Shown here: in pieces, positions 1 to 64,000 of the stretch
How the letters are laid out: every line of letters begins with the position of its first letter
How positions within the stretch are numbered: the stretch's first letter is position 1
Assembly (NCBI GenBank): GCA_050739575.1
Contig: JBOIBN010000001.1
Location: 26,608 to 90,607, forward strand
Origin: Gammaproteobacteria bacterium
GTDB taxonomy: Bacteria > Pseudomonadota > Gammaproteobacteria > JAKDMP01
Direction of reading: 5' to 3'
Length of the DNA stretch: 64,000 nt
Notes under the pieces: generated by a model
What the model was told of the DNA's origin: nothing
Database searches by the model: none
The model's input: the letters and a program-made list of their open reading frames with translations, nothing else
Translations under genes and position numbers: made by a program

Positions 1-31
1 GTATATGTGAAAGTGGCTACCGCATGAATAC

Positions 32-59
32 TTGACTTCTGTGAAACATGTTCTATACT
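32..59 (+). promoter_or_regulatory. Candidate sigma70 early promoter (Pe-like): TTGACT, 16-bp spacer, TATACT, immediately upstream of ner.
   Basis: Near-consensus -35 box at 32-37 and -10 box at 54-59. A second in-frame ATG at 79 is compatible with this promoter. Confidence 0.4.
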
Positions 60-66
60 TTGCCGC

Positions 67-360
67 ATGAGTAGCCGCATGAGTATTCGAGCCCTTCCAA
101 AAAAAGCCGGTCTTTTGGAGGACTGGCATCCGGCCGACATCGTGGCCGAGCTGCGCAAGGCGGGCTGGAGCCTACGCAAGTTGGCGATCCATCACGGCTA
201 TAAGGCACCGAGCACACTGAAGAACGCCATTGCCGCGCCGTGGCCGAAGGGCGAACGCCTGATCGCCGAAGCCATCGGCGTCAAGCCCCAGGACATCTGG
301 CCTTCGCGCTTTGCCGAAAGGGCGCGGCGTAAAGCCGAAGCCCAGCGGGAAGCCGCGTGA
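67..360 (+). CDS. ner: Ner-like DNA-binding protein (Mu Ner / Nlp family)
   Basis: The ORF segment DWHPADIVAELRKAGWSLRKLA...WPKGERLIAEAIGVKPQDIWPSRF is collinear with Mu Ner (DWHRADVIAGLKKRKLSLSAL...HWPKGEQIIANALETKPEVIWPSRY). The start may be the second ATG at 79. Confidence 0.85.
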   Translation: MSSRMSIRALPKKAGLLEDWHPADIVAELRKAGWSLRKLAIHHGYKAPSTLKNAIAAPWPKGERLIAEAIGVKPQDIWPSRFAERARRKAEAQREAA

Positions 361-459
361 GCGCCACGGCATCACGGATCGGAATGTTATCACCGCCGCG
401 GCCGTCCCGAAAGGGCACGGCCGCTTTTTATTTGGAACCCCTTATATAAAGGAAGGGCA

Positions 460-945
460 ATGCCGGGGAAGAATTGGAAACGGGCGCGGGCGCGCTCGAT
501 TTGCCACGGGATAGAACTGTGTCTGGACTTCGCCAGGGAGAAAGGGAACCTTTCCGTCGATCGCGTCGCGGATTTGATGGGGCTTCCGAATAAGTGGGTA
601 CTTTATAAATGGATGGAGTCGGGGCGCATGCCGGCGAACCTAATTCCGCCCTTCGAGCATGCCTGCGGGGCCTCGTTCGTGACCGATTATCTCGGCGGGG
701 TGATCGGCGGCGTGCTGATCAAGATGCCGACGGGCCGAAAGTCGGGACCGGAAGAGGTCGCCGCCCTTCAGCACTCATTCGCCGATGCGATCCAGCAGCT
801 CGCACAGTTCTACGACGGCAAGCGCGGCGCCGAAGAGACGATTGACGCCCTGACCTCGGCGCTCCGCGGCGCGGCCTGGCATCGGGAGAACGTCGCGAAG
901 CTCGCGACGCCGGAGCTGGCGCTCTTCGATGAGGCGCAGACATGA
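460..945 (+). CDS. Phage early-region protein with a central HTH, possibly a CII-like regulator
   Basis: Strong Shine-Dalgarno (AAGGAAGG) 5 nt upstream of the ATG. There is an ATGA overlap with the transposase start. The HTH-like segment VDRVADLMGLPNKWVLYKW weakly resembles lambda CII. Mu itself has no gene at this position. Confidence 0.5.
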   Translation: MPGKNWKRARARSICHGIELCLDFAREKGNLSVDRVADLMGLPNKWVLYKWMESGRMPANLIPPFEHACGASFVTDYLGGVIGGVLIKMPTGRKSGPEEVAALQHSFADAIQQLAQFYDGKRGAEETIDALTSALRGAAWHRENVAKLATPELALFDEAQT

Positions 946-2960
946 AGGAATGGTTTTCGGCGGCAGAATTGGCTGGATTGCCGGGGATGCCAATGACACC
1001 TCGCGGAGTGAACATGGTTGGTGATCGCGGTGGCATACAACGGCGAAAAAAGACGTTTGGAAAGGGATGGGAATATAGTTTTTTGACTTTGCCGGGCGAG
1101 ACGCAGGCGGCTGCGCTCAAGAAGTTCGGGGCTGCGATGCTGCCGGCGCCGGCGGATGGTGACGACGTACCGGCGGCGACGCCGACGAGATCGTCCCGGC
1201 GCGCCGAATTCAAATACGATCCGGAGGCGCTGTGGGCGTGGGCGGCAACGCGGCCGCAGCGGGCGCGCGATCGCGGGGTCGAGCGCGCGGGGCTGCTGAT
1301 GCAGGCGATGCGGCTCGCTGAGGCCGGGCAGGCGTTCGGCGTTGCGATGGAGACGGTCGCGCGGGCGAACGGGATCCCGGTCGTGAATTTGCGGAACTGG
1401 TTTTATGGCGTGAACGGGCATCCCGGCGCGCGGCTGTATGCGCGCAACGACTGGGCCGCGATGCTGGTGCCTTCGTACTGTGGCCGCACGGCGCGGGCCG
1501 AGTGCAGCGAGGAGGCGTGGGACGTCTTCAAGGCGCTGTATCTGCGGCGGCGGGCGCCGAATTGTTCGACCTGCTACGAGCAGGTCGCGAAGATCGCCGC
1601 CGCCAAGGGCTGGGACTGGCCGTCGCAGGCGACGATCCTGCGCCGGGTGCGGGAGCTGCCGCGCGCGGTGCGGGTGCTGGCGCGCGAGGGCGCGGAAGCG
1701 CTCGACCTTTTGATGCCGGCGATGACGCGCGACCGCAGCGGCTTCCACGCGATGGAGGCGGTAAACGGCGACGGCATCGAGTGGAAGCGCTATTGCGTGT
1801 GGCCGGACGGCGAAGTGGCGCGGCCGCACACGTGGATTACGCAGGATCTGTACAGCAACAAGCTGCTCGCGTGGCGCACGGATCGCAGCGAGAACAAGGG
1901 CATGTTCCGGCTCGCCTATGGCGACCTGGTCGAGCGCTTCGGAATCCCGATCTTCTATTACATCGACAACACGATGGCGGCGGCGAGCAAGTGGATGACC
2001 GGCGGCACGCCAAACCGGTACCGCTGGCCGATCAAGGACGAAGACCCGATCGGAATCATGCCGCAGATGGGCACCGAAGTGCGTTTCGTGCAGCCCGGTC
2101 ACGGGCAATCCAAACCGATCGAGCGCGCGAACCGGGAGCTGCGCGAGCGGGTGGATGTTCATCCGCAGTTCGAGGGACGCGGGACGCCGGGACGGCCGAT
2201 CCCGATTGCCGACTTCGTGACGTTGATGGAGGCCGAATTCGCGGCCTATAACGCGAAAAGCGCGCGCCGGGTGCCGAACGCGGCCGGGCGCAGCTTCGAC
2301 GAGACCTTCAACGCGAGTTATTCGAGCGCGCCGATCCGCAAAGCGACCGCCGAGCAGCGGCGCCTGTGGCTGCTGGCCGCCGAGCGCATCTATGCTCAAC
2401 GCGACAACGGCTCGATCGTGCTCGGGCGCGGCCCGCACGGGGAGAACCGTTATTGGAGTGAAGCGCTGGCGCCTTATGCCGGGCAGCATGTCGTAGTGCG
2501 CTTCGATCCGCAGGATTTCAGTCGGCCGGTGCACGTGTACGAGGTCGGCGGCCAGTACGTCGGCGAAGCGCCGTGCACCTGGCAGGCCGGTTTCGCCGAT
2601 GCCGAGTCCGCACAGACCTATCACCGCGAGCGTTCCCGCTGGAAGCGCGACAGAAGGAACGCGCTGGAATCCGAGAAGCGCATGACGACGGCCGCGGCGG
2701 CTTCGCTGATCGAGACACCGCAGCCGGAAGAGCCGCCGGAATCGAAGGTGGTGCAGTTGATGCGCCCGCGGCTGCAACGCGCGGCCAATCACGATGTTGA
2801 CCATGACGACGAGGACGGCGAAAACGAACAGCACTTCATGGCCGCAATGGCGAAATTAACGGGTCCAGTGCGCGATCTGGAGGCCGAACGCGAGGAACGC
2901 GAGCGACATTTCGGGGCCGCCGTCGCGCAGATGAAGGTGCCGGGGAGTTCGTTGTTGTGA
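942..2960 (+). CDS. MuA-family DDE transposase (transposase A)
   Basis: The N-terminus WFSAAELAGLPGMP is like Mu-like A proteins. The catalytic region HAMEAVNGDGI, RFGIPIFYYIDNTMAAASKWMTGGTPNRYRW and VVVRFDPQDF aligns to MuA [44 protein letters not shown] and VVVRFDPQQL. Confidence 0.9.
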   Translation: MKEWFSAAELAGLPGMPMTPRGVNMVGDRGGIQRRKKTFGKGWEYSFLTLPGETQAAALKKFGAAMLPAPADGDDVPAATPTRSSRRAEFKYDPEALWAWAATRPQRARDRGVERAGLLMQAMRLAEAGQAFGVAMETVARANGIPVVNLRNWFYGVNGHPGARLYARNDWAAMLVPSYCGRTARAECSEEAWDVFKALYLRRRAPNCSTCYEQVAKIAAAKGWDWPSQATILRRVRELPRAVRVLAREGAEALDLLMPAMTRDRSGFHAMEAVNGDGIEWKRYCVWPDGEVARPHTWITQDLYSNKLLAWRTDRSENKGMFRLAYGDLVERFGIPIFYYIDNTMAAASKWMTGGTPNRYRWPIKDEDPIGIMPQMGTEVRFVQPGHGQSKPIERANRELRERVDVHPQFEGRGTPGRPIPIADFVTLMEAEFAAYNAKSARRVPNAAGRSFDETFNASYSSAPIRKATAEQRRLWLLAAERIYAQRDNGSIVLGRGPHGENRYWSEALAPYAGQHVVVRFDPQDFSRPVHVYEVGGQYVGEAPCTWQAGFADAESAQTYHRERSRWKRDRRNALESEKRMTTAAAASLIETPQPEEPPESKVVQLMRPRLQRAANHDVDHDDEDGENEQHFMAAMAKLTGPVRDLEAEREERERHFGAAVAQMKVPGSSLL

Positions 2961-3265
2961 AGCATAAAACTGATGACGAACTCTACCGCACCATGCAACT
3001 GATGTTCGAGGAGAAGCGCGCCAACTTCAGGTGCACGCCGACAGATGGGAAATGGTGGCGCGATTACCTGCGCGGCCTGGATCAAGCAACGAGACGAAGG
3101 CTGATCTGGATCAATAGAGCCCATATGAACAGTGCTATCTACGGCGCGCTGGCCGGCATTCTCGATGAGATCGATGAACAACGCGGGCAAAAAGCGGCGC
3201 CTACGAAGCCGGATTTGCGCCTGATTATCAGTAATCCAGAGGATTCGCCGCCGAGCGGCGGGTAA
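2957..3265 (+). CDS. Hypothetical phage early protein (102 aa)
   Basis: The GTG start overlaps the transposase stop (GTGA). I recognise no family. It is positioned between A and the B-like gene. Confidence 0.45.
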   Translation: MKHKTDDELYRTMQLMFEEKRANFRCTPTDGKWWRDYLRGLDQATRRRLIWINRAHMNSAIYGALAGILDEIDEQRGQKAAPTKPDLRLIISNPEDSPPSGG

Positions 3266-3332
3266 AGGTGCGCCGGGCTGACACCCGGCGCGAGTTGGGC
3301 CGCGAGGCCCGGTTGGACACAGGAGATTTTAC

Positions 3333-3932
3333 ATGGCTGTAACGGCTATTTCAATGCGGTCCATCTCGGATCGTAATTTGCGCGGCGAGGTTGCCGCGCT
3401 TATTGCGAGCGAGAACGGCCCGTCACAGGCGACCTTGTCGCGCGAGGCGGGACTGTCGCCGAGCGCGCTCAACCAGTGGCTGCGGGAACGCTACGCGGGC
3501 GATAACCTCGCGGTCGAGATCAAGCTTTCGCAGTATCTCGAAACCTATTACGCCCGGCTCGCGCGCGAGAAGGCGTTGCCGCAGGCTCCGGGCTGGATTG
3601 CGACGCCGACCTCGGAGCGGATCCTGCAGACGCTCGGCTATGCGCAGATCGCGGGCGACATCGTGATCGTGTACGGCGGCGCGCTCGACGAGCAGGACTG
3701 GGGCATTGACGGCGCCGGCGCGCCGGTCGCCATACGCTCGGAGAATCTGTATTCGGGCGCCATCGATGCGCTGAAGGTCGGCTTGTGGGGCCTGCGCTGG
3801 GAGCAGCGCTTCACGCTCGATGCCGTTGATCCGGCGACGCTCGCGCCGTTCCTCACTTTCCACGAAGATACCGACATGGCGCCGGCCGACGGCGTGATCG
3901 ACATGTCGGAAACCGACGAACTGCAGCAATAG
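3333..3932 (+). CDS. MuB-like protein, N-terminal HTH domain retained, Walker A degenerate (probable non-ATPase remnant)
   Basis: LNQWLRERYAGDNLAVEIKLSQYLE aligns to MuB ISSFINDKYNGDNERVSQMLQRWLE. The segment aligning to the MuB P-loop IAVVCGNPGVGKTEAA reads IVIVYGGALDEQDWGI. The protein is 199 aa against ~312 aa in MuB. Confidence 0.55.
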   Translation: MAVTAISMRSISDRNLRGEVAALIASENGPSQATLSREAGLSPSALNQWLRERYAGDNLAVEIKLSQYLETYYARLAREKALPQAPGWIATPTSERILQTLGYAQIAGDIVIVYGGALDEQDWGIDGAGAPVAIRSENLYSGAIDALKVGLWGLRWEQRFTLDAVDPATLAPFLTFHEDTDMAPADGVIDMSETDELQQ

Positions 3933-3940
3933 GAGTCACC

Positions 3941-4162
3941 GTGAACGAATTCAACATCAAGCCGGCAAGCGATGCAGTGAGGGTGCGCGATCCGCGCACC
4001 GGCCGCGCACTCGCCAAGGACGGCGAGACCAAGCCGCGCAACAGCTACTGGCTGCGGCGCCTGCGCGACTGCGACGTGGTCGAAGTCGCCGCGTCCACTT
4101 CATCCGCATCCAAGGCCGCTCCCGTCAAGGCAGACGCCGAACAGAAAGGAGGCAAGTCGTGA
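3941..4162 (+). CDS. Small conserved protein found upstream of the sheath gene in Mu-like tails (DUF2635-like)
   Basis: GGAG lies 7 nt upstream of the GTG start. The motif VRDPRTGRAL...YWLRRLRDCDVV is typical of the small gene preceding the sheath gene in Mu-like prophages. Its stop overlaps the sheath start. Confidence 0.5.
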   Translation: MNEFNIKPASDAVRVRDPRTGRALAKDGETKPRNSYWLRRLRDCDVVEVAASTSSASKAAPVKADAEQKGGKS

Positions 4163-5625
4163 GCATCGAGTTCAATACCATTCCGGGCGACGTCCGCGTT
4201 CCCGGCGTCTATGTGGAGTTCGACTCCAGTCAGGCGCAGACCGGCCTCGCCGACGACAGCTATACGATCCTGGTGATCGGGCAGCGGCTTGCGAGCGGCA
4301 CCGTCGCGGCCGGCGTCCCGACTGCGGTGCAGAGCGCGAGTCAGGCGCAGCAATTCTTCGGAGCGGGCTCGATGCTCGCCAACATGCTCACGGCGCTCAA
4401 GGTCGCGAACCCGTACACCGCGTGCGTCGCGATCGCACTCGATGACGACGAGGCGGCCGTCGCAGCGACGGTGACGGCCACCATTACCGGGCCGGCGACG
4501 GGCGCCGGAACGCTGGCAATGTACATCGCCGGTATCGCCGTGAAAATCGCAGTGGCTTCCGGCGACAGCACGACGACGACGGCAACTGCGCTCGCGGCGG
4601 CCATCAATGCGAACGGAAACCTTCCCTTCACGGCCGGCGCCGCCGCCGGCGTGGTCATGCTCACGGCGCGCAACAAGGGCGTCGCCGCGAACTACATTGA
4701 CGTGCGCCTGAACTATTACGCGGGCGACGTGACTCCGGCCGGCGTGGCGGTGGCGATTGCCGCCGGAACCGCGGGCACGACCAATCCGGACATCACGACC
4801 GCGATCGCGGCAATGGCGGACGACTGGTACCAGGCGATCGCGATGCCCTATACCGATTCCGCGAACCTCGCGGCACTGGAGCTAGAGCTGATTTCGCGCT
4901 GGGGCGGCACGCGTCAGATCGACGGGATTGCCTATGCCGGCTACCGCGGAACAGCGAGCGCGACCGACACCTTCGGCGCCACGCAGAATTCGCCGTTCGT
5001 ATCGTGCATGGGCACTTCGATCTCGCCCACTCCGCCGTGGATCTGGGCCGCAGTCTACGCCGGCGTCGCGGCGGCATCGCTCGCGACCGATCCGGCGCGC
5101 CCGCTGCAGACGCTCACGCTTCCCGGCATATTGCCGCCCGCACGGGCCGATCGCTTCACCTTCGACGAGAAGAATCTCCATCTGCACAGCGGCATCGCGA
5201 CTTTCAACACAGCGCCGGACGGCACCGTGCAGATCCAACGCGAAGTCTCGACTTATCAGTTCAACGCCAATAAAATCGCCGACACTTCATTCCTGGACAT
5301 CACCACACCGGCGACGCTCTCCTACTTCCGCTTCACCACACGCGCGGCCATGACGGCAAAGTTCCCGCGCGAGAAACTCGCGAGCGACGGCACGACCTAT
5401 CCTCCGGGCGCGAACGTGGTGACGCCTTCGGTTCTGCGCGCGGAGCGCATCTCGATCGCCCAGGACTGGGTGAATGCCGGGCTGATGGAAGACCTCGCGC
5501 AATTCAAACAGGATCTGGTAATCCAGATCAATGCGACCGATCCCAACCGGGCCGATTCGCTCAGCTCGCCGAATCTCGTCAATCAGCTCCGCATCATGGC
5601 GGACCTGGTCGAATTCATCCTTTAA
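4159..5625 (+). CDS. Contractile tail sheath protein (Mu gpL-like)
   Basis: The N-terminus MSIEFNTIPGDVRVPGVYVEFDSS...ILVIGQRLASG is collinear with Mu L [24 protein letters not shown]...GLFIGQKLSGG. Confidence 0.9.
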   Translation: MSIEFNTIPGDVRVPGVYVEFDSSQAQTGLADDSYTILVIGQRLASGTVAAGVPTAVQSASQAQQFFGAGSMLANMLTALKVANPYTACVAIALDDDEAAVAATVTATITGPATGAGTLAMYIAGIAVKIAVASGDSTTTTATALAAAINANGNLPFTAGAAAGVVMLTARNKGVAANYIDVRLNYYAGDVTPAGVAVAIAAGTAGTTNPDITTAIAAMADDWYQAIAMPYTDSANLAALELELISRWGGTRQIDGIAYAGYRGTASATDTFGATQNSPFVSCMGTSISPTPPWIWAAVYAGVAAASLATDPARPLQTLTLPGILPPARADRFTFDEKNLHLHSGIATFNTAPDGTVQIQREVSTYQFNANKIADTSFLDITTPATLSYFRFTTRAAMTAKFPREKLASDGTTYPPGANVVTPSVLRAERISIAQDWVNAGLMEDLAQFKQDLVIQINATDPNRADSLSSPNLVNQLRIMADLVEFIL

Positions 5626-5637
5626 GGAGGCTAGACC

Positions 5638-6000
5638 GTGGCAAACAAATTATTCGGACGCGCAGTGGTGGCCTACGACGGCAACCAACTGCGCGTGGAC
5701 AAGGGCGCGAAGCTCAACACCGGCGGCATCAAGCGCAACACCGTGGTCGGGATGCAGGTCGAGGGCTTCGCCGAGGAGGCCGTCGAGGCATCCGTCGAAG
5801 TCTCCATCTTCATGGATGCGAGCACCGACCTCGACGCGCTCAACGCCGCGGAGGACGTGACCGTGCTGTTCACCGCCGACAGCGGCCAGCAGTACGTGCT
5901 CTCGCATGCGTGGCTCGCCGAACCGACCGAGGCCACGGCCGCCACCGACGGCGGCAAGGTGCCGCTGAAGTTCTGCTCGGCCAGCGCGGAGAAACTCTGA
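5638..6000 (+). CDS. Tail tube protein (Mu gpM-like)
   Basis: A 120-aa ORF directly after the sheath gene, with a GGAGG Shine-Dalgarno. Size and position match Mu M. Confidence 0.75.
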   Translation: MANKLFGRAVVAYDGNQLRVDKGAKLNTGGIKRNTVVGMQVEGFAEEAVEASVEVSIFMDASTDLDALNAAEDVTVLFTADSGQQYVLSHAWLAEPTEATAATDGGKVPLKFCSASAEKL

Positions 6001-6299
6001 TGGCGAACGTGAAGGGAACGCTCAAGCACGGGCTCAAGGTCGGCGACAAACTGCACAAGGATTACGAGCTGCGCGAGTCCACCACGCAGGACATGTTCGA
6101 TGCGGAGGCGGATGCGCCGAGCGATCGGCGCCTGGCGTTCCAGGGCGCGCTGCTCGCGCGCCAGATCGTCAAGCTCGGCGACCTCGGCGGCCCGCTCGAC
6201 TTCTCGCTGATCGGCAAGCTGCATCCGGAAGACTTCACGGATCTGATCGCCGATGCCGCCGCAGCGGATGCAGCGGGAAAAAACGCACCGGCGAGCTGA
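6001..6299 (+). CDS. Tail assembly chaperone (Mu gp41-like, lambda G-like)
   Basis: A 99-aa acidic ORF between the tube and tape measure genes. The ATG at 6001 overlaps the tube stop. It ends just after a G GGA AAA AAC slippery run. Confidence 0.7.
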
Positions 6300-6445
6300 A
6301 GGGCCTGCATCAAAAAACCCTTTTGCTCGCGCGCAAAACCGGCTGGACCCGAAGCGAGATTCTTGGGCTGTCACGTTCGGAGTTCGATTTTTATGTAGAG
6401 ACGCTGATCGAGTGGAGCACAGAGGAAGACGAATACGATGAGTGA
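6001..6445 (+). CDS. Predicted -1 frameshift fusion product of the tail assembly chaperone (G-T-like)
   Basis: Slippery heptamers G GGA AAA and A AAA AAC are in the zero frame at 6275-6284. The -1 frame runs open for 55 codons (KKRTGELKGLHQKTLLLARKTGWTRSEILGLSRSEFDFYVETLIEWSTEEDEYDE) and ends at 6445, overlapping the tape measure start. Confidence 0.55.
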
Positions 6446-8408
6446 CAGCACCCTCGATCTCGCCATGCGCATCACCGCAATAGATGTCTTCAGCGGGGTG
6501 CTGAATCGCTTCCGCACGCAGATCATGGGCGCGGGGGCGCAGTCCAAAGAATTGATGCGCGACTACGACCTCGCGCTTTCCAACATCCGCAAGGGGTTCA
6601 ACGGGCTCGCAGCCGCCAAGTACGGCTTCGACAAAATGAAGCCCGCGCTCGACAACGCTGCGAAGCTCCAGCAGGCGACGCTTGCCTTCTCGCAGATCCT
6701 GCAGGGCGCCCATCCGAACGCGAAGAAGCTCGCCGATCAAATGCAGCGCGTCAGCGACAATGCCATCAGCGTGGCGCGGCACATGAAATACAGCGCCATC
6801 GAGGTCATGGACGTCTCGCGGCTGCTCTACAAGTCCGGCATTCCGCTCGCGGCCATTCTCGACCGCGTGGGCAAAAGCGGCAAGACCATTTACGGCCTCG
6901 CCTACTACACCGAGGCGCTCGCCGAGACGCAGGGCACGACGCCGCAAGAGACGGCGGCGCAGATCGGCAACGTCGGCCATGCGTTCCGGTTGAAGCCGAA
7001 CCAATATGCGCGCGCCATCAACCTGATCACGCAGGCGCAACCGGTCGCATCCGGTTCGCTCACCGAGCTGTTCCACAATCTGGCCCAGTCGGGCGCCATT
7101 ACCAAATACCTCAGCCATACGAGCCTGCTCAGCCTGCTGGCGGGACTTAAAACGGTAGCGCCGCTTGGTGAAGAGGGGGGTACCGATTTCGCGACCATGC
7201 TGGAGACCTTCGGATCCATGCGGGTGCGCGGCAAAAAATATCTGCAAAAATATGGACTGAATTTTTACGATAAACAGGGCCAATTCCTGGGCCTCGATAA
7301 ATCGTTAGACGTGCTGCGTAAAACCATTGCGGCGCGGCACTGGACGCCAGAGCAGATAAACAAGATTTTGGGACCCATCTTCGGGCAACAGGGACTCAAG
7401 GCCATCGCGCTGATGACCGCGCCGAACGCGCCGGGAGTGAAAAGTTACCAGGAAATCAAAAAATCGATCACGGAGCAGGCCAACCTCAGTCAGCAACGGA
7501 TCGAGTGGGAGAAGGGTTACCTCGCGCAGCTTTCCGAGCTGAAGACTACGGGGCAAACGTTGAGCGCGGTGCTCGCAACGCCGGTCCTGAGCCCGACCGT
7601 CGGCGTGATGAAAACGCTGAACGACTGGATGGGCGATTTCACGCTCGCCGCCCATCATCACAAGTCCATCGGCATCGCCGCGACGGCCGCAGGGGGCGCC
7701 GCGCTTGCCGCCGCCGTCGGCTATTCGGCCTGGAATCTGATCAAAACGATAAAGCCCGGCAGCCACGTACTGCGCAGCCTGCTCGGCAAAGGCGGGGGCT
7801 TGGCCGCCCGCATCGGCGAAGGCAAGCTTATCCAAAAAGTCGCCGGGGTGCCGTCGGTCTTCGTGGTGAATATGCCCTCCGGTGGGCTTCCGGCGCCGGC
7901 CGGAGGCATCCCCCCGGGCGGCTCACGGATTTTGCTGCCGCCATCATTCGGCGAGAGAGGCGCGGCGATCGCGGCAGGCAGCATTGCCGCGCGCCTGAAG
8001 GGCTTCTTGCTGGCGCCGGCGTTGGCATCCATCAGCTCGGCAAAAGGATTGAAGGCGACCGCGGGCGCGGCCGGGAAACTCGTCGGTGCATTGGGACTCG
8101 CCGCCAGCGCCGGTTGGGCATTAGGCAAGGCGCTCGACCGCATCCCCGCCGTGCACAGTTTCTTCGACAAGGAGTTCCAGAACAGTCTGGCGAATGCAGT
8201 GATCACGGCTGCTTCCGGCGCGAACAAGAATGCGGTCGAATTGACCCGCGGCGCGCAACTGGAGCGCGCATGGCGCACGCAGCACAAGGACTTCAAGGGC
8301 GCGATCAAGATCACGATCGATAGCAAGGGCAAAGCGCATGTGACCGAGCTGCGCAGTAGCACACCGCGCGTGAACCTGAGCGTCGGCCATGCGATGAGCA
8401 CGCCGTGA
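6438..8408 (+). CDS. Tail tape measure protein
   Basis: 656 aa, helical and Gly/Ala-rich, located after the chaperone and its frameshift extension. Confidence 0.85.
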   Translation: MSDSTLDLAMRITAIDVFSGVLNRFRTQIMGAGAQSKELMRDYDLALSNIRKGFNGLAAAKYGFDKMKPALDNAAKLQQATLAFSQILQGAHPNAKKLADQMQRVSDNAISVARHMKYSAIEVMDVSRLLYKSGIPLAAILDRVGKSGKTIYGLAYYTEALAETQGTTPQETAAQIGNVGHAFRLKPNQYARAINLITQAQPVASGSLTELFHNLAQSGAITKYLSHTSLLSLLAGLKTVAPLGEEGGTDFATMLETFGSMRVRGKKYLQKYGLNFYDKQGQFLGLDKSLDVLRKTIAARHWTPEQINKILGPIFGQQGLKAIALMTAPNAPGVKSYQEIKKSITEQANLSQQRIEWEKGYLAQLSELKTTGQTLSAVLATPVLSPTVGVMKTLNDWMGDFTLAAHHHKSIGIAATAAGGAALAAAVGYSAWNLIKTIKPGSHVLRSLLGKGGGLAARIGEGKLIQKVAGVPSVFVVNMPSGGLPAPAGGIPPGGSRILLPPSFGERGAAIAAGSIAARLKGFLLAPALASISSAKGLKATAGAAGKLVGALGLAASAGWALGKALDRIPAVHSFFDKEFQNSLANAVITAASGANKNAVELTRGAQLERAWRTQHKDFKGAIKITIDSKGKAHVTELRSSTPRVNLSVGHAMSTP

Positions 8409-8410
8409 TG

Positions 8411-8749
8411 TCAGGGCGTTACGAACATCGCGCCGGTCCAGTAGGAATAGACCTGGCCTTTCGGTCTGATCTTGACGAGACGGCCGTCCGTGGTCATGTC
8501 TTCGATATAGACCGCCTCTCCCGACGTGAGCGCAACGCATTGGCCCGCGTTGACGCCTTCGGCAAGAAGCTCTTCGGCGGTCTGCTTGTCGCCCTCCGCC
8601 GCTATGGTTGCGATCTTGTCGAAAAGCGCCTGAGACTGGCATCCGGCGACGTTCGCGTTGATATGGCTCGGTCCTGTCGGAGCGGCTTGCGCGGACGTGG
8701 CCGAAGCCAGCGCCGCCAGCGCGGCTATGAAAAAGGCTTTACGCATCAT
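8411..8749 (-). CDS. Small secreted protein (signal peptide, 2 Cys), antisense moron inside the tail operon
   Basis: It exactly fills the 380-bp gap between the tape measure and N genes on the opposite strand. The Shine-Dalgarno is GAGGGGGA. The signal peptide is MMRKAFFIAALAALASATSAQA. GC3 is high, like that of its neighbours. Confidence 0.6.
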   Translation of the reverse strand: MMRKAFFIAALAALASATSAQAAPTGPSHINANVAGCQSQALFDKIATIAAEGDKQTAEELLAEGVNAGQCVALTSGEAVYIEDMTTDGRLVKIRPKGQVYSYWTGAMFVTP

Positions 8750-8787
8750 TTGAATCCCCCTCGAATGGTGGCCCGGAGCATAGCACC

Positions 8788-10029
8788 GTGAGCTGGCGCG
8801 ATCAAATGCTGCCGGGCTCCTTCCGCGGCGCGCCGTTCCTGATCAAGGTGGCGCGCACGGGCGTCGGGCGGCGCACGGAGCTGCATCAGTATCCGCTGCG
8901 CGATACGCCGTGGGCGGAGGATCTTGGGCGCCACGCGCGGAGCTTCACGGTGGAATGCTTCGTGCTCGGGGCGGACTACATGAGCCAGCGCAATGCGCTG
9001 ATGGATGCGCTCGAACAGGGCGGCGCGGGCACATTAGTGCATCCGTATCTGGGGACGAAGAGCGTCGTCGTTAACGGCAGCGCGGACATCACCGAGGACA
9101 CCGCCGAGGGCGGGATGGCGCGCTTCTCGATTCCGTTCGCTGAAAGCGGCCAGAAGCTCGAGCCGGCGGCGGCGACCGATACGGCCGGTGCGGTCGCCGA
9201 TCAGGCGTCAGCGGGCAATGCGGCGCTTGCGACGCAGTTCAGCGACGACTTCGCGACCGAAGGGTATCCGCAGTGGGTGCAGGACGCGGCGAGCGCGAAC
9301 ACGAACGAGTTGACGGACACGCTCGATTCGCTGCGGAGTTCCATTCCCGGCATTCCCGATTCCGTGGTGGCGTTCGATTCGCAGCTCGCGGAATTCAGCC
9401 AATCGCTCGCGAGCCTGATTCGCACGCCGTACAACCTGGCGGCGTCTGTGGTGAGCTTGATCGCGGGCCTCGGCACGATCGCCGAGCAGCCGCTGGATGC
9501 GGTGAATCTCTATTCCACGCTGTCGACCTGGCAACCCTCCGGACCGCTGCCGGCGGCGACGACGCCGGCGCGTGCGCAGGCGGCAGCGAACCAGCAGGCG
9601 CTGACGGATCTTGTGCAGCGCACGGCGATCATGCAGCAGGGCGCGGCTGCGTCGCGGGTGCCGGCGCAGAGCGGCACGGATACATCGGTGGACGGCACGC
9701 CGCTCGCGGGTTACGACACGGCCGATGTGGCGCTTGCCGTGCGCGATGCGATTACCGGTTCGATCGATACGCAGCAGCTCACGGCGCCCGACGCGGTATT
9801 CGATGCGCTGACGGATCTGCGCGCGGCCGTGGTGACCGACTTCGATGCGCGCGCGGGAGCGCTCCCTTCGCTGGTGACTTTCACGCCGGCGACGGATCTG
9901 CCGGCGACCGTGATCGCCTGGCGTCTGTACGCGGATGCGAGCCGCGATGCGGAGATCGTGCAGCGCAACGCCGTGGTCTATCCCGGAGCGGTGCCCGGCG
10001 GCGCGCCGCTGGAGGTGGCCAGTGCCTGA
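8788..10029 (+). CDS. DNA circulation protein (Mu gpN-like)
   Basis: 413 aa with a GTG start and GGAG Shine-Dalgarno. It sits at the Mu N position, after the tape measure and before P. Confidence 0.8.
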   Translation: MSWRDQMLPGSFRGAPFLIKVARTGVGRRTELHQYPLRDTPWAEDLGRHARSFTVECFVLGADYMSQRNALMDALEQGGAGTLVHPYLGTKSVVVNGSADITEDTAEGGMARFSIPFAESGQKLEPAAATDTAGAVADQASAGNAALATQFSDDFATEGYPQWVQDAASANTNELTDTLDSLRSSIPGIPDSVVAFDSQLAEFSQSLASLIRTPYNLAASVVSLIAGLGTIAEQPLDAVNLYSTLSTWQPSGPLPAATTPARAQAAANQQALTDLVQRTAIMQQGAAASRVPAQSGTDTSVDGTPLAGYDTADVALAVRDAITGSIDTQQLTAPDAVFDALTDLRAAVVTDFDARAGALPSLVTFTPATDLPATVIAWRLYADASRDAEIVQRNAVVYPGAVPGGAPLEVASA

Positions 10030-11062
10030 GCTGCAGCTCAAGGTCGGCGGCCAGATCTACAGCGGCTGGGAAGAGGTGCGCGTCTCGCGCGGCATAGACC
10101 AGCTTGCCGGCTCCTTCGAACTGAAACTCTCGGAGCGTTTCGACGGCACGAGCACACTGCGGCCGATCCGCTACGGCCAGAGCGCGACGGTGCTCGCCGA
10201 CGGCGAGACGGTGATGACCGGCTTCATCGATACGGTCGCGCCGGACTACGACGACACCACGCACTTCCTGAACGTGTCCGGGCGCGATGCGACCGGCGAC
10301 CTGGTGGACTGTGCGGCGATCCACAAGTCGAGCGTGTGGACGAATCAATCGCTCGCGCAGATCGCCTTCGACCTGGTGCAGCCGTTCAAGGCCGGCCTCG
10401 AGGTGATCGCCGACGTCGGCGCGCCCTTCCCGACCTGGCGGATCGAGCCGGGCGAAACCGTATTCGAAAATTTGGACCGCGCCGCGCGCTACCGCGGCGT
10501 GCTGCTGACTTCCGACGGCCTCGGCAATCTCGTGATCACGCAGCCGGGCGCGGACGTCGCACCGGCGGCGCTGGTGCTCGGCCAGAACATTCTCCGCGCC
10601 CAGGGCCATTCCAGTTCGCTCGAACGCTTCGCCGATTACATCGTGCGCGCGCAGCAGGCGGGCACCGATACGGTCTATGGCACGACTGCCGCTTCGCCGA
10701 GCGGCGAGGCGCTCGATTCCGCCGTCGGCCGCTACCGCCCGACCGTAATCGTGGCCGAGGATATGGCCGACCAGGCCGCGTGCCAGACGCGCGCCAACTG
10801 GCAGCGTACGGTCGCCGCGGCGCGTTCGCAGCAGATCGTCTATACCGTGAGCACCTGGCGTGCGGACGGACGCCTGTGGCAACCGAATGCGTTGGTGCCG
10901 GTGACCGATCCCTTCATGGGCATAGACGAGCGGCGCCTGATCTCGCGCGTTGACTTCGTGCTCGATTCGCAGGGCTCGCGCACCGAGCTGACGGTGGTGC
11001 CGCGTCACGCCTACGATCCGCAGCACCTGCCCGATCCGCCGGCGGGCGGAGGGTTGTTCTGA
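10022..11062 (+). CDS. Mu gpP-like tail/baseplate protein (phage late control D family)
   Basis: GRDATGDLVDCAAIH and RYRGVLLTSDGLGNLV align to Mu P GRDKTADLIDCAAVY and RARGVLMTSNAAGELV. The GTG start at 10022 overlaps the N stop (GTGCCTGA). Confidence 0.75.
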   Translation: MPELQLKVGGQIYSGWEEVRVSRGIDQLAGSFELKLSERFDGTSTLRPIRYGQSATVLADGETVMTGFIDTVAPDYDDTTHFLNVSGRDATGDLVDCAAIHKSSVWTNQSLAQIAFDLVQPFKAGLEVIADVGAPFPTWRIEPGETVFENLDRAARYRGVLLTSDGLGNLVITQPGADVAPAALVLGQNILRAQGHSSSLERFADYIVRAQQAGTDTVYGTTAASPSGEALDSAVGRYRPTVIVAEDMADQAACQTRANWQRTVAAARSQQIVYTVSTWRADGRLWQPNALVPVTDPFMGIDERRLISRVDFVLDSQGSRTELTVVPRHAYDPQHLPDPPAGGGLF

Positions 11063-11628
11063 TGGAACTCGCACGCGTGCTCGCGCGGCGCATCCGCATG
11101 ATCGCGGGCCGCGCCGTGATCAATCTCGCGAACGACGCGCTCAAGGTGCAGAGCGTGCAGATCTCCGCACTCGATACCGAAGTGCTGCAGGCGCAGCGCT
11201 TCCAGGAGTACGGCTTTACGTCGGTGCCGCTCGCCGGCGCCGAAGGCATCTTCCTCGCGATCGCCGGCGTGCGCGGCCACACGATCGTCATCGCGAGCGA
11301 CGACGGGCGCTATCGGCGGAAAAATCTGCAACCCGGCGAAGTCGCGCTCTACACCGACGAGGGCGATTACATTCAGCTCGCGCGCGGCAAGAAGATTCAA
11401 GTCGTGAGCGGCGGCGAGGTGGACGTGACCGGACCGAACGTGAACGTGATGGCCACGAGCAAGATCACCTGCGACACGCCGGAGCTGCACTGCACGGGCA
11501 AAATTACCGCCGCCGACGAGATCAGCTCCGACGTCGATTGCATTTCCGCCGGCGTGTCGGGCAAGGGCCATTTGACGACCGGCGTGCAGAGCGGCGGCGA
11601 CTTGTCCGGCCCTCCGGAGGCGAGCTGA
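11062..11628 (+). CDS. Baseplate assembly protein V / central spike (Mu gp45-like)
   Basis: 188-aa ORF at the position of Mu gp45, following P and preceding gp46/gp47. Confidence 0.7.
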   Translation: MELARVLARRIRMIAGRAVINLANDALKVQSVQISALDTEVLQAQRFQEYGFTSVPLAGAEGIFLAIAGVRGHTIVIASDDGRYRRKNLQPGEVALYTDEGDYIQLARGKKIQVVSGGEVDVTGPNVNVMATSKITCDTPELHCTGKITAADEISSDVDCISAGVSGKGHLTTGVQSGGDLSGPPEAS

Positions 11629-12074
11629 TGGACGCCGCATTGATCTGGAACCCGAACGGCTATGCCGACATTGCGCTTTCCGGCGGCGATCTCGCGCACG
11701 ACGACGGACTCGAAACCGCGGTGATCCTGTCGCTGTTCTGCGATGCGCGCGCCGATGCGGACGACAGCCTCGACGCCGGCGCGGATCCGCGCGGCTACTG
11801 GGGCGACAGCTTCGCAGCCATTGCGGGCGACGTGACCGGCTCGAAGCTGTGGCTGATCGTGCGCCAAAAGCAGCTTGCCGACGTCGCCAACCGCGCCCAG
11901 GAATATGCGGCGGCCGCGCTCGCATGGCTGGTCGAGGACGGCATCGCGGCGACGGTGAACGTGATCGCCGAGTGGATTGCACAGGGCACGCTCGCGCTGT
12001 CGATCGCGATCGCCAAGCCCGGATCGAACGACGTCTTTCAACGCCGTTATCAGTACGTTTGGAGCGCCCTTTAA
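11628..12074 (+). CDS. Baseplate protein (Mu gp46 / P2 W-like)
   Basis: 148 aa. The start overlaps the gp45 stop (TGATG). It is the gp46-position ORF immediately before gp47. Confidence 0.7.
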   Translation: MDAALIWNPNGYADIALSGGDLAHDDGLETAVILSLFCDARADADDSLDAGADPRGYWGDSFAAIAGDVTGSKLWLIVRQKQLADVANRAQEYAAAALAWLVEDGIAATVNVIAEWIAQGTLALSIAIAKPGSNDVFQRRYQYVWSAL

Positions 12075-13156
12075 TGCCGTTTTCACGCCCCACGCTCGCT
12101 ACGCTGATCGACCGCATCGCCGGCGACATCGAATCGCGCCTGCCCGGCTCCGACGCGCGCCTGCGCCGCAACCTGCTGACGATCCTCGGCCGCGCCGAGG
12201 CCGGTGCGACACACGGGCTCTACGGGCACCAGGAATGGATCTCGCTGCAGGTCATCATCGATACCGCCGAAAACGACTGGCTGGAGCGCTGGGCGGCGAT
12301 CTGGACGGTTGGGCGCAAGGGCGCCGGTGCCGCGCAGGGCAACCTTTTACTCACCGGCACGAACGGCGCGATCCTGCCTGCCGGCAGCAGCTATACGCGC
12401 AGCGACGGCGCGCTCTACACCACCGATGCCGATGCCACCATCGTCGCCGGTACCGCGACTGTAGCCGTGACCGCATCGCTTGCCGGCGTCGCCGGCGACA
12501 CCGATGCGAATTCCACGCTGACGCTGGTGTCGTCCGTGACCGGCATCGATGCGGCGGCGACGGTGGATGCGGACGGCATCGAGGGCGGCGCGGACATCGA
12601 GGACGACGATTCGCTGCGCGTGCGCCTGCTCGATCGCATCGGCGCTCCGCCGACCGGCGGCAGCGATCCCGATTACGTGGCGTGGGCGGAAGAAGTCGCC
12701 GGCGTCACCCGCGCCTGGGTGTATCCGAAAGAGCAAGGCCCCGGCACGGTGGTGGTGCGCTTCGTGACCGACGACGCGCCGGGCGGCTTGATTCCCGACG
12801 ATGCGACCGTGCAGGCGGTCGCCGCCAGCATCGTCGCCAAGCGCACGGTGACGGCGGACGTGTTCGTGTTCGCGCCGATCGCCGATCCGCTCGATCTGAC
12901 CATTCAACTGGTTCCCGACACTATCGCGGTGCGCGCGGCCGTCACCGCCGAGATTGCCGACATGATTCTGCGCGAGGCCATCCCGGCCGGGACGCTCAAT
13001 GGCAGTGTGCAGGTCGGCGAGATCATCCGCAGCCACATTGACGAGGCGATCTCCATCGCTGACGGTGAGACCGATCACACGTTGCTGGTGCCGACCGCGA
13101 ACGTGCAGCCGGCCATCGGCCACATCGTGACGCTGGGAACGATCACATGGGCCTGA
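12074..13156 (+). CDS. Baseplate J-like protein (Mu gp47)
   Basis: 360-aa ORF whose length and position (after gp46, before gp48) match Mu gp47. Confidence 0.8.
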   Translation: MPFSRPTLATLIDRIAGDIESRLPGSDARLRRNLLTILGRAEAGATHGLYGHQEWISLQVIIDTAENDWLERWAAIWTVGRKGAGAAQGNLLLTGTNGAILPAGSSYTRSDGALYTTDADATIVAGTATVAVTASLAGVAGDTDANSTLTLVSSVTGIDAAATVDADGIEGGADIEDDDSLRVRLLDRIGAPPTGGSDPDYVAWAEEVAGVTRAWVYPKEQGPGTVVVRFVTDDAPGGLIPDDATVQAVAASIVAKRTVTADVFVFAPIADPLDLTIQLVPDTIAVRAAVTAEIADMILREAIPAGTLNGSVQVGEIIRSHIDEAISIADGETDHTLLVPTANVQPAIGHIVTLGTITWA

Positions 13157-15669
13157 GCGCGGATACCTACGCCGCCACCGAACGTGCGCTGCTGCCGCCC
13201 GGCCGCGCGCTCGCCGATGGCGGCGAAGGCACGCTCACGGATCTGCTCGAGGCGCTCGCCCAGGAATTCTCGCGCGTGGATGCGAGCGGCGACGTGCTGC
13301 TGCAGGAAGCCTTCCCCGACACCGCCGTCGAGCTGCTTCCGGATTGGGAGCGCATCGCCAAACTGCCGTCCGCCTGCACGCCGGCCGGCCAGACGACGGC
13401 GCAGCGGCAGGCGTCGGTGGTGCGCAAACTCACGGCCAACGAAGCGCAGACGATTGCGTTCATCGTTGCACTCGCCGCGTCCTACGGCTATACGATCTCG
13501 ATCGTGGAGCGCCGGGCGCTGCGCTTCGGCTACAACGCCTATTGCGGCTACCCGTTCGGAAGCTGGGACTGGCAATTCGTGTGGGAGGCGCACAGCGAAG
13601 GCACGCCGATCGAAATGCTGTATTTCGACACGGGCCATTGCGGCGACGATTTCGGCGCCTTCGGCGATCCGACGATGGAGTGCCGCCTGAAGACCGGCAA
13701 CCAGAGCCACATCATTCCGCGCTTCTGCTACGACTTCACCGGCTACAACCTGTTCCAGTATCGCGACATCGGTCGGCTGTTCTGGATCGGCCGCGCCGGA
13801 TCTCTGTTCCAGGATACTGCCGGCACGGTGCCCGTCACTGCCTACGGCCAGACCGTGGGCTTGATTAAAGACCTCTCAGGTCACGGCGGCGATCTCATGC
13901 TCACGGTCGGGCCGGGCGCCGTGTACTCGCAGGACGAGAACGGCTACGACTGCCTGGTGAGCGCGGGCGATTCGATGTACAGCGGCTCCGATGCCGATCT
14001 GCCGATGGGCGCGAACAACGTCCACATTGCCGCCACGGTGGCCTTCGATCAGTTCACCAAAAACGCGAGCTGCTTCAACTACGGCACCAGCGCGATCCTC
14101 GAAGAGCGCGGCATCGGTCTCGACAATTCGACGCCGCAGAAAATGACCGCGAATATCTACAACGTCCAGGCCGACGGCCAGTCGCCGATCGCAGGCCAGC
14201 CTTACGTGATGGAGTGCGATGTGCTCTACCACACGGTCAGCCTGTATATCGACGGAGTCTTCGAGAGCAGCGCCACCGGCGTCGTCAATACGGTCAGCGG
14301 CGCACTCACGCTGTTCGGTTCGGCGTTGCCGGGAAAACTGTTTACCGGAAAGTTTTACGGCGGCGTGATCTTCGGTGGGAGTTCCTGGCCGCGCGCGGCC
14401 GTGACGCGCTGGCTCGGAGCGCTCGCGGGACAGACGTTTCCCGGCTATGACCTGCTGCTGCTCGACCAGGCTTTCGCGCGCAGCTCTCAGGCGACGTGGA
14501 CGGACCCGGCCGGGATCCTCCAGACGGCGAGCGCCAATGCGGCCCGCTATAACAATGATCGCGACACCGGCGAGGCTTACGGACTGCTGATCGAGGAGCC
14601 GCGTACCAATCAGATTACCGATCCGTTCAATCCGACGACGTCGAATTGGGTGCAGACCAATGCGGCCGCGGCGCTCGCCCAGGGCACAGGCCCCGACGGT
14701 TCCAATTCGCTCATCAAGCTCACGACCGATGTCGTCGCGACCGTCGAACCGCACATGTACAACATCACCTGCCTGATCCCGGACCCCGCGCCCGACGTCA
14801 TCAGCGTTCTGACGTGGGTGCAGCGCGGCAACTACGACAACGGTGCGTCGCCGACGATCCGGATGCATTCCAAACAGACGCCGGCGCCTGGAGCGGGCAC
14901 GCCGGTCGATGTGAGCGCGCGTATTCTGCAAGGCCCCGGCAGCGTAGATATCGCCGACTTTGACGCCGGGCTGGTGCAGGTATACGGGCTGTCGCAGACC
15001 GAACCCACGTTGATCGAAACACGCACGATGATTCCCTTGATCGCTGGTCAGACCTACATCCTCACCTGCCGCAACCGCGATCAGGCCATCGGCGCCCAGG
15101 TGGGCGACACCACCTTTTGGTACGCCCAGCAGTTCGAGTTCGCCGATTTCGCGAGCACGTTGATTCCGAGCGGCGTCGCCACGCGGCCCGGCGACGATGT
15201 CGCCATTCCCCCGACTTGGGCGGCGACCGAAGCCGGGTGCCTGTGGGGCGAATTCCGCGTCCGGAATCTGCCGCCGAATCCGTATCCGACATCTTCGGGC
15301 ATCGTTGCAGCACTGGCATACACGGCCGCGAACACCTTCATCGGAGTCAATGTGGATTCCAACGGCCAGTTGATTATTACCGGCCGTCTTGCCGGCAGCG
15401 CTTATCAGCAGGCTTATACGCCGAACGGAAGCATTGTCGCGGGGCAGAGCTACAAATTCGCCGCGTCCTGGTCCCCGACCGCGTTTCGCCTTTCGCTCAA
15501 CGGTGCGGCCGTGATCAGCGCTGCGCAAACGCAAGCGCTGCCGACCGCGCCCAGCCAGTTCTTCGTCGGTTCGATTTCCGGCACCTATTACCTCAACGGC
15601 ACCGTGCGTTCGCTGCGCTATGCCCCTTTCGCGCCCGCCAACGCGCAGCTGCAGGCGCTCGCTTCGTGA
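13147..15669 (+). CDS. Mu gp48-like (DUF2313) N-terminal domain fused to a long tail-fibre / receptor-binding region with two concanavalin/LamG-like segments
   Basis: The first ~190 aa match Mu gp48. The protein then continues for ~650 aa with LYIDG and LNGTVRSL lectin-like signatures. It is 840 aa in total. Confidence 0.65.
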   Translation: MGLSADTYAATERALLPPGRALADGGEGTLTDLLEALAQEFSRVDASGDVLLQEAFPDTAVELLPDWERIAKLPSACTPAGQTTAQRQASVVRKLTANEAQTIAFIVALAASYGYTISIVERRALRFGYNAYCGYPFGSWDWQFVWEAHSEGTPIEMLYFDTGHCGDDFGAFGDPTMECRLKTGNQSHIIPRFCYDFTGYNLFQYRDIGRLFWIGRAGSLFQDTAGTVPVTAYGQTVGLIKDLSGHGGDLMLTVGPGAVYSQDENGYDCLVSAGDSMYSGSDADLPMGANNVHIAATVAFDQFTKNASCFNYGTSAILEERGIGLDNSTPQKMTANIYNVQADGQSPIAGQPYVMECDVLYHTVSLYIDGVFESSATGVVNTVSGALTLFGSALPGKLFTGKFYGGVIFGGSSWPRAAVTRWLGALAGQTFPGYDLLLLDQAFARSSQATWTDPAGILQTASANAARYNNDRDTGEAYGLLIEEPRTNQITDPFNPTTSNWVQTNAAAALAQGTGPDGSNSLIKLTTDVVATVEPHMYNITCLIPDPAPDVISVLTWVQRGNYDNGASPTIRMHSKQTPAPGAGTPVDVSARILQGPGSVDIADFDAGLVQVYGLSQTEPTLIETRTMIPLIAGQTYILTCRNRDQAIGAQVGDTTFWYAQQFEFADFASTLIPSGVATRPGDDVAIPPTWAATEAGCLWGEFRVRNLPPNPYPTSSGIVAALAYTAANTFIGVNVDSNGQLIITGRLAGSAYQQAYTPNGSIVAGQSYKFAASWSPTAFRLSLNGAAVISAAQTQALPTAPSQFFVGSISGTYYLNGTVRSLRYAPFAPANAQLQALAS

Positions 15670-15687
15670 ACATCATAGGAGATCATC

Positions 15688-16218
15688 GTGGACTATCCAG
15701 TATCTGATGACACCGTCGGCCTGGTGGCCGGCAAATTCAGCGACGGCGATCCGACCAGCGGCATCCCCGCATCGCGCTGGCCCTCGGAAACGGCGGACGC
15801 CATCATGGACGAGCTGATCGCCGTTATCGTGCAGGGCGGCCTCACGCCCGCCGAAGCGACGCTCACGCAGGTGCGCGACGCGATTCTCGCGATCGTCACC
15901 GCGGCACTGGGTACCGCAATTCCCAAGGACAAGTTCAATGCGACGGCCGATCCGGTCGTGACCAACGACAGCAGTCAGGGCTACAGCGAAGGCTCGCGCT
16001 GGTTCAACACGACGACGCCGGACGTGTTCGTGTGCATCAATCCTGCTGTCGGTGCCGCGGTGTGGCTGAAGTCCACGCTCGAACTCGCGGATCTCGCGAA
16101 CTTCGCCGTTAAAAATGCCGACAACGAATTCAGCGCGGGCCAGAGCGTGACCGGCAATCTCACGATTGACGGCAACATCTACTCGACCGGCGTGGTCCAG
16201 GCCGGTGTGACGCTGTGA
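15688..16218 (+). CDS. Putative tail fibre-associated protein
   Basis: 176-aa ORF directly after the gp48-fibre fusion gene. The sequence NLTIDGNIYSTGVVQ is fibre-like. GGAG precedes the GTG start. Confidence 0.4.
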   Translation: MDYPVSDDTVGLVAGKFSDGDPTSGIPASRWPSETADAIMDELIAVIVQGGLTPAEATLTQVRDAILAIVTAALGTAIPKDKFNATADPVVTNDSSQGYSEGSRWFNTTTPDVFVCINPAVGAAVWLKSTLELADLANFAVKNADNEFSAGQSVTGNLTIDGNIYSTGVVQAGVTL

Positions 16219-17198
16219 GCCTTGCCGCGCAAAAGTTCATAGACGCGCTCGGCTTCGACGTGGCTGATATCTTCGAGCCGTGGGAATCGGGCGATCCGCA
16301 TGCGGCCGACACCGGTTTCCAGAACGCGGCCGGCGACGATCTGTCCGCCGTGCTCGCACCGCTTTCGGTCGGCTCCGCGATCGATCACGACACCATGTTC
16401 CAGAACGGCGCCGGCACCGACCTGAACGCGATCTTCGCGAAGAAGGGCTCGCGCAGCGGATCGGCGATCAGCGCGACAATTCCCTCGACCGCGAACGCCG
16501 TCACCCATGCGCCCGGCGGTACGGCGAGCGCGGACCTGACCTGCGTCCCCGCCGGCGGCTCCGGAACGGGCTACACGTTCTTGTGGACCGTCGTGAGCGG
16601 CAGCGCGACGATCACCAATGCGACCTCGCCGACCTGCACCGTGCAGGAAGCGGTGCCCGGTACCGGTTCCATCACGAGCACCTTCAAGTGCCATGTCGTG
16701 GATTCCGCCAGCAATTCCTGCGACAGCAACAACGGCGTCGTTACATTCAAATATGTCGCCGTCGGCGGCAGCGATTGCCTGCGGCTCGATCAATGGCTCG
16801 CGCCCACGGTGCAGGTGCGCGACGCCCACAAGGGGATGTTGCTCGATGCGCGCACCGACGCCGACGAATTCTGCCGGCTGCCGATCGTGAACGATCCGAC
16901 CATCATCCTGCAGCTCTGCTACCGGCTCATCGCGGCCAACGGATACGCGATCGAGTGCACCGTGAGCACGCCATTCACACTTCCCGACGGAGAAAGCTAT
17001 CCGGCGCCGCGGATGCTCGGCCGGATGTTGCTCTGTCACGAAACCCGTGAATGGTCGCCGATCGTGACCGTCCAGTCATTGGGACGCTGCGCGGCCATGC
17101 TCATCAGCCTGGGCGGCGCGAGCTATGCCGGCGGCGACGAGCCGAACAAGCGCAGCTATTCCCACAACACCCGCAAGTTTGGACCCATCTCACCGTAA
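16215..17198 (+). CDS. Hypothetical tail fibre-region protein (Cys-rich, Ig-like segments)
   Basis: 327 aa. The start overlaps the upstream stop. It lies within the fibre module. Confidence 0.4.
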   Translation: MSLAAQKFIDALGFDVADIFEPWESGDPHAADTGFQNAAGDDLSAVLAPLSVGSAIDHDTMFQNGAGTDLNAIFAKKGSRSGSAISATIPSTANAVTHAPGGTASADLTCVPAGGSGTGYTFLWTVVSGSATITNATSPTCTVQEAVPGTGSITSTFKCHVVDSASNSCDSNNGVVTFKYVAVGGSDCLRLDQWLAPTVQVRDAHKGMLLDARTDADEFCRLPIVNDPTIILQLCYRLIAANGYAIECTVSTPFTLPDGESYPAPRMLGRMLLCHETREWSPIVTVQSLGRCAAMLISLGGASYAGGDEPNKRSYSHNTRKFGPISP

Positions 17199-17213
17199 AT
17201 CAGGAGAACCTCG

Positions 17214-17654
17214 ATGCTCGCCTTTAACAAGTTCAACGCCTTCGTACTTGCCGTCGCGACGAAAAAGATCGATCTCAATGCAGACACGCTCAAGATCATG
17301 CTCACGGATACGGCGTCGGTGGTGACCAATTCCGTCAAGACCGACATCACCGAAATATCCGCCGGCAACGGCTACAGCGCCGGCGGCGCTGCCGTCGGAA
17401 GCAATTCCGCCTCGCAGACCTCCGGCACCATGAAGGTGGTCGGCGACGCCGTGACCTTCACCGCCAGCGGCGGCGCGATCGCGCAGTTCCGCTACCTGGT
17501 GCTTTACGACGATACCGCCGCGAGCAAGGATCTGATCGGTTGGTGGGACAACGGCAGTGAAGTCAATCTCGGCGACGGCTCGAGCTTCACGCTCGGCGAC
17601 GATTTCAGCGGGGATAACTGGGATGCCACGACGCCGCTCTTTACGCTGGCGTAA
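17214..17654 (+). CDS. Hypothetical small beta-rich tail-region protein
   Basis: 146 aa, with an AGGAGA Shine-Dalgarno 6 nt upstream. Confidence 0.4.
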   Translation: MLAFNKFNAFVLAVATKKIDLNADTLKIMLTDTASVVTNSVKTDITEISAGNGYSAGGAAVGSNSASQTSGTMKVVGDAVTFTASGGAIAQFRYLVLYDDTAASKDLIGWWDNGSEVNLGDGSSFTLGDDFSGDNWDATTPLFTLA

Positions 17655-17663
17655 CGCACGACG

Positions 17664-19214
17664 ATGAGTGCCCCGACCCCGGTCCAGTCGAAATCGAATC
17701 AAAGCTCCAGCGCGGCAACGCTGGGCATCGTCTTCGATGCGGCGCCGGGGGTCGGAAACATCCTGATCGCGCAGGTGAATTTCGTCGGTACCGGCGCATC
17801 CGATCCAGCCGTCGCGCCGGACGGCACCTGGTACCCGCTCCTGAGCGGTTTGAATTACGGCACCATCTCCGGGTACAACGGTTGGCAGGATATCTGGTAT
17901 CACGAAGTCGAGAGCGGCGAAGCCAATTCCTACACCTTCGGCATCGGCGCCGCGACGCCGACCATATGGTCGGTGGTCGTGGACGAGTATTCCGGAGTGG
18001 ATGTCGCGAGCGTGCTCGACGTTGCGACAGTCCTCACGGCCACCGGCAACGGCAAGACGTTCGCCGCTCCGGCCAACACGACGCTCGACGCCAATGCCCT
18101 CGTGCTATTTTGCAACGTCTATTACGACGGAGCCAATCAGGTGTACACCGCGCCGTCCGGCTATTCGCAAGACGGCCTGAACTCGGTCGCGGGCGCCAAA
18201 AATGCAATTTGTTCGATCGCTCAAGCGACCGCAGGTGGGACGGGCACTCCCTCGGCTTCGATCAACGGATCCGTAAACAAGCTGTGGGGAGTCGCGCTGC
18301 TGGCCTTGAAGGCGAGTACCGCCGCACACGATTATGCGGCGGCCGCCGGAGCGTCTTACGCCCTCACCGGCGCCGCTGGCGGCACTGTGCAACGCATCGC
18401 AGCGGCCGGCGCGAGCGTGGCGCTTGCGGGTGCATCCGCCGGATCGGCTCAACGCAGCGGTGCAGCCGGCGGCGTATTCGTCGCTGGCGGCGCGGACGCC
18501 GGCATTGTGCTGCATTGGCTCATTGCCGGCGCCGGCGCCGCGTTCGCCGGAGCGGGCTCTCCTGCAGGTACCGCCCGGCGCGCGGGCGCTGCGGGTACAG
18601 CGTTTGCGCTGGCCGGTGCGGATGCTGCAGGCGCGCGGCGCAGCGGTGCAGCCGGCGGCGTGTTCGCATGGAGCGGTGCGCAGGCGACGATGCGGCTGCA
18701 CCTGTTCGTTGCGGGAGCCGGCGCGACTTTCAACTGGGTCGGTGCAGGTGCCTTCGGCACGGGCGTTCAGCGTTATTTCGGTGCGGCTTCCGGTGCCACA
18801 TTCGCGATCGCTGGCGCCCACGCCGTGATCGTCCTGCATTGGCACATCGCCGGTGCGGGTGCCGTTTTCGTCGCCAATGGCGCCGCTGCCGGGAGCGCGC
18901 AACATCGCGCCGCGGCCGGGGCGGACATGACGCTTGCGGGGAGCGCTGCAGCTTCAGCGCGGCGCGTCGGTGCGGCCGGCCCCGCATTCTCCACACAAGG
19001 CGCGGCGGCCGGATGGGTGGTGCGACTTTACGTCGCTGGCGCCGGGGCCGATTTCGAATGGCTGGGCGCGCCGGCCGGAACTCTTTTCAGCGGGCGCCGC
19101 GACTATCACGCGGTCACCGCGGTGGATCGCTCGCCGCGCTACGCGCTCTCGATGCAGCCCGGCATTCAAAGCGCCATTAACGGCGGCATTAAAGCCGTCT
19201 TCATCGAGGATTGA
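17664..19214 (+). CDS. Tail-region protein with ~12 tandem ~21-residue Ala/Gly repeats (AGAGAxF...)
   Basis: The N-terminal 220 aa are unique. They are followed by repeats such as AAGGVFVAGGADAGIVLHWLI and AGAGAAFAGAGSPAGTARRAG. Confidence 0.5.
   Translation: MSAPTPVQSKSNQSSSAATLGIVFDAAPGVGNILIAQVNFVGTGASDPAVAPDGTWYPLLSGLNYGTISGYNGWQDIWYHEVESGEANSYTFGIGAATPTIWSVVVDEYSGVDVASVLDVATVLTATGNGKTFAAPANTTLDANALVLFCNVYYDGANQVYTAPSGYSQDGLNSVAGAKNAICSIAQATAGGTGTPSASINGSVNKLWGVALLALKASTAAHDYAAAAGASYALTGAAGGTVQRIAAAGASVALAGASAGSAQRSGAAGGVFVAGGADAGIVLHWLIAGAGAAFAGAGSPAGTARRAGAAGTAFALAGADAAGARRSGAAGGVFAWSGAQATMRLHLFVAGAGATFNWVGAGAFGTGVQRYFGAASGATFAIAGAHAVIVLHWHIAGAGAVFVANGAAAGSAQHRAAAGADMTLAGSAAASARRVGAAGPAFSTQGAAAGWVVRLYVAGAGADFEWLGAPAGTLFSGRRDYHAVTAVDRSPRYALSMQPGIQSAINGGIKAVFIED
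18340..19080 (+). repeat. Degenerate 63-bp tandem repeat array (~12 units) inside the 17664..19214 gene
   Basis: Repeated gcngccggngcngg...ttcg... units are visible in the DNA and as 21-aa units in the protein. Confidence 0.6.
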
Positions 19215-19516
19215 ACGTGGCCACCATCTACATCGGCCGAGACAATCCGTTCAAATTGCAGGCGTCGGAAGACGGCGCCTCGATCGACCTGAGCGGCGTC
19301 ACCAAGATGGCGGTACGCGTCGGTGCAGCCGATACCGATTCCGATGCGAATCCGATACTCTTCGACTGGAGCGCCGGCGACGGCGTCGTCAGCATAATCG
19401 TCGGGCTCGTCCCCCAATTGAGCGCAGGCGCGAAACGGCTGCGTCTCATCGCCTATTCAGACGCATGGCCCGATGGGATCGTGCTGGGCGATCTTCCCGT
19501 CGATGTCACCGCGTGA
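19211..19516 (+). CDS. Hypothetical protein (101 aa)
   Basis: The ORF overlaps the upstream stop. The start codon is uncertain (TTG or GTG). Confidence 0.3.
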   Translation: MNVATIYIGRDNPFKLQASEDGASIDLSGVTKMAVRVGAADTDSDANPILFDWSAGDGVVSIIVGLVPQLSAGAKRLRLIAYSDAWPDGIVLGDLPVDVTA

Positions 19517-19544
19517 TTGGCCTCATCAACTTTGGAGCATCCCC

Positions 19545-20678
19545 ATGAATACCCTAAAATCCATCGGCTGCGCGATACTCAAAATTTTCGGGCATCCGTG
19601 TACGCAACCGCCGATGCCTTCCGCATTGCCGCGCCAACGCGGCGTCGTTTGCGTGTTCGGCGGCGCCGGCGGTGTCCAGCCGGGGATGCTGCAAACGCTG
19701 CGCGATACGTTCGGGCCGAACTGCAACAGCGTGCGGCTGTATCTTCACCTAAAGAATGTCGCCGCTGCCGCCAAGATCACGCTCGCCGGAGCCGAGCAGC
19801 TCGCTTATGCCTGGGCGGACGCAATGCTCGACGAGGCTTCGAAGCTCGGCATGAATTGCTGGATTCACCGCCGCTACTTCTACATGCCGGACGGCACGCT
19901 GATTGATCGCACGAGTCCGGACTTCTGGAACAATGTGAACGGCCAATTCGACCAGGCGCTCTCGCAGGTCACGGCAATGGCCACGCACTTCCACGCCCAC
20001 GGTGCGGAACTGGCGGGCTACGACATCATCAGCGAGCCCGTCGCGATCGTGAACGGCGTGGACCAAGTGCCGCCGGGCTATCTCGCGCGCCAGATCCAGA
20101 TCCTCGACGCGCTCGACAGCGGCGATGCCGCGCTCACGTCGAAGAACGGCACGCGCTACGCGATCGCCAAATTCGCCCCGTGGGCCGGTGCGGTCGGCTA
20201 TGCTGGCCAGCAGCCTGTTCCCGGCTTCCCGCGTCTCGTTTACGGCGTCCACTTCTACCAACCCAGGCCGTCCGTCTATGCGGGCGTCGAGAAACCCTAC
20301 GGCTTCCCCGGTCCCGGCTGGCCGTGCACGATTGGCACGACGGCATGGAATGCGGCCGAGTTGCAGAAGGTGTTGCAGCCGGCTCTCGACTTCGGGTCCA
20401 CCTACGGCGTGCGCATGAGTCTGAGCGAGTTCAGCTACGCCCGCTGGAGCGCCGGCGGCGAGCAGTGGCTGAGCGACCTCATCGGCATCGTCGAAGCCGC
20501 CGGCTGGGACTGGAACTATTTCATGGTCGGCGCCGCGCCTGGCGTGGTCGCTCAATGCTGGGCGGCCGAATACGATGCCTCCTTCACCCCGGCCGCCTTC
20601 GGCCTTCCGGGCGAAGTCGGCATCGGCGCATCGCCGCGCGGCAAAGCCCTAGCCAGCATTTTCCAGGCCATCAAGTAA
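19545..20678 (+). CDS. Glycoside hydrolase family 5-like protein (cellulase superfamily), last gene of the element
   Basis: GGAGCA lies 6 nt upstream of the ATG. The candidate acid/base Glu is in YDIISEP (GH5 NEP position). The candidate nucleophile Glu is in MSLSEFSY. VHFY lies between them. Confidence 0.45.
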   Translation: MNTLKSIGCAILKIFGHPCTQPPMPSALPRQRGVVCVFGGAGGVQPGMLQTLRDTFGPNCNSVRLYLHLKNVAAAAKITLAGAEQLAYAWADAMLDEASKLGMNCWIHRRYFYMPDGTLIDRTSPDFWNNVNGQFDQALSQVTAMATHFHAHGAELAGYDIISEPVAIVNGVDQVPPGYLARQIQILDALDSGDAALTSKNGTRYAIAKFAPWAGAVGYAGQQPVPGFPRLVYGVHFYQPRPSVYAGVEKPYGFPGPGWPCTIGTTAWNAAELQKVLQPALDFGSTYGVRMSLSEFSYARWSAGGEQWLSDLIGIVEAAGWDWNYFMVGAAPGVVAQCWAAEYDASFTPAAFGLPGEVGIGASPRGKALASIFQAIK

Positions 20679-20689
20679 GGAGAGCGGCC

Positions 20690-20941
20690 GAACGTTGTTT
20701 GCGCAACGTCTTCGCCGGCCTGGCGATGGAAAGTATCCCGATCCGGTACACGGTGGGCGGCGGCGCCGGCGTCGAACGCCAGGAACTGATCATCCGTTCG
20801 CGCCCCGACGGCTGGACCGGTCAGGGGCGCCTTTTATGACCCTTTACAGGCCTATAATTCGTCGTTCAGGGGTCGCCGCCTGCCGTGAAATTTCTTCGCA
20901 AACCAAGTGATCCAGATTCGCAAACCAAGTGAACGCTTACA
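20690..20941 (+). repeat. Mu-type right end (attR): three transposase-binding repeats, two direct and one inverted, with a terminal ...CA
   Basis: TTCGCAAACCAAGTGA occurs at 20895-20910 and again at 20917-20932. An inverted copy, CGTTGTTTGCGCAACG, lies at ~20690-20706. The reverse complement of the terminus, TGTAAGCGTTCACTTGGTTTGCGAA, resembles the Mu L1 site TGTATTGATTCACTTGAAGTACGAAAA. Confidence 0.6.
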
Positions 20942-21100
20942 CCTCCGATTTATTCAGAGGTTCCGTGTGGTGCATGGACGCACCACCGTGAATCGAACGC
21001 GTAAGTGCTTGATTCGGCGTAAGACGAGTCCGGGCATGTGCCGGACTCATCGCCTCTGAGCAATTCACGGATGAATTGATCAGAGTTTCCTAAGACTGCT
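20942..21100 (+). repeat. Intergenic ~160-bp repeat element, copy A, abutting the prophage end and upstream of liuB
   Basis: About 85% identical to copy B. It contains the hairpin GTCCGGGCATGTGCCGGAC and the palindrome CTCTGAGCAATTCACGGATGAATTGATCAGAG. Confidence 0.6.
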
Positions 21101-21157
21101 GCGGCGGATAATCGTGGCGCTACCCGCCATAATAGGCAGCGCACAGAGGAGGCCGTC

Positions 21158-22768
21158 ATGCCGACCCTTAAGTCCACGATAGACCGCAGCGGCAAAGACT
21201 TCGCCGCCAACCGTCGGAAAATGGAAGCGCTGGCCGGGGATCTGCGCGAGACGCTCGCCAAAACGGCACTCGGCGGCAGTGAGCGCGCGCGCAAAAAGCA
21301 TACCGACCGCGGCAAACTTCTGCCGCGTGACCGCATCGAGGCGCTGCTCGATCCCGGCTCGCCCTTCCTCGAACTCTCCCCGCTCGCCGCGCACGGCATG
21401 TACGAAGATGCGGCGCCGGCCGCCGGGCTCGTTGCCGGAATCGGTCGCGTTCATGGACGCGAGGTGATGGTGGTGGCAAACGATGCCACCGTGAAGGGCG
21501 GTACTTATTACCCGATTACGGTGAAGAAGCATTTACGCGCACAGGAAGTGGCGCTTGAAAACCGCCTCCCCTGCATTTATCTCGTGGATTCCGGCGGCGC
21601 CTTCCTGCCGCTGCAGGACGAGGTGTTTCCGGACAAGGAACATTTCGGCCGCATCTTCTACAATCAGGCGCGTCTCTCGCGCGAGCGCATTCCGCAGATC
21701 GCAGTGGTCATGGGTTCCTGCACCGCCGGCGGTGCCTACGTACCGGCGATGTGCGACGAGGCCATCATCGTGCGCAATCAGGGCACGATCTTTCTCGGTG
21801 GCCCGCCGCTGGTGAAGGCGGCGACCGGCGAAGTGGTGGACGCGGAGACACTCGGCGGCGGCGACGTGCACAGCAAGATTTCCGGCGTCACCGACTATCT
21901 GGCAGAGAACGATGCGCACGCCTTGCAGATCGCACGCGACATCGTCGCGCATCTCAATTACCAACGCCCGTCCTGGCTCGCCAAGAACGAACCGATGGAA
22001 CCACGCTACGCGGCGGACGAACTCTACGGCATCGTGCCGCAGGAAACGCGCTTCCCCTACGACGCACACGAAATCATCGCGCGCCTCACGGACGGCTCCG
22101 AGTTTCAAGAGTTCAAGGCCAACTACGGCAAGACGCTCGTCACCGGTTTCGCGCACCTGTATGGCTACCCGGTCGGCATCGTCGCCAACAACGGCATCCT
22201 GTTTTCAGAATCCGCCCTCAAGGGCGCGCACTTCATCGAACTGTGCGAACAGCGGCGCATTCCTCTCGTGTTTCTGCAGAACATCACCGGCTTCATGGTC
22301 GGGCAGAAATACGAAGCCGGCGGCATCGCCAAGGACGGCGCGAAGATGGTCACGGCCGTCGCCTGCGCGACGGTGCCGAAGTTCACCGTCATCATAGGCG
22401 GCAGCTTCGGCGCCGGTAACTACGCCATGTGCGGTCGTGCCTACGGCGCGCGTTTCCTGTGGATGTGGCCCAACGCGCGCATCAGCGTGATGGGCGGCGA
22501 ACAGGCCTCTTCGGTGCTCGCCACAATCAAGCGCGATGGCATCGAAGCCAAAGGCGGCAAATGGAGCGGCAAGGAAGAAGAGGAATTCAAAACGCCCCTA
22601 CGCGAACAGTACGAAACCCAGGGCCATCCTTACTACGCCTCGGCACGCCTGTGGGACGACGGCATCATTGATCCCGTCGACACTCGCCGTGTACTTGGCC
22701 TCGCCCTCGCCGTTGCCGAAAACGCGCCGCTCGAACCCGGCAGTCGTTACGGCGTCTTCCGCATGTGA
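21158..22768 (+). CDS. liuB: Methylcrotonyl-CoA carboxylase carboxyltransferase (beta) subunit
   Basis: 535-aa acyl-CoA carboxyltransferase, followed by a hydratase, a biotin carboxylase alpha subunit and HMG-CoA lyase (leucine catabolism). Confidence 0.8.
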
Positions 22769-22847
22769 ATAAACCGTCTTTACATTCCGGCTCCGTTATT
22801 CCGGCGAAAAGCGGGATGACGAAATTTAGCCATGAACAGAAACAATC

Positions 22848-23626
22848 ATGACTGACAATGTATTGCTCGACACCGATGCAAGCGGAGTGGCGACGCTGAC
22901 GCTCAACCGGGCCGACAAACACAATGCTTTCGACGACACAATTATTGCGGAGCTGACGCAAAAACTAAAGCAATTGAATGGCGATAAAGCAGTACGCGTC
23001 GTCGTGCTCACTGGTGCGGGGAAATCCTTTTCGGCGGGTGCGGATCTCAACTGGATGCGCTCTATGGCGGGCTACGGCGAGAAGGAAAATCTCGAAGACG
23101 CGCGCGCGCTTGCCGAACTCATGGCCGTACTCGATCGTCTTGACAAGCCCACGATTGCACGCGTCAACGGCGCCGTGTTCGGCGGCGGCGTGGGACTCGT
23201 TGCCTGCTGCGACATCGCCGTCGGTACGCCGCGCGCGAAGATGGCGCTCACCGAAGTCAAACTCGGCCTTGCACCTGCGGTGATCGCGCCCTATGTCGTG
23301 CGTGTCATCGGAGCACGCCAGGCGCGGCGTTGGTTCCAGACCGCGGAAATCATGGAAGCTGATGCGGCGCAGGCCATCGGCCTGCTCCACGAAGTCGTCG
23401 CCGAAGATCAACTGGATGCGCGCGTCGCGACATTCGTCGACTCGCTGCTTGCCGCCGGTCCTCAGGCGCTTGCCGCGTCCAAGCAGCTGGTGGCAATGAC
23501 GAGCGAAGCGAACAAATCCGCCCTCGATACCCTGAAGCGCCAAACCGTAGAGTTGATCGCCCGACTGCGCGTTTCCGAGGAAGGCCAGGAGGGCCTCGCC
23601 GCCTTCCTGGAGAAGCGTAAACCCGA

Positions 23627-23645
<19 letters not shown>
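22848..23645 (+). CDS. liuC: Enoyl-CoA hydratase family (methylglutaconyl-CoA hydratase)
   Basis: Crotonase fold motifs GAGKSFSAGADL and FGGG are present in the ORF. Confidence 0.75.
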
Positions 23646-25611
<1,966 letters not shown>

Positions 25612-25615
<4 letters not shown>

Positions 25616-26547
25616 ACAACCTTCCGAAATCGGTCAAGATCGTCGAGGTTGGTCCGCGCGACGGGCTGCAGAACGAGAAGCAAATCGTTCCCGCGGCGGT
25701 GAAAATCGAATTCATAAACCGCTTGTCGCAATCGGGTCTGAAGGCCATGGAAGCGACGAGTTTCGTAAGCCCGGAGTGGATTCCGCAGCTTGCCGACGCG
25801 GCTGAAGTCTTTCAAAGCATCGAAAAGCACGCCGGGGTCGCCTACGCGGTGCTGGTGCCAAACGAGAAAGGCATGCAGCGGGCGCTGGATGCTGGTGCGA
25901 AGGAGGTTTCGATCTTCACCGCCGCATCGGAAAGCTTCAACCGAAAGAACATCAACGCTTCCATTGCCGAATCCATCGAACGGTTCAAACCGGTAATGGC
26001 TCTCGCTGCAAAACACGGCATCCGCGTGCGCGGCTACGTCTCCACTGCCATTGGCTGTCCCTATGAAGGTCCGATCACACCGCAAGCGGTGGCCCGCGTC
26101 GCTAGAGAACTCGCCGCGCTCGGCTGCTACGAAATTTCGCTCGGCGATACCATAGGCGTCGGCACACCCGTGAAGGCGCAACAGATGCTCGCCGCCGCCG
26201 CCGCCGAAGTGCCGATGGAAAAACTAGCCGTACATTTCCATGACACCTACGGTCAGGCGCTCGCCAACATCTTCGCTTGTCTGCAAATGGGTGTGAGCGT
26301 GGTGGATTCTTCCGTCTCCGGACTCGGCGGCTGTCCTTATGCGAAGGGTGCCACCGGCAACGTGGCCACCGAGGATGTGCTCTATCTGCTCACCGGCATG
26401 GGCATCGCAACCGGTGTGGACATGGGCAAGCTGCTCGATGCGGCAACATTCATCAACACCCAGCTTCAGCGCGCCCCGGCCAGCAAGCTCGGCCGCGTGC
26501 CCGCCGAAAGCCGGTGCGATCCCGGCACTCTGGAAATCCCCCGATGA
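25612..26547 (+). CDS. liuE: Hydroxymethylglutaryl-CoA lyase
   Basis: The N-terminus [15 protein letters not shown] is typical of HMG-CoA lyases. It has a GTGA overlap with liuD. Confidence 0.8.
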
Positions 26548-27641
26548 ACAAAAAAATAAGAATCGGGATTCTTTTCGGCGGGAAATCCGCGGAGCACGAG
26601 ATTTCACTGCTCTCCGCCAAAAACATTATTGACGCTCTCGACAAAGACAAATACGAGCCGGTGCTCATAGGCATAGACAAAAACGGCCGCTGGCTCATGA
26701 ACGAATCTTCGCGGTTCCTGCTCAACAGCAGCAATCCGAAACTCATCGCGCTTAACAAGACCGGCAGCGAAGGCGTCGCGCTCGCACCCCAGAGCGGAGG
26801 CCAGCTTACCAGTCTCGACAGCGGCCAACTGGACAAAGCCGTGGACATGGTGTTCCCCATCCTGCACGGCCCCTTCGGCGAGGACGGCACCGTCCAGGGG
26901 TTGCTGAAACTTGCCGGCGTGCCGTTCGTGGGCGCGAGTGTGCTCGGTTCCGCCGTCGGCATGGACAAGGATGTGATGAAGCGCCTGTTGCGCGACGCCG
27001 GCATTCCCACCCCGCGCTTTCTCAGCTTTATTCGAAGCCAGGCGCCGACATTCGAGGATGTAAAGCGCGAACTGGGTCTGCCGCTGTTCGTCAAGCCGGC
27101 CAATCTGGGTTCTTCCGTGGGCATCGGCAAGGCAAAAGACAAACCGGGATTTGAGCAGTCCGTCAGGGATGCCTTTCGTTACGATACAAAAATCGTTATC
27201 GAAGAAGCCGTGCCGGGCCGTGAAATCGAATGTGCCGTGCTCGGCAACGACGAACCGATCGCCTCGGTGCCGGGTGAAATTATCCCGACTCACGAGTTCT
27301 ACGACTACGAGGCTAAATATATCGACGAGCAGGGCGCCCGTCTGGAAGCTCCGGCAAAACTGGATGCCGATACGATCAAGCGCGTACAGGAACTCGCCAT
27401 CCATACCTTCAAGACCCTCAACTGCGAAGGCATGGGGCGCGTGGATTTCTTCCTCAAGGCCGACGGCACCTTGCTGGTGAACGAGATCAACACCATTCCC
27501 GGCTTCACCAGGATCAGCATGTACCCGCGGCTGTGGGCGCTTTCCGGCATTCCCTACTCCGAGCTTATTGACCGCTTGATTCGGCTGGGCGTGGAACGCT
27601 TCGAACACGAACAAAAATTGAGAACCTCAAATGACACCTGA
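26544..27641 (+). CDS. ddl: D-alanine--D-alanine ligase
   Basis: Start [25 protein letters not shown], with ATP-grasp motifs. It has an ATGA overlap with liuE. Confidence 0.8.
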
Positions 27642-27822
27642 CCGCGGCGTAAGGAGAACAATTCATGGGCGCGCAAAGCTTGCCGTTACATCGTGTACTC
27701 TCCGGCACTTCCCCAACGAGGCGCTCGGGCGCCGAAGCACAAGCCGACTCAGACGCTTCCCCGTCGCGCAACGCCGGCTTTTTGCGGTTCGCTGAACCCC
27801 GCACCGAAGCCCCTCAAGCATA

Positions 27823-29982
27823 ATGGTCGGGTTTCAAACCCGTTCCGCGCCCTCCATGCCAGAACTGCCGCCGGCCGGCCCGCCGCTTTGCCGCACACCG
27901 CTTGCGCCCTCGCCGCCCCCGCCCCGCAGCGGGGGGCGACGACCGTGGGAACGGGCACTCGCATGGCGGCGCGCAATGCTTTTCGTGCTCGTAGTCGTGC
28001 CCAGCGGCACCATGGCCTGGATATTTGCGAGCGCCCTGCCGCCGCCCCACGGGGACCCGCTGGATCTCGCCCTGACCGCTGCCTTCGGTTTGCTTTTTGC
28101 ATGGATCGCGATCTGGTTCTGGACTGCGATTGCAGGATTTTTTCTCATCCTGCGTGGACGCGGCATGAACGCGGTATTACGGAGCGATATGTCGGAGCCG
28201 GAGCCGGACATCAGGGCTCGGGTTGCGGTGGTGATGCCGGTGTATCAGGAAGATCCGGCGCTGATCGCGGCGGGTATCGCGACTCTCTTTCAGGGCCTCG
28301 CGGCAAAACCGACGATCGAACGCTACGATTTTTTCATTCTGAGCGACAGCGCGGAGCCCGATCGCTGGATTGCCGAGGAGACGATGTGGGCCAGGCTCGT
28401 CGGCGAACTCGACGCTGGCGGGCGCATTTTTTACCGGCGTCGACGCAGCCGCACCAAGCGCAAGCCCGGAAACATTGCCGACTTCTGCCGCCGCTGGGGC
28501 CGCAATTACGCCTACATGATCATGCTCGACGCCGACAGCATTCTCGATGCCGATACGGCCGAACAACTAGTCGCACGCATGGACGCGAATCCGGCGGCGG
28601 GCATCATCCAGACCTTCCCCCAAGTGGTGAACCAGCAAACGCTTTACGGACGTCTACAGCAGTTTGCGGCGGCACTCTATGGGCGGATGTTCACCGCGGG
28701 TCTGCACTTCTGGCAACTCGGGGCTGGAATGTACTGGGGACACAATGCGATCATCCGGGTGGACGCCTTTATGCGCCATTGCATTCTCCCGAGCATCCGC
28801 GGCGGTCCGCTAAGCGGAGACATTCTCAGTCATGATTTCGTGGAAGCGGCCCTCATGCGCCGCGCCGGTTATGATGTTTGGATCGCTTACGATCTTTGCG
28901 GCAGCTACGAAGAAACGCCGCCGCGCTTCGCCGACGACGTCGTGCGCGATCGGCGTTGGGCTCGCGGCAACCTCCAGCATCTGCGCCTGCTGGGGCTGCG
29001 TGGTCTGCACGGAGCGCATCGGGCGATGTTCGTCGCCGGCGCCTTCAGCTACATTTCCTCCGGCATCTGGCTCGTCTTCCTGGGACTCGGCACGGCAATC
29101 ATGATTCAGCATGCCTTGACACCACCCAACTATTTCCCGCAGGCCTATTCCCCGTTTCCGCACTGGCCCGTGTGGCACCACGGAATACAGGTAGCCCTGA
29201 TCGCAGCCGCGTTCGGTGTGCTGCTGTTGCCGAAGCTGCTCGGCTGGCTGCTGGCCGTCTCGCGGCGGCGCATTCGCGAACGGTTCGGAGGCAGCGTGAG
29301 GCTCACGCTCGGGATGTTGCTGGAACTGATCGTATCCGGCCTGTTCGCTCCCGCCCGCATGCTGCTTCACAGCTTCTTCGTCGTCGCCGCACTCGTCGGT
29401 GCGCGCGTGGAATGGGGCGGCCAGCAGCGCGGCCTGATCTCGGTCCACTGGCAAGCTGTGGCTCGCCGTCACGCACTCGGATTCGTGCTCGGCGTGGCAT
29501 GGCTGACGCTTGCCCTTCAGGTCAGCCTCACTTTGTTTTTCTGGCTGTTGCCCGCGCTTGCCGGACTGTTTTTTACCCCTCTGCTCGAACTCCTGACCGG
29601 CAGTCATCGGCTCGGTCGGCGGCTGCGCTCCAAAGGATTGCTGGTAACCGGAGAAGAACTTGCACCGACGGCCGCCCTCCTCACGCGCCGGCGCATTTTG
29701 CGGCGTTATCTGATCTTGCCAACGCCGGGCTTTGCCGCCGTGTTCCAGGATCCAGAGATTCACGCGCTGCACGTCGGCCTGCTGCGTCCCCGTCGCCTGC
29801 CACGGGGGGCGGTCGGCCACGGCCGGCTGGCGAGTGCCTGGCGCCTCCTGCGCTACGGCACCGTGGCACTCGATAGCGGCGCGCGCCTGCGCCTATTGTA
29901 TGATCGTAGGCTGCTCGAATTGCTTTATCGCCGACTTGCCACACGCCATCTTGCAACCGACGCCGGAATCGAAGAAACATAG
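27823..29982 (+). CDS. opgH: Glucans biosynthesis glucosyltransferase H (OpgH/MdoH, GT2)
   Basis: Multi-TM GT2 with the D..DAD-type motif IMLDADS and the QxxRW-like motif RDRRWARGN. The start codon is uncertain. Confidence 0.75.
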   Translation: MVGFQTRSAPSMPELPPAGPPLCRTPLAPSPPPPRSGGRRPWERALAWRRAMLFVLVVVPSGTMAWIFASALPPPHGDPLDLALTAAFGLLFAWIAIWFWTAIAGFFLILRGRGMNAVLRSDMSEPEPDIRARVAVVMPVYQEDPALIAAGIATLFQGLAAKPTIERYDFFILSDSAEPDRWIAEETMWARLVGELDAGGRIFYRRRRSRTKRKPGNIADFCRRWGRNYAYMIMLDADSILDADTAEQLVARMDANPAAGIIQTFPQVVNQQTLYGRLQQFAAALYGRMFTAGLHFWQLGAGMYWGHNAIIRVDAFMRHCILPSIRGGPLSGDILSHDFVEAALMRRAGYDVWIAYDLCGSYEETPPRFADDVVRDRRWARGNLQHLRLLGLRGLHGAHRAMFVAGAFSYISSGIWLVFLGLGTAIMIQHALTPPNYFPQAYSPFPHWPVWHHGIQVALIAAAFGVLLLPKLLGWLLAVSRRRIRERFGGSVRLTLGMLLELIVSGLFAPARMLLHSFFVVAALVGARVEWGGQQRGLISVHWQAVARRHALGFVLGVAWLTLALQVSLTLFFWLLPALAGLFFTPLLELLTGSHRLGRRLRSKGLLVTGEELAPTAALLTRRRILRRYLILPTPGFAAVFQDPEIHALHVGLLRPRRLPRGAVGHGRLASAWRLLRYGTVALDSGARLRLLYDRRLLELLYRRLATRHLATDAGIEET

Positions 29983-29986
29983 CGCG

Positions 29987-31801
29987 ATGCCACGCCGGGC
30001 GGGAATTGTCACGACTGTGGCCTGCCTCGCGCTCGCAGCTTGCGCCACGCAGGAATCGGTCCAGCAGGCGCAGAGCCAGGCCACTCGCGCCGTCGCCACC
30101 ACGCAAAATCAGGAAACCGCACTCAAGTCGTTGACGGAACGCGAAGGCCGGCACCAGCAGGAGCTCACCGTGCAATTGACCCAGATCCAGGCTCAACAGG
30201 TCGCGGCGAACAAACAATTGCAGATGCTCGCGAACAAGCTGGACAAACTGCACGGCGAACTACGTACTCAGGCGACGAAAATCCCGAAGGCACTGCCAAA
30301 AACCCCAGCGCCGGCGGCGAGCGCACGCGCGCCGGCAACGACAACAACCGTAAGCGCCCCGGTCACCAGTTCGGTGACCAACGCACTGTATGCCCGGATC
30401 GCCGAGCGCGCAGGGCAAATCGCGCTCGGCAAGGCCTCCGCTCCGGATTTGCCGCAAGCGCCGAACTCGTTGCAGCACCTCGATTATGCTGCCTATCAAG
30501 CGATCCGCTACGTGGGACAGCTTGCGGATTGGAACGGAAGCGATACTTTCAAGCTGAAATTTCACCCCGCGGGTTTCGTCTTCAACCAATCCATCCAGAT
30601 TCACCTGAACGGACAACAGGACAGTCCACCCCTCGACTTTACGTCAAAAGACTTTCACTGGCCGTCACAAATCGGGAATGGGCCGTCGGGGGAAATTCCG
30701 GTGGCCGGCTTTCGCGTGGGACAACTTTATGACGGCGGCCAGTCGGCGCCGTTTCTGGATTTTCTCGGCGCCAGTTACTTCCAAGCTGCGCCACCCGGAA
30801 AGCCGTTCGGATTGTCGGCGCGCGGCGTTTCGATCGATACCGGTGTGAGCAACACCGCAGAGGAATTCCCAAGCTTCGTCGAATTCTGGCTGGGTGCGCC
30901 GGCGGACTCACAGCTCGATGTCGTCGCGCTGCTCGCCAGCGACAGCCTGGACGGCGCCTATCGCTTTGAGGTGCTGCCCGAAGCGAAGCAAACCACAATG
31001 CAAATCACGGCCACGCTTTACCTGACCCACACGGTGGCCCAACTCGGGATCTCCCCGCTCACCAGCATGTATTTGCAGGGACCCGACAGCCTGAACCGTC
31101 CCGATGCCGTGGCCAAGGCAGTGCACGATTCCGACGGCCTGCTGATCCATGACGGAGAGGGCTGGATGTGGGTGCCACTTTACAATCCCGCGCGCCTGCA
31201 AGTACTCGAAATAGCGGTGAACAATCTGCGCGGTTTCGGCCTGCTCCAGCGTGACCGCAAGTACGACGACTACCAGGATTCACAAGACAACTACCAGAAC
31301 CATCCCAATGCCTGGGTAGAACCGACGAACGATTGGGGCAGCGGAGTCGTCAAGTTGGTCGAAATTCCGGCGCAGTATTCGAGCAACAGCAACATCGTCG
31401 CCTTCTGGACGCCGGCCAACCCGCCCGCACCCCAACAGGTTTACCGATTCGCCTATCGGCTGGCCTGGTCACTCGGCGGACCGGGCGAGGGCGAACTCGG
31501 GCGTGTGCTCGCGACCCGCATCGTCGATCTGAAGGGCGGGCATTACGCGGTCATGATCGATTTCGGCGGCGGCGCGCTCGCCGATCTACCCACTTGGGTG
31601 GACGTCAAACCCACAATCAGCGCAAGCGACAACGATCTCAAGATCGAGAACGTCACGCTCACCAAAATCGTCGAAACCGACCGCTGGCGTCTCGGCTTCG
31701 AGGTGAGCGGAGGCGGGAACAACGACCGGATCACGGCATGGCTGCACTACGGCGAGCGGGTGCTGAGCGAACGCTGGATGCGTCAGCGTCCGGGATCCTG
31801 A
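29987..31801 (+). CDS. opgG: OpgG/MdoG-family periplasmic glucan biosynthesis protein with a lipoprotein signal and a ~190-aa coiled-coil and Ala/Thr-rich N-terminal extension
   Basis: Lipobox LALAAC. The MdoG domain starts at about aa 200. Confidence 0.7.
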   Translation: MPRRAGIVTTVACLALAACATQESVQQAQSQATRAVATTQNQETALKSLTEREGRHQQELTVQLTQIQAQQVAANKQLQMLANKLDKLHGELRTQATKIPKALPKTPAPAASARAPATTTTVSAPVTSSVTNALYARIAERAGQIALGKASAPDLPQAPNSLQHLDYAAYQAIRYVGQLADWNGSDTFKLKFHPAGFVFNQSIQIHLNGQQDSPPLDFTSKDFHWPSQIGNGPSGEIPVAGFRVGQLYDGGQSAPFLDFLGASYFQAAPPGKPFGLSARGVSIDTGVSNTAEEFPSFVEFWLGAPADSQLDVVALLASDSLDGAYRFEVLPEAKQTTMQITATLYLTHTVAQLGISPLTSMYLQGPDSLNRPDAVAKAVHDSDGLLIHDGEGWMWVPLYNPARLQVLEIAVNNLRGFGLLQRDRKYDDYQDSQDNYQNHPNAWVEPTNDWGSGVVKLVEIPAQYSSNSNIVAFWTPANPPAPQQVYRFAYRLAWSLGGPGEGELGRVLATRIVDLKGGHYAVMIDFGGGALADLPTWVDVKPTISASDNDLKIENVTLTKIVETDRWRLGFEVSGGGNNDRITAWLHYGERVLSERWMRQRPGS

Positions 31802-33390
31802 GCCACGCTGCACCCAGGCTGATAGGACGAAAGCATGTCGGGGGGCAGCATGTAGGTCCAGGTTTCGGTCAGAGTCTCCTTGCCGCGGGTCAGGTAGGCG
31901 CGCAAATCGAGCGGCTGGCCCTGCGCCGGCGAAACCAGAAAACTCAGCCTCCAACCCGAAAACGGCGGGGCTTGCTCCACATGCACTTCCTCGATCTTGC
32001 CCCCCGCGACCGTGCTGACCTGCGCCTCTACACCCTCGGCAAGTTGTCCCAGCTCACCGCCCCGGAAGTTCACTATGAACCGTAGTGCGCAGCCGCTGGC
32101 CTGCGTGCCCGGATTCGTCCCCGCCCCGACGAAGGTAGCGGCGGCATAACCAGCCGGAGGCGTGCCGACGCCCTCTCCGCCGAACGTCAGGCGGTAGTGC
32201 AGGATGAGGGGCTGACCCGGCGGAGGCAGCGAATCCGGCGTATAAAAGGCGACGATGTTGTCCTCGGTTTCGTCGCTTTCAGGCAACTCGACGAGCATGA
32301 TTTGCCCCTTGCCCCATGCGCCGATCGGAGTCACCCAGGCGTTGGGCCGCAAATCGTAGCGCGCTTCGAGATCCTCGTAGTCGGCGAAACGGCGCGGGCG
32401 CTGCAGGAGTCCGAAACCCTTGGGATCGGCCACCGTGAAACTCGTCGTGGCGATCGACTGTGGATTGATGAGCGGACGCCATAACCATTCGCCGTCGCCG
32501 TTCTCGACGCCGAGCCCGCTCGAATCATGTACGGCCGCCCGCCACTCACCCGCCGGTCGCGATGTGTTCGCACCGTAAAAAAACATGCTGGTAAGCGGAG
32601 CGAGTCCGACCCGCTCAGGATGGTCGCGAAAGTAGAGCACCGCCGTGACATCGAGCGTGGTCGCCGCACCGGGCTGCACCACAAACCGGTACGCGCCGCT
32701 CACGTGCTCCCCGTCGAGCAGAGCGTAAAGATCCATCGTGCCTGCTCCGGGCGCAGGCTTCACCAGCCAGAACGAACGAAAAAGCGGGAAGGATTCGGGA
32801 CTCGAAAGACCGGTATCAATTGCCAGCCCGCGCGCCGACAAACCGAATCCCTCGTCACGGCCGACGGCACGAAAATAGCTCGCGCCGCCGAATACCAGGA
32901 AACTGTTGTAGGGTGCCCCCGGTTCGAGTGGATAGGTAATGGCAAGGCCACCGTAGCCGAGATTGACGGGAACACGTCTCGCAAACGTCTTGTCCGGATA
33001 CGTAAAAAGGGACTTGTCGAAAGCGAGCGGATGTACCGTGCCGTCGTTCACGATGTGAATCCCGACCGCTCGCGTGTAGTACAAACCGGCGGGCTGCAGC
33101 ATGACGCCGAAATTGCTTCCCTCTGCTCGCCACAGGCGCAGCTCGGGGCGAAACCGGATTTGCTGGTATTGATCGTAGGTAAGGGCCGGAAACTGCATCC
33201 AGGCCGGGATTTCCCGCACCGGCTGGTAAGGCTCGGCGGCGAGAGCCTTCGCCTTGGCGATCACGTCATCAAAGCCGAACGCATGCGCCTGCCTCGGCAA
33301 CAAAAACAGGCCGCACAACAGGAGCGCGAGCGCCGGCGCAGCGCGGAAAATGCAGAAGAACCTCCGATCCAGATTTATCGGTTGCGACAT
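31783..33390 (-). CDS. opgD: OpgD/MdoD-like glucan biosynthesis protein with a Tat signal
   Basis: The twin-arginine motif DRRFF lies in the signal peptide, and the MdoG-family domain follows. It is convergent with, and overlaps, the opgG 3' end by 19 bp. The start was chosen at MSQPINL. Confidence 0.7.
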   Translation of the reverse strand: MSQPINLDRRFFCIFRAAPALALLLCGLFLLPRQAHAFGFDDVIAKAKALAAEPYQPVREIPAWMQFPALTYDQYQQIRFRPELRLWRAEGSNFGVMLQPAGLYYTRAVGIHIVNDGTVHPLAFDKSLFTYPDKTFARRVPVNLGYGGLAITYPLEPGAPYNSFLVFGGASYFRAVGRDEGFGLSARGLAIDTGLSSPESFPLFRSFWLVKPAPGAGTMDLYALLDGEHVSGAYRFVVQPGAATTLDVTAVLYFRDHPERVGLAPLTSMFFYGANTSRPAGEWRAAVHDSSGLGVENGDGEWLWRPLINPQSIATTSFTVADPKGFGLLQRPRRFADYEDLEARYDLRPNAWVTPIGAWGKGQIMLVELPESDETEDNIVAFYTPDSLPPPGQPLILHYRLTFGGEGVGTPPAGYAAATFVGAGTNPGTQASGCALRFIVNFRGGELGQLAEGVEAQVSTVAGGKIEEVHVEQAPPFSGWRLSFLVSPAQGQPLDLRAYLTRGKETLTETWTYMLPPDMLSSYQPGCSVAQDPGR

Positions 33391-33421
33391 CGTCAACACC
33401 CTTGTTCCATTTTTCGCGAGA

Positions 33422-35290
33422 TCAATGCAAATCAACGGCGGCTGCACAGAAGCAATAGGCGTAAACGCCGTTCGGATCGTGCAGGGTGAGTGCCTGGGTA
33501 ATTTGATCAAGCACGGGATGCACGGCGGCATACAAGCTGTTCCCATTGGCGCCGAACAGATGTCGGACGACGACTTGCGCGCTGGAGTCGTTGGCGAGAT
33601 TGACTATGAACTGCTCGCCGGAAGAGAGCTGCGGTGCGACGTAGGTCACGCCGTAATTTTGAAGCTTGGCGAGCGCAGCCGCCGAGCGCACCGCGGAGTC
33701 GAGATCGCCGAATTCGTCTATCAGACCGATGCGCTTGGCGTCGGCACCTGCCCACACCCGGCCTTGAGCGATGGCATCCACATGAGTTTCGGGCAGATCG
33801 CGATATTTCGCGACGTTGCCGGTGAACTCGGCGTAGCCATGGTTGACCGTAAGCTGAAAGACCTTGGCGTCCTCGGGACTCAGCGCGCGGAACGGATCGC
33901 CAAAGTCGGCGAGCGGCGCGGTTTCGACACCGTCGCGGTGCACGCCCGCCCAATTCATCGTGTTCTCGAAGGTCGGGAACATGCCGAAGATGCCAATCGA
34001 ACCGGTGATGGTCGCTGGCGAGGCGAAAATCCGGTCGCCCGCCATCGAAATCCAGTAGCCTCCGGAGGCCGCTACGCCGGCCATGGAAATCACCAGCGGC
34101 TTGCCGCCCTGTTTGAGCGCAAGTTCCGCATCCAGGATTTCGTCGGAGGCGAGGGCGCTGCCGCCGGGACTGTTAACGTCGAGCACCACCGCCTTGATCC
34201 TCTGATCATGGAGCGCGCGATTCAAAAGGCTCGAGAGCGTATCGGCCCCGATGCTCCCTTGCGGGGCCTGGCCAGGAACGATGTCGCCTTCGGCGACGAT
34301 GATCGCAACCTGATCCCATGCACGATTGGCGAGCTGCCCCGCCGGATTGCGCGCGGCAAGATAAGTTTTCATGTCGATTTGGTTGTAATTCCCGGTATCC
34401 GGATCGCCGCCGACGAGCTTCGTCAACTGCGCGCGCAGCGCCGGTGCGGGCATAACCCCGTCAATCAGCCCGCTACGAACGGCGAGCGCAGCCGCGTCCC
34501 CGTGCTCTGCCTGAAGGGCATCGGGCACATGGTTGGCAAGAGTTATCAGGGTGTCCGCGTTGCGGCCCCGGCCGCGGGCGACGTCGCCCACATAACCATT
34601 CCAGAGAACATCGAGCAGATCCGAGGTCTCTTCCCGCGCCGGGGGCGACATATCGTTGCGCGTGAACGGTTCGACGTAGGACTTGTACTTGCCGACCCGA
34701 AAGACATGCCATTCGACCTTGAGCTTATCAATCAAGTCCTTGTAGTAATTCTGGTAGGCGGCGAGTCCGAACAAGGCCACCATGCCCTGATCGCTGGTGA
34801 GCCAGGCGTGGCTCGCTATCGCGGCAAGGTAATAGGAGCCTTGCGAATAGTTGTTCGCGTAGGCGATCACCGGCTTGCCGCTCTTCTCGAATTGTTTTAG
34901 TGCGGTGCCCACACGCTCGAGCTGAGCGAGACTGCCGCCGTCGAAATCGTCCAGATCGAGCACGATCGCCTTGATGTGCGGATCGTCGGCGGCGGTATCA
35001 GCGGCCCAGACGAGATCGCGCACCCGCGTCACCGGCGCGGGACTCTGACCGACCAGCTGTTGCTGGGCGCGCCGTACGCGATTGGGAATCTGCTCGACCA
35101 GCGTGCCCTGCGGATCGAGTACCAGCGCCGCGGAGGCGGGCACCGACGGTCCCTTGGGTCGGAAGATCAGGACCAGGATGATCACCACGATCACAATGAA
35201 CAGTAGATCCACGACGACCCGCCGGGTGATGTCTATTCCCTTTAGCGTGCCGCCCAAGAAACGCCGGAAGCGATTGTGCGAGGCCGCCAT
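33422..35290 (-). CDS. sppA: Signal peptide peptidase SppA (67K type, tandem S49 domains)
   Basis: 622 aa, with an N-terminal TM segment and two ClpP/crotonase-like S49 repeats. Confidence 0.8.
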   Translation of the reverse strand: MAASHNRFRRFLGGTLKGIDITRRVVVDLLFIVIVVIILVLIFRPKGPSVPASAALVLDPQGTLVEQIPNRVRRAQQQLVGQSPAPVTRVRDLVWAADTAADDPHIKAIVLDLDDFDGGSLAQLERVGTALKQFEKSGKPVIAYANNYSQGSYYLAAIASHAWLTSDQGMVALFGLAAYQNYYKDLIDKLKVEWHVFRVGKYKSYVEPFTRNDMSPPAREETSDLLDVLWNGYVGDVARGRGRNADTLITLANHVPDALQAEHGDAAALAVRSGLIDGVMPAPALRAQLTKLVGGDPDTGNYNQIDMKTYLAARNPAGQLANRAWDQVAIIVAEGDIVPGQAPQGSIGADTLSSLLNRALHDQRIKAVVLDVNSPGGSALASDEILDAELALKQGGKPLVISMAGVAASGGYWISMAGDRIFASPATITGSIGIFGMFPTFENTMNWAGVHRDGVETAPLADFGDPFRALSPEDAKVFQLTVNHGYAEFTGNVAKYRDLPETHVDAIAQGRVWAGADAKRIGLIDEFGDLDSAVRSAAALAKLQNYGVTYVAPQLSSGEQFIVNLANDSSAQVVVRHLFGANGNSLYAAVHPVLDQITQALTLHDPNGVYAYCFCAAAVDLH

Positions 35291-35402
35291 AGGGTTACCG
35301 CTGGACGAATAGATGAAACATATTATTACTTCGGCCCCTCAACACGCAAAAGCTTGTTCCGAGATTTTGAAATGCGAGGATGTATAAAATCGCCTGAGCG
35401 CT

Positions 35403-36617
35403 TCACCCGGCCTTCGGCTGCAGGCGCACTCTTTCACGGCGAAAACCGAGGCCGAAGACGCGGGCCGGAATCCGACGCACGAACCGGAATCGAAACAGAA
35501 ACCGGCCGAACGGTCCGATACGCATTGCGCCCACACCGGGTTCGAGTGCACGCGACACCACGCGATTCTGGATCACGATTTGGACGCGCTGCATGACCCG
35601 CACCGGCCTTTCGCGCCGCTTTTGTACGCGGGCCAGATCCACCTCCTCAGGTGCTCGCCCGGCACGAAACACCGGCCCCAGAATATTGGCGGCGGCAACC
35701 GCGTCCTGGATCGCGACGTTGACGCCCACGCCGCCGACCGGCGACATGGCGTGCGCGGCGTCACCGATCAAAAGAAGTCCCGGGCGATGCCAGCGCCTGA
35801 TGCGATCCACCTGCACCTCGAGCAGACTGAGCGCGTCCCAGGATTGGATTTCCTGCACGCGATCGGCGAGAAACGGCGCAAGTGCAGTTAATCGACTACG
35901 AAACGCATCGAGCGGACCCGCGCGCAAGGATTGCGCGCCGCCCTTGGCGATCACATAGCCGATCTGCCAATATGTCCCGCGGTTGAGCATCACCATAAAC
36001 TGCCCCTTGCCGAGGAAACCGCCGGTCGTTTCCGGATCCCCCTCGCGACGCGAAAGCCGAAACCACAGGACATCCATCGGCGCACCCAGTTCGTGCGGCT
36101 CGAACCCGGCTGCGGCGCGCATGGTCGAGTGCCGCCCGTCGGTGCCGACCACTAGATCGGCACGAATTTCGACCGGACCGTCCGGACCCACGGCACGCAC
36201 GCCGGCGACGCGACCATCTTCATCGATAAACTCGCGCCCCTCGGTACGCATTAGGAGGCGGTAGCCAGGATAGCGCCGCCCCTCCTCGGCAAGCATGTTC
36301 AAAAGATCCCACTGCGGCACCAGCGCAAGGTACGGGAACGGTTTGAGCCTGCGGTAATCTCCGATCGCAAATACGCCGTTCGCGGCACTCGCCGTGAGCG
36401 TTTCTGTCCGCTGCACGGGAAGCTGCATGAATCGTTCCAGCAGACCGAGATCGTCGAGTACCGAAAGCGTGGACGGTTGCGCCGTATCGCCGCGGAAATC
36501 GCGCAGGAAGTCACCGTGCTTTTCGAGCACCGTGACGGAAATGCCGGCACGGGCAAGTATCAGGCCAAGCATCATGCCGGCGGGTCCGCCGCCGACGACG
36601 CAGCATTGCGTGTTCAC
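35403..36617 (-). CDS. FAD-dependent monooxygenase (UbiH/UbiF/VisC-like)
   Basis: Rossmann motif VVGGGPAGMMLG and the GDAAH motif of aromatic-ring hydroxylases. The start was placed at a GTG. Confidence 0.65.
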   Translation of the reverse strand: MNTQCCVVGGGPAGMMLGLILARAGISVTVLEKHGDFLRDFRGDTAQPSTLSVLDDLGLLERFMQLPVQRTETLTASAANGVFAIGDYRRLKPFPYLALVPQWDLLNMLAEEGRRYPGYRLLMRTEGREFIDEDGRVAGVRAVGPDGPVEIRADLVVGTDGRHSTMRAAAGFEPHELGAPMDVLWFRLSRREGDPETTGGFLGKGQFMVMLNRGTYWQIGYVIAKGGAQSLRAGPLDAFRSRLTALAPFLADRVQEIQSWDALSLLEVQVDRIRRWHRPGLLLIGDAAHAMSPVGGVGVNVAIQDAVAAANILGPVFRAGRAPEEVDLARVQKRRERPVRVMQRVQIVIQNRVVSRALEPGVGAMRIGPFGRFLFRFRFVRRIPARVFGLGFRRERVRLQPKAG

Positions 36618-36621
36618 CGCT

Positions 36622-38004
36622 TCAGCTCTCCGGATTCGCAGTTGAATTTCGGTTGGTCGCGGCGCCCGCCTGCGCAAGCAGAGCCGTGATCCGCGGCAAC
36701 CAGGCATGATGCTCGGGCTTCATCAGGCAGGAGCGCAGTACGGTGACTGTCTCGGCATCCCATTCGAGCCCGGGCCACCACGGTTCGGCCAAGGGGCGCG
36801 GAAGCTGCAGCAGCGCGAGGTGTAGATTGCGTTCGGCGGCGACCTCGAACACCTCCCGCGCGCGTCGCGAGGCAGCGCTTGCCCGCTCCGCCCGCGCACC
36901 GAATACGACAATATCGAGCACCGGTGGTGCCAGCGCGACGAACTCTTTGGAATTACCCACCCAATTGTGCAATTCGAGCGCGGCAGCAAGACTTTCGCAA
37001 AGACCAGATGCAAATTCGCCGCCGGGCGTGAGCGGCAGAAGTTCGAGCGTCGCCCACAACGCGGCCGCCGCAGCGCCGGGACGCGAACACTCGAGACTGA
37101 TCTCGCCGAGATGAAGTTCGTCGGAACTGAAATACGTGTAGGGCGAATCGTGACGATAGACTTGCCCGACGGCCGGATCGCGAAAGATTATGGCGCCGCA
37201 GCCGTAAGGTTGCAGACCATGCTTGTGCGGATCGATGACGACCGAATCCGCCCCGGCCATGACCGCGAATGCACGTTCGCGCACGGGATTTCCCGCCGCC
37301 GCGAGTTTGAAGTATCCGCCGTAGGCCGCATCAACGTGCACGCGTACTCCGCCCGCGCGGGCAAGCGGCAGGATTTCCTCCAGCGGATCGAGCGCGCCCT
37401 GGCTCGTAGTGCCCAGCGTCGCGACTACGCAGGCAACTCCGCCCTGCCCGAGTTCGGCGGCGAGCGCGTCGATGTTCATGCGCCCGCTGCGATCAACGGC
37501 GACGGGAACGAACTCCATGCCGAGCAGCGCACTCATGCGCGCATGCGTGTAGTGCGCCTCGCTCGAAGCAAGCACGCGGCCGCTGCCCGCAAGCTCGCGC
37601 GCAATCCACAATGCCTCCAAGTTCGCAATCGTGCCGCCGCCGGTGAGATGCCCGAGATGCGTCTCGAAGCCGATCATGCGCGCGAGCGCCGCGATTGCTT
37701 CATTCTCCATGGCCGAACTCGCACGGCCGCCGTCGAGCGCATGGTTGTTGGGATTGAGTTCCATGGTGAGCGCGTAAGCGAGGCGCGCTATTGGATGCGG
37801 CGGCTTGAGCATCTGCCCAATGTAGAGCGGATGATGATAGGGAAAATTGTCGCGGAGCCGATCCGCCGTCGCCGCGAGCACTTCGCGCACAGGTTCGGCG
37901 TCGAATGTCGCGTCGGTCTCGGGTAAATCAGCAAAAGCGCGCGCGAGCCGTTCACAGGCCGCCGACAATATCTCGATCTCAGCCCCGTTCACGGCAAGAT
38001 GCAA
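36622..38004 (-). CDS. PLP-dependent group II decarboxylase family protein
   Basis: HVDAAYGG, and the VVIDPHK motif that carries the PLP-binding lysine. Confidence 0.65.
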   Translation of the reverse strand: MHLAVNGAEIEILSAACERLARAFADLPETDATFDAEPVREVLAATADRLRDNFPYHHPLYIGQMLKPPHPIARLAYALTMELNPNNHALDGGRASSAMENEAIAALARMIGFETHLGHLTGGGTIANLEALWIARELAGSGRVLASSEAHYTHARMSALLGMEFVPVAVDRSGRMNIDALAAELGQGGVACVVATLGTTSQGALDPLEEILPLARAGGVRVHVDAAYGGYFKLAAAGNPVRERAFAVMAGADSVVIDPHKHGLQPYGCGAIIFRDPAVGQVYRHDSPYTYFSSDELHLGEISLECSRPGAAAAALWATLELLPLTPGGEFASGLCESLAAALELHNWVGNSKEFVALAPPVLDIVVFGARAERASAASRRAREVFEVAAERNLHLALLQLPRPLAEPWWPGLEWDAETVTVLRSCLMKPEHHAWLPRITALLAQAGAATNRNSTANPES

Positions 38005-38049
38005 CGGTTCTTCGATTGCTCAGGTGGCTCTATCCCGAGAACCTGGAGC

Positions 38050-38394
38050 CTAGATTTTTTCCTTGATCCGCGCCGATTTCCCGCGGCGCTCGCGCAGATA
38101 ATAGAGCTTGGCGCGACTCACGTCGCCCTTGCGCTTGACACTTATCTCCGCAATCGTCGGGCTGTGGCTCATGAACACCCGTTCCACTCCTTCGCCGTGC
38201 GACACCTTGCGCACCGTGAAGGAGCTGCCGATGCCGCGGTTACGCTTGGCGATCACGACGCCCTCGAAGGCCTGCAAGCGCTCGCGCCCTCCCTCGCTCA
38301 CCTTCACCTGCACCACCACCGTGTCGCCGGGGGCGAACTCGGGAAGATCGGTTTTGAGCTGTTCGCGTTCCAGCTCCTGAATCACCTGGCTCAT
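38050..38394 (-). CDS. rplS: 50S ribosomal protein L19
   Basis: 114 aa; [26 protein letters not shown]... Confidence 0.9.
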
Positions 38395-39104
38395 CGTCCT
38401 GCTCCTTCGCTAAGTTCTATAAGGTCAGCGCGCCTTTCGCGCGTGCGTCGTTCCGCCTCGCTTCGCCGCCAGCGGCGAATCGCCGCATGATCGCCCGAAA
38501 GCAATATCTCGGGTACCCGACGCTCCTCGATCTCCTCGGGCCGCGTGTAGTGGGGGCAATCGAGCAGCCCCACCGCAAAAGAATCTTCGTCGGCGGACTC
38601 CGCGTCGCCTAACACGCCCGGCACGAACCGGAAGGTGGCATCCAGCACGACCAGCGCGGCCGGCTCACCGCCCGAAAGCACATAATCGCCGATCGAGAGT
38701 TCCACGTCCACACAACCTTCGATAAAACGCTCGTCCACACCTTCGTAACGCCCGCAGACGAGGATCACGCCCGGCCCTGCGGCCAGCGCCCGCGCCCGTT
38801 CGTCGTCGAAACGCTCGCCTTGGGGTGTGAGATACACCACCGGCGCCATCTCGCCTCGTGCCGCCTGCGCCGCGCGCACCGCCGCGGCCAGCGGCGCAAA
38901 CTTCATCACCATCCCCGGACCGCCGCCGTAGGGGCGATCGTCCACGCTGCGATGCGGATCGTCGGTGTAGTCGCGCGGATTCCACAATTCCACGCTCACC
39001 AGTCCCGCGACCAGCGCCCGCGCGGCCACGCCGTAACCGAGCGCACCGCGGATCATCTCCGGAAACAGGCTCACCACGTCGAACCGGAGCGCCCGCTCAG
39101 TCAT
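38391..39104 (-). CDS. trmD: tRNA (guanine37-N1)-methyltransferase TrmD
   Basis: Start [17 protein letters not shown]. The six-frame ORF has a spurious N-terminal extension. Confidence 0.85.
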
Positions 39105-39606
39105 CCGCATTCCAATCCACCACCATTCGCCGCTCCGCGAGCGATACACCGTCCACATACACCCCGGGAGCGTAGGGAATCAGCCGCTCGCGTTCTCCGT
39201 CCTTCACCACGATCACGTCGTGGCCGCCGGTTTCGATAAAGCCGGCGATGCGACCCAAGGTCGCACCCGCCCGGTTCTCCACCGCGAGGCCGATCAGATC
39301 GGCCCAGTAGTATTCCTCGGTCGGCGGCAGCGCGCTGCGCGGAACCGAAATTTCCGCGTTCAGCAACGCCCGCGCCGTGTCGCGATCCGCCACGCCGGCG
39401 AGATTCGCCACCACCCCCGCGCCGTGCGCCCGCCCGCCGGCCAGTTCATATTCCCGGCGCCCCTCGGCGCCATCCAGCCACCAGCGCGGATAATCGAGTA
39501 TGCCTGTGCGCGGCTCGGTATGAGAGAAGACCCGCACCCAGCCCTGCACGCCGAACACTCCCGCGATGCGCCCGAGCGTGACCCAATCATCCGCCGTGGG
39601 CGTCAT
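39097..39606 (-). CDS. rimM: 16S rRNA processing protein RimM
   Basis: The true start is [26 protein letters not shown]. The Arg-rich extension in the ORF track is an artefact. Confidence 0.8.
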
Positions 39607-39616
39607 CGAAAATCGC

Positions 39617-40114
39617 CTAGGTGTTGTCGGCCTCGGCCTTGGAGTCAGCCTCTGCCCTTGTCTCGGTCTCTGCCGGCGCCTCCACCGCTGCCGACGCCGC
39701 GGCCTCTGCCTCAGCCTTCGTTTCGGTCTCTGTCGGCGCCTCAACTTCCGCCAGCGACTCGGTCACAGTCGGCGCTTTGGGCTCGGTCGGCTCCTTGGTC
39801 TCTGCCGATGCCTCGACCTTGGTCGGTGCTTTTGTCGGCGCCTTGATCGGTGCCTCGACGGCCGGCTGTGCGTCCCGGCCCGCTTCCTTGATGAGCGCCG
39901 CCACCCGATCCGAGGTCTGCGCGCCCTGGCCGCGCCAATAGCTCACCCGCTCGGAATTGAGCGAAAGCCTCTGTTCGCCGCCCGTTGCGATCGGGTTGAA
40001 GTACCCGACGCGCTCGATAAAGCGGCCATTGCGCGCCCGCCGACTGTCCGTCACCACGACGTGGTAGAAGGGCCGCTTCTTCGCGCCGCCGCGTGCCAAT
40101 CTGATCGTTACCAT
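39617..40114 (-). CDS. rpsP: 30S ribosomal protein S16 with an ~80-aa Ala/Glu/Thr/Pro-rich C-terminal extension
   Basis: The core is [25 protein letters not shown]. It is followed by [12 protein letters not shown]... repeats. Confidence 0.8.
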
Positions 40115-40410
40115 CCGCGTTCTGCCCCGCGCTTGCCTGTTATGAAACGTAACGGAGTATTTTATGCGAAAAGACCTTCTTCACGCCAGCGCGCCTTGCT
40201 TGGTCGGCTTAGGCTGATCCACGCGCTTCCATTTTCGAAATCATGCCAACCGTCCGGCCGCCGTGGTGAATGTGCGCCAGAAGCTGGAAACGCGCGCAGG
40301 CCTTGGCGTATATTCGAACTGACCGCGCGAGTGCGCGGCCCAACGGACGCCCGGCCGCATCGGGCTGGACCGGTGGACGCAGATGTTCCCGGTCATCTGG
40401 AGGAGAAGCT

Positions 40411-43006
40411 TATGGATACACGACCAAACGCGCGGCGCGGGTGGGCACTCGCCGCTTTCTCCGCATTTGTCTTACCGGCCTTATTCATTTCTCTTGCTGC
40501 CGGCCCAGCCTGGGCGGCGAGTCCAGCCACTCATTCAGGCTTACCGTCGTCATTGCGCCCGGCGCTCTACCAAGCGCTGGCAAAAGATGCGGGACCGGCG
40601 TTCGCGATCGGCCGGGACGGTTGCGCGACGCTGCCGAAACAGTCACTGAAAGCCTGTTTCGACAAGAACGGCGTGCACTTCAGTAGCGCACGAGCACCCG
40701 AACTCGCCCTGCATCTCGCGGCTTATGGGCGTAGTAACCATCTCGCGAGCGTAAATCCTGTTGCTCCGGTGATCGGCGCCCACCGCGCGAACTATGCGCA
40801 CGACAACGTAACCGAATGGTGGCGTGTGCTCCCGATTGGCTTTGAACAAGGCTTCACGCTGATCAAGCGCCCGGCGGGCCACGACCGTCTCATGCTCGCG
40901 CTAGCAGCAAATCACCACGCTTCCGACGGCAAAGACGGCGCGCTCGCCTGGGGTAAGTTGCGCTACGGAAAACTCGTCGTCACCGACGCAAACGGAAAAA
41001 TCGTCCCCGCGACGCTAAAGCGCTCCGGCCACCGAATCCTCATCGCCGTCAACGACTCGCACGCCGTCTACCCACTCACCGTCGACCCGCTGGTATGGAT
41101 CGAGCAGAAAGTCACTGGCAACGATAGCGCAGCGGGAGATTCTTTCGGCATCTCGGTTGCCCTTGACGGGACGACAGCCTTGGTCGGCGCATACGGTAAC
41201 AACGGCGGACAAGGCGCCGCCTATGTATTTACCGAATCGGGCGGAACCTGGAGTCAGACACAAAAGCTCACGGACAGCGACGGCGTCGCGGGCGGCAGCT
41301 TCGGAAGATCCGTCGCCCTGGACGGTTCCACTGCCCTGATCGGCGCCTATTTCGCAACGGTGAACGGCAATGCGGGGCAAGGCGCCGCCTATGTATTTAC
41401 CGAATCGGGCGGAACCTGGAGTCAGACACAAAAGCTCACGGCCGGCGACGGCGCGGCTTACGATGACTTCGGCTTCTCGGTTGCACTCAATGGCATGACC
41501 GCGCTCGTAGGCGCACCTCAATGTGTTTCCAATTGTGTTGGGTCGGGCAAAGCGGGCAAAGCCTACGTATTCAGCGAATCCAACGGAACTTGGACGCAGG
41601 CAGCCGAGCTGACCGCAAACGATGGCATGCAGGGCGATGATTTCGGTTTCTCGGTTGCCCTCGATGACAATAGCGCGCTGGTCGGCGCACCTCAGTGCGG
41701 GAGTGGTCCCATGTATTGCAACGGTTCGGGCAGGGCTTACGTATTCGGCCAATCGAATGGAAGCTGGACACAGATGGCCGAACTCACCCCAAACGGGGGA
41801 AGCGCGGATGATGCCTTCGGCTCGTCAGTCGCACTCCAAGGCACGACTGCCCTCATAGGTGAGCCTCGGTGTGTTAGCGGCGACTGTAATGGACCGGGCC
41901 GAGCCTATGTATTCGTGGAATCGAATGGAAGCTGGACACAGATGGCCGAACTCACCGCGAACGACGGTGTAGAGGGCGATGAGTTCGGCTCCTCGGTTGC
42001 GCTCGAAAGCGCGAGCGCCCTCGTAGGCGCACCTCAACTCACCGGCGGCGCCGATGCGGGCAAGGCCTATGCATTCAGCGAATCCAATGGGAACTGGACG
42101 CAGTCGGCCGAGCTTGCCGCGAGTGATGGCGCGACGGGCAATGAGTTCGGCGCCTCGGTTGCCCTCTCGGGCGCAACGGCCTTTGCCGGAGCGCCCTGCA
42201 GCAACCCTGATCCGGGTACGCAGGAATGCGGCCCGGGCGCGGCGTATTTCTACGGCCAGAGCGATCTTGGTCTCGCCATGAGCGTGCCTGCCCAAGTCAG
42301 CCTAGGCAGCAACTTCGTCAGCCAGACGATTGCGACCAATAATGCCAGCGCCGTCTCGCCCGCGGTGGCCGTGACCGTGACGGTACCGGCGGCGGCGAGC
42401 TTCGTCTCCGCAAATGCCACTCAGGGGAGCTGCAGCGAAGCCGCTGGGGTAGTGAGTTGTGCATTTGGTCCGATCAATGGCAATGCCGGCACGGCGACGG
42501 CCAATGTGACGCTCAAGGTGCCCGGCGGAAACGCCGTCACATTCGAGAACACTGCGAGCGTTAAATATGCGACCCCGCCGCTCACCGCGAGCGCCGCAAC
42601 GACAATTACTTCCAACAGCTCGCCGGCGGCGAGCAACGGCACGTTGACGACCAACGAAAATACCGCCGCCAACAGCATTCTGATGGCCACGGCCCCGAAT
42701 CTTGATCCACTGACCTTCAGCATCGTGGGTAAGCCGTCCCACGGCACGGTGACGATCAATGATGCGAATACCGGCGCGTACACTTACACGCCGGATCATA
42801 ACTACAGCGGCAGCGATTCGTTCACCTTCAAGGCCACCGACACGGTGACGGGGCTCGTCTCCAACACCGCGAAAATCAGCATCACCGTGAAAGCAACGGG
42901 CGGCGGTAGTTCAGGCGGCGGCGGCGGCAGCACCGGTTGGCCGACCCTGTTTACGCTGCTCGGTCTCGTGCTCATCGGTGTTTGCCTGAAAGGCAAGCGT
43001 GGCTGA
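40411..43006 (+). CDS. Large secreted FG-GAP repeat (beta-propeller) protein with Ig-like, adhesin-type domains and a C-terminal Gly-rich linker, TM helix and basic tail
   Basis: Signal peptide, then about 8 repeats of DxFGxSVAL...AYVF. The C-terminal region ends GGGSSGGGGGSTGWPTLFTLLGLVLIGVCLKGKRG. The start was chosen at MDTRPNARRGWALAAFSAF. Confidence 0.7.
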
Positions 43007-43029
43007 ACAAATATAAGATCATTAACTTC

Positions 43030-43060
43030 GAGGGGGCGGCTGTGGCCGCCCCCTCTTTTT
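43030..43060. terminator. Bidirectional rho-independent terminator between the FG-GAP gene and ffh
   Basis: GAGGGGGCGGC-tgtg-GCCGCCCCCTC followed by TTTTT. A-rich on the other side. Confidence 0.7.
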
Positions 43061-43109
43061 GTGAGTCAGAGACCCTGAAACGACAACCAGTTGGCTACGG
43101 CCGTCGAGC

Positions 43110-44465
43110 TTAGAAGCCGGGTGGAAAGCGGCCACCGCCGAGGGCGCCGAGCGCGCGCTGCAGGCCGCCCTTCTTGAACTTCTTCATCATTTTCTGGGCC
43201 TGCTGGAACTGGCGCAGCAGCCGGTTGACGTCGGGCACTTCGGTGCCCGAACCTGCGGCGATGCGGCGGCGACGCGAACCGTTGATGAGCGCGGGGTGGC
43301 GGCGTTCGCGTGGGGTCATCGAATCCACGATCGCCATCTGGCGGCGGAGAGCGCGCTCATCCACGCTCGCGGCCGCGCCGGCCAGCTTGCTTGCGCCCGG
43401 CAGATGCTCCAGCAAGGCCTTCGCGCCGCCCATGTTGAGCATCTGCTCGATCTGGCTGCGGAAATCGGCAAGATCGAAGTCCTTCCCCTTGCGGAGCTTG
43501 CCGGCTAGTGCCTCGGCCTGTTTCTGATCGGTCTTTTGGGTGACGGTTTCGACGAGGCCGACTACGTCGCCCATGCCGAGGATGCGCGCGGCCATGCGCT
43601 GCGGATCGAAACTCTCCAGTGCATCGGTCTTCTCGCCGGTGCCGATGAACTTGATCGGCCGGCCGGTCACCCGAGCGACCGAGAGCGCGGCGCCGCCACG
43701 GGCATCGCCGTCGGCCTTGGTGAGAATCACGCCGGTGAGCGGCAAAGTCTCGCCGAAGGCGGCGGCGGAGCGCACGGCGTCCTGACCCGTCATGGCATCG
43801 GCGACGAAGAGCGTCTCGATAGGCGAGAGCAGATCGGCCAATGCGCGGATTTCGTCCATGAGCGCCGCATCCACGTGAAGCCGCCCGGCCGTGTCCACGA
43901 TCAGCACTTCGGTGAGTTCCGCCCGCGCGCGCGCAAGCGCGCGCTTCGCGATCTCCATTGGCGATTCACCGGCCGCGGGAATGAAGCCGACGCCGACCGT
44001 CTGCGCCAGCTTTTCGAGCTGTTCCATCGCGGCCGGGCGCTGAACATCGGTCGAAACGAGCAGCACCCGCTTGCGCTGCGTGCGCGACAGACGCGCGGCG
44101 AGCTTGGCCGCCGTCGTCGTCTTGCCCGAGCCCTGAAGGCCCGCGAGCAGGATTACGGCGGGCGGCCGCACGCGCAGATTGAGTTCGGAATCGCCGGAAG
44201 AAAGCGCCGCCGCGAGTTCGTCCTGCACGATCTTGACGAAGGCCTGGCCCGGCGAAAGGCTCTTCGCGACCTCCGCGCCCAGCGCGCGCGCCTTGACCGC
44301 GACGATGAAGTCCTTCACGACCGGTAGGGCGACGTCGGCTTCGAGCAGCGCCACGCGCACTTCGCGCAGCGTCTCCTCGACGTTAGCCTCGGTGATGCGC
44401 CCGCGACCGCTCAGGCGGCCGAGTGCGCCGGAAAGTCGGTCGGAAAGCTGGCCGAATAACGGCAT
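43110..44465 (-). CDS. ffh: Signal recognition particle protein Ffh
   Basis: GTPase motifs GLQGSGKTT and DTAGR, plus a C-terminal M domain. Confidence 0.9.
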   Translation of the reverse strand: MPLFGQLSDRLSGALGRLSGRGRITEANVEETLREVRVALLEADVALPVVKDFIVAVKARALGAEVAKSLSPGQAFVKIVQDELAAALSSGDSELNLRVRPPAVILLAGLQGSGKTTTAAKLAARLSRTQRKRVLLVSTDVQRPAAMEQLEKLAQTVGVGFIPAAGESPMEIAKRALARARAELTEVLIVDTAGRLHVDAALMDEIRALADLLSPIETLFVADAMTGQDAVRSAAAFGETLPLTGVILTKADGDARGGAALSVARVTGRPIKFIGTGEKTDALESFDPQRMAARILGMGDVVGLVETVTQKTDQKQAEALAGKLRKGKDFDLADFRSQIEQMLNMGGAKALLEHLPGASKLAGAAASVDERALRRQMAIVDSMTPRERRHPALINGSRRRRIAAGSGTEVPDVNRLLRQFQQAQKMMKKFKKGGLQRALGALGGGRFPPGF

Positions 44466-44477
44466 CGGCGCTCTGCC

Positions 44478-44852
44478 CTAGGCCGCGCGAACGGTGCCGC
44501 GTTCGGACTTGACGTTATTCGTTTCGTCGAGAATGACAACGCGCGGCTTGTAGCGGACAGCGTCCGCGGCATCCATCACGGCATAGGTGCAAATGATGAT
44601 GCGATCGCCGACGCGCATATGATGCGCCGCCGCGCCGTTGGCGCCGATCGCGCCCGAGCCTGCGGGCGCCTTGATGGCGTAGGTCACGAGCCGCTCGCCG
44701 TTGGTGATGTTGTAGAGATGGATCTGTTCATATTCGAGAATGCCGGCGCGCGCCAACAAATCGGCGTCTATCGCGCAGGAACCCTCGTAGTCGAGATCGG
44801 CGGATGTCACTACCGCCTGGTGCAACTTGGCCTTCAGTAATGTGAGCTGCAA
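44478..44852 (-). CDS. panD: Aspartate 1-decarboxylase
   Basis: KLHQAVVTSADLDYEGSCAIDADLL aligns to E. coli PanD. Confidence 0.9.
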   Translation of the reverse strand: MQLTLLKAKLHQAVVTSADLDYEGSCAIDADLLARAGILEYEQIHLYNITNGERLVTYAIKAPAGSGAIGANGAAAHHMRVGDRIIICTYAVMDAADAVRYKPRVVILDETNNVKSERGTVRAA

Positions 44853-44906
44853 GTCGGCCTCCCCGTCCCTTCCGCGGGACGCTCGAAGAAATGTTTGGAA
44901 ACCGCG

Positions 44907-45767
44907 TTAAGAATTACGCGGCGGCACTCTTATATTATCAATCAACCGGGTTTTGCCGAGCCAGGCCGCCGCGAGCACGACGAGTTCTGCACCACCTTCC
45001 GGCGCCCCGAGGTCCGCCGCCCGCTGCACCGCGAAGTAGTCCGGGCGCAGGCCGGCCCCTTCGAGTTCGCCTTCCCCTTCGGCTTCCACATCCGCGGGCT
45101 TCGCGCCCGCCGCAAGCGCCGCAGCGGCAGCGCGGAGCGTCGCATACAAAACCGGCGCACGCCGGCGCTCCTCCGGCGTGAGGTAGAGGTTGCGCGAGGA
45201 CAACGCGAGCCCGTCGGGTTCGCGCACGGTGGGCATACCGACAATCTCGATCGGAAAAAAAAGCTCCTCCGTCATGCGGTGGACGATAAGCAACTGCTGG
45301 AAATCCTTCTCGCCGAAAATCGCGAACTCCGGTGCCACGAGATTGAAGAGACGCGCAACCACGCTTGCCACGCCGCGGAAGTGACCGGGGCGCGAGGCCC
45401 CGCACAACACGTCGGAAAGTCCCGGCACTTCGACCGCGACCGCCGCCTCGGTCCCGTGCGGATACATCTCGTCGGGCGCTGGCGCGAATATGGCATCGGC
45501 GTCGTGCTCGCCCGCGAGTTCGCGGTCGCGATCGAGCGTGCGCGGATACTGCGCATAGTCCTCGCCGGGCGCGAACTGGGTGGGATTGACGAAAACCGAA
45601 ATCATCACGAAATCGGCCATGGCGCGCGCGCGATCGATCAGCGCCGCGTGCCCGGCGTGGAGATTGCCCAGGGTCGGCACGAGGGCGACGGTTTCTCCCG
45701 CGCGCAGGCGCATCGCGCGCCAAGCGCGCACGCCGGCCGCAGTCGGAATCAGCGCGGGGCTACCCAT
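44907..45767 (-). CDS. panC: Pantoate--beta-alanine ligase
   Basis: VPTLGNLHAGHAALI (HIGH-type motif) and the downstream fold are typical of PanC. Confidence 0.85.
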   Translation of the reverse strand: MGSPALIPTAAGVRAWRAMRLRAGETVALVPTLGNLHAGHAALIDRARAMADFVMISVFVNPTQFAPGEDYAQYPRTLDRDRELAGEHDADAIFAPAPDEMYPHGTEAAVAVEVPGLSDVLCGASRPGHFRGVASVVARLFNLVAPEFAIFGEKDFQQLLIVHRMTEELFFPIEIVGMPTVREPDGLALSSRNLYLTPEERRRAPVLYATLRAAAAALAAGAKPADVEAEGEGELEGAGLRPDYFAVQRAADLGAPEGGAELVVLAAAWLGKTRLIDNIRVPPRNS

Positions 45768-45838
45768 GAATAAACCTGCGTTGTTTCACAAATAAGCTTG
45801 ACCCGATCTCTCAACCGTTCCTGTCAGCCTCCAGCTTG

Positions 45839-46663
45839 CTACTCGAACATATGTTCGGGCGCGGGATAGCTGCGATCCTTCACCGCCGCAACGTAGGCTG
45901 CAAGTGCGCCCTGCACGCTTCCCGCATCGGCCAAGAAGTTTTTGGAGAAGCGCGGCTTGTGCCCTGAAGTGATGTCGAGAATGTCGTAAAGCACCAGAAT
46001 CTGCCCATCCACCTCGGCTCCGGCGCCGATGCCGATCACAGGCACCGATACTGCTTCGTGGATACGCGCTGCCAATCCGCGCGGAATGCACTCAAGCAGG
46101 ATGATGTCCGCGCCCGCCGCCTCCAGTTGCTGCGCGTCCTCGATCATCCGTGCAGCAGCCTCCGGCTCGCGGCCCTGAAGGCGGAAGCCTCCGAGTTTCT
46201 CGACCGCTTGCGGACGCAGACCCAGATGCGCGCACACCGGAATGCCGCTCGCAGCGAGTGCCGTGATCACCGCCGCCTGCTCGCCTGTGCCTTCGAGCTT
46301 GACCATGCGCGCTCCGGTTTCCTGCATCAGACGTCCGGCGTTCTTCACCGCGACGGACGGGTCCGTGTAGCTCAAAAACGGCATGTCGGCCACGAGATAG
46401 GCGCGATGCAGACCACGCGCAACCATGCGCGTGTGATAGACCATGTCGTCCACCGTCACGGGTACCGTACTCGCCTGCCCCTGCACGACCATGCCGAGTG
46501 TGTCGCCTACCAGCACCAGATCCACGCCCGCGGCATCGACGAGTCGCGCAAAGCTTGCGTCGTAGGCAGTAAGACAGGCAATCGGCTGGCCTTGCGCCCG
46601 CATCTTTGCGAACGTCGCGAGCGTAAGCGATTTGCTCTGCATCTCCGTATCGCCGTACACCAT
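45839..46663 (-). CDS. panB: 3-methyl-2-oxobutanoate hydroxymethyltransferase
   Basis: LTAYDASFARLVDAAGVDLVLVGDTLGMVVQG. The start may instead be the internal MQSKSL, at 46642. Confidence 0.85.
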   Translation of the reverse strand: MVYGDTEMQSKSLTLATFAKMRAQGQPIACLTAYDASFARLVDAAGVDLVLVGDTLGMVVQGQASTVPVTVDDMVYHTRMVARGLHRAYLVADMPFLSYTDPSVAVKNAGRLMQETGARMVKLEGTGEQAAVITALAASGIPVCAHLGLRPQAVEKLGGFRLQGREPEAAARMIEDAQQLEAAGADIILLECIPRGLAARIHEAVSVPVIGIGAGAEVDGQILVLYDILDITSGHKPRFSKNFLADAGSVQGALAAYVAAVKDRSYPAPEHMFE

Positions 46664-47295
46664 CAGTGCGCCTCCGGATTGAAGTAGGTGCGGCTCCCAC
46701 GGCCACCGCGAATCTCGGCAAGCAGCCGTTCATAGTCCGCATCGCCGCGTACCAGATCCACCGTGGCCGCGTTCACGATCAGCAGCCGCGAGCGGTTGTA
46801 ATGATGAAAGAAATAGGTGTAGGCATCCACCACACGCTCGAGATACGCGCGTGAAACCGTTCGCTCGAAATCGCGCCCGCGCGCACCGATCCGTTTTACC
46901 AACACCTCGACGGGTGCTTGCAGATAGATGACGAGATCGGGATTCGGCAGCTGTGGGGCGACTCGCCGATATACTTCGTGATAGAGCGCCAGTTCGGCAT
47001 CGTCGAGCGTGATCTCGGCGAACAGGAGATCCTTTTCGAGCACGAAATCCACCACCCGCGCCGGGCGGAAGAGATCGGATTGGGCAAGCGTTTCGAGCTT
47101 GCGCGTGCGCTGGAAGAGAAACGAAAGCTGGGTCGGCAGCGCCGCCTCGCGCGGCTCTCGGTAAAAGCGCGGCAGAAACGGATTCTCCTCGGCTTCCTCG
47201 AACACAGCCTCGGCGTCGAAGGTATCGGCAAGGCGGCGCGCGAGACTGGTCTTGCCGACTCCGATCGGCCCCTCGATCGCAACGTAGCCGGGCAT
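46663..47295 (-). CDS. Deoxynucleoside kinase family protein
   Basis: The true start is MPGYVAIEGPIGVGKTSLARRL (P-loop). The upstream extension in the ORF track is an artefact. Confidence 0.7.
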   Translation of the reverse strand: MPGYVAIEGPIGVGKTSLARRLADTFDAEAVFEEAEENPFLPRFYREPREAALPTQLSFLFQRTRKLETLAQSDLFRPARVVDFVLEKDLLFAEITLDDAELALYHEVYRRVAPQLPNPDLVIYLQAPVEVLVKRIGARGRDFERTVSRAYLERVVDAYTYFFHHYNRSRLLIVNAATVDLVRGDADYERLLAEIRGGRGSRTYFNPEAH

Positions 47296-47306
47296 CGAGG
47301 TGTTGT

Positions 47307-47792
47307 TCACGATCCCTCGATCGGCGTAACGCCGCTTGTATCCACGCGGGCGAGAAGCTCCGCGACAGGACCCGCTCCAGGTACATTGGTTTCGGAAGCG
47401 ATGTCGCAGAGTGGAGCCAGCACGAAGGCGCGTTCGGCAAGCCGCGGATGCGGCACGCTCAAGCGCGGCGTCGCAATGGTCGCGTCGTCGTAAAGCAAAA
47501 GATCGAGATCCAGCGTGCGCGGTCCCCAGTGTTCGCGCCGTACACGTCCGTGTCGGGCCTCGATCGCAAGCAATTCTTCGAGCAATGGTTCCGGATCGAG
47601 CCCGGTTTCGAGTTCGGCTGTGGCGTTCACAAAATCGTCCTGCGGAACCGGGCCGACCGCTCGTGTGCGGTAAAGCCGCGAACGGGCGCGAAGCGTCGTT
47701 TCCGGCAGCGCATCGAGTTCTGCAAAGGCACGCATAATTTCGCCACACGGATCGCCGAGGTTGCTGCCGAGCGCGATCCACGCCCTCGTCAC
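47307..47792 (-). CDS. folK: 2-amino-4-hydroxy-6-hydroxymethyldihydropteridine pyrophosphokinase
   Basis: IALGSNLGDP...LDLDLLLYDD...PHPRLAERAFVL. The start is probably a GTG overlapping the pcnB stop. Confidence 0.8.
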   Translation of the reverse strand: MTRAWIALGSNLGDPCGEIMRAFAELDALPETTLRARSRLYRTRAVGPVPQDDFVNATAELETGLDPEPLLEELLAIEARHGRVRREHWGPRTLDLDLLLYDDATIATPRLSVPHPRLAERAFVLAPLCDIASETNVPGAGPVAELLARVDTSGVTPIEGS

Positions 47793-49045
47793 GCCTGCGA
47801 CCCGCGCCATCTATTGCCCCCGCGGCTTGGCGTCAACAAGGCCTTGCGCCTCTCGGGCGATGCACTTTGCATTTCGGTCCAGAATTCGACCTGCGTCGGA
47901 TCGCCGTCGCCAGCTGCGGCACGAAGTTTGAGAAAATCATAGGCTGCGCGGAAACGCGGATGCGCGAGCAGATTTTCGGCGCGTTTGCCGTGACGATAGC
48001 GAAAGCGGGTCTGGAGTTGCAGGATCTCGCGCAACGGCTGGGCAAAACGCCGCGGCACGGTTACCCGTTTCGCACACTCGCCGAGGATGACCGACGTTGC
48101 GCGCTGAATGGCGGTCGCCTCGCCCATCCCCTCTCCCTGAAGCCACGCCGCGTAGCGCAAGACCGGCGGCCATATGAAGGCGGCGAGCAGAAATCCAGGC
48201 GTGACGGGTTCGCCGGCGGCGACGCGCTCATCGGTATTGCCGAGCGCCGCCTCGACGAAGCGGACGGTCGCGCCTTCTGGTTCCGCCGCGAGCACCTCCT
48301 CCGTCAAGGGAAAAAGCTGGGCGAAGAGTCCGTAGCGGCGCAACGCCAGATAGGTGGCGAGCGCCTTGCCGGCGAGAAAAAGCTTGCCGAACTCCTCGAA
48401 CAGACGCGCCGGCGCGATGTCGGCGAGAAGCGGTGCAAGTTCGCGGAGAGGCGCCTCGGTTTCGGGATCGAGCGCGAAGCCGAGCTTGGCCGCAAAACGC
48501 AATGCGCGCAGCATCCGCACCGGATCCTCGCGGAAGCGCACGTGGGGAACGCCGATCAGGCGGATCAGGCGAGCCTCGATGTCCGTGAGGCCGCCGGTGA
48601 AATCGAGCACTTGGCGCGCATGCGGATCGTAATAAAGTGCGTTGACCGTGAAGTCGCGGCGAAGAGCATCCTCGGCCAGGGTTCCGTAAGTCGAATCATG
48701 CAGGATTCGTCCGGACTCGTGTATCTGCCGGTCCTCACCTTCGAGCGCGCGGAAGGTCGTCACCTCGACGAAGTCGCGCCCGTACAACACATGCACGATC
48801 GGGAAGCGTCGCCCGATGAGGCGCGCGCGGCGGAAAAGCTTGCGCACCTCTTCGGGGCGGGCGCTGGTTGCAACGTCGAAATCCTTGGGACGTGCGTCGA
48901 GCAGAATGTCACGCACGCCACCGCCGACCACGTAGGCCTCATGTCCAGCCTCGTTCAAGGTCTCGACGATGTCGAGCGCACGGGAATCTATGCGCTGCGC
49001 AGCGAATCCGATCTCCTGTTCGGGCACGGCCGCAGGAGTTTCCAA
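47789..49045 (-). CDS. pcnB: Poly(A) polymerase I
   Basis: Nucleotidyltransferase motifs GGGVRDILL and DFDVAT, plus the RNA-binding C-terminus. It has a TTG start. Confidence 0.85.
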   Translation of the reverse strand: METPAAVPEQEIGFAAQRIDSRALDIVETLNEAGHEAYVVGGGVRDILLDARPKDFDVATSARPEEVRKLFRRARLIGRRFPIVHVLYGRDFVEVTTFRALEGEDRQIHESGRILHDSTYGTLAEDALRRDFTVNALYYDPHARQVLDFTGGLTDIEARLIRLIGVPHVRFREDPVRMLRALRFAAKLGFALDPETEAPLRELAPLLADIAPARLFEEFGKLFLAGKALATYLALRRYGLFAQLFPLTEEVLAAEPEGATVRFVEAALGNTDERVAAGEPVTPGFLLAAFIWPPVLRYAAWLQGEGMGEATAIQRATSVILGECAKRVTVPRRFAQPLREILQLQTRFRYRHGKRAENLLAHPRFRAAYDFLKLRAAAGDGDPTQVEFWTEMQSASPERRKALLTPSRGGNRWRGSQA

Positions 49046-49097
49046 GGTGCTTTAATCCTTTTCTGCGTAGTGGGAAATGGTATCATTTTAGGTTCAT

Positions 49098-49173
49098 GCT
49101 CCCATCGTCTAGCGGCCCAGGACGTCGCCCTCTCACGGCGAAAACCGGGGTTCGAGTCCCCGTGGGAGCGCCA
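49098..49173 (+). tRNA. tRNA-Glu (anticodon CUC), CCA encoded
   Basis: GCTCCCATCGTCTAGCGGCCCAGGACGTCGCCCTCTCACGGCGAAAACCGGGGTTCGAGTCCCCGTGGGAGCGCCA is collinear with E. coli tRNA-Glu. The anticodon loop is CTCTCAC. Confidence 0.85.
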
Positions 49174-49214
49174 AATTCTGCCGTCTATCGCGACACTTCA
49201 CGCATAATGATCCT

Positions 49215-50042
49215 ATGATAAAAATGCTTCTATTCGCGGCGGCTTCTGCACTGCCGCTCGCCAGCCTCGGCGCCATCACACAGCTGGCGTCCCCGTCCGA
49301 GTCCCCCGCTCTGCAATTTCTCAAGAAGCAGGGGCTCACGGTGGATTCCAGCTTTAGCGCCGTCGGGGGACTCACCGGCTACATCGGCACCACCCCGGAC
49401 GGGCATCCCGTCGTGTTTTTTGTACCTCCCGACGGCTCGGTCGCGATCTTCGGCACGCTGGTGGATGCCTACGGCCACAATCTGACTCAAGCCTACGGAA
49501 ACCGCTATATTCAGAAACCTGAAAATCAGAAAAACTACGGGAAACTTGCGGCCCGGAACTGGATCGCTGCGGGCGATCCGAATCCCCGGCGCATCGTCTA
49601 TGCCTTCATCGATCCCAACTGCCCATACTGCTGGCAATTCTGGGAGGCGGCCCGCAATCGGCCCGGCGTACAGGTTCGTTACCTGATGGTCGGGATACTC
49701 GGTCAATCCAGCATCGGCAAGGCGGCCGCGATCCTCGCCGCCAAAGATCCAGCGCATGCGCTAACCGAAAATGAGACCGGATTCCGCAATCACGAGGGCG
49801 CCATCACACCGCTCGCATCGGTGCCCGGCTCACTGATGCAGGAACTCAACGGCAACGCCGAGTTGATGAAAAGCTTCGGTTTAGACGGCACACCGGGATT
49901 GGTCTGGCAAACGGATTCGGGCGAAATCGAGACCTCGAACGGCCTTCCGGACACCGGGGAAATGTCGTCGATCTTCGGAACTGGCGGCACGAATCTCCAG
50001 CCGCAAGCTCCCGGCAAGCCATCGCACGACAATCTCGAGTAA
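49215..50042 (+). CDS. Periplasmic thiol:disulfide interchange protein, DsbC/DsbG family
   Basis: Signal peptide, CPYC active site, and an N-terminal dimerisation domain. Confidence 0.7.
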   Translation: MIKMLLFAAASALPLASLGAITQLASPSESPALQFLKKQGLTVDSSFSAVGGLTGYIGTTPDGHPVVFFVPPDGSVAIFGTLVDAYGHNLTQAYGNRYIQKPENQKNYGKLAARNWIAAGDPNPRRIVYAFIDPNCPYCWQFWEAARNRPGVQVRYLMVGILGQSSIGKAAAILAAKDPAHALTENETGFRNHEGAITPLASVPGSLMQELNGNAELMKSFGLDGTPGLVWQTDSGEIETSNGLPDTGEMSSIFGTGGTNLQPQAPGKPSHDNLE

Positions 50043-50335
50043 AGAAAAAATCCTACTCGAGCGAGCTGCGCGCGCTCCAGATCGAACTCGTCAAACCCCA
50101 AGGCGATTTCCTCAAGAACGGCGGACGCATCTACGTCCTCTCTGAAGAAAACCGGCGCGGATCAACCTGATCCGCTACCTGCTCAGCCGGCTCGGTTACC
50201 TGAAAAAAAAGGAAAAGTTCCTGTTCCAAGATCCGAGCAGCGTCTTTTCCTTTGAGCGCGCGCAACTCGACAACGGTATGATCTCAAGTTGAACATTCGC
50301 CTTACGGATCGGTCGGCCGCAACCCGAGTTCGCCT

Positions 50336-50893
50336 TTACAGCGGTTCGAGCACGTAACCTTCTTTTTGCAGGATGACGAGATCGGTCAGGGCAGAGAGCG
50401 TGAGCGTCACCTGCGGGGCAATGTCTGTGTAAGCGATATTGTTGTCCGCAATCGCCTGCCCGCAGACGTAGATCTTCACACCCGCTTGCCGCAGCTGCTG
50501 CATCAAAGCGAGATTCGGATTGGGAGCGCGCATTTTCTGCTTATAGGCCTCATCATTCATAACGATCGGTGTGGCTGGTCCGTGAATTACGACCGCAAAT
50601 TTCAGATGATTGAGGGGTACCTTCGCTGCAACGAAGAGATTGACTGCGCGGGCCACGTGATCCAGTCCTGAATTGACGGTCGAGGCAGAAGTAGAGGCAT
50701 TGGTGAGGTTGAATACCACCTTGTAGGTGGCCTTCCGATCGGGCTGCAGAGCAGCCTTTGGGAGCGGATGGATGCGCCCGGCACCCTTGATCGTGGGCGT
50801 CTGCCAGAAATCGCCGCCGGGAGCGGCGGCACATGCCGTCGCTGCAAACACGAGCAAAGCGCCGGCAATAAAGCAGGAAAGAATTCTGGGCAT
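50336..50893 (-). CDS. DsrE/DsrF-like family protein with a signal peptide
   Basis: The start was chosen at MPRILSCFIAGALLVFAATACAA. It has the DsrE-like fold signature VKIYVCGQA. Confidence 0.55.
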   Translation of the reverse strand: MPRILSCFIAGALLVFAATACAAAPGGDFWQTPTIKGAGRIHPLPKAALQPDRKATYKVVFNLTNASTSASTVNSGLDHVARAVNLFVAAKVPLNHLKFAVVIHGPATPIVMNDEAYKQKMRAPNPNLALMQQLRQAGVKIYVCGQAIADNNIAYTDIAPQVTLTLSALTDLVILQKEGYVLEPL

Positions 50894-50966
50894 GATGACT
50901 TCTCCTTTACGATTTGCGAACCGAAGTTTCTCGTTCGGGAACCGGATTATGAGCTGCGTGTTCCCG

Positions 50967-52298
50967 TTAATTGCGCAGCCAGTCGGGAATGGATACGGAA
51001 TAGACGAAACCATCCTGACTGCCGACGAAGACGTTCTGATTGATTATGACGGGCCCGCCGGGCGACAACGCCACGTCGGGGGAAGCGGAAACAGAGCCAC
51101 CGAGCTTGAGTTTGGGGACCACGTAGCCGCTCGCGCGCCGGACGCGTGCGCCGGTATCCGCATCGAGCACGTGCAGATAGCCGTTGGTATCGCCGAAGAA
51201 GACGTTACCGTCGAAGACGACCGGCGCGCCCTTGATTCCGGCGCGCACATTGCGTTCCCAGATCATCCGCCCGGTCTTGATGTCGAAGGCGTAGAAGGTG
51301 TCCGTGTAAGGACTGCCGACGTAGGCCCTGCCATCGGCGATGGTCGGCGCGCCGGCGGTATTGTTGTTCTGGTCCGGTCCGCCGCCCATGAGCTTTTTCC
51401 ACAGCAGCTTCCCGCTTCTCGCGTCGAAGCCGTAGATGAAGTCGAGATTGCCGCGCATAGCCTTGTACTTTCTCGCCTCTTCCGCCGTCAACTGATCGCG
51501 TGACTTCTTGGCCGTGATCACCACCACTCCTTCGGGTGAAACCGCGGGCGATACGTCGGTGAAGGAGCCATATTCATCATGCTCCCAGAGCTTGCGATGG
51601 GTTTCCAGATCCACCGCGATCACCGAGTTAAGTGCGCCGACGTAGAGAACATGCCCTGCAATGGCAGGCGAGGACATACTCACCCAGCCCGGCAGTTTGA
51701 GGCTCCAGTCAAGCTGACCCGTTCGTGTATCGAGCGCGAGCAGTTCGCCGGCGCCGGTCGCGACGAACAGATCGCCCTGCCAGTAGGCGGGCGTCGGCAT
51801 CGACTCGCCGAGGGTCAGATGATTCCAGATCGTCTCGCCGGTATTCGGATCCACCGCCATCACGCCGCTCAGACCGGTGCCCCGCACTTGGTCATTGTCG
51901 AATATGCGGTTGCCGTAGGCGACGAAAAGGCGACCGCTGACATAAATCATGTCGGCGTGAATCCAGTTCGGCACGTGTCGCCACCAAGGACCGAGATTAC
52001 CCCAGTACTGCTCTCCCGTAATGACGTTGAAGGAAAACATACCGCCCGATTCGTGATTGCCGATGAACAGGCGATCGCCGACGATGACCGGCGTCGCCCG
52101 CACTTGGCCATCGGTGCCAAAGTGCCGATCCGGCAGGGCCGGCGACCCGTTTTCGAAGACGGCATTATGGGTCGGTCCCATGCGGTACTGGGTCCAGTCA
52201 CTTGGTCCGAAAGCCGGGCTGGCACCCGCCGCGGTGACAGCGCAGAAAAACAGGAACCCCGCCGATACCGCGGAAACCAAGACATACAACCGCTTCAC
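50967..52298 (-). CDS. PQQ-like beta-propeller repeat protein (BamB/PQQ-repeat family), secreted
   Basis: Signal peptide, then repeated WxxxxG...DG...Y PQQ-repeat motifs. 443 aa. Confidence 0.65.
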   Translation of the reverse strand: MKRLYVLVSAVSAGFLFFCAVTAAGASPAFGPSDWTQYRMGPTHNAVFENGSPALPDRHFGTDGQVRATPVIVGDRLFIGNHESGGMFSFNVITGEQYWGNLGPWWRHVPNWIHADMIYVSGRLFVAYGNRIFDNDQVRGTGLSGVMAVDPNTGETIWNHLTLGESMPTPAYWQGDLFVATGAGELLALDTRTGQLDWSLKLPGWVSMSSPAIAGHVLYVGALNSVIAVDLETHRKLWEHDEYGSFTDVSPAVSPEGVVVITAKKSRDQLTAEEARKYKAMRGNLDFIYGFDARSGKLLWKKLMGGGPDQNNNTAGAPTIADGRAYVGSPYTDTFYAFDIKTGRMIWERNVRAGIKGAPVVFDGNVFFGDTNGYLHVLDADTGARVRRASGYVVPKLKLGGSVSASPDVALSPGGPVIINQNVFVGSQDGFVYSVSIPDWLRN

Positions 52299-52397
52299 TT
52301 CGCAGCCCTCCTTATCATCGCTTCAAAAACCCGCTCCGGATTGACCGTCGCGTCGACACACATCGCAGGGCGGATGCAAACCTGCGGCATATTAAGG

Positions 52398-52556
52398 AAC
52401 CTCTGATTTATTCAGAGATTCCTTGTGGCGCATGGATGCACCACCGCGAATCGGGCACGTAAGTGCTTGATTCGGTGCAAGGTGAGTCCGGACATACGCC
52501 GGACACGTCGCCTCCGGGCAATTCACAGATGAATTGATCAGAGTTTCTCTAAGATC
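52398..52556 (+). repeat. Intergenic ~160-bp repeat element, copy B
   Basis: About 85% identical to copy A (20942-21100). It lies between two minus-strand genes. Confidence 0.6.
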
Positions 52557-52617
52557 ATCCGGGAGCTCTGCGGTTCCCATCGGTCTAGCAAATCCCGTTA
52601 CCCGCACCCCGCCCGCC

Positions 52618-53346
52618 TTACTGAAACACCGGCGGCGGCACCGCATCGTCGTCTGAGTATCTGCGCGCACGCCGGACTACGGTACGACCGTAGAAGGGGG
52701 CGGCGATCATGCGGAGCACCGCCCGGTTCACCCAATCGGCAAGCGGCGGAAGCGGGCGGCGCACATCCACGATAAGGACAACTCTCGGCTCAGGACTATG
52801 GTTCACGACCTCGTGCGGCCAGGAATCGTCGAAGATCACGCCCTCGCCCTCCTTCCAGACATACGGTTGGCCGGCCACCCGGATCAACGGCGGATCCACG
52901 GCCGGCACACGCACACCCAAGTGATAGCGCAGATAACCGAGGTACGGTCCCTCGTGCAGCGGCACCGATTTCCCTGGTTCGAGCACAGAGAAGAAAGCCT
53001 GCACCATAGCGGGGATGCCCTCGAGCGCGGCACAGGTCGCGGGGCAGCGCGCCCGGTTGCGCTCGGGCCGGTGCCCCAACAGTTCAAGGAGGTATACGTT
53101 CCAGCGTCCTCCCGTCGTGCCGGAAATCTCCCTGGCCGGCGAGTTGACCTCGTGATAGCGCGGCATGGCGACCCGCTGTTCGAGTAGCGCATCCACCTCG
53201 GCTCGTATCTGCGGGTGAGCCCGCTCAAGCGCATGAAGCTCGGGGCAGACATCGTCGATGTCGAAAAAAGCAGCTCTCCCCTCTCCGCCGGCATGGCGGA
53301 AAAGGTAGCGATTTACGACGTTCTTGAATTGATGGTAATCGGCCAT
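52618..53346 (-). CDS. Aspartyl/asparaginyl beta-hydroxylase family protein (LpxO-like 2OG-Fe(II) oxygenase)
   Basis: HEGPYLGYLRYHLGVRVP, with His and Asp ligand-type motifs. Confidence 0.65.
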   Translation of the reverse strand: MADYHQFKNVVNRYLFRHAGGEGRAAFFDIDDVCPELHALERAHPQIRAEVDALLEQRVAMPRYHEVNSPAREISGTTGGRWNVYLLELLGHRPERNRARCPATCAALEGIPAMVQAFFSVLEPGKSVPLHEGPYLGYLRYHLGVRVPAVDPPLIRVAGQPYVWKEGEGVIFDDSWPHEVVNHSPEPRVVLIVDVRRPLPPLADWVNRAVLRMIAAPFYGRTVVRRARRYSDDDAVPPPVFQ

Positions 53347-53467
53347 CCTTGCATCCCATCTTCAGGCATCACGACGTAACAAATGGAGATCTGAATTTTA
53401 CGCCTCCGTCAGCGCGAAGGCACGCCCGCAGCCGTAAATGTCTTATGTAGTCGGCGGCGCCATTGAT

Positions 53468-53542
53468 TGGCTGGGGGACTAGGATTCGAACCTAGGTTGG
53501 CGGAGTCAGAGTCCGCAGTCCTACCGCTAGACGATCCCCCAG
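53468..53542 (-). tRNA. tRNA-Gln (anticodon CUG), CCA encoded
   Basis: The reverse complement, TGGGGGATCGTCTAGCGGTAGGACTGCGGACTCTGACTCCGCCAACCTAGGTTCGAATCCTAGTCCCCCAGCCA, resembles E. coli tRNA-Gln. Confidence 0.8.
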
Positions 53543-53574
53543 TTGCGGCCGCCGACCGGGAACCGATGCGCCGA

Positions 53575-53970
53575 TCAGCGCTTGCTGTACTGGGGCGCGC
53601 GCCGGGCCTTGTGCAGCCCGACCTTTTTGCGCTCCACCGCACGGGCGTCGCGGGTCATGAATCCGGCCTTGCGCAGCGGAGCCTTCAGGGTCTCGTCGTA
53701 TTCGACCAGGGCGCGGGCTATGCCGTGGCGGATGGCGCCGGCCTGACCGGTCGTTCCGCCGCCGCTGACCGTGGCATAAACGTCGAGGCGTTCCGCGGAA
53801 CCGCTCTCATTCAAAGGTTGGCGCACGATCATGCAGGAGGTCTCGCGTCCGAAGTATTCTTCGAGCGGACGCCGGTTGACGAAGATTTGCCCTCTGCCCG
53901 AACGCAGAAAAACCCGCGCCGCCGCGGTCTTGCGACGGCCGGTACCGTAGTCTTGTTCGCCGAGTGCCAT
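53575..53970 (-). CDS. rpsI: 30S ribosomal protein S9
   Basis: ...[19 protein letters not shown]...[11 protein letters not shown]. Confidence 0.9.
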
Positions 53971-53982
53971 GGCGGAATATCC

Positions 53983-54411
53983 TTAAAGCTTGAGTTCTTC
54001 GGGTTTCTGGGAGGCATGCGGGTGTTCACCGCCCGCATACACCTTGAGCTTGCGGTACATCGCGCGCCCCAGCGGATTCTTCGGCAGCATGCCCCGCACC
54101 GCCTGTTCTATCACCCGGCGCGCATCCTTCTCGATCTGCTTTTCGAAGCTCGTCGCCTTCATGTTGCCAATGTAGCCGGTATGCCGATAATAGATTTTCT
54201 GCTTGCGCTTGCGCCCGGTCACGCGGACCTTCTCCGCGTTGACCACGACGATGTGATCGCCCGTATCCACGTGCGTCGTGTATTCCGGCTTGTGCTTGCC
54301 CTTCAGCCGGTGCGCAATCTCCGAGGCCAGACGACCTAGTACCTGCCCGTCGGCATTCACGACGTACCAACCGCGGCGCACGGTTTCCGGCTTGGCCGAT
54401 AGGGTTTTCAT
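53983..54411 (-). CDS. rplM: 50S ribosomal protein L13
   Basis: [30 protein letters not shown]... Confidence 0.9.
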
Positions 54412-54499
54412 TGCAGAGCCTAGTGCCTCCAGTACAGCCGTATAGGATACCGGAGCTTCGGTCCTTCCCGCAAGGGCAAGGCCAGCAAGAATGGGAGGA

Positions 54500-54817
54500 T
54501 TAGCCGGGAAGGCGCAGGCGCTCGACGAGGCGGCCGGCGACGAGGTGCTCGTCTATGATTTCATCAATATCGTCGGCGTCGTCGTATGTGTACCAAACCC
54601 CCTCGGGGTAGACCACGGCCACCGGACCCTCGGCGCAGCGGTCGAGACAGCCGCTCTTGTTGACGCGCATTTGCCCCGGACCCGCGAGACCGAGCGCCTT
54701 CAATCGGCGCTTGGCGTGCTCGCGCATGGCCTCCGCGTTGTGCTGGGCGCAACATTGCGAGCCGTCGTCGCGCCGATTGACGCACATAAACAGATGCCGG
54801 CGGTAATAGCCCATCAC
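54500..54817 (-). CDS. Thioredoxin-like [2Fe-2S] ferredoxin family protein
   Basis: 105 aa, with a Cys pattern C..CC...C...C typical of (2Fe-2S) ferredoxin-like proteins. Confidence 0.5.
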
Positions 54818-55596
54818 GGACTGGCGAAGATCGAACTGCCAAAAGCGTACTGAATCGAAACCGAGGTGAAACTAGTCGTCTGGGGACCCATAAACACGTT
54901 CGAATTGTGCTGGATATTGTAGGCCAGCACGAAGGCGAGGTTGCCGATGAGCTGCGCCTTGACATTGGCCTGAAACTGTGAATAAAGATTGAAGTTGCTC
55001 TTCTCGAGCGTCACATTCTCGCCGACCGAACCGGTGCTGCTGAATTGCCAAGAGTATTCCTCGACGCCTCGGATCACCCCTGAGCGCTGGCTACCGTCGC
55101 CGATCTGCTCGGCCTGGGTCGCACCGACGCCAGCTTCCAGCTTCAAAGTCTGGGTTTTCGTGTTTATCAGGCTATAGCCATAACCGGCAACTTCCGAACC
55201 CTGGTAGCGATAGCCGCTGAAGCGGTCGTGGATGTAGCCGAGATAACCGAAAACGTAGCTACGCGGGCTCAGAAGCAGATTGGATTGCCAGGCGCCGAAA
55301 TACTGTTCGGCCGTCGTGTTGTCGTTGGTGCTCGCCGAGATCGCGCGCAAATCGAGCATATGCTGCCAATTCTCGCTGTTGTAGCCAAGTTTCAGCTCGG
55401 TGTTCAGGCTGGTCGTCGTATCCGCGCTGTGCGTGGCGAGATATCCGAGCGAGAAGTTGCCGCCGAAGCCCATGACCTTCGGCGGTTCCCCGGGATTCTG
55501 GATCAGCGTGTTATCGGCAAGGTTTGCGAGTCCGCCCGGTCCCAAGGAAATCCCGGAGGTGAGCAGACTCGTTGCAAGTGCGGCGGCGGCAATCAT
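54814..55596 (-). CDS. Outer-membrane beta-barrel protein, DUF481 (YdiY-like)
   Basis: Signal peptide MIAAAALATSLL, alternating beta-strand pattern, and a C-terminal aromatic residue. Confidence 0.5.
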   Translation of the reverse strand: MIAAAALATSLLTSGISLGPGGLANLADNTLIQNPGEPPKVMGFGGNFSLGYLATHSADTTTSLNTELKLGYNSENWQHMLDLRAISASTNDNTTAEQYFGAWQSNLLLSPRSYVFGYLGYIHDRFSGYRYQGSEVAGYGYSLINTKTQTLKLEAGVGATQAEQIGDGSQRSGVIRGVEEYSWQFSSTGSVGENVTLEKSNFNLYSQFQANVKAQLIGNLAFVLAYNIQHNSNVFMGPQTTSFTSVSIQYAFGSSIFASP

Positions 55597-55641
55597 GAAT
55601 GGATGTCTCAGCGGACCTGAAATGACGCTTATGATAACAAT

Positions 55642-56847
55642 ATGCATGAAATCGAATCAGCCATGCGCCGTGCACTTATAACCGACGCCGAGCGCTGTGT
55701 GAAGTGCGCGTTGTGCCTGCCGCATTGCCCGACATACGGACTCAAGCACGAGGAGGGCGACTCCCCGCGCGGCAGAATTGCACTTATCCAAGCACTCGCC
55801 GAAAATTCACTCGCCCCCACCCCAGCGACGTTGCAACATCTGGATGGTTGCCTCACGTGCCGCGCCTGCGAGGCGGTATGTCCGGCGGACGTGCCCTATG
55901 GACGCTTGATCGACGGCGCCCGCGCCGACCTCGCGGCGCTCGGGAAACCGTCGTGGTTCACGCGTCTCGTCATGCATGCGGCACGTCACCCCGGCCTGAT
56001 CACCCGCGTTGTGCCACGGCTGCATTGGGCGGCCCGTCTCCCGTTGCCGAGCGCCCTAGCACGGCTGCGTCCCTACTTACAGTCCCTGCACGCCCTGCCG
56101 CCGCTCGCGCGCGGCCCGGCGGACGGAGAACCCGTCGCGCTTTTTCTCGGCTGCATCGCCCGCGCACTCGACACCGAGGCCCTCGGCGCAAGCGCCGAAC
56201 TTCTCGCCGCGGCCGGTTACCGCGTCGAAACGCCGCCCGGGCAAACCTGCTGCGGCGCACTCGCGCTGCATAGCGGCGACCGCGTGACGGCGCACCAACT
56301 TGCGGCACGCAATTTAGTCGCATTCGAGGATCAACCGATGATCGTCGCGGCCGCCACCGGTTGCACTGCTCAGTTCGCGGAATACGGTGCGCTGCTGGAA
56401 CAAGACGACGGATTTTCGCGCCGCGTTCACGACGTGACCGATCTCCTTGCACGGGCGCTCGAAGAGGGCCGGCTCTCCTTGCGGCAAAGTGAACGCACGC
56501 GGGTCGCCCTGCACACGCCCTGCACCCTGCGCAACGTGCTGCGTTCCGATGCCGGTCGACGTTGCCTCGCGGCACTCACCAATGTGGACATCGTCGAGCT
56601 TCCGCCCGGCTGCTGCGGCGCCGCGGGGAGCTACTTCCTCGATCGTCCGCAGGATTCCGAGGCATTGCGCATACCGCTGCTCGGTGCCATCCGCGACGCG
56701 CGGGCGGACTGCGTGGTCACGGCGAACGTCGGCTGCCGGCTGCACCTCGCGGCCGGTCTCGCCGGGGATCCGTCGGCCCCAAAAGTGCTGCACATCGCGA
56801 GTTTCCTCGCCCGGCGCCTCCTCGCGAACGCTAGAATTCCCTCGTGA
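55642..56847 (+). CDS. GlcF-like (Fe-S)-binding protein: two 4Fe-4S ferredoxin motifs plus two CCG domains
   Basis: CVKCALCLPHCP and CLTCRACEAVCP ferredoxin motifs, with QTCCGALAL and PGCCGAAGSY. No glcD or glcE is adjacent. Confidence 0.7.
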   Translation: MHEIESAMRRALITDAERCVKCALCLPHCPTYGLKHEEGDSPRGRIALIQALAENSLAPTPATLQHLDGCLTCRACEAVCPADVPYGRLIDGARADLAALGKPSWFTRLVMHAARHPGLITRVVPRLHWAARLPLPSALARLRPYLQSLHALPPLARGPADGEPVALFLGCIARALDTEALGASAELLAAAGYRVETPPGQTCCGALALHSGDRVTAHQLAARNLVAFEDQPMIVAAATGCTAQFAEYGALLEQDDGFSRRVHDVTDLLARALEEGRLSLRQSERTRVALHTPCTLRNVLRSDAGRRCLAALTNVDIVELPPGCCGAAGSYFLDRPQDSEALRIPLLGAIRDARADCVVTANVGCRLHLAAGLAGDPSAPKVLHIASFLARRLLANARIPS

Positions 56848-57491
56848 ACCGACGTCCGCTGACCCCGCCCGAAAGAATACTGATCGGAGTCGACCGCGTG
56901 CTCCGAACGCTCTACGGGACGCCCCGGGGAACCGGCCGGCCGAATCCCGCCTTGGCCGAAAAGAGCAGGCCACCGCAGGAGACGGCGGCGCAGCAGCGTA
57001 TCGGACGCCTGATGCGAGTCAACTTGGCGGGCGAGGTCGCCGCCCAGGCGCTCTACCACGGGCAAAGCATCACCGCACGCAAGGCCGACGTGGCCGAACG
57101 TCTGCATCGTGCAGCCGACGAGGAGAACGATCATCTCATCTGGTGCCGCGAGCGGCTTGCAGTACTCGACACGCGCCCCAGTCTGCTGAATCCGTTCTGG
57201 TACGCCGGCTCGTTTGCGATCGGCGCATTAGCAGGGCTGATCGGGGACGCCGAAAGCCTCGGTTTTCTGGAGGAAACCGAACGCCAGGTGGTTGAGCATC
57301 TCTCTCGGCACTTGAAGCACGTCCCGGCCGAGGACACGGCGAGCCGCGCATTGCTCGCGCGAATGCGCGAGGATGAGGCCCGTCACGGTCTCAACGCACA
57401 CGCGGCGGGCGCCAAGCGACCGCCTACGGCCGTGCGGCTCGGCATGAAGTTCGCCTCCCGGGTGATGACAGGGACTGCGTACTGGATTTGA
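56844..57491 (+). CDS. coq7: Demethoxyubiquinone hydroxylase Coq7 (di-iron)
   Basis: RVNLAGEVAAQALYHGQ and the second EExxH-type motif. It has a 4-nt overlap with the glcF-like gene. Confidence 0.8.
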   Translation: MNRRPLTPPERILIGVDRVLRTLYGTPRGTGRPNPALAEKSRPPQETAAQQRIGRLMRVNLAGEVAAQALYHGQSITARKADVAERLHRAADEENDHLIWCRERLAVLDTRPSLLNPFWYAGSFAIGALAGLIGDAESLGFLEETERQVVEHLSRHLKHVPAEDTASRALLARMREDEARHGLNAHAAGAKRPPTAVRLGMKFASRVMTGTAYWI

Positions 57492-57515
57492 CGACCTGAA
57501 GCGTCGACTACCGCC

Positions 57516-58220
57516 TCAACCTTCCGAGGCTGCGGCCAATTCCGTACGCATGCGCTTGATCGTCGCAGCATAATCGCCGCTCTTGAAGATCGCCGAGCCG
57601 CTGATGAACGTGTCGGCACCCGCGCGCGCGACAGCGCCGATGTTTTCCGCATCCACTCCACCGTCCACGGCAAGGCGTATCTCGCGGCCGCTCTCGTCGA
57701 TCAGGCGGCGCACGTCGGCGATTTTGCGCAGACTCTCGGCGATGAACTTCTGCCCGCCGAAGCCGGGATTGACCGACATGATGAGCACCCAGTCGAGTCG
57801 CCACAACTCGTAGCGCAGAAGTTCCACCGGCGTCGCCGGATTGAGCACGAGACCCGCCTTCGCGCCGCCGTTCTGGATGCGCTGAAGACTGCGGTCCACG
57901 TGTTCGGTCGCCTCAGGATGAATCAGGATGGCCGCCGCGCCTGCTTCGAGAAAGTCCCCGATCAAACGATCGGTCGGCGTCACCATCAGGTGCGCATCGA
58001 TGGGCGCCTCGATACCGTAATCGCGCAGCGCCTTCAATACCGGTGCGCCGAAGGTGAGATTCGGAACGTAGTGGTTATCCATCACGTCGAAGTGAACGCG
58101 GTCTCCGCCTGCCGCAACCACATTCGCGGCCTCTTTGCCCAAACTGGCGAGATCCGCCGATAATACCGAGGGGCTGATCCAGTATTCGCGCACATAGCGC
58201 TCCGCCCGGAAGAGATGCAC
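57516..58220 (-). CDS. rpe: Ribulose-phosphate 3-epimerase
   Basis: [16 protein letters not shown]... Confidence 0.9.
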
Positions 58221-58352
58221 AGTTTACGGGACTCGCTCTGGCGAGACTGGCCCGACACACGCGCGCGGCTTCGCTTCATCCGGGTAATGACCCCATTGCA
58301 GCCCGATCAGGATCGGTTGCCGCAAGTATAATAATAGGTTGCTTGCCGCCTT

Positions 58353-60185
58353 TTGCCGCCCGCTCCCATGACAAACGCCATCCGCAACATCGCCATCATC
58401 GCCCACGTGGATCACGGCAAGACCACGCTGGTGGACCGGCTGCTCCAGCAGTCCGGGAGCTTCGCGGCGCGCGCGGAACCCGTCGAGCGGATCATGGACT
58501 CCAACGTGCTGGAGCGCGAGCGCGGCATCACCATCCTCGCCAAGAATACGGCGATCGACTGGCGCGGCTGCCACATCAACATCGTGGACACGCCGGGGCA
58601 TGCGGACTTCGGCGGCGAGGTCGAGCGCGTGCTCAGCATGGTGGATTCGGTGCTACTGCTGGTGGATGCCGTGGACGGGCCCATGCCGCAAACACGCTTC
58701 GTCACCCAAAAAGCGCTCGCCCGCGGACTGCATCCCATCGTCGTCATCAACAAGATAGATCGTCCCGGCGCACGTCCGCACTGGGTACTCGACCGCACCT
58801 TCGATCTGTTCGATCGGCTGGGCGCAACCGAGGCGCAACTGGATTTTCCGGTCCTTTACACCTCCGCGCTCAAAGGTTATGCCGGCACCGACGCGGACGC
58901 GCCGGCCGCCGATATGACGCCGCTCTTCGAGGCTATCGTGAAACACGTGCCGGCGCCCGCGGTGGATCCTGACGGGCCATTGCAACTTCAGGTGAGCGCG
59001 CTCGACTATTCGAGCTACGTCGGCGTGATCGGCATCGGGCGCATCGCGCGCGGCGTGCTCACCGCCAACATGCCGGTCACGGTCGTGAATCGCCACGGCG
59101 AGCGGCGCAACGGCCGCGTGCTGCAGGTGCTCGGCTTCCACGGATTGGAGCGCGTGGAAGTGGACTCCGCCGAAGCCGGCGACATCGTCGCCTTTACCGG
59201 TCTCTCGCCGCTCAACATCTCCGATACGCTGTGCGCGCCGGGCAAGGTCGAGGCGCTTCCCGCGCTCAGCGTGGACGAACCCACCGTAAGCATGACCTTT
59301 CAGGTCAACGATTCTCCCTTCGCCGGGCGCGACGGGAAATACGTTACCAGCCGGCGGCTGCGCGAACGGCTTGAGCGCGAACTCATCCACAACGTCGCAC
59401 TGCAAGTCGAAGATACCGAGGATCCCGACCGCCTGAAGGTTTCCGGACGCGGCGAACTGCATCTTGCGATACTCATCGAGAACATGCGCCGCGAAGGCTA
59501 CGAACTCGGCGTCTCGCGTCCGGAAGTCATCGTGCACGAAGTGAACGGCGAACGCCACGAACCTTTCGAACAACTCGCGGTGGACGTGGAAGAAGTCCAT
59601 CAGGGCGCGGTGATGCAGATCCTCGGCGAGCGGGGCGCCGACTTGCGCGACATGGTACCCGACGGGCGCGGACGCGTGCGCCTGGACTACATCGTTCCGG
59701 CGCGCGGTCTGATCGGGCTGCGCACGCTGTTCCTGAGCGCGACACAGGGGACGGGGCTTCTGTATCACGTCTTCGATCACTACGGCCCGGTCAAGACCGG
59801 GCCGCTCGGCCAGCGCGTCAACGGCGTGCTGATCGCCAACGGCAACGGTCAGGCGATCGCTTATGCGCTGTTCAACCTCCAGGAGCGCGGAAGGCTGTTC
59901 GTCGGACCCGGCGATGCGGTGTACGAAGGCATGATCGTCGGTGAACATACGCGCGCGAACGATCTCGTCGTCAATCCTCTCAAGGCCAAGCAGCTCACCA
60001 ACATTCGCGCCGCTGGTTCGGACGAGAACGTCCTGCTCACGCCGCCCTCGCGGCTCACGCTGGAACAGGCGCTCGAATTCATCGACGACGACGAACTGGT
60101 CGAGGTCACACCGCACAACCTGCGCATGCGCAAAAAGTTGTTGCTGGAGAATCAGCGCAGACGCGCCGCCCGCGCCGTCGGCTAA
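58353..60185 (+). CDS. typA: Translational GTPase TypA/BipA
   Basis: [19 protein letters not shown], and the EF-G-like domain order. Confidence 0.9.
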
Positions 60186-60303
60186 CGTCTCCAATAAGTC
60201 CGCAAATATCCCCTGACCCGTGAGCTTTGCGTGACAAATTCCCACCGCTAGCGGCTATGCTGTAGCCGTCGGTCGGGAACGATCGCCACGAAGATTCGAA
60301 ACC

Positions 60304-61125
60304 ATGGATGTCGGAACGGCCGGGAAAATCGGTAGGGTCCTTCCCCTGTTGCTCATTTTGGGATGGGCCGGGGCCCGCACGGCACAAGCCGCGCAGCCGG
60401 TGCTGGTCGAGCTTTTCACTTCCGAGGGTTGTTCATCGTGTCCGCCGGCCGATGCCTTGCTGCGTCGCCTGATTGCTTCCCAGCCCATCGCGGGGGTCCA
60501 GATTATCGGGCTCGAAGAACACGTGGATTACTGGAACGGACTCGGCTGGGCCGATCCATTCTCATCGCGACAGTTCACCCGCCGCCAGTACCAGTTTGCG
60601 TCGGCCTTGCACGAAAGCGCAGCGTACACGCCACAGATGGTGGTAGACGGACGGGTAGGTTTTGTCGGCAGCGATGCCAAGCGCGCTTTGTCCGCGATTG
60701 CCTCGGCACGCGACATACAGTTTGCAACCATTTCGCTTACCCGTGCGTATATAAAGCCGGGCGAAGTGAGAATGCGAATCGAGATGAAACGGCTTCCACC
60801 TAGCGCCTCCGACAGTCTTGCCGGGATCTGGTTGGCGGTCACCGAAGATCATCTTGCCAGCCAAATCACCGCCGGCGAGAACAACGGACGGCGACTGGTG
60901 CACGACGCCGTCGTACGGCGCCTTGAACTTATCGGCCGCATCGCCATAAACACCGGCACTTCGTTCACCGCCGCCCCGGTAATAGCGATAGCGCCCGGCT
61001 GGCGCAAGGACAACCTGAATGCGGTAGTTTTTGTGCAGGGCGCAACGAGTCGTCATATCCTTGGCGTCGCCAGCGTGACGCTGGGGCCATCGAAGAGTTC
61101 CGATCCATCACGAGGTGTCGAATGA
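60304..61125 (+). CDS. DUF1223 thioredoxin-like secreted protein
   Basis: Signal peptide, then VELFTSEGCSSCPPAD. Confidence 0.6.
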   Translation: MDVGTAGKIGRVLPLLLILGWAGARTAQAAQPVLVELFTSEGCSSCPPADALLRRLIASQPIAGVQIIGLEEHVDYWNGLGWADPFSSRQFTRRQYQFASALHESAAYTPQMVVDGRVGFVGSDAKRALSAIASARDIQFATISLTRAYIKPGEVRMRIEMKRLPPSASDSLAGIWLAVTEDHLASQITAGENNGRRLVHDAVVRRLELIGRIAINTGTSFTAAPVIAIAPGWRKDNLNAVVFVQGATSRHILGVASVTLGPSKSSDPSRGVE

Positions 61126-62333
61126 AACGTATAGGGATAATCACGGTCGTAGTTTTGGCCTGCGTCGTCGCCGTTGGCGCCGTCGCCTACGTAAAGGTGC
61201 CGGTTGTGCGCTATGTCCTGATGCCGATCACGGGAAGTACGCCGGCGCCGCAGAGTCTGCTGCCCACGGGCAACACGCAGACCACGGCCAGTGCGGCCGC
61301 AAGCGCCGCCCGGCCGCAACGCATTTTCTCCAACCAGACGCACACGGTGGCAAGCATCGCCGAGGTGCCCGCCGAGGGCGGCTGGATCAACTCAAAGCCG
61401 GTCGATCTCAAGCAACTGGAAAAGGAAGGCAACGTCATCCTGGTGGATTTCTGGACCTACACCTGCATCAACTGCATCCGCGCCAATCCCTTCGACGAGG
61501 TGTATTGGCAGCGCTACAAGGATCACGGTCTGGTCATCATCGGAGTAGCAAGTCCGGAGTTTGCCATCGAGGGCGTCCCCAAGAACGTGCTGATCGGCGT
61601 CGAGCAGGAAGGGCTCACCTATCCCATCCTGATGGATGCCGATATGAAAATCTGGGATAATTTCGGCAATCACTTCTGGCCCGGTAAGTACCTGATTAAC
61701 CCGCAAGGCCAGATCGTGTATCACAAGTTCGGCGAAGGTGGCTATGAGGAAGAGGAAAGCGTCATCCGCAAGGAACTCGTCAAGGCGGGTCATACCGATC
61801 TGCCGCCGGATCGCCCGCTCGACCCCAAGCTCGACCTGATCCCGGCCAATCGTAACCAAACCGAAGAGCTGTATGCGGGCCCTGGGTTCCTGCGCCAACC
61901 ACTAGGCAACACCCAGCAACCGCAGGCGGGCAAGACGACCGACTTCAAGCTGCCCGCGACACTCGGCGAGGACCGCATCTATCTGGGCGGCGAATGGAAA
62001 GGCGCCAACGATTATGACGAAAGCGCAGGTCAAGGCGTCATCGGCCTCAACTACATCGCGCAGGCGCCCTACGTGGTGCTCGATACCGCCGGCGGGTCGA
62101 AAAAGGTCGAGGTCACGCTCGACGGCAAGCCGCTGCCCCCGGAGTTTCGCGGCACCGACATCACGGTCACGGACGGCAAGACCTGGATGAACGTGACCGA
62201 GCCGCGCCTGTACTGGCCGATCGCCAACCGTGCGCCCTACGGCCGACACACGATCCGCTTTATGGTGCCGGCGGGCGTTCGTCTGTACTCGTTCACTTTC
62301 GGCACCTACCTGCCGCCGGGCAGCAGCGGCTGA
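61122..62333 (+). CDS. Membrane-anchored TlpA/redoxin-family thioredoxin with a C-terminal beta-sandwich domain (DipZ C-terminal-like)
   Basis: N-terminal TM segment, the VILVDFWTYTCINC CxxC motif, and a ~200-aa C-terminal domain. It has an ATGA overlap with the DUF1223 gene. Confidence 0.6.
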   Translation: MKRIGIITVVVLACVVAVGAVAYVKVPVVRYVLMPITGSTPAPQSLLPTGNTQTTASAAASAARPQRIFSNQTHTVASIAEVPAEGGWINSKPVDLKQLEKEGNVILVDFWTYTCINCIRANPFDEVYWQRYKDHGLVIIGVASPEFAIEGVPKNVLIGVEQEGLTYPILMDADMKIWDNFGNHFWPGKYLINPQGQIVYHKFGEGGYEEEESVIRKELVKAGHTDLPPDRPLDPKLDLIPANRNQTEELYAGPGFLRQPLGNTQQPQAGKTTDFKLPATLGEDRIYLGGEWKGANDYDESAGQGVIGLNYIAQAPYVVLDTAGGSKKVEVTLDGKPLPPEFRGTDITVTDGKTWMNVTEPRLYWPIANRAPYGRHTIRFMVPAGVRLYSFTFGTYLPPGSSG

Positions 62334-62439
62334 GGTAAGGACGACGCGGCGCGAAGCATGAACGTCGCCATGCGCTTCAGCACGACATGCCCTACGCCTC
62401 CGAAGCAAACATCACTTAGAAGAGTTGCTTCGTGCGTAC

Positions 62440-62535
62440 CGGAACGACGGTGCCCGGAGGTGCAAGACGGGTCCGGACTTGTACCGGACTCCTCGCCTCC
62501 GAGCAGTGAATGGATGAATTGATCAGGATCCCCTT
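62440..62535 (+). repeat. Intergenic repeat element, copy C (partial; 3' half of the copy A/B element)
   Basis: GTCCGGACTTGTACCGGAC...CGCCTCCGAGCAGTGAATGGATGAATTGATCAGG matches the hairpin and palindrome core of copies A and B. Confidence 0.5.
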
Positions 62536-62557
62536 AAAACTACTGCACGCCTTTTTG

Positions 62558-63487
62558 TCATTGGCTCAGAATGGCTATTCCGGATGGGAGCCCCGGCAAC
62601 CGCAAGGGAACACGCGTCTGCGGTTCGATGAGGCTATAACCGATCCGTTGCGCTCGCGCCTCATGACGCCGTGCGAGTCGCTTCCGTAACGCCGCAAGCG
62701 GACCGTGACGCCAGGAATCGAAGGAGGACGCATTCACATCGGCGCGAACCGGCTCCGCAGCGGAAACCGGGGGGAGCCCGAGAAACGCGAAAATTTCACT
62801 TAGCGCATCATCAGGGCTGGCGACAAAGTCCTCGTAGCGCAACACAAATGCACGTTTGATATGCGCCAGATCCGTTATGGCCCGCTCGTAACATAACAAA
62901 GGGTGTTCGAGATTCGGGCGCATTCTGCCCTTGCCCAACTCTTGGACGGCGCGCTCTATGGAAGTGGAATTTTTACCGCCGACTCCGTGGCGGATCGCAT
63001 AACGGAATTCTTTGCGGGTGGCGACGGCCAGCGCAATTGGATGTCTGAGGATAACGACAAACACGGAGTTCGGGAAAAGCGCCTGGAAAAAACGCATGCG
63101 CAACAGAGTCGGCGGAGACTTCTCGATCAAAAACCGCTTGCCGAGATCCCAGTACCGCCCCCACTCGCTGTATATCCTCGCAGCATTTTCCGCCGTCGCG
63201 AGAGGACTGTTCTCGTCAAGATGCGAGCGGGGATCGAACCCGAACCTCCCGATCCCACCGAATACATTGGCTGTAGGGATAACCGACTGCAGGTGTTGGC
63301 CCTCGTCGCGGGATACGCCCGTCCCGGCAAAGCAGCTTACTTCGGGATGTGCCCCCACCAGCCGGTACAAAAGAGAGGTGCCGCTCCGATGCAGACCGAC
63401 TACGAATATGAACGTTTTGTCCTGACTACTGCCCGGCGGCAATGGATCTTGAGGTATATGCATATTTTCAGTCACATTTTTCACCAT
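62558..63487 (-). CDS. Sulfotransferase family protein
   Basis: The PAPS-binding-like motif VVGLHRSGTSLL (5'-PSB), and a later RDP-type motif. Confidence 0.65.
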   Translation of the reverse strand: MVKNVTENMHIPQDPLPPGSSQDKTFIFVVGLHRSGTSLLYRLVGAHPEVSCFAGTGVSRDEGQHLQSVIPTANVFGGIGRFGFDPRSHLDENSPLATAENAARIYSEWGRYWDLGKRFLIEKSPPTLLRMRFFQALFPNSVFVVILRHPIALAVATRKEFRYAIRHGVGGKNSTSIERAVQELGKGRMRPNLEHPLLCYERAITDLAHIKRAFVLRYEDFVASPDDALSEIFAFLGLPPVSAAEPVRADVNASSFDSWRHGPLAALRKRLARRHEARAQRIGYSLIEPQTRVPLRLPGLPSGIAILSQ

Positions 63488-63596
63488 TCAGTTCCTTTGT
63501 CGAGTTATCATTACCCGGCCCGCATGATTGTGGCACGGCCGACAGCAATGTCTTGATCGTTCGGCAAAAAACTATACAATTTTCTGTCATGCCTCT

Positions 63597-64000
63597 TTAT
63601 GCCAACAATAATTTCCGGTATTTTCTAATAAAATCCGCCATCCCGAAATGCCGTTCCGCATAGGCGTACGCCTCCGCAGACAACCTTTTCAGCAACGCGG
63701 GATCCAGCAGTAGTTCTTCGATTCGCTTTATGCCCAGCGCGACCACTTCCTGTTCGTCTTCTACAGCTTCTATGAACAATACATTTTTTCCCTCCGTCAA
63801 ATGCATTTTATTGCCTTCCAACGCCGTAACGACAGGCACGCAGCCGAAGGCCATGCCCTCTTTGACGACCATGGGAAAGCCTTCCCATCTGGAAGTCAGA
63901 ATAACCACGTGACTGATCGAGTAGACCTCTTGCATCTTCTCGTAGCCATTTACCTCCCCGTATATGACCGAGTTATTTTTTACGGTTTCGGAGAGATCTT
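63597..64000 (-). CDS. Glycosyltransferase family 1, C-terminal part (gene continues beyond the window end)
   Basis: The GT-B C-terminal signature RWEGFPMVVKEGMAFGCVPVV. Confidence 0.6.
   Translation of the reverse strand, partial: DLSETVKNNSVIYGEVNGYEKMQEVYSISHVVILTSRWEGFPMVVKEGMAFGCVPVVTALEGNKMHLTEGKNVLFIEAVEDEQEVVALGIKRIEELLLDPALLKRLSAEAYAYAERHFGMADFIRKYRKLLLA

Follow-up and report, generated by a model that had tools for sequence, protein, structure and literature searches.

Mini-Mu elements used in the laboratory are engineered derivatives of bacteriophage Mu that keep both ends and the transposase gene A, have the late genes deleted, usually carry no tail genes and often retain B. When Mu lacks B, transposition is lower by about 100-fold and target immunity is abolished. 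Natural decay products also exist, and defective or partial Mu-like prophages of bacterial genomes were reportedly compared with Mu by Morgan et al. 2002 (J Mol Biol 317:337, cited in PMC4542187); our search of the literature on defective Mu-like prophages returned nothing specific. A different outcome is represented by the Pseudomonas syringae tailocin known as R-type syringacin, whose tail is Mu/SfV-like (PMC4542187). This system is without any replication or transposition genes, keeps regulatory and candidate lysis genes, occupies a conserved trpE-trpG locus across strains and has demonstrated killing activity (PMC4542187). All myophages and contractile injection systems have a gene for a terminator or collar protein; that of Mu is gp37, a hexameric tail terminator (PMC11915804).

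Here we analysed a window of 64 kb (the whole stretch of DNA under study) that contains a Mu-like element, and our results argue, with a probability of roughly 85%, that this region is a defective (cryptic) Mu-like prophage of ~21.7 kb generated by one internal illegitimate deletion. The element is flanked by a thiolase gene on one side and, on the other, by methylcrotonyl-CoA carboxylase genes that belong to a leucine-catabolism cluster. Positions 1-20941 carry ner, a cII-like gene, a MuA transposase, Mu-type contractile-tail genes and a Mu-type right end; host liu genes follow downstream, and the remainder of the window consists of housekeeping genes by Pfam annotation. An earlier, sequence-only reading had looked to the DNA upstream of position 1 for a repressor and left end, and had regarded head genes there as the finding that would count against it. 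In a second assembly (L001), that DNA contains only a CI-like repressor and the left end, followed by host genes, and no head genes. The gene inventory of that reading (Ner, a MuA-type transposase, Mu tail genes and a right end, with no head, lysis, Mor/C, Gin or Mom genes) was confirmed by Pfam, by tblastn and by the ORFs of relatives. Specifically, tblastn found no homologue of Mu kil-to-gp36, S, U, gin, com or mom in the element or in the remaining window, and the early, lysis and head ORFs of five relatives gave zero matches in the 64 kb. Thus Mu-type head, packaging and lysis modules have no homologue in element or window, late activators (Mor/C) have none anywhere in the 64 kb, and homologues of Mu in the element are limited to ner, A, B residues 2-101 and gp38 to gp48. 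The approximately 20 remaining ORFs are all intact, programmed frameshift included. The nearest relatives of the element are 40-64% identical at the protein level, and the source sequences are apparently metagenome-assembled. The features of the left part of the element are:

L001 4108-4632, minus strand: CI-like repressor, just upstream of the window and divergent from ner
32..59, plus strand: promoter-like site TTGACT-16-TATACT upstream of ner, a match to the sigma-70 consensus only
67..360, plus strand: ner-like regulator (Pfam HTH_35, E 3.7e-25; 53% identical to Mu Ner)
460..945, plus strand: CII-like transcriptional activator homologue (phrog_101, E 5e-22)
942..2960, plus strand: MuA-type DDE transposase, apparently intact (Pfam HTH_Tnp_Mu_1, HTH_Tnp_Mu_2, DDE_2, Mu-transpos_C)
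2957..3265, plus strand: 102-aa ORF between A and the fusion ORF (no family match; gene call in the NCBI record)

The repressor gene is intact, and the site at 32..59 is a candidate early promoter equivalent to Pe. The cII-like gene is conserved in relative L010 with 54% identity. Pfam places both Ner and the MuA-type transposase where they had been proposed; the transposase is 35% identical to Mu A and, in an alignment to PDB 4fcy, keeps the equivalents of D269, D336 and E392. A scan predicted no terminator-like site on the plus strand between 60 and ~9490, and the tail genes could therefore be co-transcribed with the early genes.

The main evidence for a deletion lies immediately behind these early genes, in ORF 3333-3932:

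3333..3683, plus strand: 5' remnant of a B gene, MuB N-terminal region residues 1-117 (phrog_296; MuB homologues)
3681..3686, no strand: deletion junction TAC GGC GGC GCG / CTC GAC, read at the DNA level
3678..3932, plus strand: 3' remnant of a tail-terminator gene (Mu gp37 / K family), last 84 of ~181 codons, in frame with the B remnant

By sequence comparison, this ORF is an in-frame B'::'gp37 fusion and a deletion scar, not the B-like gene that the sequence-only reading had seen in it; its two halves match MuB and gp37, and the positions reported for its stop (3932) and for the next start (3941) are correct. The B remnant is 52-60% identical to residues 1-117 of MuB homologues of 316-320 aa that contain AAA_22 and Phage-MuB_C, and 28% identical to Mu B residues 2-101 (E 3e-11). 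It ends with YGGA inside the Walker-A motif, the breakpoint falling within GxxGxGKT/S by comparison with the intact B proteins of L010 and L011. The MuB AAA+ target-capture ATPase is not retained, the remainder of Walker-A, the rest of the AAA domain and MuB_C all being deleted, and the B product is predicted to be non-functional. Homology to B stops at fusion residue 117 and homology to gp37 starts at residue 116. The gp37 remnant (fusion residues 116-199) is 57% identical to residues 97-180 of P0007, and another homologue, P0008, matches Pfam Phage_Mu_Gp37. While direct BLASTP of the C-terminal half of the fusion against Mu gp37 gave no match, a profile of the gp37-remnant family aligned with Mu gp37 by hhalign at 89.5% probability (E 1.9e-6), and the remnant lies directly upstream of the DUF2635 and sheath genes, as in L005 and Mu. 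The label "portal protein" (phrog_490, RefSeq Mup37) was rejected in favour of tail terminator on the basis of a cryo-EM study (PMC11915804) and gene position.

Could the join of B and gp37 be a misassembly of a metagenome-assembled genome (MAG), the true prophage being complete? The NCBI protein record is indeed labelled MAG. However, besides the window, the same fusion turns up in GCA_974167825.1, on a 42-kb contig with 100% identity over 13.9 kb, as well as in Logan and in an NCBI MAG record whose contig is 99 kb; moreover, the join is in frame and inside two unrelated genes, the junction has no repeat able to cause assembly collapse, and both flanks come from one coherent host gene cluster. 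We consider an artefact of this kind exceedingly improbable. Among 5.8 billion proteins, a word-based search of limited sensitivity recovered the fusion protein as a single cluster with 100% identity.

The relatives suggest what a deletion would have removed. The gene order of Mu matches that of intact relatives: in L003, B is followed by Kil, DUF3164, GemA, Mor, SLT, gp27 and terminase, and L005 has gp27, terminase, portal, F, protease, capsid, gp36 and Phage_tail_S, then gp37, DUF2635 and sheath. In L011 and L013, too, the tail genes do not come next after B. Combining L003 and L005 gives ~18.8 kb from the B stop to the gp37 start, a size estimate pieced together from a pair of relatives with only 40-57% identity. 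We suggest that the ancestor was a ~41-kb phage with the canonical Mu gene order and that one illegitimate deletion of ~20 kb joined B codon ~117 in frame to gp37 codon ~97. Such an event would have eliminated, among early and regulatory genes, the B ATPase, kil, other semi-essential early genes and the Mor/C-type late activators and, among late genes, the lysis cassette, terminase, portal, protease/scaffold, capsid, the gp36 adaptor, an S-like completion protein and the body of the terminator; what it would have left is the repressor, ner and the cII-like gene, A (apparently intact), the two ends and a run of tail genes that starts with gp38 and includes the fibre region. That one deletion sufficed is what parsimony suggests from the one junction, not a demonstrated fact, and we infer that its mechanism was illegitimate. 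The deletion is probably recent, which would most simply account for tail genes that are still intact; intact ORFs are also expected under purifying selection on the retained tail module, and only diverged copies would allow recency and selection to be told apart.

The retained tail genes are:

3941..4162, plus strand: gp38 (Pfam DUF2635, E 2.7e-17; 57% identical to Mu gp38)
4159..5625, plus strand: tail sheath, Mu L (Phage_sheath_1, Phage_sheath_1C; 43% identical to Mu L over the full length)
5638..6000, plus strand: tail tube, Mu M (Pfam Tail_tube, E 3.5e-29)
6000..6445, plus strand: tail assembly chaperone gp41 (6000-6299, Pfam Gp41_Mu) plus frameshift extension
6438..8408, plus strand: tape-measure protein (Pfam PhageMin_Tail; 60% identical to the start of the L005 tape-measure protein)
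8411..8749, minus strand: antisense 112-aa ORF with a signal-peptide-like N-terminus, a moron (gene call in the NCBI record; no family match)
8788..10029, plus strand: gp43 / N, DNA circularisation protein and tube initiator (Pfam DNA_circ_N, E 2.5e-30)
10022..11062, plus strand: gp44 / P baseplate hub (Pfam GpP-like_1st, Gp44-like_2nd, NMB1110_3rd, GpP_4th)
11062..11628, plus strand: gp45 spike (Pfam Phage_Mu_Gp45)
11628..12074, plus strand: gp46 baseplate wedge (Pfam GP46, E 6.9e-33)
12074..13156, plus strand: gp47 baseplate J-like wedge (Pfam Baseplate_J, E 1.2e-60)
13147..15669, plus strand: gp48 wedge domain fusion of 840 aa (Pfam Phage_Mu_Gp48, Laminin_G_3; phrog_203, phrog_5939)

Contractile-tail structural genes are thus present without head genes and are colinear with those of Mu and of metagenomic relatives. 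The sequence-only reading had described this module as complete and uninterrupted, with a frameshift site, and would have been weakened by many disrupted tail ORFs. None is disrupted, the genes from gp38 to gp48 being full-length and without internal stops. The frameshift site also stands: positions 6275-6281 hold the -1 slippery heptamer G GGA AAA, the -1 frame is open at 6278-6445, and this extension is 53% identical (E 2e-12) to the equivalent out-of-frame stretch of L005, where the slippery site is G GGA AAC. The set is not strictly uninterrupted, as the antisense ORF 8411-8749 intervenes, and it is incomplete because the gp37 terminator is cut to its last 84 residues. ORF 6253-6441 was rejected as the frameshift product, being in the wrong frame (+1) and Arg-rich junk, the true product being the -1 frame 6278-6445. 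The tape-measure gene is separated from the gp43 gene by a gap of 380 bp that has no counterpart in Mu or L007. This gap holds the antisense ORF, which was preferred over a plus-strand ORF at 8405-8791 on composition and the NCBI gene call. In gp48, the wedge domain spans residues 1-196 and is followed by a 640-aa C-terminal extension with a LamG-like domain.

To the right of gp48, two groups of genes precede the end of the element:

15688..19516, plus strand: five ORFs of 176, 327, 146, 516 and 101 aa, the first with a tail-fibre-like N-terminus
19545..20678, plus strand: GH5-like endoglucanase homologue, a cargo gene at the right end (PDB endoglucanases; weak Pfam Cellulase)

Residues 1-100 of the 176-aa ORF have tail-fibre PHROG matches and the 146-aa ORF matches phrog_644, while the ORFs of 327, 516 and 101 aa have no family match. 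The GH5-like ORF matches PDB 8b3y, 8ag9 and 8anx (E 3.5e-15 to 2.3e-14) and has no match in the phage collection; it resembles solved endoglucanases and not any endolysin family.

A tail operon without heads invites the idea of an incipient or domesticated Mu-derived tailocin, in which contractile tails would be made under control of the Mu repressor and early promoter. The intact genes from gp38 to gp48 and the intact fibre region, the conserved frameshift, the intact repressor, the promoter-like site upstream of ner with its terminator-free stretch to ~9490, and the precedent of a Mu-like tail in the R-type syringacin (PMC4542187) are all consistent with this idea. However, what is left of the terminator is its 84 C-terminal residues, joined to a DNA-binding domain; homologues of endolysin, holin or spanin are absent, the SLT endolysin of relatives lying in the deleted segment and the sole hydrolase-like ORF being the GH5-like homologue; the late activators are absent; and the head-less architecture occurs in one lineage only, at 100% identity. 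In addition, the transposase and ends are still there and the genes fused at the junction have stayed untrimmed. The evidence does not support a tailocin, which we regard as very unlikely. Of the two possibilities in the sequence-only reading, the recent deletion derivative is thus favoured over the domesticated tailocin-like element, as indicated by the deletion scar, the missing terminator, lysis genes and late activators, and the single lineage. The element is an ordinary defective prophage, and a role as a phage-tail weapon is not demonstrated.

At the right end of the element, the following features were read:

20895..20941, minus strand: right end with two perfect 12-mers TTGGTTTGCGAA at 20895-20906 and 20917-20928, 22 bp apart
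20942..20949, no strand: right copy of an 8-bp flanking direct repeat CCTCCGAT, the left copy being L001 3882-3889 (window -813 to -806)

The right terminus reads ...GCTTACA and ends with CA at 20941, and with its pair of perfect 12-mers it agrees with the proposal of an intact Mu right end. With 1-2 mismatches, TTGGTTTGCGAA recurs three times at the left end (L001 3903, 4011 and 4061). This layout of putative transposase sites is Mu-like, with two adjacent sites on the right and a site, a gap and two sites on the left. The left terminus has TC at the spacing where the right end of the element and relative L010 have TG. An exact 8-bp repeat flanks the element; a 5-bp duplication (CCTCC) requires a left end 3 nt longer than the right, and the 5-bp and 8-bp models predict an identical empty site. 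This Mu-family transposase may make an 8-bp target duplication, as opposed to 5 bp in Mu. Separately, with an otherwise intact tail operon now placed directly behind a repressor-controlled early operon, it is tempting to see here the first step of tailocin birth or a transposase-bearing tail producer; we give such a reading a very slim chance.

With a transposase that has all domains and the DDE triad, both ends bearing the same 12-mer arrays in Mu-like layout, and flanking direct repeats preserved, the element might alternatively be a natural mini-Mu that is mobile via A alone or is mobilised and packaged by a related helper phage, the tail genes being passengers. Against this, the break within the Walker-A motif has destroyed B, the left terminus carries TC where Mu ends have a conserved TG, and the 64-kb window contains one copy, with no second insertion site of the element found. 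A mobile mini-Mu is therefore very unlikely. Querying genome contigs with the transposase recovered only a 37%-identical N-terminal fragment from a Rhodospirillaceae genome, and querying viral contigs only a 53-residue match. As a defective prophage, the element would be expected to produce no virions and no cell lysis, and any transposition is predicted to be weak, given the loss of B and a left terminus that is non-canonical. On derepression, early transcription could run into the tail genes and yield tails without a terminator or a release mechanism.

The main value of these results is a corrected annotation, in that a seeming "transposase plus tail" element is a prophage probably caught soon after a large deletion, with a breakpoint readable to within a few nucleotides. 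If this architecture turned out to be conserved as well as expressed, it would be the first case of a Mu-derived tail element still with a transposase; nothing that we found indicates so. The statement in the sequence-only reading that no Mu-derived tailocin with a transposase is known needs amending in that the tail of the R-type syringacin is Mu-like, although the syringacin is without replication or transposition genes (PMC4542187). The element and the syringacin share Mu-type contractile-tail genes without head genes, whereas the element is without an intact terminator and is not known to have any of the traits that distinguish the syringacin.

Compared with Mu (Muvirus) and Mu-like phages, the element has the same order of c, ner, A, B ... 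gp37, gp38, L, M, gp41, tape measure and gp43 to gp48, repeated 12-mers at the ends that resemble transposase sites (putative) and a CA right terminus. It differs from Mu in being without ~20 kb between B codon ~117 and gp37 codon ~97 and without homologues of the S/U fibre genes, gin and com/mom, in having a cII-like gene between ner and A as well as cargo genes, and in its 8-bp repeat and TC left terminus, where Mu has a 5-bp repeat and TG. Like other defective Mu-like prophages, it has lost part of the genome and virions are impossible, as in the general decay of prophages by deletion; here, in contrast, the loss is a single, clean internal deletion that leaves B' and 'gp37 fused in frame and the other genes intact. 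The element resembles laboratory mini-Mu in having both Mu ends and A with internal loss of late genes, but it is natural, is without B and keeps tail genes. We suggest that it is a natural example in which one illegitimate deletion would strip kil, lysis and heads while the tail operon and transposase stay, and such remnants are the sort of starting material proposed for the origin of tailocins.

Altogether, our results best support a model whereby the element is a recent deletion derivative of a larger Mu-like prophage, a reading to which we give a probability of roughly 0.85. The scar of this deletion is the ORF at 3333-3932, which the sequence-only reading had taken for a B-like gene and which PHROG profiles and pairwise alignments instead identify as the N-terminus of B joined in frame to the C-terminus of gp37. 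The genes of the element in the window are as follows.

67-360, + strand, Ner-like regulator (strong Pfam/PHROG match)
460-945, + strand, CII-like protein (strong Pfam/PHROG match)
942-2960, + strand, transposase, 672 aa (all four Mu-transposase Pfam domains)
2957-3265, + strand, hypothetical ORF, 102 aa, between A and the B remnant
3333-3932, + strand, fusion ORF, 199 aa (PHROG matches to both halves)
After 3932, + strand, Mu-type contractile-tail set: DUF2635/gp38, sheath, tube, gp41 chaperone, tape measure, gp43/N, gp44/P, gp45, gp46, gp47, gp48

None of these genes contains an internal stop. Alignment of the transposase to a MuA transpososome chain of known structure (4fcy, E 1.9e-82) shows that the equivalents of D269, D336 and E392 are kept (motifs NGDG, IDNT and KPIERA). 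A tblastn search with every annotated Mu protein found homologues of ner, A, B (residues 2-101 only), gp38, L, M, gp41 and gp43 to gp48, and no match in the element to kil through gp36, S, U, gin, com or mom. The gene content had been described correctly from sequence, and its meaning was over-read. The 102-aa ORF overlaps the stop codon of A; the relative L010 has no room for a counterpart, as its transposase match ends at 4010 and its B starts at 4155.

In the fusion ORF, residues 24-116 match a DNA transposition protein family and residues 116-198 the C-terminus of phrog_490. Matches among 5.8 billion proteins fell into three groups: MuB homologues of 314-322 aa (AAA_22 plus Phage-MuB_C) matching the first half only, 180-aa proteins matching the second half only, and the fusion itself as one copy, 100% identical. 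Residues 14-117 align to residues 13-116 of the MuB homologue P0002 with 52% identity, ending at YGGA; because intact B of the closest relatives reads on as IYG[SA]AGV[SG]KT, the break lies inside the Walker-A motif, and Mu B itself aligns across residues 2-101, up to its own P-loop. Residues 116-199 align to residues 97-180 of P0007 (181 aa) with 57% identity. By profile comparison and synteny, the family of this second half is that of Mu gp37: its member P0008 matches Pfam Phage_Mu_Gp37, a profile built from the family matches Mu gp37 with 89.5% probability (hhalign, E 1.9e-6), and a gp37-family gene immediately precedes DUF2635 and the sheath gene both in the relative L005 and in Mu. The junction reads TAC GGC GGC GCG | CTC GAC, at 3681-3686. 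The 8-nt gap from 3932 to 3941 noticed from sequence is the native gp37-gp38 spacing, which is 6 nt in L005. In RefSeq, Mu gp37 (NC_000929.1, 20954-21502) is called 'portal protein', as is PHROG 490, but cryo-EM identifies gp37 as the tail terminator (PMC11915804); the label looks like an annotation error and could mislead automated calling of head genes.

Intact relatives allow the deleted segment to be read. Downstream of B, the Mu-like relative L003 has Kil, DUF3164, GemA, a Mor-like gene, an SLT endolysin, gp27 and the large terminase, and L005 continues with gp27, large terminase, portal, F, protease/scaffold, major capsid, FluMu_N, the gp36 adaptor, Phage_tail_S, gp37, DUF2635, sheath, tube, gp41 and tape measure. 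In this composite, ~18.8 kb separate the B stop from the gp37 start; with the missing parts of B and gp37 added, the deletion would amount to ~19.7 kb and the ancestor to ~41 kb. Early, lysis and head ORFs of at least 70 aa from five relatives have no match anywhere in the 64-kb window, the sole exception being the gp37 C-terminus at 3645-3920. Among relatives whose gene context is available, the closest are L011 (transposase 60% identical) and L013, and in neither do tail genes follow B. In the early region of L003 (13587-15376), an Avd-like gene, an RVT_1 reverse transcriptase and Lcl_C-domain genes together resemble a diversity-generating retroelement.

By its own terms, the sequence-only reading would have been refuted by head genes immediately to the left of the window and within the ends of the element. 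This scenario is excluded by L001, a 42-kb contig (GCA_974167825.1) that is 100% identical to the window across a 13.9 kb overlap and extends 4.7 kb further left: the only gene of the element left of position 1 is a CI-like repressor (L001 4108-4632, minus strand), followed by ~220 bp of end sequence and then host genes for a thiolase, an acyl-CoA dehydrogenase and a Leu/Glu-type dehydrogenase. Right of 20941 lie methylcrotonyl-CoA carboxylase beta, enoyl-CoA hydratase, carboxylase alpha and HMG-CoA lyase genes. The element is therefore ~21.7 kb long, inserted co-directionally within a leucine-catabolism cluster; the other 43 kb of the window hold housekeeping genes and two tRNAs. Because the insertion splits this leucine/isovalerate cluster (L001 257-3877 and window 21158-26547) 12 bp past the thiolase stop codon and in the orientation of the host genes, the prophage may be polar on the genes downstream.

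The right end, which has a CA terminus at 20941, carries TTGGTTTGCGAA twice without mismatch, at a spacing of 22 bp. At the left end, this 12-mer occurs three times with 1-2 mismatches (L001 3903, 4011 and 4061), and this layout of one site, a gap and two sites resembles that of Mu attL. We took each end to terminate 13 nt from its first 12-mer, as supported by L010, where a TG falls at that spacing. The flanks then carry an exact 8-bp direct repeat, CCTCCGAT (L001 3882-3889 and window 20942-20949), and the left terminus (L001 3890) is TC, not TG, while the right end has TG at the same spacing. Mu, in contrast, makes a 5-bp duplication and has TG...CA termini; in this single insertion, the difference reflects either a mutated left end or a real lineage difference.

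Genes gp38 to gp48 keep the order seen in Mu and in the IMG/VR relatives L006 and L007, and none is truncated by comparison with them. The frameshift site noticed earlier is that of a genuine programmed frameshift: after the slippery G GGA AAA (6275-6281, gp41 frame), the -1 frame is open to 6445, and its product shares 53% identity (E 2e-12) with that of the equivalent frame in L005, whose site is G GGA AAC. Contrary to the claim made from sequence, the tail module is not complete, because the terminator is not intact and the S-like completion protein, lysis genes and Mor/C-type activators are also gone. Cryo-EM of Mu shows a gp37 hexamer capping tube and sheath, and according to the same study a terminator or collar protein is encoded by every siphophage, myophage and contractile injection system (PMC11915804). 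In the element, the last 84 residues are all that survives of gp37, and they are attached to the DNA-binding N-terminus of B.

Several other genes stand out. The tape-measure and gp43 genes, which abut or overlap in Mu and L007, are separated here by a gap of 380 bp that is filled by an antisense ORF (8411-8749, minus strand, 112 aa); this ORF has a signal-peptide-like N-terminus and matches no family of Pfam, PHROGs or NCBIfam. The baseplate wedge gp48 (13147-15669) has 840 aa versus 180 aa in Mu and aligns to gp48 of L006 and L007 across its first 195 residues only; because a LamG-like domain and matches to tail-protein PHROGs fall in the additional 640 residues, it may be a wedge-receptor-binding fusion. 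The ORF at 17664-19214 (516 aa), in the most GC-rich kilobase (0.69), is very Ala/Gly-rich with loose 'AGAGA...F...AGA' repeats; it has no family match, Tandem Repeats Finder found no DNA-level tandem repeat there, and it may encode a putative fibre-like protein. The last gene before the right end (19545-20678) is a GH5-like endoglucanase homologue (PDB 8b3y, E 3.5e-15) without a match in a 50,697-record phage collection, probably a cargo gene or depolymerase.

Beyond the gene content, fusion, synteny and boundaries shown above, we suggest that one illegitimate recombination event removed ~20 kb. It probably did so recently, as all the remaining genes are intact and the fusion is confined to a single cluster with 100% identity. 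The prophage would no longer be able to kill, lyse or package, and its mobility would be weak at best, since B is missing and the left terminus is non-canonical. Given a promoter-like site upstream of ner and no terminator-like site predicted on the + strand before ~9.5 kb in a consensus scan, it is tempting to speculate that derepression could co-transcribe tail and early genes.

Transposase, regulators, ends and tail mark the element as a Mu-like prophage, in which intact B, head and lysis genes are absent because of the deletion. Deletion-decayed prophages are commonplace. Of the two readings offered from sequence, that of a recent deletion derivative is the best supported, whereas the tailocin-like one is unlikely: likeness to tailocins is limited to having tail genes without head genes, and the element departs from them in terminator, lysis and conservation. 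R-type syringacin, the known tailocin with a Mu-like tail, has no replication genes, keeps its regulators and is conserved at one locus (PMC4542187).

What the first reader, a model, noticed from the sequence alone, without database searches (positions are those of the whole stretch)
32..4200. Tail genes are fused to the early operon and would be read from the Pe-like promoter
From the candidate promoter at 32-59, every gene through the sheath gene is on the same strand. Adjacent genes are tightly packed, with either 4-nt start/stop overlaps (ATGA at 942, GTGA at 2957 and at 4159) or a gap of only 8 nt at 3932/3941, and there is no recognisable terminator. In Mu the late tail genes need Mor and C, which are absent here. 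Tail expression would therefore be repressor-controlled, as for an SOS-inducible tailocin.
Basis: inference. Interest (0 to 1): 0.55.

Follow-up and report, generated by a model that had tools for sequence, protein, structure and literature searches.

The report
Mu-like prophage with its middle deleted
A Mu-type transposable prophage has lost roughly 17-20 kb from its middle, joining half of its B gene in frame to half of its tail-terminator gene, so the tail genes now sit directly behind the early genes; this looks like ordinary prophage decay, not a purpose-built SOS-controlled tailocin.

Summary
The layout is real. A near-consensus promoter (32-59) is followed on one strand by ner, a CII-like gene, MuA, orf102, a 199-aa ORF, DUF2635 and the sheath gene, with the stated ATGA/GTGA overlaps and the 8-nt gap.

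Two points were missed. First, the "B-like gene" (3333-3932) is a chimera. Residues 1-117 are the N-terminus of MuB, ending just before the Walker A motif. Residues about 116-199 are the C-terminal half of Mu gp37, the tail terminator. Seven relatives keep a full B, 12-18 early genes, Mor, lysis genes, head genes and gp37 in between. One in-frame deletion of about 17-20 kb therefore explains the fusion and the absence of Mor/C, lysis and head genes. Second, there is a textbook intrinsic terminator (398-433) directly after ner.

Read-through from the early promoter into the tail genes is plausible, because no other promoter or terminator was found, but it is untested. The tailocin reading is weak:
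- the tail terminator is truncated;
- there is no lysis cassette;
- the repressor has no S24 domain and there is no LexA box;
- the transposase and both element ends are retained;
- the junction occurs in a single MAG lineage.

Verdict: a defective Mu-like prophage, of low interest.

The parts
20..85 (+). Three exact copies of the 11-mer CCGCATGARTA (20-30, 63-73, 75-85) bracketing the promoter; candidate operator sites for the repressor or Ner
   Evidence: these are the only exact copies in 64 kb.: CCGCATGA also follows the -10 hexamer in relative L013.
32..59 (+). Pe-like sigma-70 promoter, TTGACT-16-TATACT
   Evidence: 10/12 match.: a near-consensus promoter lies at the same position in L006, L010, L011, L013 and L014.
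67..360 (+). ner-like gene (HTH_35); the public annotation starts it at 79
   Evidence: PF13693, 3.7e-25; phrog_769
398..433 (+). Intrinsic terminator: 11-bp G+C stem with one bulge and a GAAA loop, followed by TTTTTATTT
   Evidence: hairpin -22.6 kcal/mol. It is the only intergenic hairpin plus T-run on the + strand between the promoter and the tail-fibre genes.
460..945 (+). CII-like early gene (161 aa), conserved between ner and A in relatives
   Evidence: phrog_101, 5e-22; 48% identity to the L010 159-aa gene
942..2960 (+). MuA-type DDE transposase, full length
   Evidence: four Mu transposase domains; closest relatives 58-64% identical
2957..3265 (+). orf102, unknown function, lower GC3 (0.66); probable moron
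   Evidence: no family match; GC by codon position; unrelated to the L011 100-aa ORF and to Mor
3269..3312 (+). Two adjacent G+C-rich hairpins without a U-tract, ancestral to the A-B intergenic region
3333..3683 (+). B' portion: MuB N-terminal 117 residues, ending ...VYGGA immediately before the lost Walker A motif (GLGKT)
   Evidence: phrog_296; alignment A1; L010 B residues 1-117 match 3333-3683
3678..3686 (+). Deletion junction, in frame; the breakpoint is ambiguous by a few bases
   Evidence: the B match ends at 3683 and the gp37 match starts at 3678. Also.
3684..3932 (+). gp37' portion: C-terminal ~83 residues of a Mu gp37-family tail terminator (positions ~97-180 of 180)
   Evidence: phrog_490, profile positions 105-187 of 190; A2; P0008 passes PF08873; role of gp37 from PMC11915804
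3941..4162 (+). DUF2635 (Mu gp38-like)
4159..5625 (+). Tail sheath
   Evidence: (56% identity to the L008 sheath)
5638..6000 (+). Tail tube
6000..6445 (+). gp41-type tail assembly chaperone (6000-6299) plus a probable -1 frameshift extension reaching the tape-measure start
   Evidence: ORF 6323-6445 lies in the -1 frame; inference
6438..8408 (+). Tape measure protein
8411..8749 (-). Opposite-strand moron: 112-aa protein with a signal peptide and a strong Shine-Dalgarno sequence, inside the tail module
8788..13156 (+). Baseplate genes: gp43 (8788-10029), gp44 (10022-11062), gp45 (11062-11628), gp46 (11628-12074), gp47 (12074-13156)
13147..17654 (+). gp48 fused to a fibre/lectin C-terminus (13147-15669), then fibre-like and unknown ORFs (15688-16218, 16215-17198, 17214-17654)
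17664..20678 (+). Right-end cargo: 516-aa unknown protein and 401-aa GH5 endoglucanase-like protein
20895..20940 (-). Right end of the element, with two copies of TCACTTGGTTTGCGAA (20932-20917 and 20910-20895), inverted relative to TGGTTTGCGAA / TCACTTGGTTTGTGAA at the left end (L001 3904-3914 and 4057-4072)
20941..20950 (+). Host direct repeat ACCTCCGATT, also at L001 3881-3890 next to the left end; the insertion site is a hairpin between the thiolase and liuB genes

Best explanation
This is a defective Mu-like transposable prophage of about 21.7 kb, inserted between the thiolase and liuB genes of a leucine-catabolism cluster in an uncultured gammaproteobacterium.

One internal deletion of about 17-20 kb runs from codon ~117 of the B gene to codon ~97-100 of the gp37 tail-terminator gene. 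It removed the B ATPase domain, the accessory early genes, Mor, the lysis genes, all head and packaging genes, and the N-terminal half of the tail terminator. It left an in-frame B'::gp37' chimera at 3333-3932 (shown).

As a by-product, the tail module lost its native late promoter or promoters and now lies in the early transcription unit (shown at the sequence level).

When the divergently encoded HTH repressor is inactivated, transcripts from the promoter at 32-59 that pass the intrinsic terminator behind ner would make the CII-like protein and the transposase. Finding no further terminator, they would run on into the tail genes, probably at low, Ner-limited levels (inferred).

Because the terminator protein is truncated and there is no lysis cassette, the most likely outcome is incomplete or unstable tail structures that are not released. 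That is prophage decay, not a working tailocin (inferred).
For: Chimera:
- PHROG matches split at residue 116: MuB-type 24-116, gp37-type 116-198.
- Homologues are either 314-322-aa AAA_22+MuB_C proteins covering the first half or 180-aa gp37 proteins covering the second half.
- The alignments place the break after YGGA, in front of the Walker A motif.
- tblastn gives B residues 1-117 = 3333-3683 and gp37 residues 97-180 = 3678-3929.
- P0008 passes Pfam Phage_Mu_Gp37.

Intact architecture in relatives. Relatives L006, L010, L011, L014, L015 and L016 show the order A, B (317-325 aa), small early genes, GemA, HI_1489_N, Mor, lysis genes, gp27, terminase. The short contigs L012/L013 end soon after a full-length B of 320 aa. 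L008 shows gp27 ... capsid, gp36, Phage_tail_S, gp37, DUF2635, sheath, tube, gp41.

None of the missing genes is elsewhere in the 64-kb window.

Both element ends are present, with inverted A-site-like repeats and a flanking direct repeat. 21.7 kb plus 17-20 kb gives 39-41 kb, a normal size for a Mu-like phage.

Transcription. The promoter and its operator-like repeats are supported. No other + strand promoter-like site lies before 5248. There is no terminator-like site between 434 and the tail-fibre genes in an intergenic position.

gp37 is the hexameric cap of the tube and sheath in Mu (PMC11915804).
Against: - All remaining tail genes are intact ORFs, and the fusion is in frame. Selection for a tail product could leave the same pattern, as could a recent deletion.
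- The chimera keeps the gp37 C-terminus, which in Mu contacts the last sheath ring, so some capping activity cannot be excluded.
- The efficiency of the terminator at 398-433 is unknown. If it is strong, little transcription reaches the tail genes.
- No transcript, protein or read-coverage data were available.
- No close intact relative exists (best A identity is 64%), so the breakpoints are mapped at protein level, not nucleotide level.
Confidence: 0.75

Rival explanations
1. One reading: a domesticated, repressor-controlled tailocin. The deletion was selected because it places a Mu-type tail module under the early promoter, so that stress-induced loss of the repressor yields bactericidal tail particles.
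For: The tail genes from DUF2635 to the fibres are intact and contiguous with the early operon. Head, packaging and Mor genes are gone. The promoter is flanked by operator-like repeats and faces a repressor gene. Tailocins built from Mu-type tails are known (PMC4542187).
Against: - The tail terminator gene lacks its N-terminal ~96 residues.
- A tail terminator or collar protein is reported in all siphophages, myophages and contractile injection systems (PMC11915804).
- No holin or endolysin was found.
- The repressor has no S24 peptidase domain, and there is no LexA box.
- The transposase and both ends are retained, whereas known tailocins have lost their replication functions.
- The junction is known from one protein cluster of identical sequences only.
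- An intrinsic terminator follows ner.
Confidence: 0.1
2. A silent remnant. The same deletion origin applies, but the tail genes are effectively not transcribed. The terminator behind ner, Ner autorepression and Rho-dependent polarity over 17 kb stop early transcripts, and the native activator-dependent late promoters are lost.
For: There is a strong canonical terminator at 398-433. No other promoter-like site lies upstream of the tail genes. Mor is absent. In Mu, late promoters lack -35 elements and need the C protein (PMC2582627).
Against: The transposase gene lies behind the same terminator with no promoter of its own. In the intact ancestor a useful fraction of transcripts must therefore have passed it. 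Tight translational coupling (overlaps and an 8-nt gap) disfavours Rho entry.
Confidence: 0.2
3. An assembly artefact: the metagenome assembler joined the early and tail regions of an intact prophage, and no deletion exists in any cell.
For: The sequence comes from metagenome-assembled genomes. No read data could be examined.
Against: The identical junction is on two separately deposited contigs (42 kb and 99 kb), and the protein is also recorded from a Logan assembly. The B and gp37 genes share no repeat that would mislead an assembler. The join is in frame, and both flanks are in native gene order. The element is bounded by host genes on both sides.
Confidence: 0.04

Closest known systems
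Bacteriophage Mu and Mu-like transposable prophages (early operon Pe-ner-A-B; regulatory cascade Mor then C then late promoters)
   Same: A divergent repressor and early promoter; a Ner-type HTH_35 gene; a four-domain MuA transposase; the MuB N-terminus; terminal inverted repeats with repeated motifs; and a Mu-type tail module in Mu gene order from gp37 to gp48.
   Different: It lacks the B ATPase domain, all accessory early genes, Mor/C, lysis and head genes, and half of gp37. It has an extra CII-like gene between ner and A, which its closest relatives share, and a terminator behind ner. The flanking direct repeat is 10 bp rather than Mu's 5 bp (own knowledge for the Mu value).
Laboratory mini-Mu / Mud deletion derivatives, and naturally defective Mu-like prophages
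   Same: Both ends, the repressor region and the A gene are kept, and the internal genes are deleted. The element cannot form virions.
   Different: The deletion here is natural. It also disables B and keeps the whole tail module, creating a B'::gp37' fusion protein. The comparison with mini-Mu rests on my own knowledge and was not tested with the tools.
R-type syringacin and other tailocins derived from phages with Mu-type tails (PMC4542187)
   Same: A Mu-type contractile tail gene set without capsid or packaging genes.
   Different: Those tailocins have lost their replication functions. This element keeps its transposase, transposon ends and phage immunity region, has a truncated terminator gene and no recognisable lysis genes, and is known from one lineage only. 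By my own knowledge, not checked here, those tailocins also occupy a conserved chromosomal locus.
Phage lambda tR1 terminator downstream of cro (own knowledge)
   Same: An intrinsic terminator placed directly after the first small regulator gene of the early rightward operon, in front of the replication or transposition genes.
   Different: No N-like antiterminator or nut site was identified here, and the terminator is not obviously conserved in relatives L010 and L013.

Membership tests
Mu-like transposable phage (functional prophage) | MuA-type DDE transposase with Mu DNA-binding domains | tested here: met
   PF02914, PF09039, PF09299 and PF02316, all above the curated cut-offs
Mu-like transposable phage (functional prophage) | MuB AAA+ ATPase (AAA_22 plus Phage-MuB_C) | tested here: not met
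   only residues 1-117 remain; the Walker A motif and everything after it are absent
Mu-like transposable phage (functional prophage) | Divergent repressor / ner control region with an early promoter | tested here: met
Mu-like transposable phage (functional prophage) | Inverted terminal repeats with several transposase-binding motifs, plus a target-site duplication | tested here: inconclusive
   the motif TGGTTTGCGAA is repeated at both ends in inverted orientation, and a 10-bp flanking direct repeat is present. The exact termini and a 5-bp duplication could not be fixed.
Mu-like transposable phage (functional prophage) | Mor/C-family activator for middle and late transcription | tested here: not met
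   no PF08765; no tblastn match to six Mor proteins from relatives
Mu-like transposable phage (functional prophage) | Head, packaging and lysis genes | tested here: not met
   no match in 64 kb to terminase, portal, F, protease, capsid, gp36, Phage_tail_S, holins or endolysins of relatives
R-type tailocin (phage tail-like bacteriocin) | Complete contractile tail set including a tail terminator or collar protein | tested here: not met
   Sheath, tube, chaperone, tape measure and baseplate genes are present, but gp37 is reduced to its C-terminal ~83 residues fused to B'.
R-type tailocin (phage tail-like bacteriocin) | Loss of capsid, packaging and replication or transposition functions | tested here: not met
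   Capsid and packaging genes are lost, but a full-length transposase and both ends are retained.
R-type tailocin (phage tail-like bacteriocin) | Own lysis cassette for release | tested here: not met
   no holin or peptidoglycan hydrolase. The only glycosidase is GH5 endoglucanase-like.
R-type tailocin (phage tail-like bacteriocin) | Stress/SOS-responsive regulator (LexA-like cleavable repressor or a PrtR/PrtN-type pair) | tested here: not met
   The repressor has an HTH domain only and no Peptidase_S24. There is no LexA box in the control region. The repressor of relative L016 does carry S24.
R-type tailocin (phage tail-like bacteriocin) | Conservation at a fixed locus across related strains, and demonstrated killing | not testable with these tools
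Intrinsic (Rho-independent) terminator | Stable G+C-rich hairpin immediately followed by a U-tract, in an intergenic position | tested here: met
   398-424 (-22.6 kcal/mol) plus TTTTTATTT at 425-433, starting 38 nt after the ner stop codon. Termination efficiency was not tested.

The most novel reading that the evidence does not exclude
This could be a snapshot of one-step tailocin genesis. A single internal deletion in a transposable phage discards the head, lysis and late-activator genes and, in the same event, captures the repressor-controlled early promoter for the tail genes. The B'::gp37' chimera would still cap the tail through its retained C-terminal sheath-binding part, and release would depend on lysis functions encoded elsewhere in the genome.
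Probability: 0.08. Interest if true: 0.6.

Novelty: new member of a known kind. Interest (0 to 1): 0.2.

Why it matters
As it stands, this is a clean, precisely mapped example of prophage decay. It warns annotators that a short "B-like" gene next to tail genes can be a deletion chimera. It would matter more if the element were shown to make particles. It would then illustrate how a single deletion solves the regulatory problem of tailocin domestication, namely that late genes normally need a phage activator, by promoter capture. The conserved double hairpin in front of B and the terminator behind ner may be of interest for the control of the A:B ratio in this clade of Mu-like phages.

Tried and rejected
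- Close intact relatives for nucleotide-level breakpoint mapping. Scans of viral contigs with A and with the sheath, GTDB genomes with A and JGI metagenomes with the chimera gave only distant relatives or none. The best A identity anywhere is 64%.
- Pfam on the chimera, and on its C-terminal part alone, gave nothing usable. PHROGs and homologue alignment were needed instead.
- Solved structures for gp37 by sequence: nothing.
- Rfam on the whole element: only one sub-threshold chance hit.
- orf102 as a hidden Mor/C, or as an equivalent of the L011 100-aa ORF: no similarity.
- A second promoter between the terminator and the CII-like gene: by eye, only poor -35 candidates lie upstream of TATAAA at 445-450, and the scan finds none. 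Rejected.
- The terminator behind ner as a conserved clade feature: not evident in L010 or L013.
- The + strand ORF 8405-8791 as a tail gene: rejected in favour of the opposite-strand ORF, which has a signal peptide, a Shine-Dalgarno sequence and higher GC3.
- Relocation of the head or lysis genes elsewhere in the window: none found.
- Structure prediction of the chimera was considered and not run, because the alignment would be shallow and the result would not decide function.


Full report
OBSERVATION. ATGA lies at 942-945 and GTGA at 2957-2960 and 4159-4162. The stop at 3930-3932 is followed after 8 nt, which contain AGGAG, by GTG at 3941. All credible genes from 67 to 5625 are on the + strand. 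The promoter-like site at 32-59 (TTGACT-16-TATACT, 10/12) is one of four such hits in 18 kb, against 3.5 expected by chance. By score alone it is therefore unremarkable.

Its context makes it convincing. Three exact 11-mers, CCGCATGARTA, lie at 20-30, 63-73 and 75-85 and occur nowhere else in the 64 kb. The public contig that contains the window shows a divergent HTH repressor gene just upstream (L001; window position 1 = L001 4696; 13,932 shared bases are identical). Five related elements have a near-consensus promoter in the same position in front of their first early gene.

The 99-nt gap between ner (stop at 360) and the next gene (start at 460) contains an 11-bp G+C-rich stem with one bulge and a GAAA loop (398-424, -22.6 kcal/mol). 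It is followed directly by TTTTTATTT at 425-433. The pattern scanner missed it because of the bulge. It is the only intergenic hairpin plus T-run on the + strand between the promoter and the tail-fibre genes.

Their energy is not unusual for the composition (z = -1.1). 3933-3940 has no structure.

PHROG profiles split the 199-aa product of 3333-3932 at residue 116. Residues 24-116 match a MuB-type DNA transposition protein, and residues 116-198 match the last 83 positions of a 190-position family.

A search of 5.8 billion proteins returned only nine hits:
- the identical protein;
- six full-length MuB proteins (314-322 aa, AAA_22 + Phage-MuB_C) covering only the first half;
- two 180-aa proteins covering only the second half, one of which passes Pfam Phage_Mu_Gp37.

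The alignments put the break after ...IVIVYGGA, exactly where relatives continue with the Walker A residues GLGKT, and at about position 97-100 of gp37. tblastn gives B residues 1-117 = 3333-3683 and gp37 residues 97-180 = 3678-3929. The junction therefore lies at 3678-3686 and is in frame. In Mu, gp37 is the hexameric tail terminator that caps the tube and sheath, and its C-terminal beta-hairpin binds the last sheath ring (PMC11915804).

WHAT WAS LOST. Six related elements (transposase 40-60% identical) carry the same order downstream of A. That order is B (317-325 aa), 12-18 small early genes, GemA, HI_1489_N, Mor, lysis genes (SLT, GH108 or holin), DUF2730, gp27 and terminase. A seventh relative (64% identical; the short contigs L012/L013) also has a full-length B of 320 aa, but its contigs end soon after. 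A relative of the tail side shows gp27, terminase, portal, F, protease, capsid, gp36, Phage_tail_S, gp37, DUF2635, sheath, tube and gp41.

Both halves of the chimera therefore sit in their native neighbourhoods, and one deletion joins them. From these relatives the missing stretch is 7.2-9.7 kb (B codon 117 to gp27) plus about 10.0 kb (gp27 to gp37 codon 97), which is about 17-20 kb. None of the missing genes, including Mor and the lysis genes, is found anywhere in the 64-kb window.

THE ELEMENT AS A WHOLE. The left end lies about 800 nt before the window (L001 ~3891) and the right end at window ~20940. Both carry the motif TGGTTTGCGAA. There is one copy plus one variant on the left, and two inverted copies on the right at 20932-20917 and 20910-20895. 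The host sequence ACCTCCGATT flanks both ends.

The element is about 21.7 kb long. It is inserted in a hairpin between a thiolase gene and the methylcrotonyl-CoA carboxylase beta subunit gene of a leucine-catabolism cluster. Adding the deletion gives 39-41 kb, a normal size for a Mu-like phage.

The tail module appears otherwise complete: DUF2635, sheath, tube, gp41 chaperone, tape measure, gp43-gp47, gp48 fused to a fibre, and further fibre-like ORFs. It is interrupted by one opposite-strand gene for a small secreted protein at 8411-8749.

HOW IT MOST LIKELY WORKS. Shown: the deletion removed the native late regulators and whatever promoters lay upstream of gp37. In relative L008, gp37 and its neighbours are tightly packed with no room for a promoter. 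The deletion left the tail genes in line with ner, the CII-like gene, A, orf102 and B'. No other + strand promoter-like site lies before 5248, and no further intergenic terminator was found.

Inferred: on loss of the repressor, transcripts from 32-59 that pass the terminator behind ner continue through the fusion into the tail genes. The transposase gene lies behind the same terminator without a promoter of its own. In the ancestor the terminator must therefore have been leaky or overridden, so it is better seen as an attenuator than a block. In Mu, Ner shuts down the early promoter within minutes (established knowledge of Mu), so expression would be modest.

Only the join inside 3333-3932 is new.

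WHY NOT A TAILOCIN.
- The terminator protein has lost its N-terminal ~96 residues, the main body that forms the hexameric cap.
- There is no holin or peptidoglycan hydrolase. The only glycosidase is GH5 endoglucanase-like.
- The repressor is an HTH protein without an S24 peptidase domain, and no LexA box lies near the promoter. SOS control therefore has no sequence support, although the repressor of relative L016 does carry S24.
- A full-length transposase and both ends remain, so derepression would still cause transposase-mediated damage. Known Mu-tail-derived tailocins have lost such functions (PMC4542187).
- The junction is known from one cluster of identical proteins, on two deposited MAG contigs and in a Logan assembly. 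There are no diverged copies, so nothing indicates long-term retention.

The intactness of the other genes fits a recent deletion as well as it fits selection.

COMPARISON WITH WHAT IS KNOWN. The element works like, and descends from, a Mu-like transposable phage. It fails the tests for a functional member: B ATPase, Mor/C, head genes and lysis genes are all absent. It resembles a natural mini-Mu that happens to keep the tail genes. It fails four of the tailocin criteria that could be tested. [quoted passage not shown]

VERDICT. The 'fusion' is a deletion scar in a decaying prophage. This is a new member of a known kind, of low interest. There is a small residual chance (about 0.08) that it is an early stage of tailocin domestication by promoter capture.

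Noticed in passing
window 3269-3312; L010 11966-12016; L011 3523-3570; L012 4167-4213; L014 4196-4244; also L015, L016 and L006 A-B gaps: Two adjacent G+C-rich hairpins directly upstream of the B ribosome-binding site occur in every relative examined. The stems differ in sequence in the more distant elements, and there is one compensatory pair per stem among the close ones. There is no U-tract and no Rfam family. This may be a conserved RNA element (attenuator, processing site or stability element) setting the A:B ratio.
   Followed up: partly
window 8411-8749 (- strand): An opposite-strand gene inside the tail operon, between the tape-measure gene and gp43. It encodes a 112-aa protein with a classical signal peptide (MMRKAFFIAALAALASATSAQA) and has a strong Shine-Dalgarno sequence. 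No family match was found. It is probably a moron, and it makes the overlapping + strand ORF 8405-8791 (GC3 0.60) doubtful.
   Followed up: partly
window 54-69; L013 and L010 early promoters: The first ATG of ner (67) lies 7 nt after the -10 hexamer, and the geometry is similar in L013 and L010. The ner message may therefore be leaderless. The operator-like 11-mers overlap both candidate start codons (67 and 79).
   Followed up: no
L001 3870-3900 and window 20941-20980: The prophage is inserted in the loop of a perfect hairpin (GGAACCTC-N11-GAGGTTCC) between the thiolase and liuB genes of a leucine/isovalerate catabolism cluster. It is flanked by a 10-bp direct repeat, ACCTCCGATT, rather than the 5 bp expected for Mu. 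The insertion may separate liuB-E from upstream transcription.
   Followed up: partly
window 3354-3326 (- strand): A 10/12 promoter-like site (TTGAAA-17-TAAAAT) points antisense into orf102 and A. Its -10 hexamer coincides with the ATTTTACATG motif conserved at the B start codon in relatives.
   Followed up: no
window 19473-20678 and 17664-19214: The cargo at the right end comprises a GH5 endoglucanase-like protein (E = 4e-15 to solved endoglucanases) and a 516-aa protein with no detectable relatives in Pfam, PHROGs, NCBIfam or the PDB.
   Followed up: partly
window 13147-15669: The baseplate wedge protein gp48 (residues 1-196) is fused to a ~640-residue fibre-like region that ends in a concanavalin-A-like lectin domain. 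In Mu, gp48 and the fibre are separate proteins.
   Followed up: no
window 20787-20840 (+ strand): A hairpin (-20.7 kcal/mol) followed by TTTTAT lies about 100 nt inside the right end, a likely terminator closing the element's rightward transcription.
   Followed up: no
L006 13587-15376: The distant relative L006 carries a diversity-generating retroelement (bAvd plus reverse transcriptase, next to two Lcl_C-domain genes) in its early region.
   Followed up: no

Follow-up and report, generated by a model that had tools for sequence, protein, structure and literature searches.

The window analysed here, a stretch of 64,000 nucleotides from a gammaproteobacterial metagenome-assembled genome (MAG), begins inside a Mu-like transposable prophage. 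The left end of this element lies 804 nt upstream of the window and was read from a contig of a second assembly, GCA_974167825.1 (hereafter L009), which is identical to the window over 13,265 nt. From end to end the element measures 21,745 bp (21.7 kb), compared with 36.7 kb in Mu. Its features are listed below, with positions in the window unless L009 is named and with the basis of each assignment in parentheses.

L009 3881-3915, 804 nt upstream of the window: left end, with TGGTTTGCGAAT-type repeats
L009 3881-3890 and window 20941-20950: direct repeat ACCTCCGATT, 10 bp, flanking both ends
32-59: promoter-like site TTGACT-16-TATACT, upstream of ner
67-360, plus strand: Ner-like early regulator, HTH_35 (PF13693, 3.7e-25; phrog_769)
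460-945, plus strand: CII-like activator family protein (phrog_101)
942-2960, plus strand: MuA-type transposase, 672 aa (Pfam HTH_Tnp_Mu_1, HTH_Tnp_Mu_2, DDE_2 and Mu-transpos_C)
2957-3265, plus strand: orphan ORF of 102 aa (orf102) between A and the B-derived segment; its GTG overlaps the A stop codon
3333-3932, plus strand: putative hybrid ORF, ATG start, 199 aa (ORF listing and raw sequence)
3333-3683, plus strand: B-derived segment (B'), codons 1-117 of a MuB homologue (hhalign, phrog_296, tblastn, PDB)
3675-3686, plus strand: probable deletion junction GGC GGC GCG CTC, most likely between 3681 and 3684, where the alignments swap partner
3684-3932, plus strand: gp37-derived segment ('gp37), last 82 codons and natural stop of a Mu gp37-type tail-terminator gene (hhalign, phrog_490)
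3941-4162, plus strand: gp38 homologue, DUF2635, starting 8 nt past the stop of the 199-aa ORF (PF10948, 2.7e-17)
4159-5625, plus strand: tail sheath, full length (Pfam; the sheath of relative L005 aligns over aa 1-497 of 498)
5638-6000, plus strand: tail tube, full length (Pfam)
6000-15669, plus strand: gp41, tape measure, gp43 (DNA_circ_N), gp44, gp45, gp46, gp47 (Baseplate_J) and gp48-fibre (Pfam, PHROG, L009 gene calls)
17214-17654: phrog_644 protein, preceding two large ORFs of the right end
20895-20950: right end, with two TTCGCAAACCAAGTGA repeats (20895-20910 and 20917-20932) and the terminus at ~20940 (blastn-short and direct reading)

The TGGTTTGCGAAT-type repeats stand 13 nt from each terminus and in inverted orientation, and as judged from the sequence they are candidate transposase sites. 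Mu makes a 5-bp duplication, whereas the flanking repeat ACCTCCGATT is 10 bp long, which could represent either a 10-bp duplication or one of 5 bp with five chance matches. In L009 the order to the left of the window is host genes, left end, a 124-aa minus-strand gene at the position of the repressor, and ner. The host site is a leucine/isovalerate catabolism cluster (L009 257-3877; window 21158-26547), with genes for an ELFV-type dehydrogenase, an acyl-CoA dehydrogenase and a thiolase to the left of the element in L009 and, from 21158 on its right, genes for methylcrotonyl-CoA carboxylase (MCCase) beta, enoyl-CoA hydratase, MCCase alpha and an HMG-CoA lyase-like protein; the prophage insertion may thus split a catabolic operon. 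A further contig, from the Logan assembly of SRR27067710 (L010; 21,855 bp), comprises by coordinate arithmetic the element together with ~74 bp of left and ~36 bp of right flank. Its extent indicates that the assembly graph breaks near both ends of the element, as might happen if the sample also contained an empty-site allele or additional copies.

The catalytic triad of the transposase is intact, D277, D342 and E394 aligning with D269, D336 and E392 of Mu A, and every ORF of the tail and baseplate, from gp38 through to the fibres, has its full length. The gp48 baseplate-wedge homologue (13147-15669, plus strand) carries a long C-terminal extension that includes a Laminin_G_3/ConA-like domain, and the resulting 840-aa fusion presumably combines wedge and receptor-binding fibre. 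Several further ORFs, orf102 among them, had no match in NCBIfam, Pfam or PHROGs: a moron-like ORF of 111/112 aa with a signal-peptide-like N-terminus on the minus strand between the tape-measure gene and gp43 (8411-8749), and two plus-strand ORFs inside the right end, one Ala/Gly-rich, of 516 aa, with an internally repeated ~AAGxxFxxxGAxAG motif (17664-19214), the other of 401 aa (19473-20678), for which a look-up of encoding contigs returned no record. The only match of orf102 among 5.8 billion proteins is itself, its GC3 of 0.66 is lower than ~0.81, and in two relatives with a Mu-like early region (L001, L006) nothing separates A from B. A perfect 8-bp GC-rich hairpin, GCGCCGGG-ctgaca-CCCGGCGC (3268-3295), with no T-tract behind it, sits in the spacer that divides orf102 from the 199-aa ORF.

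The two parts of the 199-aa reading frame

The 199-aa ORF is preceded by a Shine-Dalgarno motif (GGAG) 7-8 nt 5' of its ATG. Among 5.8 billion proteins its own copy from the source MAG (P0001) is 100% identical, as a start-site variant of 192 aa, and a look-up of contigs encoding P0001 returned no record. The preliminary description, made from the sequence alone, took the ORF to be a homologue of MuB that keeps the N-terminal helix-turn-helix (HTH) and has lost the Walker A P-loop. For the N-terminal part this reading is borne out by several comparisons. In hhalign, columns 12-118 of a MuB profile match aa 11-117 with a probability of 99.87 (E 6.6e-32), and the match stops at A117. BLASTP aligns residues 2-101 of Mu B to aa 10-116 (28% identity, E 3e-11), and phrog_296 ('DNA transposition protein') matches aa 24-116 at 1.8e-17. 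The PDB matches by phmmer are the MuB filament 8xvb (E 2e-6) and the NMR structure of the MuB N-terminal domain 2mqk (E 0.0033); the latter is also the top Foldseek/PDB match of an AlphaFold2 (AF2) model over aa ~10-80 (TM 0.82, rmsd 1.8 Å). The model rests on an alignment of nine sequences and is confident for aa ~10-80 only, so that the fold search informs on the N-terminal domain alone; with so shallow an alignment, aa 100-199 have a predicted pLDDT below 50. The first 117 residues are thus homologous to Mu B (MuB, Mup04, the AAA+ activator of target DNA), with ~50% identity to closer homologues, and they share with it the N-terminal HTH fold and the place of the gene downstream of MuA in the early operon.

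These 117 codons comprise the HTH domain, a linker and the first strand of the AAA+ core, and they end with ...IVIVYGGA, immediately before the Walker A motif GxGK[ST]. In the Walker A column the homologues read YGGAGLGKT and Mu B CGNPGVGKT (GNPGVGKT being aa 100-107), whereas the 199-aa ORF reads YGGALDEQD; the absence of the P-loop, first noticed as GGALDEQD in place of GNPGVGKT, is therefore real. A search for the Walker B motif and sensor residues, which had been proposed as a check, leaves that absence standing: aligned with MuB homologues, the ORF has no Walker A, Walker B or sensor/arginine residues and no counterpart of their LLIIDEAQHL block, and no AAA family of Pfam matches it even at E<=1. 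The C-terminal DNA-binding domain MuB_C (PF09077), present in P0002-P0006 and P0009, is likewise missing by Pfam, so that in comparison with MuB everything from Walker A onwards is gone. As described earlier, the ORF has 199 aa against the 312 aa of Mu B; six full-length MuB homologues (314-322 aa, AAA_22 and Phage-MuB_C), recovered from a word-indexed set of 5.8 billion proteins, cover its first half only.

The remaining 82 residues have a different affinity. The preliminary description had considered the residues downstream of the lost P-loop to be still alignable with MuB (VAIRSENLYSGAIDALKVGLWG against WMITITPSCASVLECLTELAFELG), a claim that fails, since only 2 of 22 positions are identical by eye, BLASTP finds no match to Mu B there and hhalign gives aa 118-199 a probability of 0.05 against a MuB profile built from seven sequences. 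By contrast, columns 100-180 of a gp37 profile match aa 119-199 with a probability of 99.6 (E 4.8e-24, 57% identity). The same is seen with PHROGs, where positions 105-187 of the 190 in phrog_490 match aa 116-198 (3.9e-9), or positions 106-187 in a separate run (7e-10); Mu gp37 itself matches phrog_490 at 5e-56. The closest gp37 homologues share the motif NLYSGAID, and in the family alignment including Mu gp37 the residues RNL do not vary. Two proteins of 180-181 aa from the set of 5.8 billion cover the second half only, one of them in PF08873 (Phage_Mu_Gp37), and the closest gp37 relative among the best 150 of 444 matches in a second set (P0010) is 67% identical over its aa 89-178. The link to PF08873 is indirect, through phrog_490, P0007, P0008, P0010 and Mu gp37, because Phage_Mu_Gp37 does not match the C-terminal 85 aa even at E<=10 and direct BLASTP against Mu gp37 is negative.

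The last 82 residues are accordingly homologous to Mu gp37 (Mup37; PF08873, phrog_490), being 57-67% identical to the nearest members, and they have the same stop codon and the same place directly upstream of gp38, sheath and tube. A full-length terminator of this family has a body of ~180 aa, of which the first ~96 are lost here; in tblastn the gp37 proteins of relatives L005 and L008 align to the window only by their aa 97-180 and 89-178, respectively. In Mu, gp37 is the hexameric tail terminator, whose C-terminal beta-hairpin binds the last ring of the sheath (PDB 9khy/9lj8; PMC11915804). Its designation as 'portal protein' in phrog_490 is rejected as a misannotation on the strength of these structures and the accompanying paper. 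The label is attached to Mu gp37 (L004, NC_000929.1, 20954-21502) both in RefSeq and in PHROGs, and it spreads to homologues.

The profile-profile comparison that had been suggested earlier as a means of verification thus relates aa 11-117 to MuB and leaves aa 118-199 apart. A complete lack of relationship to MuB, which the preliminary description named as one result that would overturn it, is found for the 82 C-terminal residues and not for the 117 N-terminal ones. Similarly, a comparison with the B genes of related prophages, also proposed there, yields a match to the first half only: in tblastn of the 199-aa ORF against the relatives' loci, B genes match query positions 13-117 and a gp37 gene matches positions 116-199.

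The junction, its uniqueness and the missing block

The point at which the two affinities meet is sharp. DNA identity to the L008 gp37 gene, which encodes P0010, is 48% to the left of nt 3684 and 76% to the right, and on the right it runs on through the stop codon and through the ribosome-binding site and GTG start of gp38. Both parts show coding-type GC3 in the same frame (B' 0.81, 'gp37 0.83), and a short CGGCG-type microhomology at the junction is possible. In a phmmer scan of 1.84 billion representative proteins, which gave 444 matches, P0001 is the only one among the best 150 to span both halves; within these 150, matches on the B side end at query positions 115-118, with a few strays to 119-135, and those on the gp37 side begin mostly at 110-121.

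Genome contigs yielded no loci related to the 199-aa ORF, and viral contigs a single weak and unrelated match (L003). The 24-mers flanking the junction have no exact match in metagenome or viral contigs; the B-side 24-mer has one chance match in genome contigs (L007, a Solirubrobacterales MAG), where tblastn finds nothing. No intact relative with more than 70% amino-acid identity was found, and the parent, the exact breakpoint and a possible microhomology are accordingly deduced from homologues that are 50-67% identical.

Relatives indicate what would normally lie between B and gp37. The order in L001 and L006 is A, B, kil, GemA, Mor, lysis genes (SLT), gp27 and terminase; in L005, L008 and Mu, gp37 has Gp36 and Phage_tail_S upstream of it and DUF2635, sheath and tube downstream. 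The equivalent of the gap from B to gp37 amounts to 17.6 kb in Mu and to ~19.7 kb when L001 and L005 are combined, and adding these 17.6-19.7 kb to the 21.7-kb element restores a Mu-like size of ~40 kb. When proteins of the relatives were used as tblastn queries, terminase, portal, MuF, protease, capsid, gp36 and tail-S had no match in the 64-kb window, and neither had GemA, Mor, SLT, Kil and DUF3164. Relocation of the missing genes to another place in the window is rejected on the same evidence.

One of the relatives deserves a separate remark. In the early region of L001, an intact Mu-like prophage, an apparent diversity-generating retroelement lies between DUF3164 and GemA (12709-15376), with two Lcl_C-domain proteins, a bAvd-like protein and an RVT_1 reverse transcriptase.

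Probable origin and consequences of the hybrid

Taken together, the split homology, the sharp breakpoint, the synteny on two sides, the absence of the intervening genes, the shortness of an element that nevertheless has two ends and the uniqueness of the fusion argue for an origin by one deletion. A single internal deletion of ~17-20 kb in a Mu-like transposable prophage would have begun at the codon that immediately precedes Walker A in B (...VYGGA|GLGKT) and reached about codon 97 of gp37, joining codon 117 of B, by chance in frame, to approximately that codon. The ribosome-binding site and start codon of B would now drive a 199-aa hybrid that ends at the stop of gp37. In our view the ORF is very probably such a B'::'gp37 hybrid at a prophage deletion scar and not a MuB with a mutated P-loop; a MuB whose P-loop has been eroded by substitutions is rejected, as the similarity to MuB stops abruptly at A117 and the remainder is gp37. 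Of the earlier suggestion of a decaying pseudogene in a defective element, the defectiveness of the element and the destruction of B hold; the motif has not eroded, however, and the protein is not a truncated MuB.

The earlier suggestion had an alternative branch, a DNA-binding derivative of MuB devoid of ATPase activity. Here, the ORF would be a domesticated protein in which the HTH was kept for DNA binding or regulation and in which the C-terminal part is a diverged remnant of MuB. A well-conserved N-terminal domain that is predicted to fold like that of MuB is consistent with this, as are the intact frame, the good ribosome-binding site and the coding-type GC3, but according to hhalign the C-terminal 82 residues derive from gp37 and not from MuB. 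Moreover, no second example occurs among the matches listed from the sets of 5.8 and 1.84 billion proteins, and hence there is no sign of selective retention; since the architecture is confined to the ORF's own copy among the best 150 of 444 matches, the derivative finds no support. What the retained domain would contribute is also unclear: in the cryo-EM structure of the filament the N-terminal domain takes no part in DNA binding, and its role is unsettled even in Mu (PMC11292022). We regard domestication as very unlikely.

An artefact would arise if the join of B to gp37 were a false path in the metagenome assembly of an intact prophage. This must be weighed for a sequence that comes from a MAG, of which all copies are 100% identical and possibly derive from one sample, and for which the Logan contig has about the length of the element, the assembly graph breaking near its ends. 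Yet the junction is found alike in three assemblies from different pipelines (the 99-kb NCBI MAG contig, GCA_974167825.1 and the Logan assembly of SRR27067710), and to the left and right of the element the contigs lead into one host locus. The junction carries no repeat, its flanking 24-mers have a single chance match (on the B side) in the genome, metagenome and viral contigs searched, and the 64-kb window contains no second copy of B or of gp37; a search sensitive to exact matches only found no contig with the missing 17-20 kb. A false join is on this evidence extremely unlikely. Since the three assemblies may stem from the same sample, they are no proof of fixation of the allele in a population.

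No greater probability attaches to a functional headless remnant, tailocin-like or a co-opted tail cluster. In such a remnant the early promoter would, through the fusion, come to drive the tail genes, and the sheath-binding C-terminal hairpin of the terminator would be supplied by the hybrid. The full-length tail and baseplate ORFs from gp38 to the fibres agree with this, as does the lack of a terminator-like site on the plus strand from the promoter-like site (32-59) as far as the tail genes, but a recent deletion explains the intact tail ORFs equally well. The element has neither gp36 nor the tail-completion gene (Phage_tail_S), and the N-terminal part of the terminator that forms the ring is gone; searches detected no lysis gene and no late activator in it, aa 100-199 are modelled with pLDDT below 50, and the fusion is unique to this genome among the best 150 of 444 matches. 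An R-type tailocin would be self-sufficient, its tail cluster comprising a terminator, tail-completion proteins, a regulator of its own and a lysis cassette; the present element has a truncated terminator, no tail-S and, with two right-end ORFs left without a family, no detected lysis gene.

If the ORF is indeed a hybrid left by a deletion, several consequences follow for the protein and for the element. MuB requires the ATP-dependent formation of filaments on DNA for its function (PMC11292022). As judged from its sequence, a hybrid without the ATPase core and MuB_C should be unable to bind or hydrolyse ATP, to form MuB filaments, to capture targets or to confer cis-immunity. A hexameric terminator ring should likewise be beyond it, because the terminator body is missing. 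The hybrid is therefore most likely a non-functional by-product. Its expression and some residual activity, for instance from the HTH domain, are possible, given the intact frame, the coding-type GC3 in both halves and the good ribosome-binding site.

Without heads, lysis genes and late activators, the remnant should not be able to make virions. It could, by analogy, still move at a low frequency and independently of MuB, since MuA and both ends look intact and Mu lacking MuB still transposes; in vivo, loss of MuB reduces Mu transposition by about two orders of magnitude, to ~1% of the wild type (PMC7350765). In these respects the element resembles defective Mu-like prophages and the laboratory mini-Mu and delta-B Mu, which likewise keep MuA and both ends and have lost B function and late genes, and it differs from mini-Mu and delta-B Mu in that the deletion is natural, the B'::'gp37 junction is in frame and the tail/baseplate module is complete. 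That we are dealing with a still-mobile natural 'mini-Mu', in which the tail module is rewired into the early operon and the hybrid is expressed and useful, we hold to be highly improbable. Were it true, the hybrid might use the terminator's C-terminal hairpin, which binds the sheath, to cap headless tails or nucleate them; alternatively, the N-terminal domain of the hybrid might interfere with the MuB of incoming Mu-like phages.

The hybrid ORF is a case of ordinary decay of a Mu-like prophage and implies neither a new type of MuB nor new biology. Its main value lies in a correction, as an apparent MuB without P-loop proves to be, with the confidence expressed above, a chimeric ORF formed where a large deletion in a prophage has joined two genes. 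Such an ORF is named 'hypothetical protein' by annotation pipelines, and by eye it is tempting to see in it a novel non-ATPase MuB. As reconstructed here, the locus would also offer a clean natural case in which a single in-frame step has removed the block of head, lysis and late-regulation genes of a Mu-like phage in its entirety and has left the transposase, the tail module and both ends in place. Should sister strains with the intact prophage exist, the locus could serve to date the decay of the prophage and help to study its mechanism.

Follow-up and report, generated by a model that had tools for sequence, protein, structure and literature searches.

The window analysed here, a 64,000-nucleotide stretch of contig JBOIBN010000001.1 from a gammaproteobacterial assembly (GCA_050739575.1), contains a Mu-like prophage. 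Searches against protein families recover its transposase and regulators, followed by a contractile-tail module in the order sheath, tube, chaperone, tape measure. The features that matter for the tail assembly chaperone are listed below.

67-360: Ner-like gene (family search)
460-945: CII-like gene (family search)
942-2960: MuA transposase (family search)
3941-4162: DUF2635, the Mu gp38 family (family search)
4159-5625: tail sheath (family search)
5638-6000, + strand: tail tube, 120 aa (Pfam Tail_tube, PF10618, 101.5 bits; phrog_185)
6000-6299, + strand: Gp41_Mu chaperone G, 99 aa (Pfam PF23746, 61.5 bits; phrog_508)
6275-6281, + strand: heptamer 1, G GGA AAA, in X XXY YYZ phase, 15 nt before the G stop
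6278-6284, + strand: heptamer 2, A AAA AAC, in X XXY YYZ phase, overlapping heptamer 1, 12 nt before the G stop
6281-6445, + strand: T extension in the -1 frame, 54 sense codons and TGA
6291-6330, + strand: predicted hairpin of 12 bp, candidate stimulator
6438-8408, + strand: tape measure, 656 aa (Pfam PhageMin_Tail, 38.3 bits; phrog_4704)
Downstream of the tape measure: homologues of gp43, gp44, gp45, gp46, gp47 and gp48 (family search)

The chaperone gene G extends from ATG 6000 to TGA 6297-6299 and encodes 99 aa. The stop codon of the tube gene overlaps its start in an ATGA-type junction (..CTCTGATG), and a GAGGAAG sequence lies 10-16 nt 5' of the tape measure ATG at 6438. Residues 8-93 of the 99 match Pfam Gp41_Mu (PF23746) at 61.5 bits, against a gathering cut-off of 27 bits, which places the protein in that family; it also matches phrog_508, a group of tail assembly chaperones, with an E value of 2.4e-21. 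The 19 G homologues collected are of comparable size, from 95 to 111 aa. Between the genes for the major tail protein and the tape measure, a frameshift is a conserved feature, and its direction is -1, -2 or +1 depending on the phage (PMC5009743, PMC2628397). The two overlapping reading frames in the window are placed between the tube and tape measure genes, exactly where this conserved frameshift would be expected.

The last codons of G read GCA GCG GGA AAA AAC GCA CCG GCG AGC TGA. The earlier note had described the zero-frame stretch G GGA AAA AAC (6275-6284) as two overlapping slippery heptamers, and direct inspection of the sequence confirms that both are in phase; the distance of 14 nt that it gave between them and the chaperone stop is, however, 15 nt for the first heptamer and 12 nt for the second. 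The first heptamer thus sits near the 3' end of G, as is usual for G/GT arrangements. Read from 6281, the -1 frame (KRTGELKGLHQKTLLLARKTGWTRSEILGLSRSEFDFYVETLIEWSTEEDEYDE) consists of 54 sense codons and a TGA at 6443-6445, which together make up the 55 open codons reported previously, and it does overlap the tape measure start at 6438, by 8 nt (ATGAGTGA). The product of a -1 shift would be a GT protein of 148 aa, join(6000..6281, 6281..6445). The -1 frame opens as early as 5969, well 5' of the heptamers, and from 6253 to 6441 the +1/-2 frame is open too.

Two other genes of the tail module are of some interest in their own right. Immediately after the tape measure gene, at 8411-8749 on the minus strand, there is a leftward ORF of 112 aa that has no family match. 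A leftward gene occupies the equivalent position in phage B23 (26716-27213) and in L033 (12420-12782), a complete Mu-like phage that is the closest relative, and the ORF is thus a conserved moron-like insertion within the rightward tail operon. Further downstream, 13147-15669 encodes a gp48-like baseplate protein of 840 aa with a weak C-terminal match to Laminin_G_3 and concanavalin-like domains. The gp48-like gene of L033 encodes only 194 aa, and in the window the protein has probably been fused to a fibre or receptor-binding module.

Judged by the window alone, the co-occurrence of a heptamer and an open -1 frame is at chance level. The G+C content of the sequence is 63%, XXXYYYZ heptamers occur 127 times on the plus strand in any phase (2.0 per kb; 18 of them are GGGAAAN), and 43% of in-frame positions in the long ORFs are followed by 54 or more open codons in the -1 frame. 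What raises this site above chance is its position, within the final 25 nt of a gene flanked by tube and tape measure, along with its conservation in relatives.

For that comparison, 27 related loci were fetched in addition to L033. In-phase G GGA AAN, where N is A, G or C, is present at 18 loci, representing 14 distinct sequences when the window is counted, and identity in G across the distinct related loci is 37-68%. These loci span different orders of Gammaproteobacteria as well as viral contigs, complete phages included. The region around the slip site could be aligned over 106 nt without gaps for 13 distinct sequences, with L033 considered in addition; its slip site is identical in kind. 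GGGAAA is invariant and in phase in all 13 aligned loci and in L033, while mean nucleotide identity downstream of the heptamer is approximately 57% among the 13. A slippery site missing from close relatives would have spoken against the proposal; instead, in-phase GGGAAA is found in all 14 distinct loci of the clade.

The frame that follows the heptamer is conserved as well. No internal gaps are needed to align the -1 extensions, which have in common the peptide ..(V/L)L(L/M)(L/I)xxxTGWxxxEIxxLPxxEFxxY.., so that relatives retain the shifted-frame peptide as well as the slip site. Past the G stops of the 13 sequences, the -1 frame contains no stop codons, the zero frame contains 11 and the +1 frame contains three. 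Mean pairwise amino acid identity among the 13 loci is 49% in the -1 frame and 33-34% in the zero and +1 frames. By codon position of the -1 frame, substitutions fall 30%, 28% and 42% in first, second and third positions, respectively, and in the window the G+C content by codon position between 6300 and 6437 has a coding pattern solely in the -1 frame. Taken together, these patterns show purifying selection on the -1 frame (T). Across loci, anything from 0 to 51 nt separates the heptamer from the G stop, whereas the register of T with the heptamer is fixed; it follows that selection acts on the heptamer and T as a unit and not on the tail of G.

These data bear directly on the possibility that there is no recoding at all, in which case the heptamer would be a chance occurrence in a Gly-Lys-Asn stretch, and 6300-6437 would be non-coding spacer or a decaying remnant. 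Heptamers and long alternative frames are indeed common in this G+C-rich window, the head genes of the prophage are gone, and gene callers annotate only the 99-aa protein. However, neither spacer nor remnant would account easily for a heptamer and a -1 peptide that are conserved across gammaproteobacterial orders, viral contigs and complete phages, nor for a window copy that is undegraded relative to its relatives, and we consider this explanation very improbable.

A shift in another direction is a second possibility, and a very unlikely one. A Mu-style -2 (or +1) shift would lead into the open frame at 6253-6441 and add the extension ..EKTHRRAEGPASKNPFARAQNRLDPKRDSWAVTFGVRFLCRDADRVEHRGRRIR. 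That frame is open up to the tape measure start, and Mu, the type member of Gp41_Mu, has a verified -2 shift (PMC5009743). The Mu slip sequence CGG GGG CGA is nevertheless absent from the window; the +1 peptide, at 33% identity, behaves like a non-coding frame and is interrupted by stops in 3 of 13 relatives; at several loci the +1 frame ends before the G stop or within approximately 50 nt of it; and the G+C content by codon position contradicts coding in the +1/-2 frame. On this evidence the -1 reading is the correct one, and the openness of the +1/-2 frame is an artefact of G+C content.

It is similarly very unlikely that T is made separately and unfused, as a 40-aa product of an internal start at TTG 6323. 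An ORF at 6323-6445 does exist, and equivalent ORFs of 37-56 aa are sometimes called in relatives. TTG 6323 is, however, the sole in-frame start in T and has no Shine-Dalgarno sequence 5' of it, leaving the frame reachable only by a shift; the corresponding column in relatives is TTG, CTG, ATG, CTC or ATC, with no start conserved; and conservation extends to the 14 residues that separate the slip site from 6323, in a register fixed to the heptamer. Least credible of all is transcriptional slippage on the six consecutive A residues at 6278-6283, by which one A fewer or two extra would fuse G to T: in relatives GGGAAA precedes G or C, so that only three A stand in a row, too few for the polymerase to slip, and yet T keeps the same frame; known sites of transcriptional slippage in bacteria have runs of at least about 8-9 identical bases. 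Some analogous two-product genes do use transcriptional slippage (PMC5009743).

The T domain can also be followed beyond the clade. A GT profile built from 18 sequences of this clade was compared with a Mu-type GT profile comprising Mu, B23 and three viral contigs, and hhalign aligned the two with a probability of 99.3%, collinearly over residues 6 to 134 and thus through the slip site into T. Restricting both profiles to T still gives an E value of 3e-5. Among individual sequences, the -2-frame T of B23 (..ARATGWAPHDIDRLPLRRL..) matches T with an E value of 4e-4, while the T of Mu itself matches weakly (E 0.027), so that the link to Mu rests on intermediates such as B23. These T profile matches argue that the T domain is homologous across the family, with Mu as a divergent member and the direction of the shift dependent on the clade. 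The earlier expectation that the -1 extension should resemble known T sequences is thus borne out by the extensions of relatives and, more weakly, by the T regions of the Mu type.

Outside such profiles, T is difficult to detect. A word-indexed protein search with the T domain returned no candidates, and an exhaustive T-domain search returned six weak matches, of which four are orphan T ORFs and the other two are repeat proteins that look unrelated. Among called proteins, T-like peptides occur solely as orphan ORFs of 37-56 aa and as a 39-aa ORF called in L033; near absence from called proteins is what is expected of a frame without its own start. T alone has no match in Pfam and a single match in PHROG, to an HTH DNA-binding protein with an E value of 0.32, which is not meaningful. 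Two proteins found with 6281-6442, P0021 (269 aa) and P0026 (206 aa), contain at least four tandem copies of a unit of approximately 45 residues that shares the T-domain core, with repeat cores ..RRxxGWTVxxALGLDP.. and ..ILLLAxKxGWTVAH... These repeats hint that a small helical motif of wide occurrence forms the core of the T domain. As modelled with AF2 (pLDDT 85), GT has a beta/alpha G part followed by three helices; the T part lacks alignment depth, and the modelled T helices are suggestive only. Compared with the PDB, the model has no significant match, the top entry being the HK97 tail assembly chaperone 2OB9 (E 0.45).

Very probably, then, the site serves a Mu-like contractile-tail module as its G/GT recoding signal, with a -1 shift giving rise to both G and GT. 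The central claim of the earlier note, a programmed -1 frameshift in the tail assembly chaperone, is supported by the conservation of the heptamer and of T. In the proposed mechanism, translation of 6000-6299 would, on the majority of ribosomes, yield the 99-aa chaperone G. A smaller share would slip by -1 on G GGA AAA, with GGA (Gly) in the P site and AAA (Lys) in the A site; both tRNAs would re-pair, on GGG and AAA, and decoding would continue at 6281 in the -1 frame. This would append a T domain of 54 residues, and the 148-aa GT would end at 6445, atop the start codon of the tape measure gene. By extrapolation from lambda, perhaps a few percent of ribosomes would slip, and the frequency of slippage would in turn fix the ratio of G to GT. 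In the G/GT class, the two products arise in a fixed ratio and tail assembly requires both. The roles of the two products here may also follow the lambda model, in which G binds the tape measure protein and T recruits the tube protein (PMC5009743): by analogy, G and the G part of GT would coat or bind the tape measure protein, and the rarer T part would recruit the tube protein.

Slippage would take place at G GGA AAA itself, and this first heptamer is the probable main shift site. Both overlapping heptamers are present in the window as described before, but just the first, as G GGA AAN, is conserved in relatives; A AAA AAC is specific to the window and occurs in no relative. In Escherichia coli, A_AAA_AAC and G_GGA_AAC are reported to be low-efficiency sites, and G_GGA_AA(A/G) to be more efficient (PMC4066793). 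The second heptamer may contribute extra slippage. The junctions predicted for the two differ by a single residue, ..GK-K-RTG.. for the first and ..GK-N-RTG.. for the second.

A structured RNA downstream of the site, which the earlier note had suggested seeking in 6285-6330, was found in the window in modest form. The predicted hairpin at 6291-6330 begins 9 nt past the first heptamer and 6 nt past the second, and the G stop codon lies inside its stem. Its energy is approximately -19 kcal/mol (z -1.9), equally stable structures arise in 7 of 200 shuffled sequences, and it ranks at the 11th percentile when set against 50-nt segments of the 5 kb around it. Among relatives it is not kept in register: RNAalifold predicts no pairs and no covariation in the 13 aligned slip regions, and when the window hairpin is imposed on the alignment, 48.7% of cells are paired, no better than in shuffles or slid controls. 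There is a weak trend toward downstream stability across 14 relatives, with a median percentile of 0.21 and a combined p of approximately 0.02 that is inflated by relatedness. Rfam searches at the gathering threshold recover two tRNAs only in the whole window, and searches of 6150-6550 at E values up to 10 return no matches. An upstream Shine-Dalgarno-like stimulator is not obvious in the window either. In stimulated -1 cassettes of the IS3/dnaX type, a conserved hairpin or pseudoknot follows the heptamer at 5-9 nt. A role for the window hairpin as a frameshift stimulator is possible.

The element that carries this site has undergone a large deletion. The ORF at 3333-3932 is chimeric, with a junction near 3684-3698: residues 7-117 correspond to the N-terminus of MuB as far as the start of the Walker A motif (B23 AVI04921, E 4e-20), and residues 123-193 correspond to the C-terminus of the gene preceding gp38 (B23 AVI04952, E 2e-11). 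Relative to B23 and L033, approximately 18 kb are absent, comprising the MuB ATPase, middle genes, lysis, terminase, portal, protease and capsid genes. The sequence indicates that the head, lysis and middle genes were lost through one in-frame deletion. The transposase, the regulators and the whole tail module are intact, and the tail ORFs are of normal length.

In all, the element spans approximately 21.7 kb and has a 9-bp direct repeat, CCTCCGATT, at both ends, with one copy at 20942 in the window and the other 813 nt upstream of the window start in L030 (L030 3188-3221). Two copies of TTCGCAAACCAAGTGA (20895 and 20917) lie within 20895-20950, an inverted TGGTTTGCGAAT is present near the left end, and 20895-20950 is the probable right end of the element. 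The insertion lies between thiolase and acyl-CoA dehydrogenase genes on one side and methylcrotonyl-CoA carboxylase genes (21158 onward) on the other, so that genes of a leucine-catabolism cluster surround the element. Two other assemblies were compared, and both have the identical sequence. Near the right end, a tail-fibre N-terminus at 15688-16218 is the sole PHROG match between 15.7 and 20.8 kb. The ORFs at 16215-17198, 17664-19214 and 19473-20678 have no match in Pfam or PHROG. To probe the idea of a tailocin, lysis genes were sought among the ORFs at 15.7-20.8 kb; these have no Pfam match, and no lysis cassette was recognised.

The intactness of the frameshift site had been taken to argue that the tail module is under functional constraint. 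This does not follow for a head-less deletion derivative, in which an intact site could reflect a recent deletion. A recent deletion fits the data at least as well as domestication does, and it may be that the frameshift signal in this head-less element is no longer expressed or needed.

The closest characterized systems are those of the phages lambda, Mu and P2. The phage lambda gpG/gpGT frameshift was reportedly worked out by Levin et al. in 1993 and by Xu, Hendrix & Duda in 2004, 2013 and 2014. As summarised in PMC5009743, it is a -1 shift at the slippery sequence G GGA AAG. The window shares with lambda the position of the gene, a G GGA AAR heptamer near the 3' end of G, the -1 direction and a T frame that ends at the start of the tape measure gene; a conserved downstream RNA structure is not found here. 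The likeness described here is one of arrangement, and no sequence similarity of G or T to the lambda proteins came to light. Lambda has a siphovirus tail whereas the tail encoded here is contractile, with sheath and tube, and at 54 aa the T domain here is much shorter.

In Mu, gp41 (feature Mu_56 of AF083977) has a verified -2 frameshift at CGG GGG CGA (GenBank annotation; PMC5009743). The G proteins are homologous, both belonging to Pfam Gp41_Mu, with 36% identity over residues 8-82 by tblastn, and gene order is shared from gp38 through sheath, tube, gp41 and tape measure to gp43-48. The shift is -2 on a run of five G in Mu and -1 on G GGA AAA here, and G is 144 aa in Mu and 99 aa here. The comparison with Mu gp41 that had been recommended therefore holds for the homologous G and the collinear GT profile but not for the shift, which is -2 in Mu and uses a different signal. 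The arrangement is best described as analogous to that of Mu, with a homologous protein and, as far as the sequences indicate, a different recoding signal. Phage P2, with its E and E+E' proteins, is alike by description, in that it has a contractile tail and a chaperone between tube and tape measure to which a -1 shift adds a short extension. Against the corresponding Pfam family, Phage_TAC_7 (PF10109; E / 41 / 14), which has a cut-off of 25 bits, G alone scores 20.6 bits and falls below the threshold; only the GT fusion passes, at 29.9 bits in two stretches.

Not all relatives in the Gp41_Mu family use either of these signals. Seven loci lack an X XXY YYZ heptamer and have CTG GGG GAA at the equivalent position:

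L005: 3282-3428
L007: 3276-3425
L008: 3026-3175
L010: 3270-3422
L019: 3282-3428
L020: 3264-3428
L021: 1707-1850

In these relatives (5 distinct loci), it is once more the -1 frame that encodes the conserved T domain, suggesting a single-tRNA slip on the run of five G in CUG GGG GAA. Such a -1 site looks intermediate between the window site and the -2 site CGG GGG CGA, which is found in Mu, B23 and L026-L029. In phage B23 (L002, KY939598), the locus at 1847-1996 has the Mu-type site GGGGGCGA and a -2-frame T (..ATGWAPHDIDRLPL..); its annotation lists just a 'hypothetical protein Mup41', with no GT fusion. In L033 (10276-10443), the T frame is miscalled as a spurious 39-aa ORF. Two further readings can be put forward only tentatively: that the recoding signal has been replaced within Gp41_Mu around a homologous T, or that the head-less element specifies a tailocin-like particle that needs GT. 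If the signal was indeed replaced, the -1 variant on the run of five G would be an uncharacterised type of slip site, mechanistically intermediate between the other two.

The G/GT frameshift is textbook material that dates from 1993 and 2004. The site in the window is an ordinary but real G/GT frameshift, in a Mu-like prophage without head genes, and a previously unannotated member of this known recoding class. It opens no new question, and the CUG GGG GAA relatives are the sole mildly novel by-product. The gain is in annotation: the MAG record and every related contig call only the 99-aa protein, or a spurious orphan ORF of 37-56 aa, where the correct model is join(6000..6281, 6281..6445), the 148-aa GT. 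For the family, the conserved sequences point to a large gammaproteobacterial clade whose Mu-family chaperone genes rely on a -1 heptamer like that of lambda. Among Mu-like phages, members of the gp41 family would thus not all be "-2 as in Mu", which matters for the automated annotation of frameshifts.

Follow-up and report, generated by a model that had tools for sequence, protein, structure and literature searches.

Between the tape measure gene and the DNA-circulation gene of a Mu-like element lies a small open reading frame (ORF) that is read against the direction of its neighbours. An earlier reading, made from the letters of the DNA alone (here called the sequence-only reading), had proposed that it encodes a secreted moron. 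This raises the questions whether the ORF is a gene at all, where its product would act, how it came to lie at this position, and what it could do for the element or its host. The analysis started from a stretch of 64,000 nucleotides, which is called the window throughout.

The antisense ORF and its surroundings

The ORF was found in the sequence and in the ORF list as it had been described, and the features of the locus are collected in Table 1. It is embedded in a Mu-type contractile-tail module with genes for sheath, tube, gp41, the tape measure protein (TMP), gp43, gpP, gp45, gp46, Baseplate_J and gp48, and the neighbours that had been named (a PhageMin_Tail tape measure, DNA_circ_N, Mu gpP, gp45, sheath and tube) were recovered. 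The sequence-only reading had spoken of an otherwise empty gap of about 380 bp; the distance from the TMP gene to the DNA-circulation gene is indeed 379 bp, and 339 bp of it are occupied by the ORF. It is convergent with the TMP gene, again as described, with the TGA of the TMP gene at 8406-8408 and 2 nt between the two stop codons. At the other end, 38 nt separate the ATGATG start from the start of the DNA-circulation gene. The Shine-Dalgarno sequence that had been claimed was also located, i.e., the purine-rich GAGGGGGA, and purine-rich equivalents lie upstream of the starts of the orthologues as well. The full 112-aa product has the sequence MMRKAFFIAALAALASATSAQAAPTGPSHINANVAGCQSQALFDKIATIAAEGDKQTAEELLAEGVNAGQCVALTSGEAVYIEDMTTDGRLVKIRPKGQVYSYWTGAMFVTP.

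Table 1. Features of the antisense locus, with coordinates in the window.
Feature	Coordinates	Strand	Description	Basis
Minus-strand gene (putative moron)	8411..8749	-	112 aa, stop at 8411-8413; precursor of predicted secreted SH3b-like protein	ORF list and sequence
Predicted Sec (SPase I) signal peptide, residues 1-22	8684..8749	-	MMRK / AFFIAALAALASATS / AQA, predicted cleavage before A	inspection
Mature region, residues 23-112	8414..8683	-	predicted folded domain, about residues 28-112, SH3-like barrel and two-helix hairpin	
Tape measure (TMP) gene	6438..8408	+	upstream flank of the slot	PF10145 (PhageMin_Tail) and tape-measure PHROGs
Mu gp43-like DNA-circulation / baseplate hub gene	8788..10029	+	downstream flank of the slot	PF07157 (DNA_circ_N), phrog_184
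2-nt spacer between the convergent stops of the TMP gene and the minus-strand gene	8409..8410	.	conserved insertion junction	
Shine-Dalgarno-like, purine-rich GAGGGGGA	8755..8762	-	5 nt upstream of ATGATG	read from sequence
Candidate weak sigma-70-type promoter	8777..8805	-	TTGATC 8805-8800, 17-nt spacer, TG 8785-8784, TATGCT 8782-8777	inferred from sequence
Shadow ORF, 128 aa	8405..8791	+	codon-aligned antisense to the minus-strand gene; not a gene	

The host element is a "headless" Mu-like transposable element of about 21.7 kb. A Ner-like HTH_35 gene, a MuA transposase gene (942-2960) and an intact tail module were identified in it; genes for MuB, lysis, the terminase, the portal and the capsid are missing. 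The 199-aa ORF at 3333-3932 has a gp37-like match over its last 85 residues only, which suggests a deletion junction. The ends of the element are marked by MuA-site-like repeats (TTCACTTGGTTTGCGAA), with the right terminus near 20941, and CCTCCGATT is common to both flanks of the element. The claim that the ORF is the only minus-strand gene of the element held for the part within the window, but not for the left end, which lies outside the window and contains a 124-aa ORF of the same orientation in the position of a repressor gene.

The minus-strand ORF is a genuine gene

GC-rich DNA yields long antisense ORFs, and they are common at a GC content of 62-68%. The ORF at 8411-8749 could thus be a chance product, with the plus-strand ORF opposite to it (8405-8791) as the true gene. 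This plus-strand ORF is neatly coupled to both neighbours, because its GTG start overlaps the TMP stop and its end lies inside the start codon of the DNA-circulation gene. However, its codon score was -0.18, its GC3 was as low as 0.605, its product would be Arg-rich, and its first codon positions were the most variable ones among the orthologues. In addition, a codon-aligned antisense frame remains open wherever the codons TTA, CTA and TCA are avoided. The plus-strand ORF was therefore rejected as a gene on the basis of its negative codon score, its low GC3 and the pattern over the codon positions.

The minus frame was the best of the six frames and the only one with a positive codon log-likelihood (+0.26), using the element's own tail genes for comparison. 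Its GC3 was 0.735, versus 0.80-0.89 in the neighbouring tail genes, and its overall GC content of 0.614 was near that of the TMP gene (0.620). Across the seven orthologues described below, the differences at the minus-frame codon positions 1, 2 and 3 numbered 792, 668 and 1117, and, thus, the third position was the most variable. The dN/dS values ranged from 0.15 to 0.70 among the orthologue pairs with unsaturated dS; the dS was saturated in many pairs, and the values are thus rough. Judged from these substitution patterns, the protein is under purifying selection. The minus-frame product also has hundreds of homologues and a model with a pLDDT of 98. The ORF is a genuine gene, and the explanation as a chance ORF is already refuted, with a negligible residual probability.

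Predicted export and fold of the product

The sequence-only reading had predicted a Sec signal peptide, and inspection led to the same result. The N-terminus MMRKAFFIAALAALASATSAQA, which is followed by AP, shows an n/h/c layout with a positive n-region, a hydrophobic h-region and an AXA motif at -3/-1, as is characteristic for export via Sec and cleavage by SPase I. From these sequence features it is very probable that the product is targeted to the periplasm. The mature product has a predicted mass of about 9.5 kDa.

The protein contains exactly two cysteines, C37 and C71, in agreement with the number given before. AlphaFold2, used with the family alignment, yielded a model with a mean pLDDT of 89.7 and of about 98 across the domain, while the N-terminal helix had a low pLDDT. 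In the model, two strands are followed by a helical hairpin (helices 40-51 and 55-67), and this by four further strands. Both cysteines sit in the strands that flank the hairpin, and, thus, a C37-C71 disulfide clamp is likely in the modelled structure. D54 and C71 are invariant in the family, and at least 90% of the members share C37, G77, R95, G98 and W104. The family consensus is GCxS...GDxxAF...GxC..F..G..VY..D....SGL.KVR..G....YWT.

The predicted fold is SH3b-like, and the modelled domain contains the five-stranded barrel of the SH3 type. With Foldseek, the C-terminal 41 residues could be aligned with the SH3 domains of Abl, Fyn and Src. The closest folds were the SH3b domains of NlpC/P60 peptidoglycan endopeptidases (gamma-D-glutamyl-L-diamino acid endopeptidases; PDB 3h41 YkfC, 6sqx, 3m1u and 3pvq), with an identity of 16-18%. 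SH3 folds accept many kinds of ligands, and, thus, the target cannot be deduced from a likeness of the fold at an identity of 16-18%. Unlike the endopeptidases, the product stands alone, has no catalytic domain, has a conserved Cys pair, and does not match Pfam SH3_3 or SH3_4. None of the curated SH3b families (Pfam SH3_3, SH3_4, SH3_5 and others) matched the product or 68 family members at E<=1. According to the model, the product thus groups with SH3b domains by fold, and lies outside every curated SH3b sequence family. Taken together, the reading as a moron with a periplasmic SH3b-like product is highly probable.

The gene is antisense, its product has a predicted signal peptide, and the proline-rich features of o-spanins are lacking. 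By inference from these points, readings as a spanin, another lysis protein or a component of the virion were rejected.

The product belongs to a large unnamed family

According to the sequence-only reading the protein had no recognisable family. For the curated libraries this was correct. Pfam, PHROGs and NCBIfam contained no above-threshold match for the protein or for 68 relatives, and a sub-threshold match to Sap1 was the only one that recurred. PADLOC had no match for nine family members, and the only PDB matches of the sequence profile were chance ones (E>0.1), to helical proteins designed de novo. Beyond the curated libraries the claim did not hold, because the protein is a member of a large, unnamed family. 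When the mature region was used in an exhaustive HMMER search, 395 related cluster representatives were retrieved at E<=1e-3, and for 11 of these E was 1e-10 or lower. The clusters were defined at 50% identity, and the family thus comprises at least 395 clusters. The best homologue (P0002) had an E-value of 3.5e-17 and was 45% identical. A word-indexed protein search with the single sequence retrieved only the protein itself, and with the family profile 18 proteins with uninformative names. The tblastn search against 50,697 cultured phage genomes gave no match, scans of IMG/VR yielded nothing for the protein and nothing for the DNA-circulation protein, and in literature searches no paper on the family or the slot was found.

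Most family members are 100-130 aa long and have a hydrophobic N-terminal segment, which a crude heuristic detected in 80 of 91 small members. Most stem from environmental metagenomes, not from pathogens. Some members are tandem two-domain proteins (P0003 and P0005), in P0062 the family domain is fused to an extra N-terminal domain matching Pfam SH3_3, and in some members it is the C-terminal domain behind zinc-ribbon/TM, TPR or SH3_3 modules. The tandem arrangement and the fusion to SH3_3 form a pattern that is usual for wall-binding modules. Three long candidates with several matched stretches (P0061, P0122 and P0125) contain NHL or FG-GAP beta-propeller repeats, and P0125 also has a Peptidase_M23 domain. 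They were rejected as family members, because the match extended over only about 36-40 residues of the strand region. P0142 was set aside on the same grounds, judged by its match alone, which has only 23 residues in 11 stretches.

The genomic context of several more distant members was also inspected. One gene (P0161, L007) is antisense cargo of an integrase-type prophage, in which a rightward cargo cluster converges on tail-fibre genes. A second prophage (L012) carries its family member (P0011) antisense between a lysis cassette and tail-fibre genes, where it overlaps an Acyl_transf_3 gene. Another (P0014, L094) lies on an integrative island together with genes for an integrase, a resolvase, HTH_3, an EcoRII restriction-modification system, an M78 peptidase and DUF4238, and P0152 (L010) is on a plasmid-like contig with ParE, ParA and Rep. 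P0154 (L009) is located directly upstream of a gene for a 2172-aa Peptidase_M23 protein. Two contexts were uninformative, i.e., P0151 (L005), which adjoins an HTH_3 gene, and P0009 (L093) on a short contig. The prophage, island and plasmid-like contexts indicate that the family is predominantly cargo of mobile elements.

The gene occupies a fixed slot in a clade of Mu-like elements

A lack of conservation in related elements had been named as an observation that would speak against the sequence-only reading. The ORF withstood this check. The slot between the TMP gene and the DNA-circulation gene was found to be occupied, in the same antisense orientation, in seven distinct elements, i.e., in the window and in L004, L011, L013/L014, L015, L016 and L038 (L013 and L014 are identical over the compared region and were counted once). 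The DNA-circulation proteins of the latter six are 50-70% identical to that of the window, and the slot was filled in every related element found with an identity of at least 50%. At identities of 44% or lower it was empty in every assessable element, with the end of the TMP gene at -14 to +72 nt from the start of the DNA-circulation gene. It was also empty in L007, the prophage that carries its family member elsewhere, and in L003, the one distant relative that was obtained by a scan of GTDB genomes with the DNA-circulation protein. Metagenome contigs were scanned with the DNA-circulation profile, and among the resulting 80 loci the family HMM matched only L013/L014, L015, L016 and L038, which are exactly the loci with 50-61% identity of the DNA-circulation protein. 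In each of them the match is antisense and immediately upstream of the DNA-circulation gene. The slot is thus empty in the assessable distant elements, where the TMP gene abuts or overlaps the DNA-circulation gene, and, therefore, the gene is "more DNA" in the sense of the moron definition. We regard its status as a moron as well supported. The term secreted moron thus stands on this extra DNA, on the predicted signal peptide, and on lipobox- or anchor-containing orthologues.

The 2-nt spacer is present in all seven occupied elements, and the junction stop-CA-TCACGGC is identical in six of them. This common stop junction points to one ancestral insertion. In L004, a short contig, the gene for the best homologue is antisense, 2 nt from the TMP stop and 38 nt from the DNA-circulation gene, of which the N-terminal 223 aa are present and 70% identical to the protein of the window. 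L011 is a complete Mu-like prophage that has retained capsid, protease, gp36 and gp37 genes. Its DNA-circulation protein is 57% and its tape measure 40% identical to those of the window, and its slot contains a family member with a lipobox (P0007) that is 35% identical.

The slot orthologues are only 31-62% identical, and these values do not follow those of the flanking gene: in L016 the identity is 62% versus 50% for the DNA-circulation protein, and in L038 it is 33% versus 61%. The export devices also differ. A SPase I signal is predicted in the window, L016 and L004, a lipobox in L011, L038 and L013/L014, and a membrane anchor in L015, and with all three forms the domain would be periplasmic. 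The incongruent identities and the different export devices look as if alleles had been exchanged, or had evolved fast, at a slot that stayed the same.

A candidate promoter

The gene is antisense to the late operon, and separate transcription is therefore required. A consensus pattern scan of 8000-9300 detected neither a consensus promoter nor a terminator; the latter had also been noted by the sequence-only reading. The candidate promoter given in Table 1 matches 8 of 12 consensus positions, and is thus under the threshold of the scan. Its hexamers TTGATC and TATGCT recur in L004 and L016, and all seven occupied elements have a hexamer of the form TAnnCT. This conservation is confounded, because the candidate overlaps the start, the first codons and the ribosome binding site of the DNA-circulation gene.

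Comparison with known systems

The HK97 gp15 work is reportedly that of Juhala et al. in 2000 and Cumby et al. in 2012. The gp15 moron is located next to the tape measure gene, and its product, an envelope protein made from the prophage, prevents the injection of the genome in a manner that depends on the tail of the incoming phage; morons of this type have been described with a promoter and a terminator of their own (PMC3594210). Both gp15 and the gene studied here are a single small addition to a tail operon, beside the tape measure gene, that related phages lack. The product of gp15 goes to the envelope, as is predicted for the present one, and both are assumed to act from the prophage. In contrast to the YebO-like inner-membrane protein gp15, however, the product studied here is a predicted soluble, SH3-like periplasmic protein. 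There is no sequence similarity between the two, and the present gene is antisense, with no clear promoter or terminator found.

T5 Llp, phi80 Cor, TP-J34 Ltp and T4 Spackle are superinfection-exclusion factors, i.e., small phage-encoded periplasmic proteins or lipoproteins that act on the entry step. The alternation between soluble and lipoprotein forms among the slot orthologues resembles that among these factors. Their folds differ from that predicted here, being helical or of the HTH-repeat type for Spackle and Ltp. A sequence relation was not detectable, apart from one family member that matched PF25676 (T4_Spackle) at an E-value of only 0.06.

Structurally similar phage proteins were found in the BFVD, e.g., S5VZL2 of Pseudomonas phage PaBG and A0A858NQ36 of Xanthomonas phage FoX1. 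They are of similar size and were aligned by Foldseek over about the whole length (TM 0.55-0.62, E down to 2e-5), at an identity of 12-22%; none is characterised in the tables consulted. A weaker match at rank 8 (E 0.045) is annotated as "Lipoprotein" in phage PaBG.

Proposed function and alternative explanations

The following course of events is proposed. A single gene would have entered, by one antisense insertion, precisely where the TMP gene and the gp43-like gene of an ancestral Mu-like myovirus meet, and would have been kept in the lineage since. Transcription would most likely start at the weak candidate promoter that overlaps the start of the DNA-circulation gene, and this promoter could already work in the lysogen. 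Export of the product would be by Sec, the 22-residue signal peptide would be removed, and the SH3b-like barrel would fold in the periplasm, its helical hairpin probably clamped by the C37-C71 disulfide. It would then act on its own at the cell envelope, as a binding module. The ligand could be the stem peptide of peptidoglycan, as for those SH3b domains that are closest in structure, or else a part of an arriving phage tail that is exposed to the periplasm. With either ligand the lysogen would be protected, most probably by superinfection exclusion. We assign a probability of roughly 0.5 to this proposal as a whole, i.e., to an inserted moron that encodes a Sec-exported, SH3b-like envelope binder and protects the lysogen by exclusion.

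The exclusion function taken for itself is suggested tentatively, by analogy with the HK97 gp15 moron. Searches for sequence membership in known exclusion, immunity or defence families (PADLOC for nine members; Pfam; PHROGs) were negative, and selection for superinfection exclusion would be indirect in the element of the window, because it has no head genes. A further-reaching version is speculative. It holds that the family is a widespread new class of periplasmic anti-entry factors on prophages, islands and plasmids, that the disulfide-clamped SH3b domain binds the tip of incoming contractile tails or the peptidoglycan that such tails have to penetrate, and that alleles are swapped among Mu-like elements in the fixed slot in an arms race. 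Such an arms race would account for the fast divergence, for the disagreement between the identities of the gene and its flank, and for the switching between soluble, lipoprotein and anchored forms.

Instead of acting on phage entry, the product could be a cell-wall modulator or an immunity factor. The target of its periplasmic SH3b domain would then be peptidoglycan or a peptidoglycan hydrolase (the lysin of the phage itself, one associated with the tail, or an effector of a T6SS or a tailocin), and the domain would shield the wall or tune its cleavage, e.g., against lysis from without or for the timing of lysis. Several observations fit: in NlpC/P60 endopeptidases, the closest SH3b domains contribute to the substrate site, one family member is directly upstream of the Peptidase_M23 gene, tandem-domain members exist, and every anchoring variant puts the domain into the periplasm. 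But similarity to known inhibitors of lysozymes or amidases or to T6SS immunity proteins was not found, in the Mu-like clade the slot has no hydrolase gene next to it, and PhageMin_Tail is the only domain of the TMP. This explanation is thought to be unlikely. The product could also raise the fitness of the host apart from phage defence, as a conversion factor at the surface, in attachment or under envelope stress. The model for this is the surface attachment protein Sap1 of Burkholderia pseudomallei, an envelope-associated virulence factor of about 114 aa (PMC9884982), which has a similar size and location. The NCBIfam equivalog model NF046013 of Sap1 is the only recurring curated match of the family, and a family member in a prophage overlaps the Acyl_transf_3 gene, a classic conversion-type gene. 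However, the match was seen in only three of 68 members (best E 9e-4; E 0.013 for the product of the window), its 15-17 bits (15.6 bits for the product of the window) are far under the cut-off of 125 bits, and homology is unproven. In addition, the match covers the N-terminal half and is limited to the signal peptide and the first helix, and it may thus be driven by composition, and the environmental origin of most members also speaks against this explanation. A role like that of Sap1 is thus quite improbable.

The last alternative is that the antisense transcription is the selected function and the protein is secondary. A minus-strand transcript that extends into the 3' end of the TMP gene would damp leaky expression of the late operon in lysogens. 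Indeed, the two genes converge, their stops are only 2 nt apart and no terminator was found, and read-through into the antisense strand of the TMP gene is therefore likely. The purifying selection on the protein, its conserved Cys, Asp, Arg and Trp residues and its confidently predicted fold speak against this explanation, as do homologues in other contexts without such an antisense geometry, and it is regarded as very improbable.

Significance

Morons in tail operons are well-known phage cargo, and the architecture found here is as such not surprising. The analysis contributes the family, which is uncharacterised, absent from Pfam, PHROGs, NCBIfam and PADLOC, and has a confidently predicted fold. 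All versions that were examined are predicted to be targeted to the periplasm, they recur on prophages and other mobile elements, and in Mu-like phages they occupy a fixed slot throughout a clade. The family is thus a tractable candidate for screens for exclusion or envelope protection, and the complete prophage L011 together with the several allele types offers natural material for comparison. If the exclusion reading is true, the stand-alone SH3b domain would be a new structural class among the periplasmic exclusion factors of Gram-negative bacteria, of which few are known.

The element that carries the moron

The moron, i.e., the 112-aa ORF on the minus strand between the tape-measure and the DNA-circulation gene, which encodes a predicted secreted SH3-like protein, lies within a "headless" Mu-like transposable element of about 21.7 kb. 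The element comprises positions 1-20941 of the window and about 800 bp beyond its left edge, which are covered by the locus L001. The contractile-tail module is complete and intact. No MuB, lysis, terminase, portal, protease or capsid genes were found in the 21.7 kb. The element may represent a prophage in decay or, alternatively, a tailocin-like cluster of tail genes in which the transposase has been retained. Features of the element and of a locus in an unrelated prophage are listed in the table.

Features of the moron-bearing element and of a putative cassette in an unrelated prophage (window coordinates unless stated otherwise)
Feature	Position	Strand	Remark
Ner-like HTH_35 gene	79-360		moron-bearing Mu-like element
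MuA transposase	942-2960		moron-bearing Mu-like element
199-aa ORF	3333-3932	+	partial gp37-like match
128-aa shadow ORF	8405-8791	+	codon-aligned antisense to moron
401-aa ORF	19473-20678	+	inside right end of element, downstream of tail-fibre region
Right-end repeats	~20895-20941		resemble MuA binding sites
Left-end repeats	about -803 to -625 (L001, reverse complement)		resemble MuA binding sites
P0011 and Acyl_transf_3 gene	L012 8001-9295		antisense to surrounding lysis and tail-fibre genes

The 199-aa ORF was compared with the gp37-like protein encoded in L011, where the Mu-like prophage is complete. The identity was 47%, but only across the C-terminal 85 residues, whereas the N-terminal 117 residues had no match to this protein. 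The ORF is probably a fusion that was created when the early, lysis and head genes were deleted. The sole match of the 401-aa ORF was weak (glycoside-hydrolase family 5, Cellulase, E 0.003), and it may encode a tail-associated depolymerase or additional cargo.

At both ends of the element two repeats (TTCACTTGGTTTGCGAA) were detected, which are in tandem at the right end. By analogy, the right terminus (...CGCTTACA) fits the TG...CA rule of Mu. A clear TG terminus was not found at the left end in L001. The two flanks of the element have CCTCCGATT in common, which is within an apparent hairpin terminator of the adjoining thiolase gene. These are nine shared bases, in contrast to the 5-bp target duplication that is expected of Mu.

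The moron, its relatives and its slot

The ORF opposite the moron mimics a translationally coupled gene, because its GTG start overlaps the tape-measure stop and its end falls within the DNA-circulation start codon. However, its codon score was negative and the first codon positions varied most among the orthologues, and it is a codon-aligned antisense shadow of the moron. The equivalent plus-strand stretch is also open in the five moron-carrying metagenome loci (L013, L014, L015, L016 and L038).

The moron, its homologue P0020 and other family members gave weak, recurrent, sub-threshold matches to the surface attachment protein Sap1 (NCBIfam NF046013), a virulence factor of Burkholderia pseudomallei. 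The matches span the signal peptide and the first helix, and reflect either remote homology or a composition effect. In the unrelated prophage of L012, the gene for another member of the family, P0011, extends over the beginning of an Acyl_transf_3 gene of the O-acetyltransferase type, and the pair looks like a two-gene envelope-modification cassette.

Moron alleles in the same slot of other Mu-like elements (L016, L038, L013/L014, L011, L015 and L004) were compared with window positions 8411-8749. The identities of the moron and of the flanking DNA-circulation gene did not track each other: in L016 they were 62% and 50%, respectively, in L038 33% and 61%. The export device also varied among the alleles, i.e., an SPase I signal, a lipobox or a membrane anchor. 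This incongruence, together with the switching of the export device, suggests cassette exchange inside a fixed slot.
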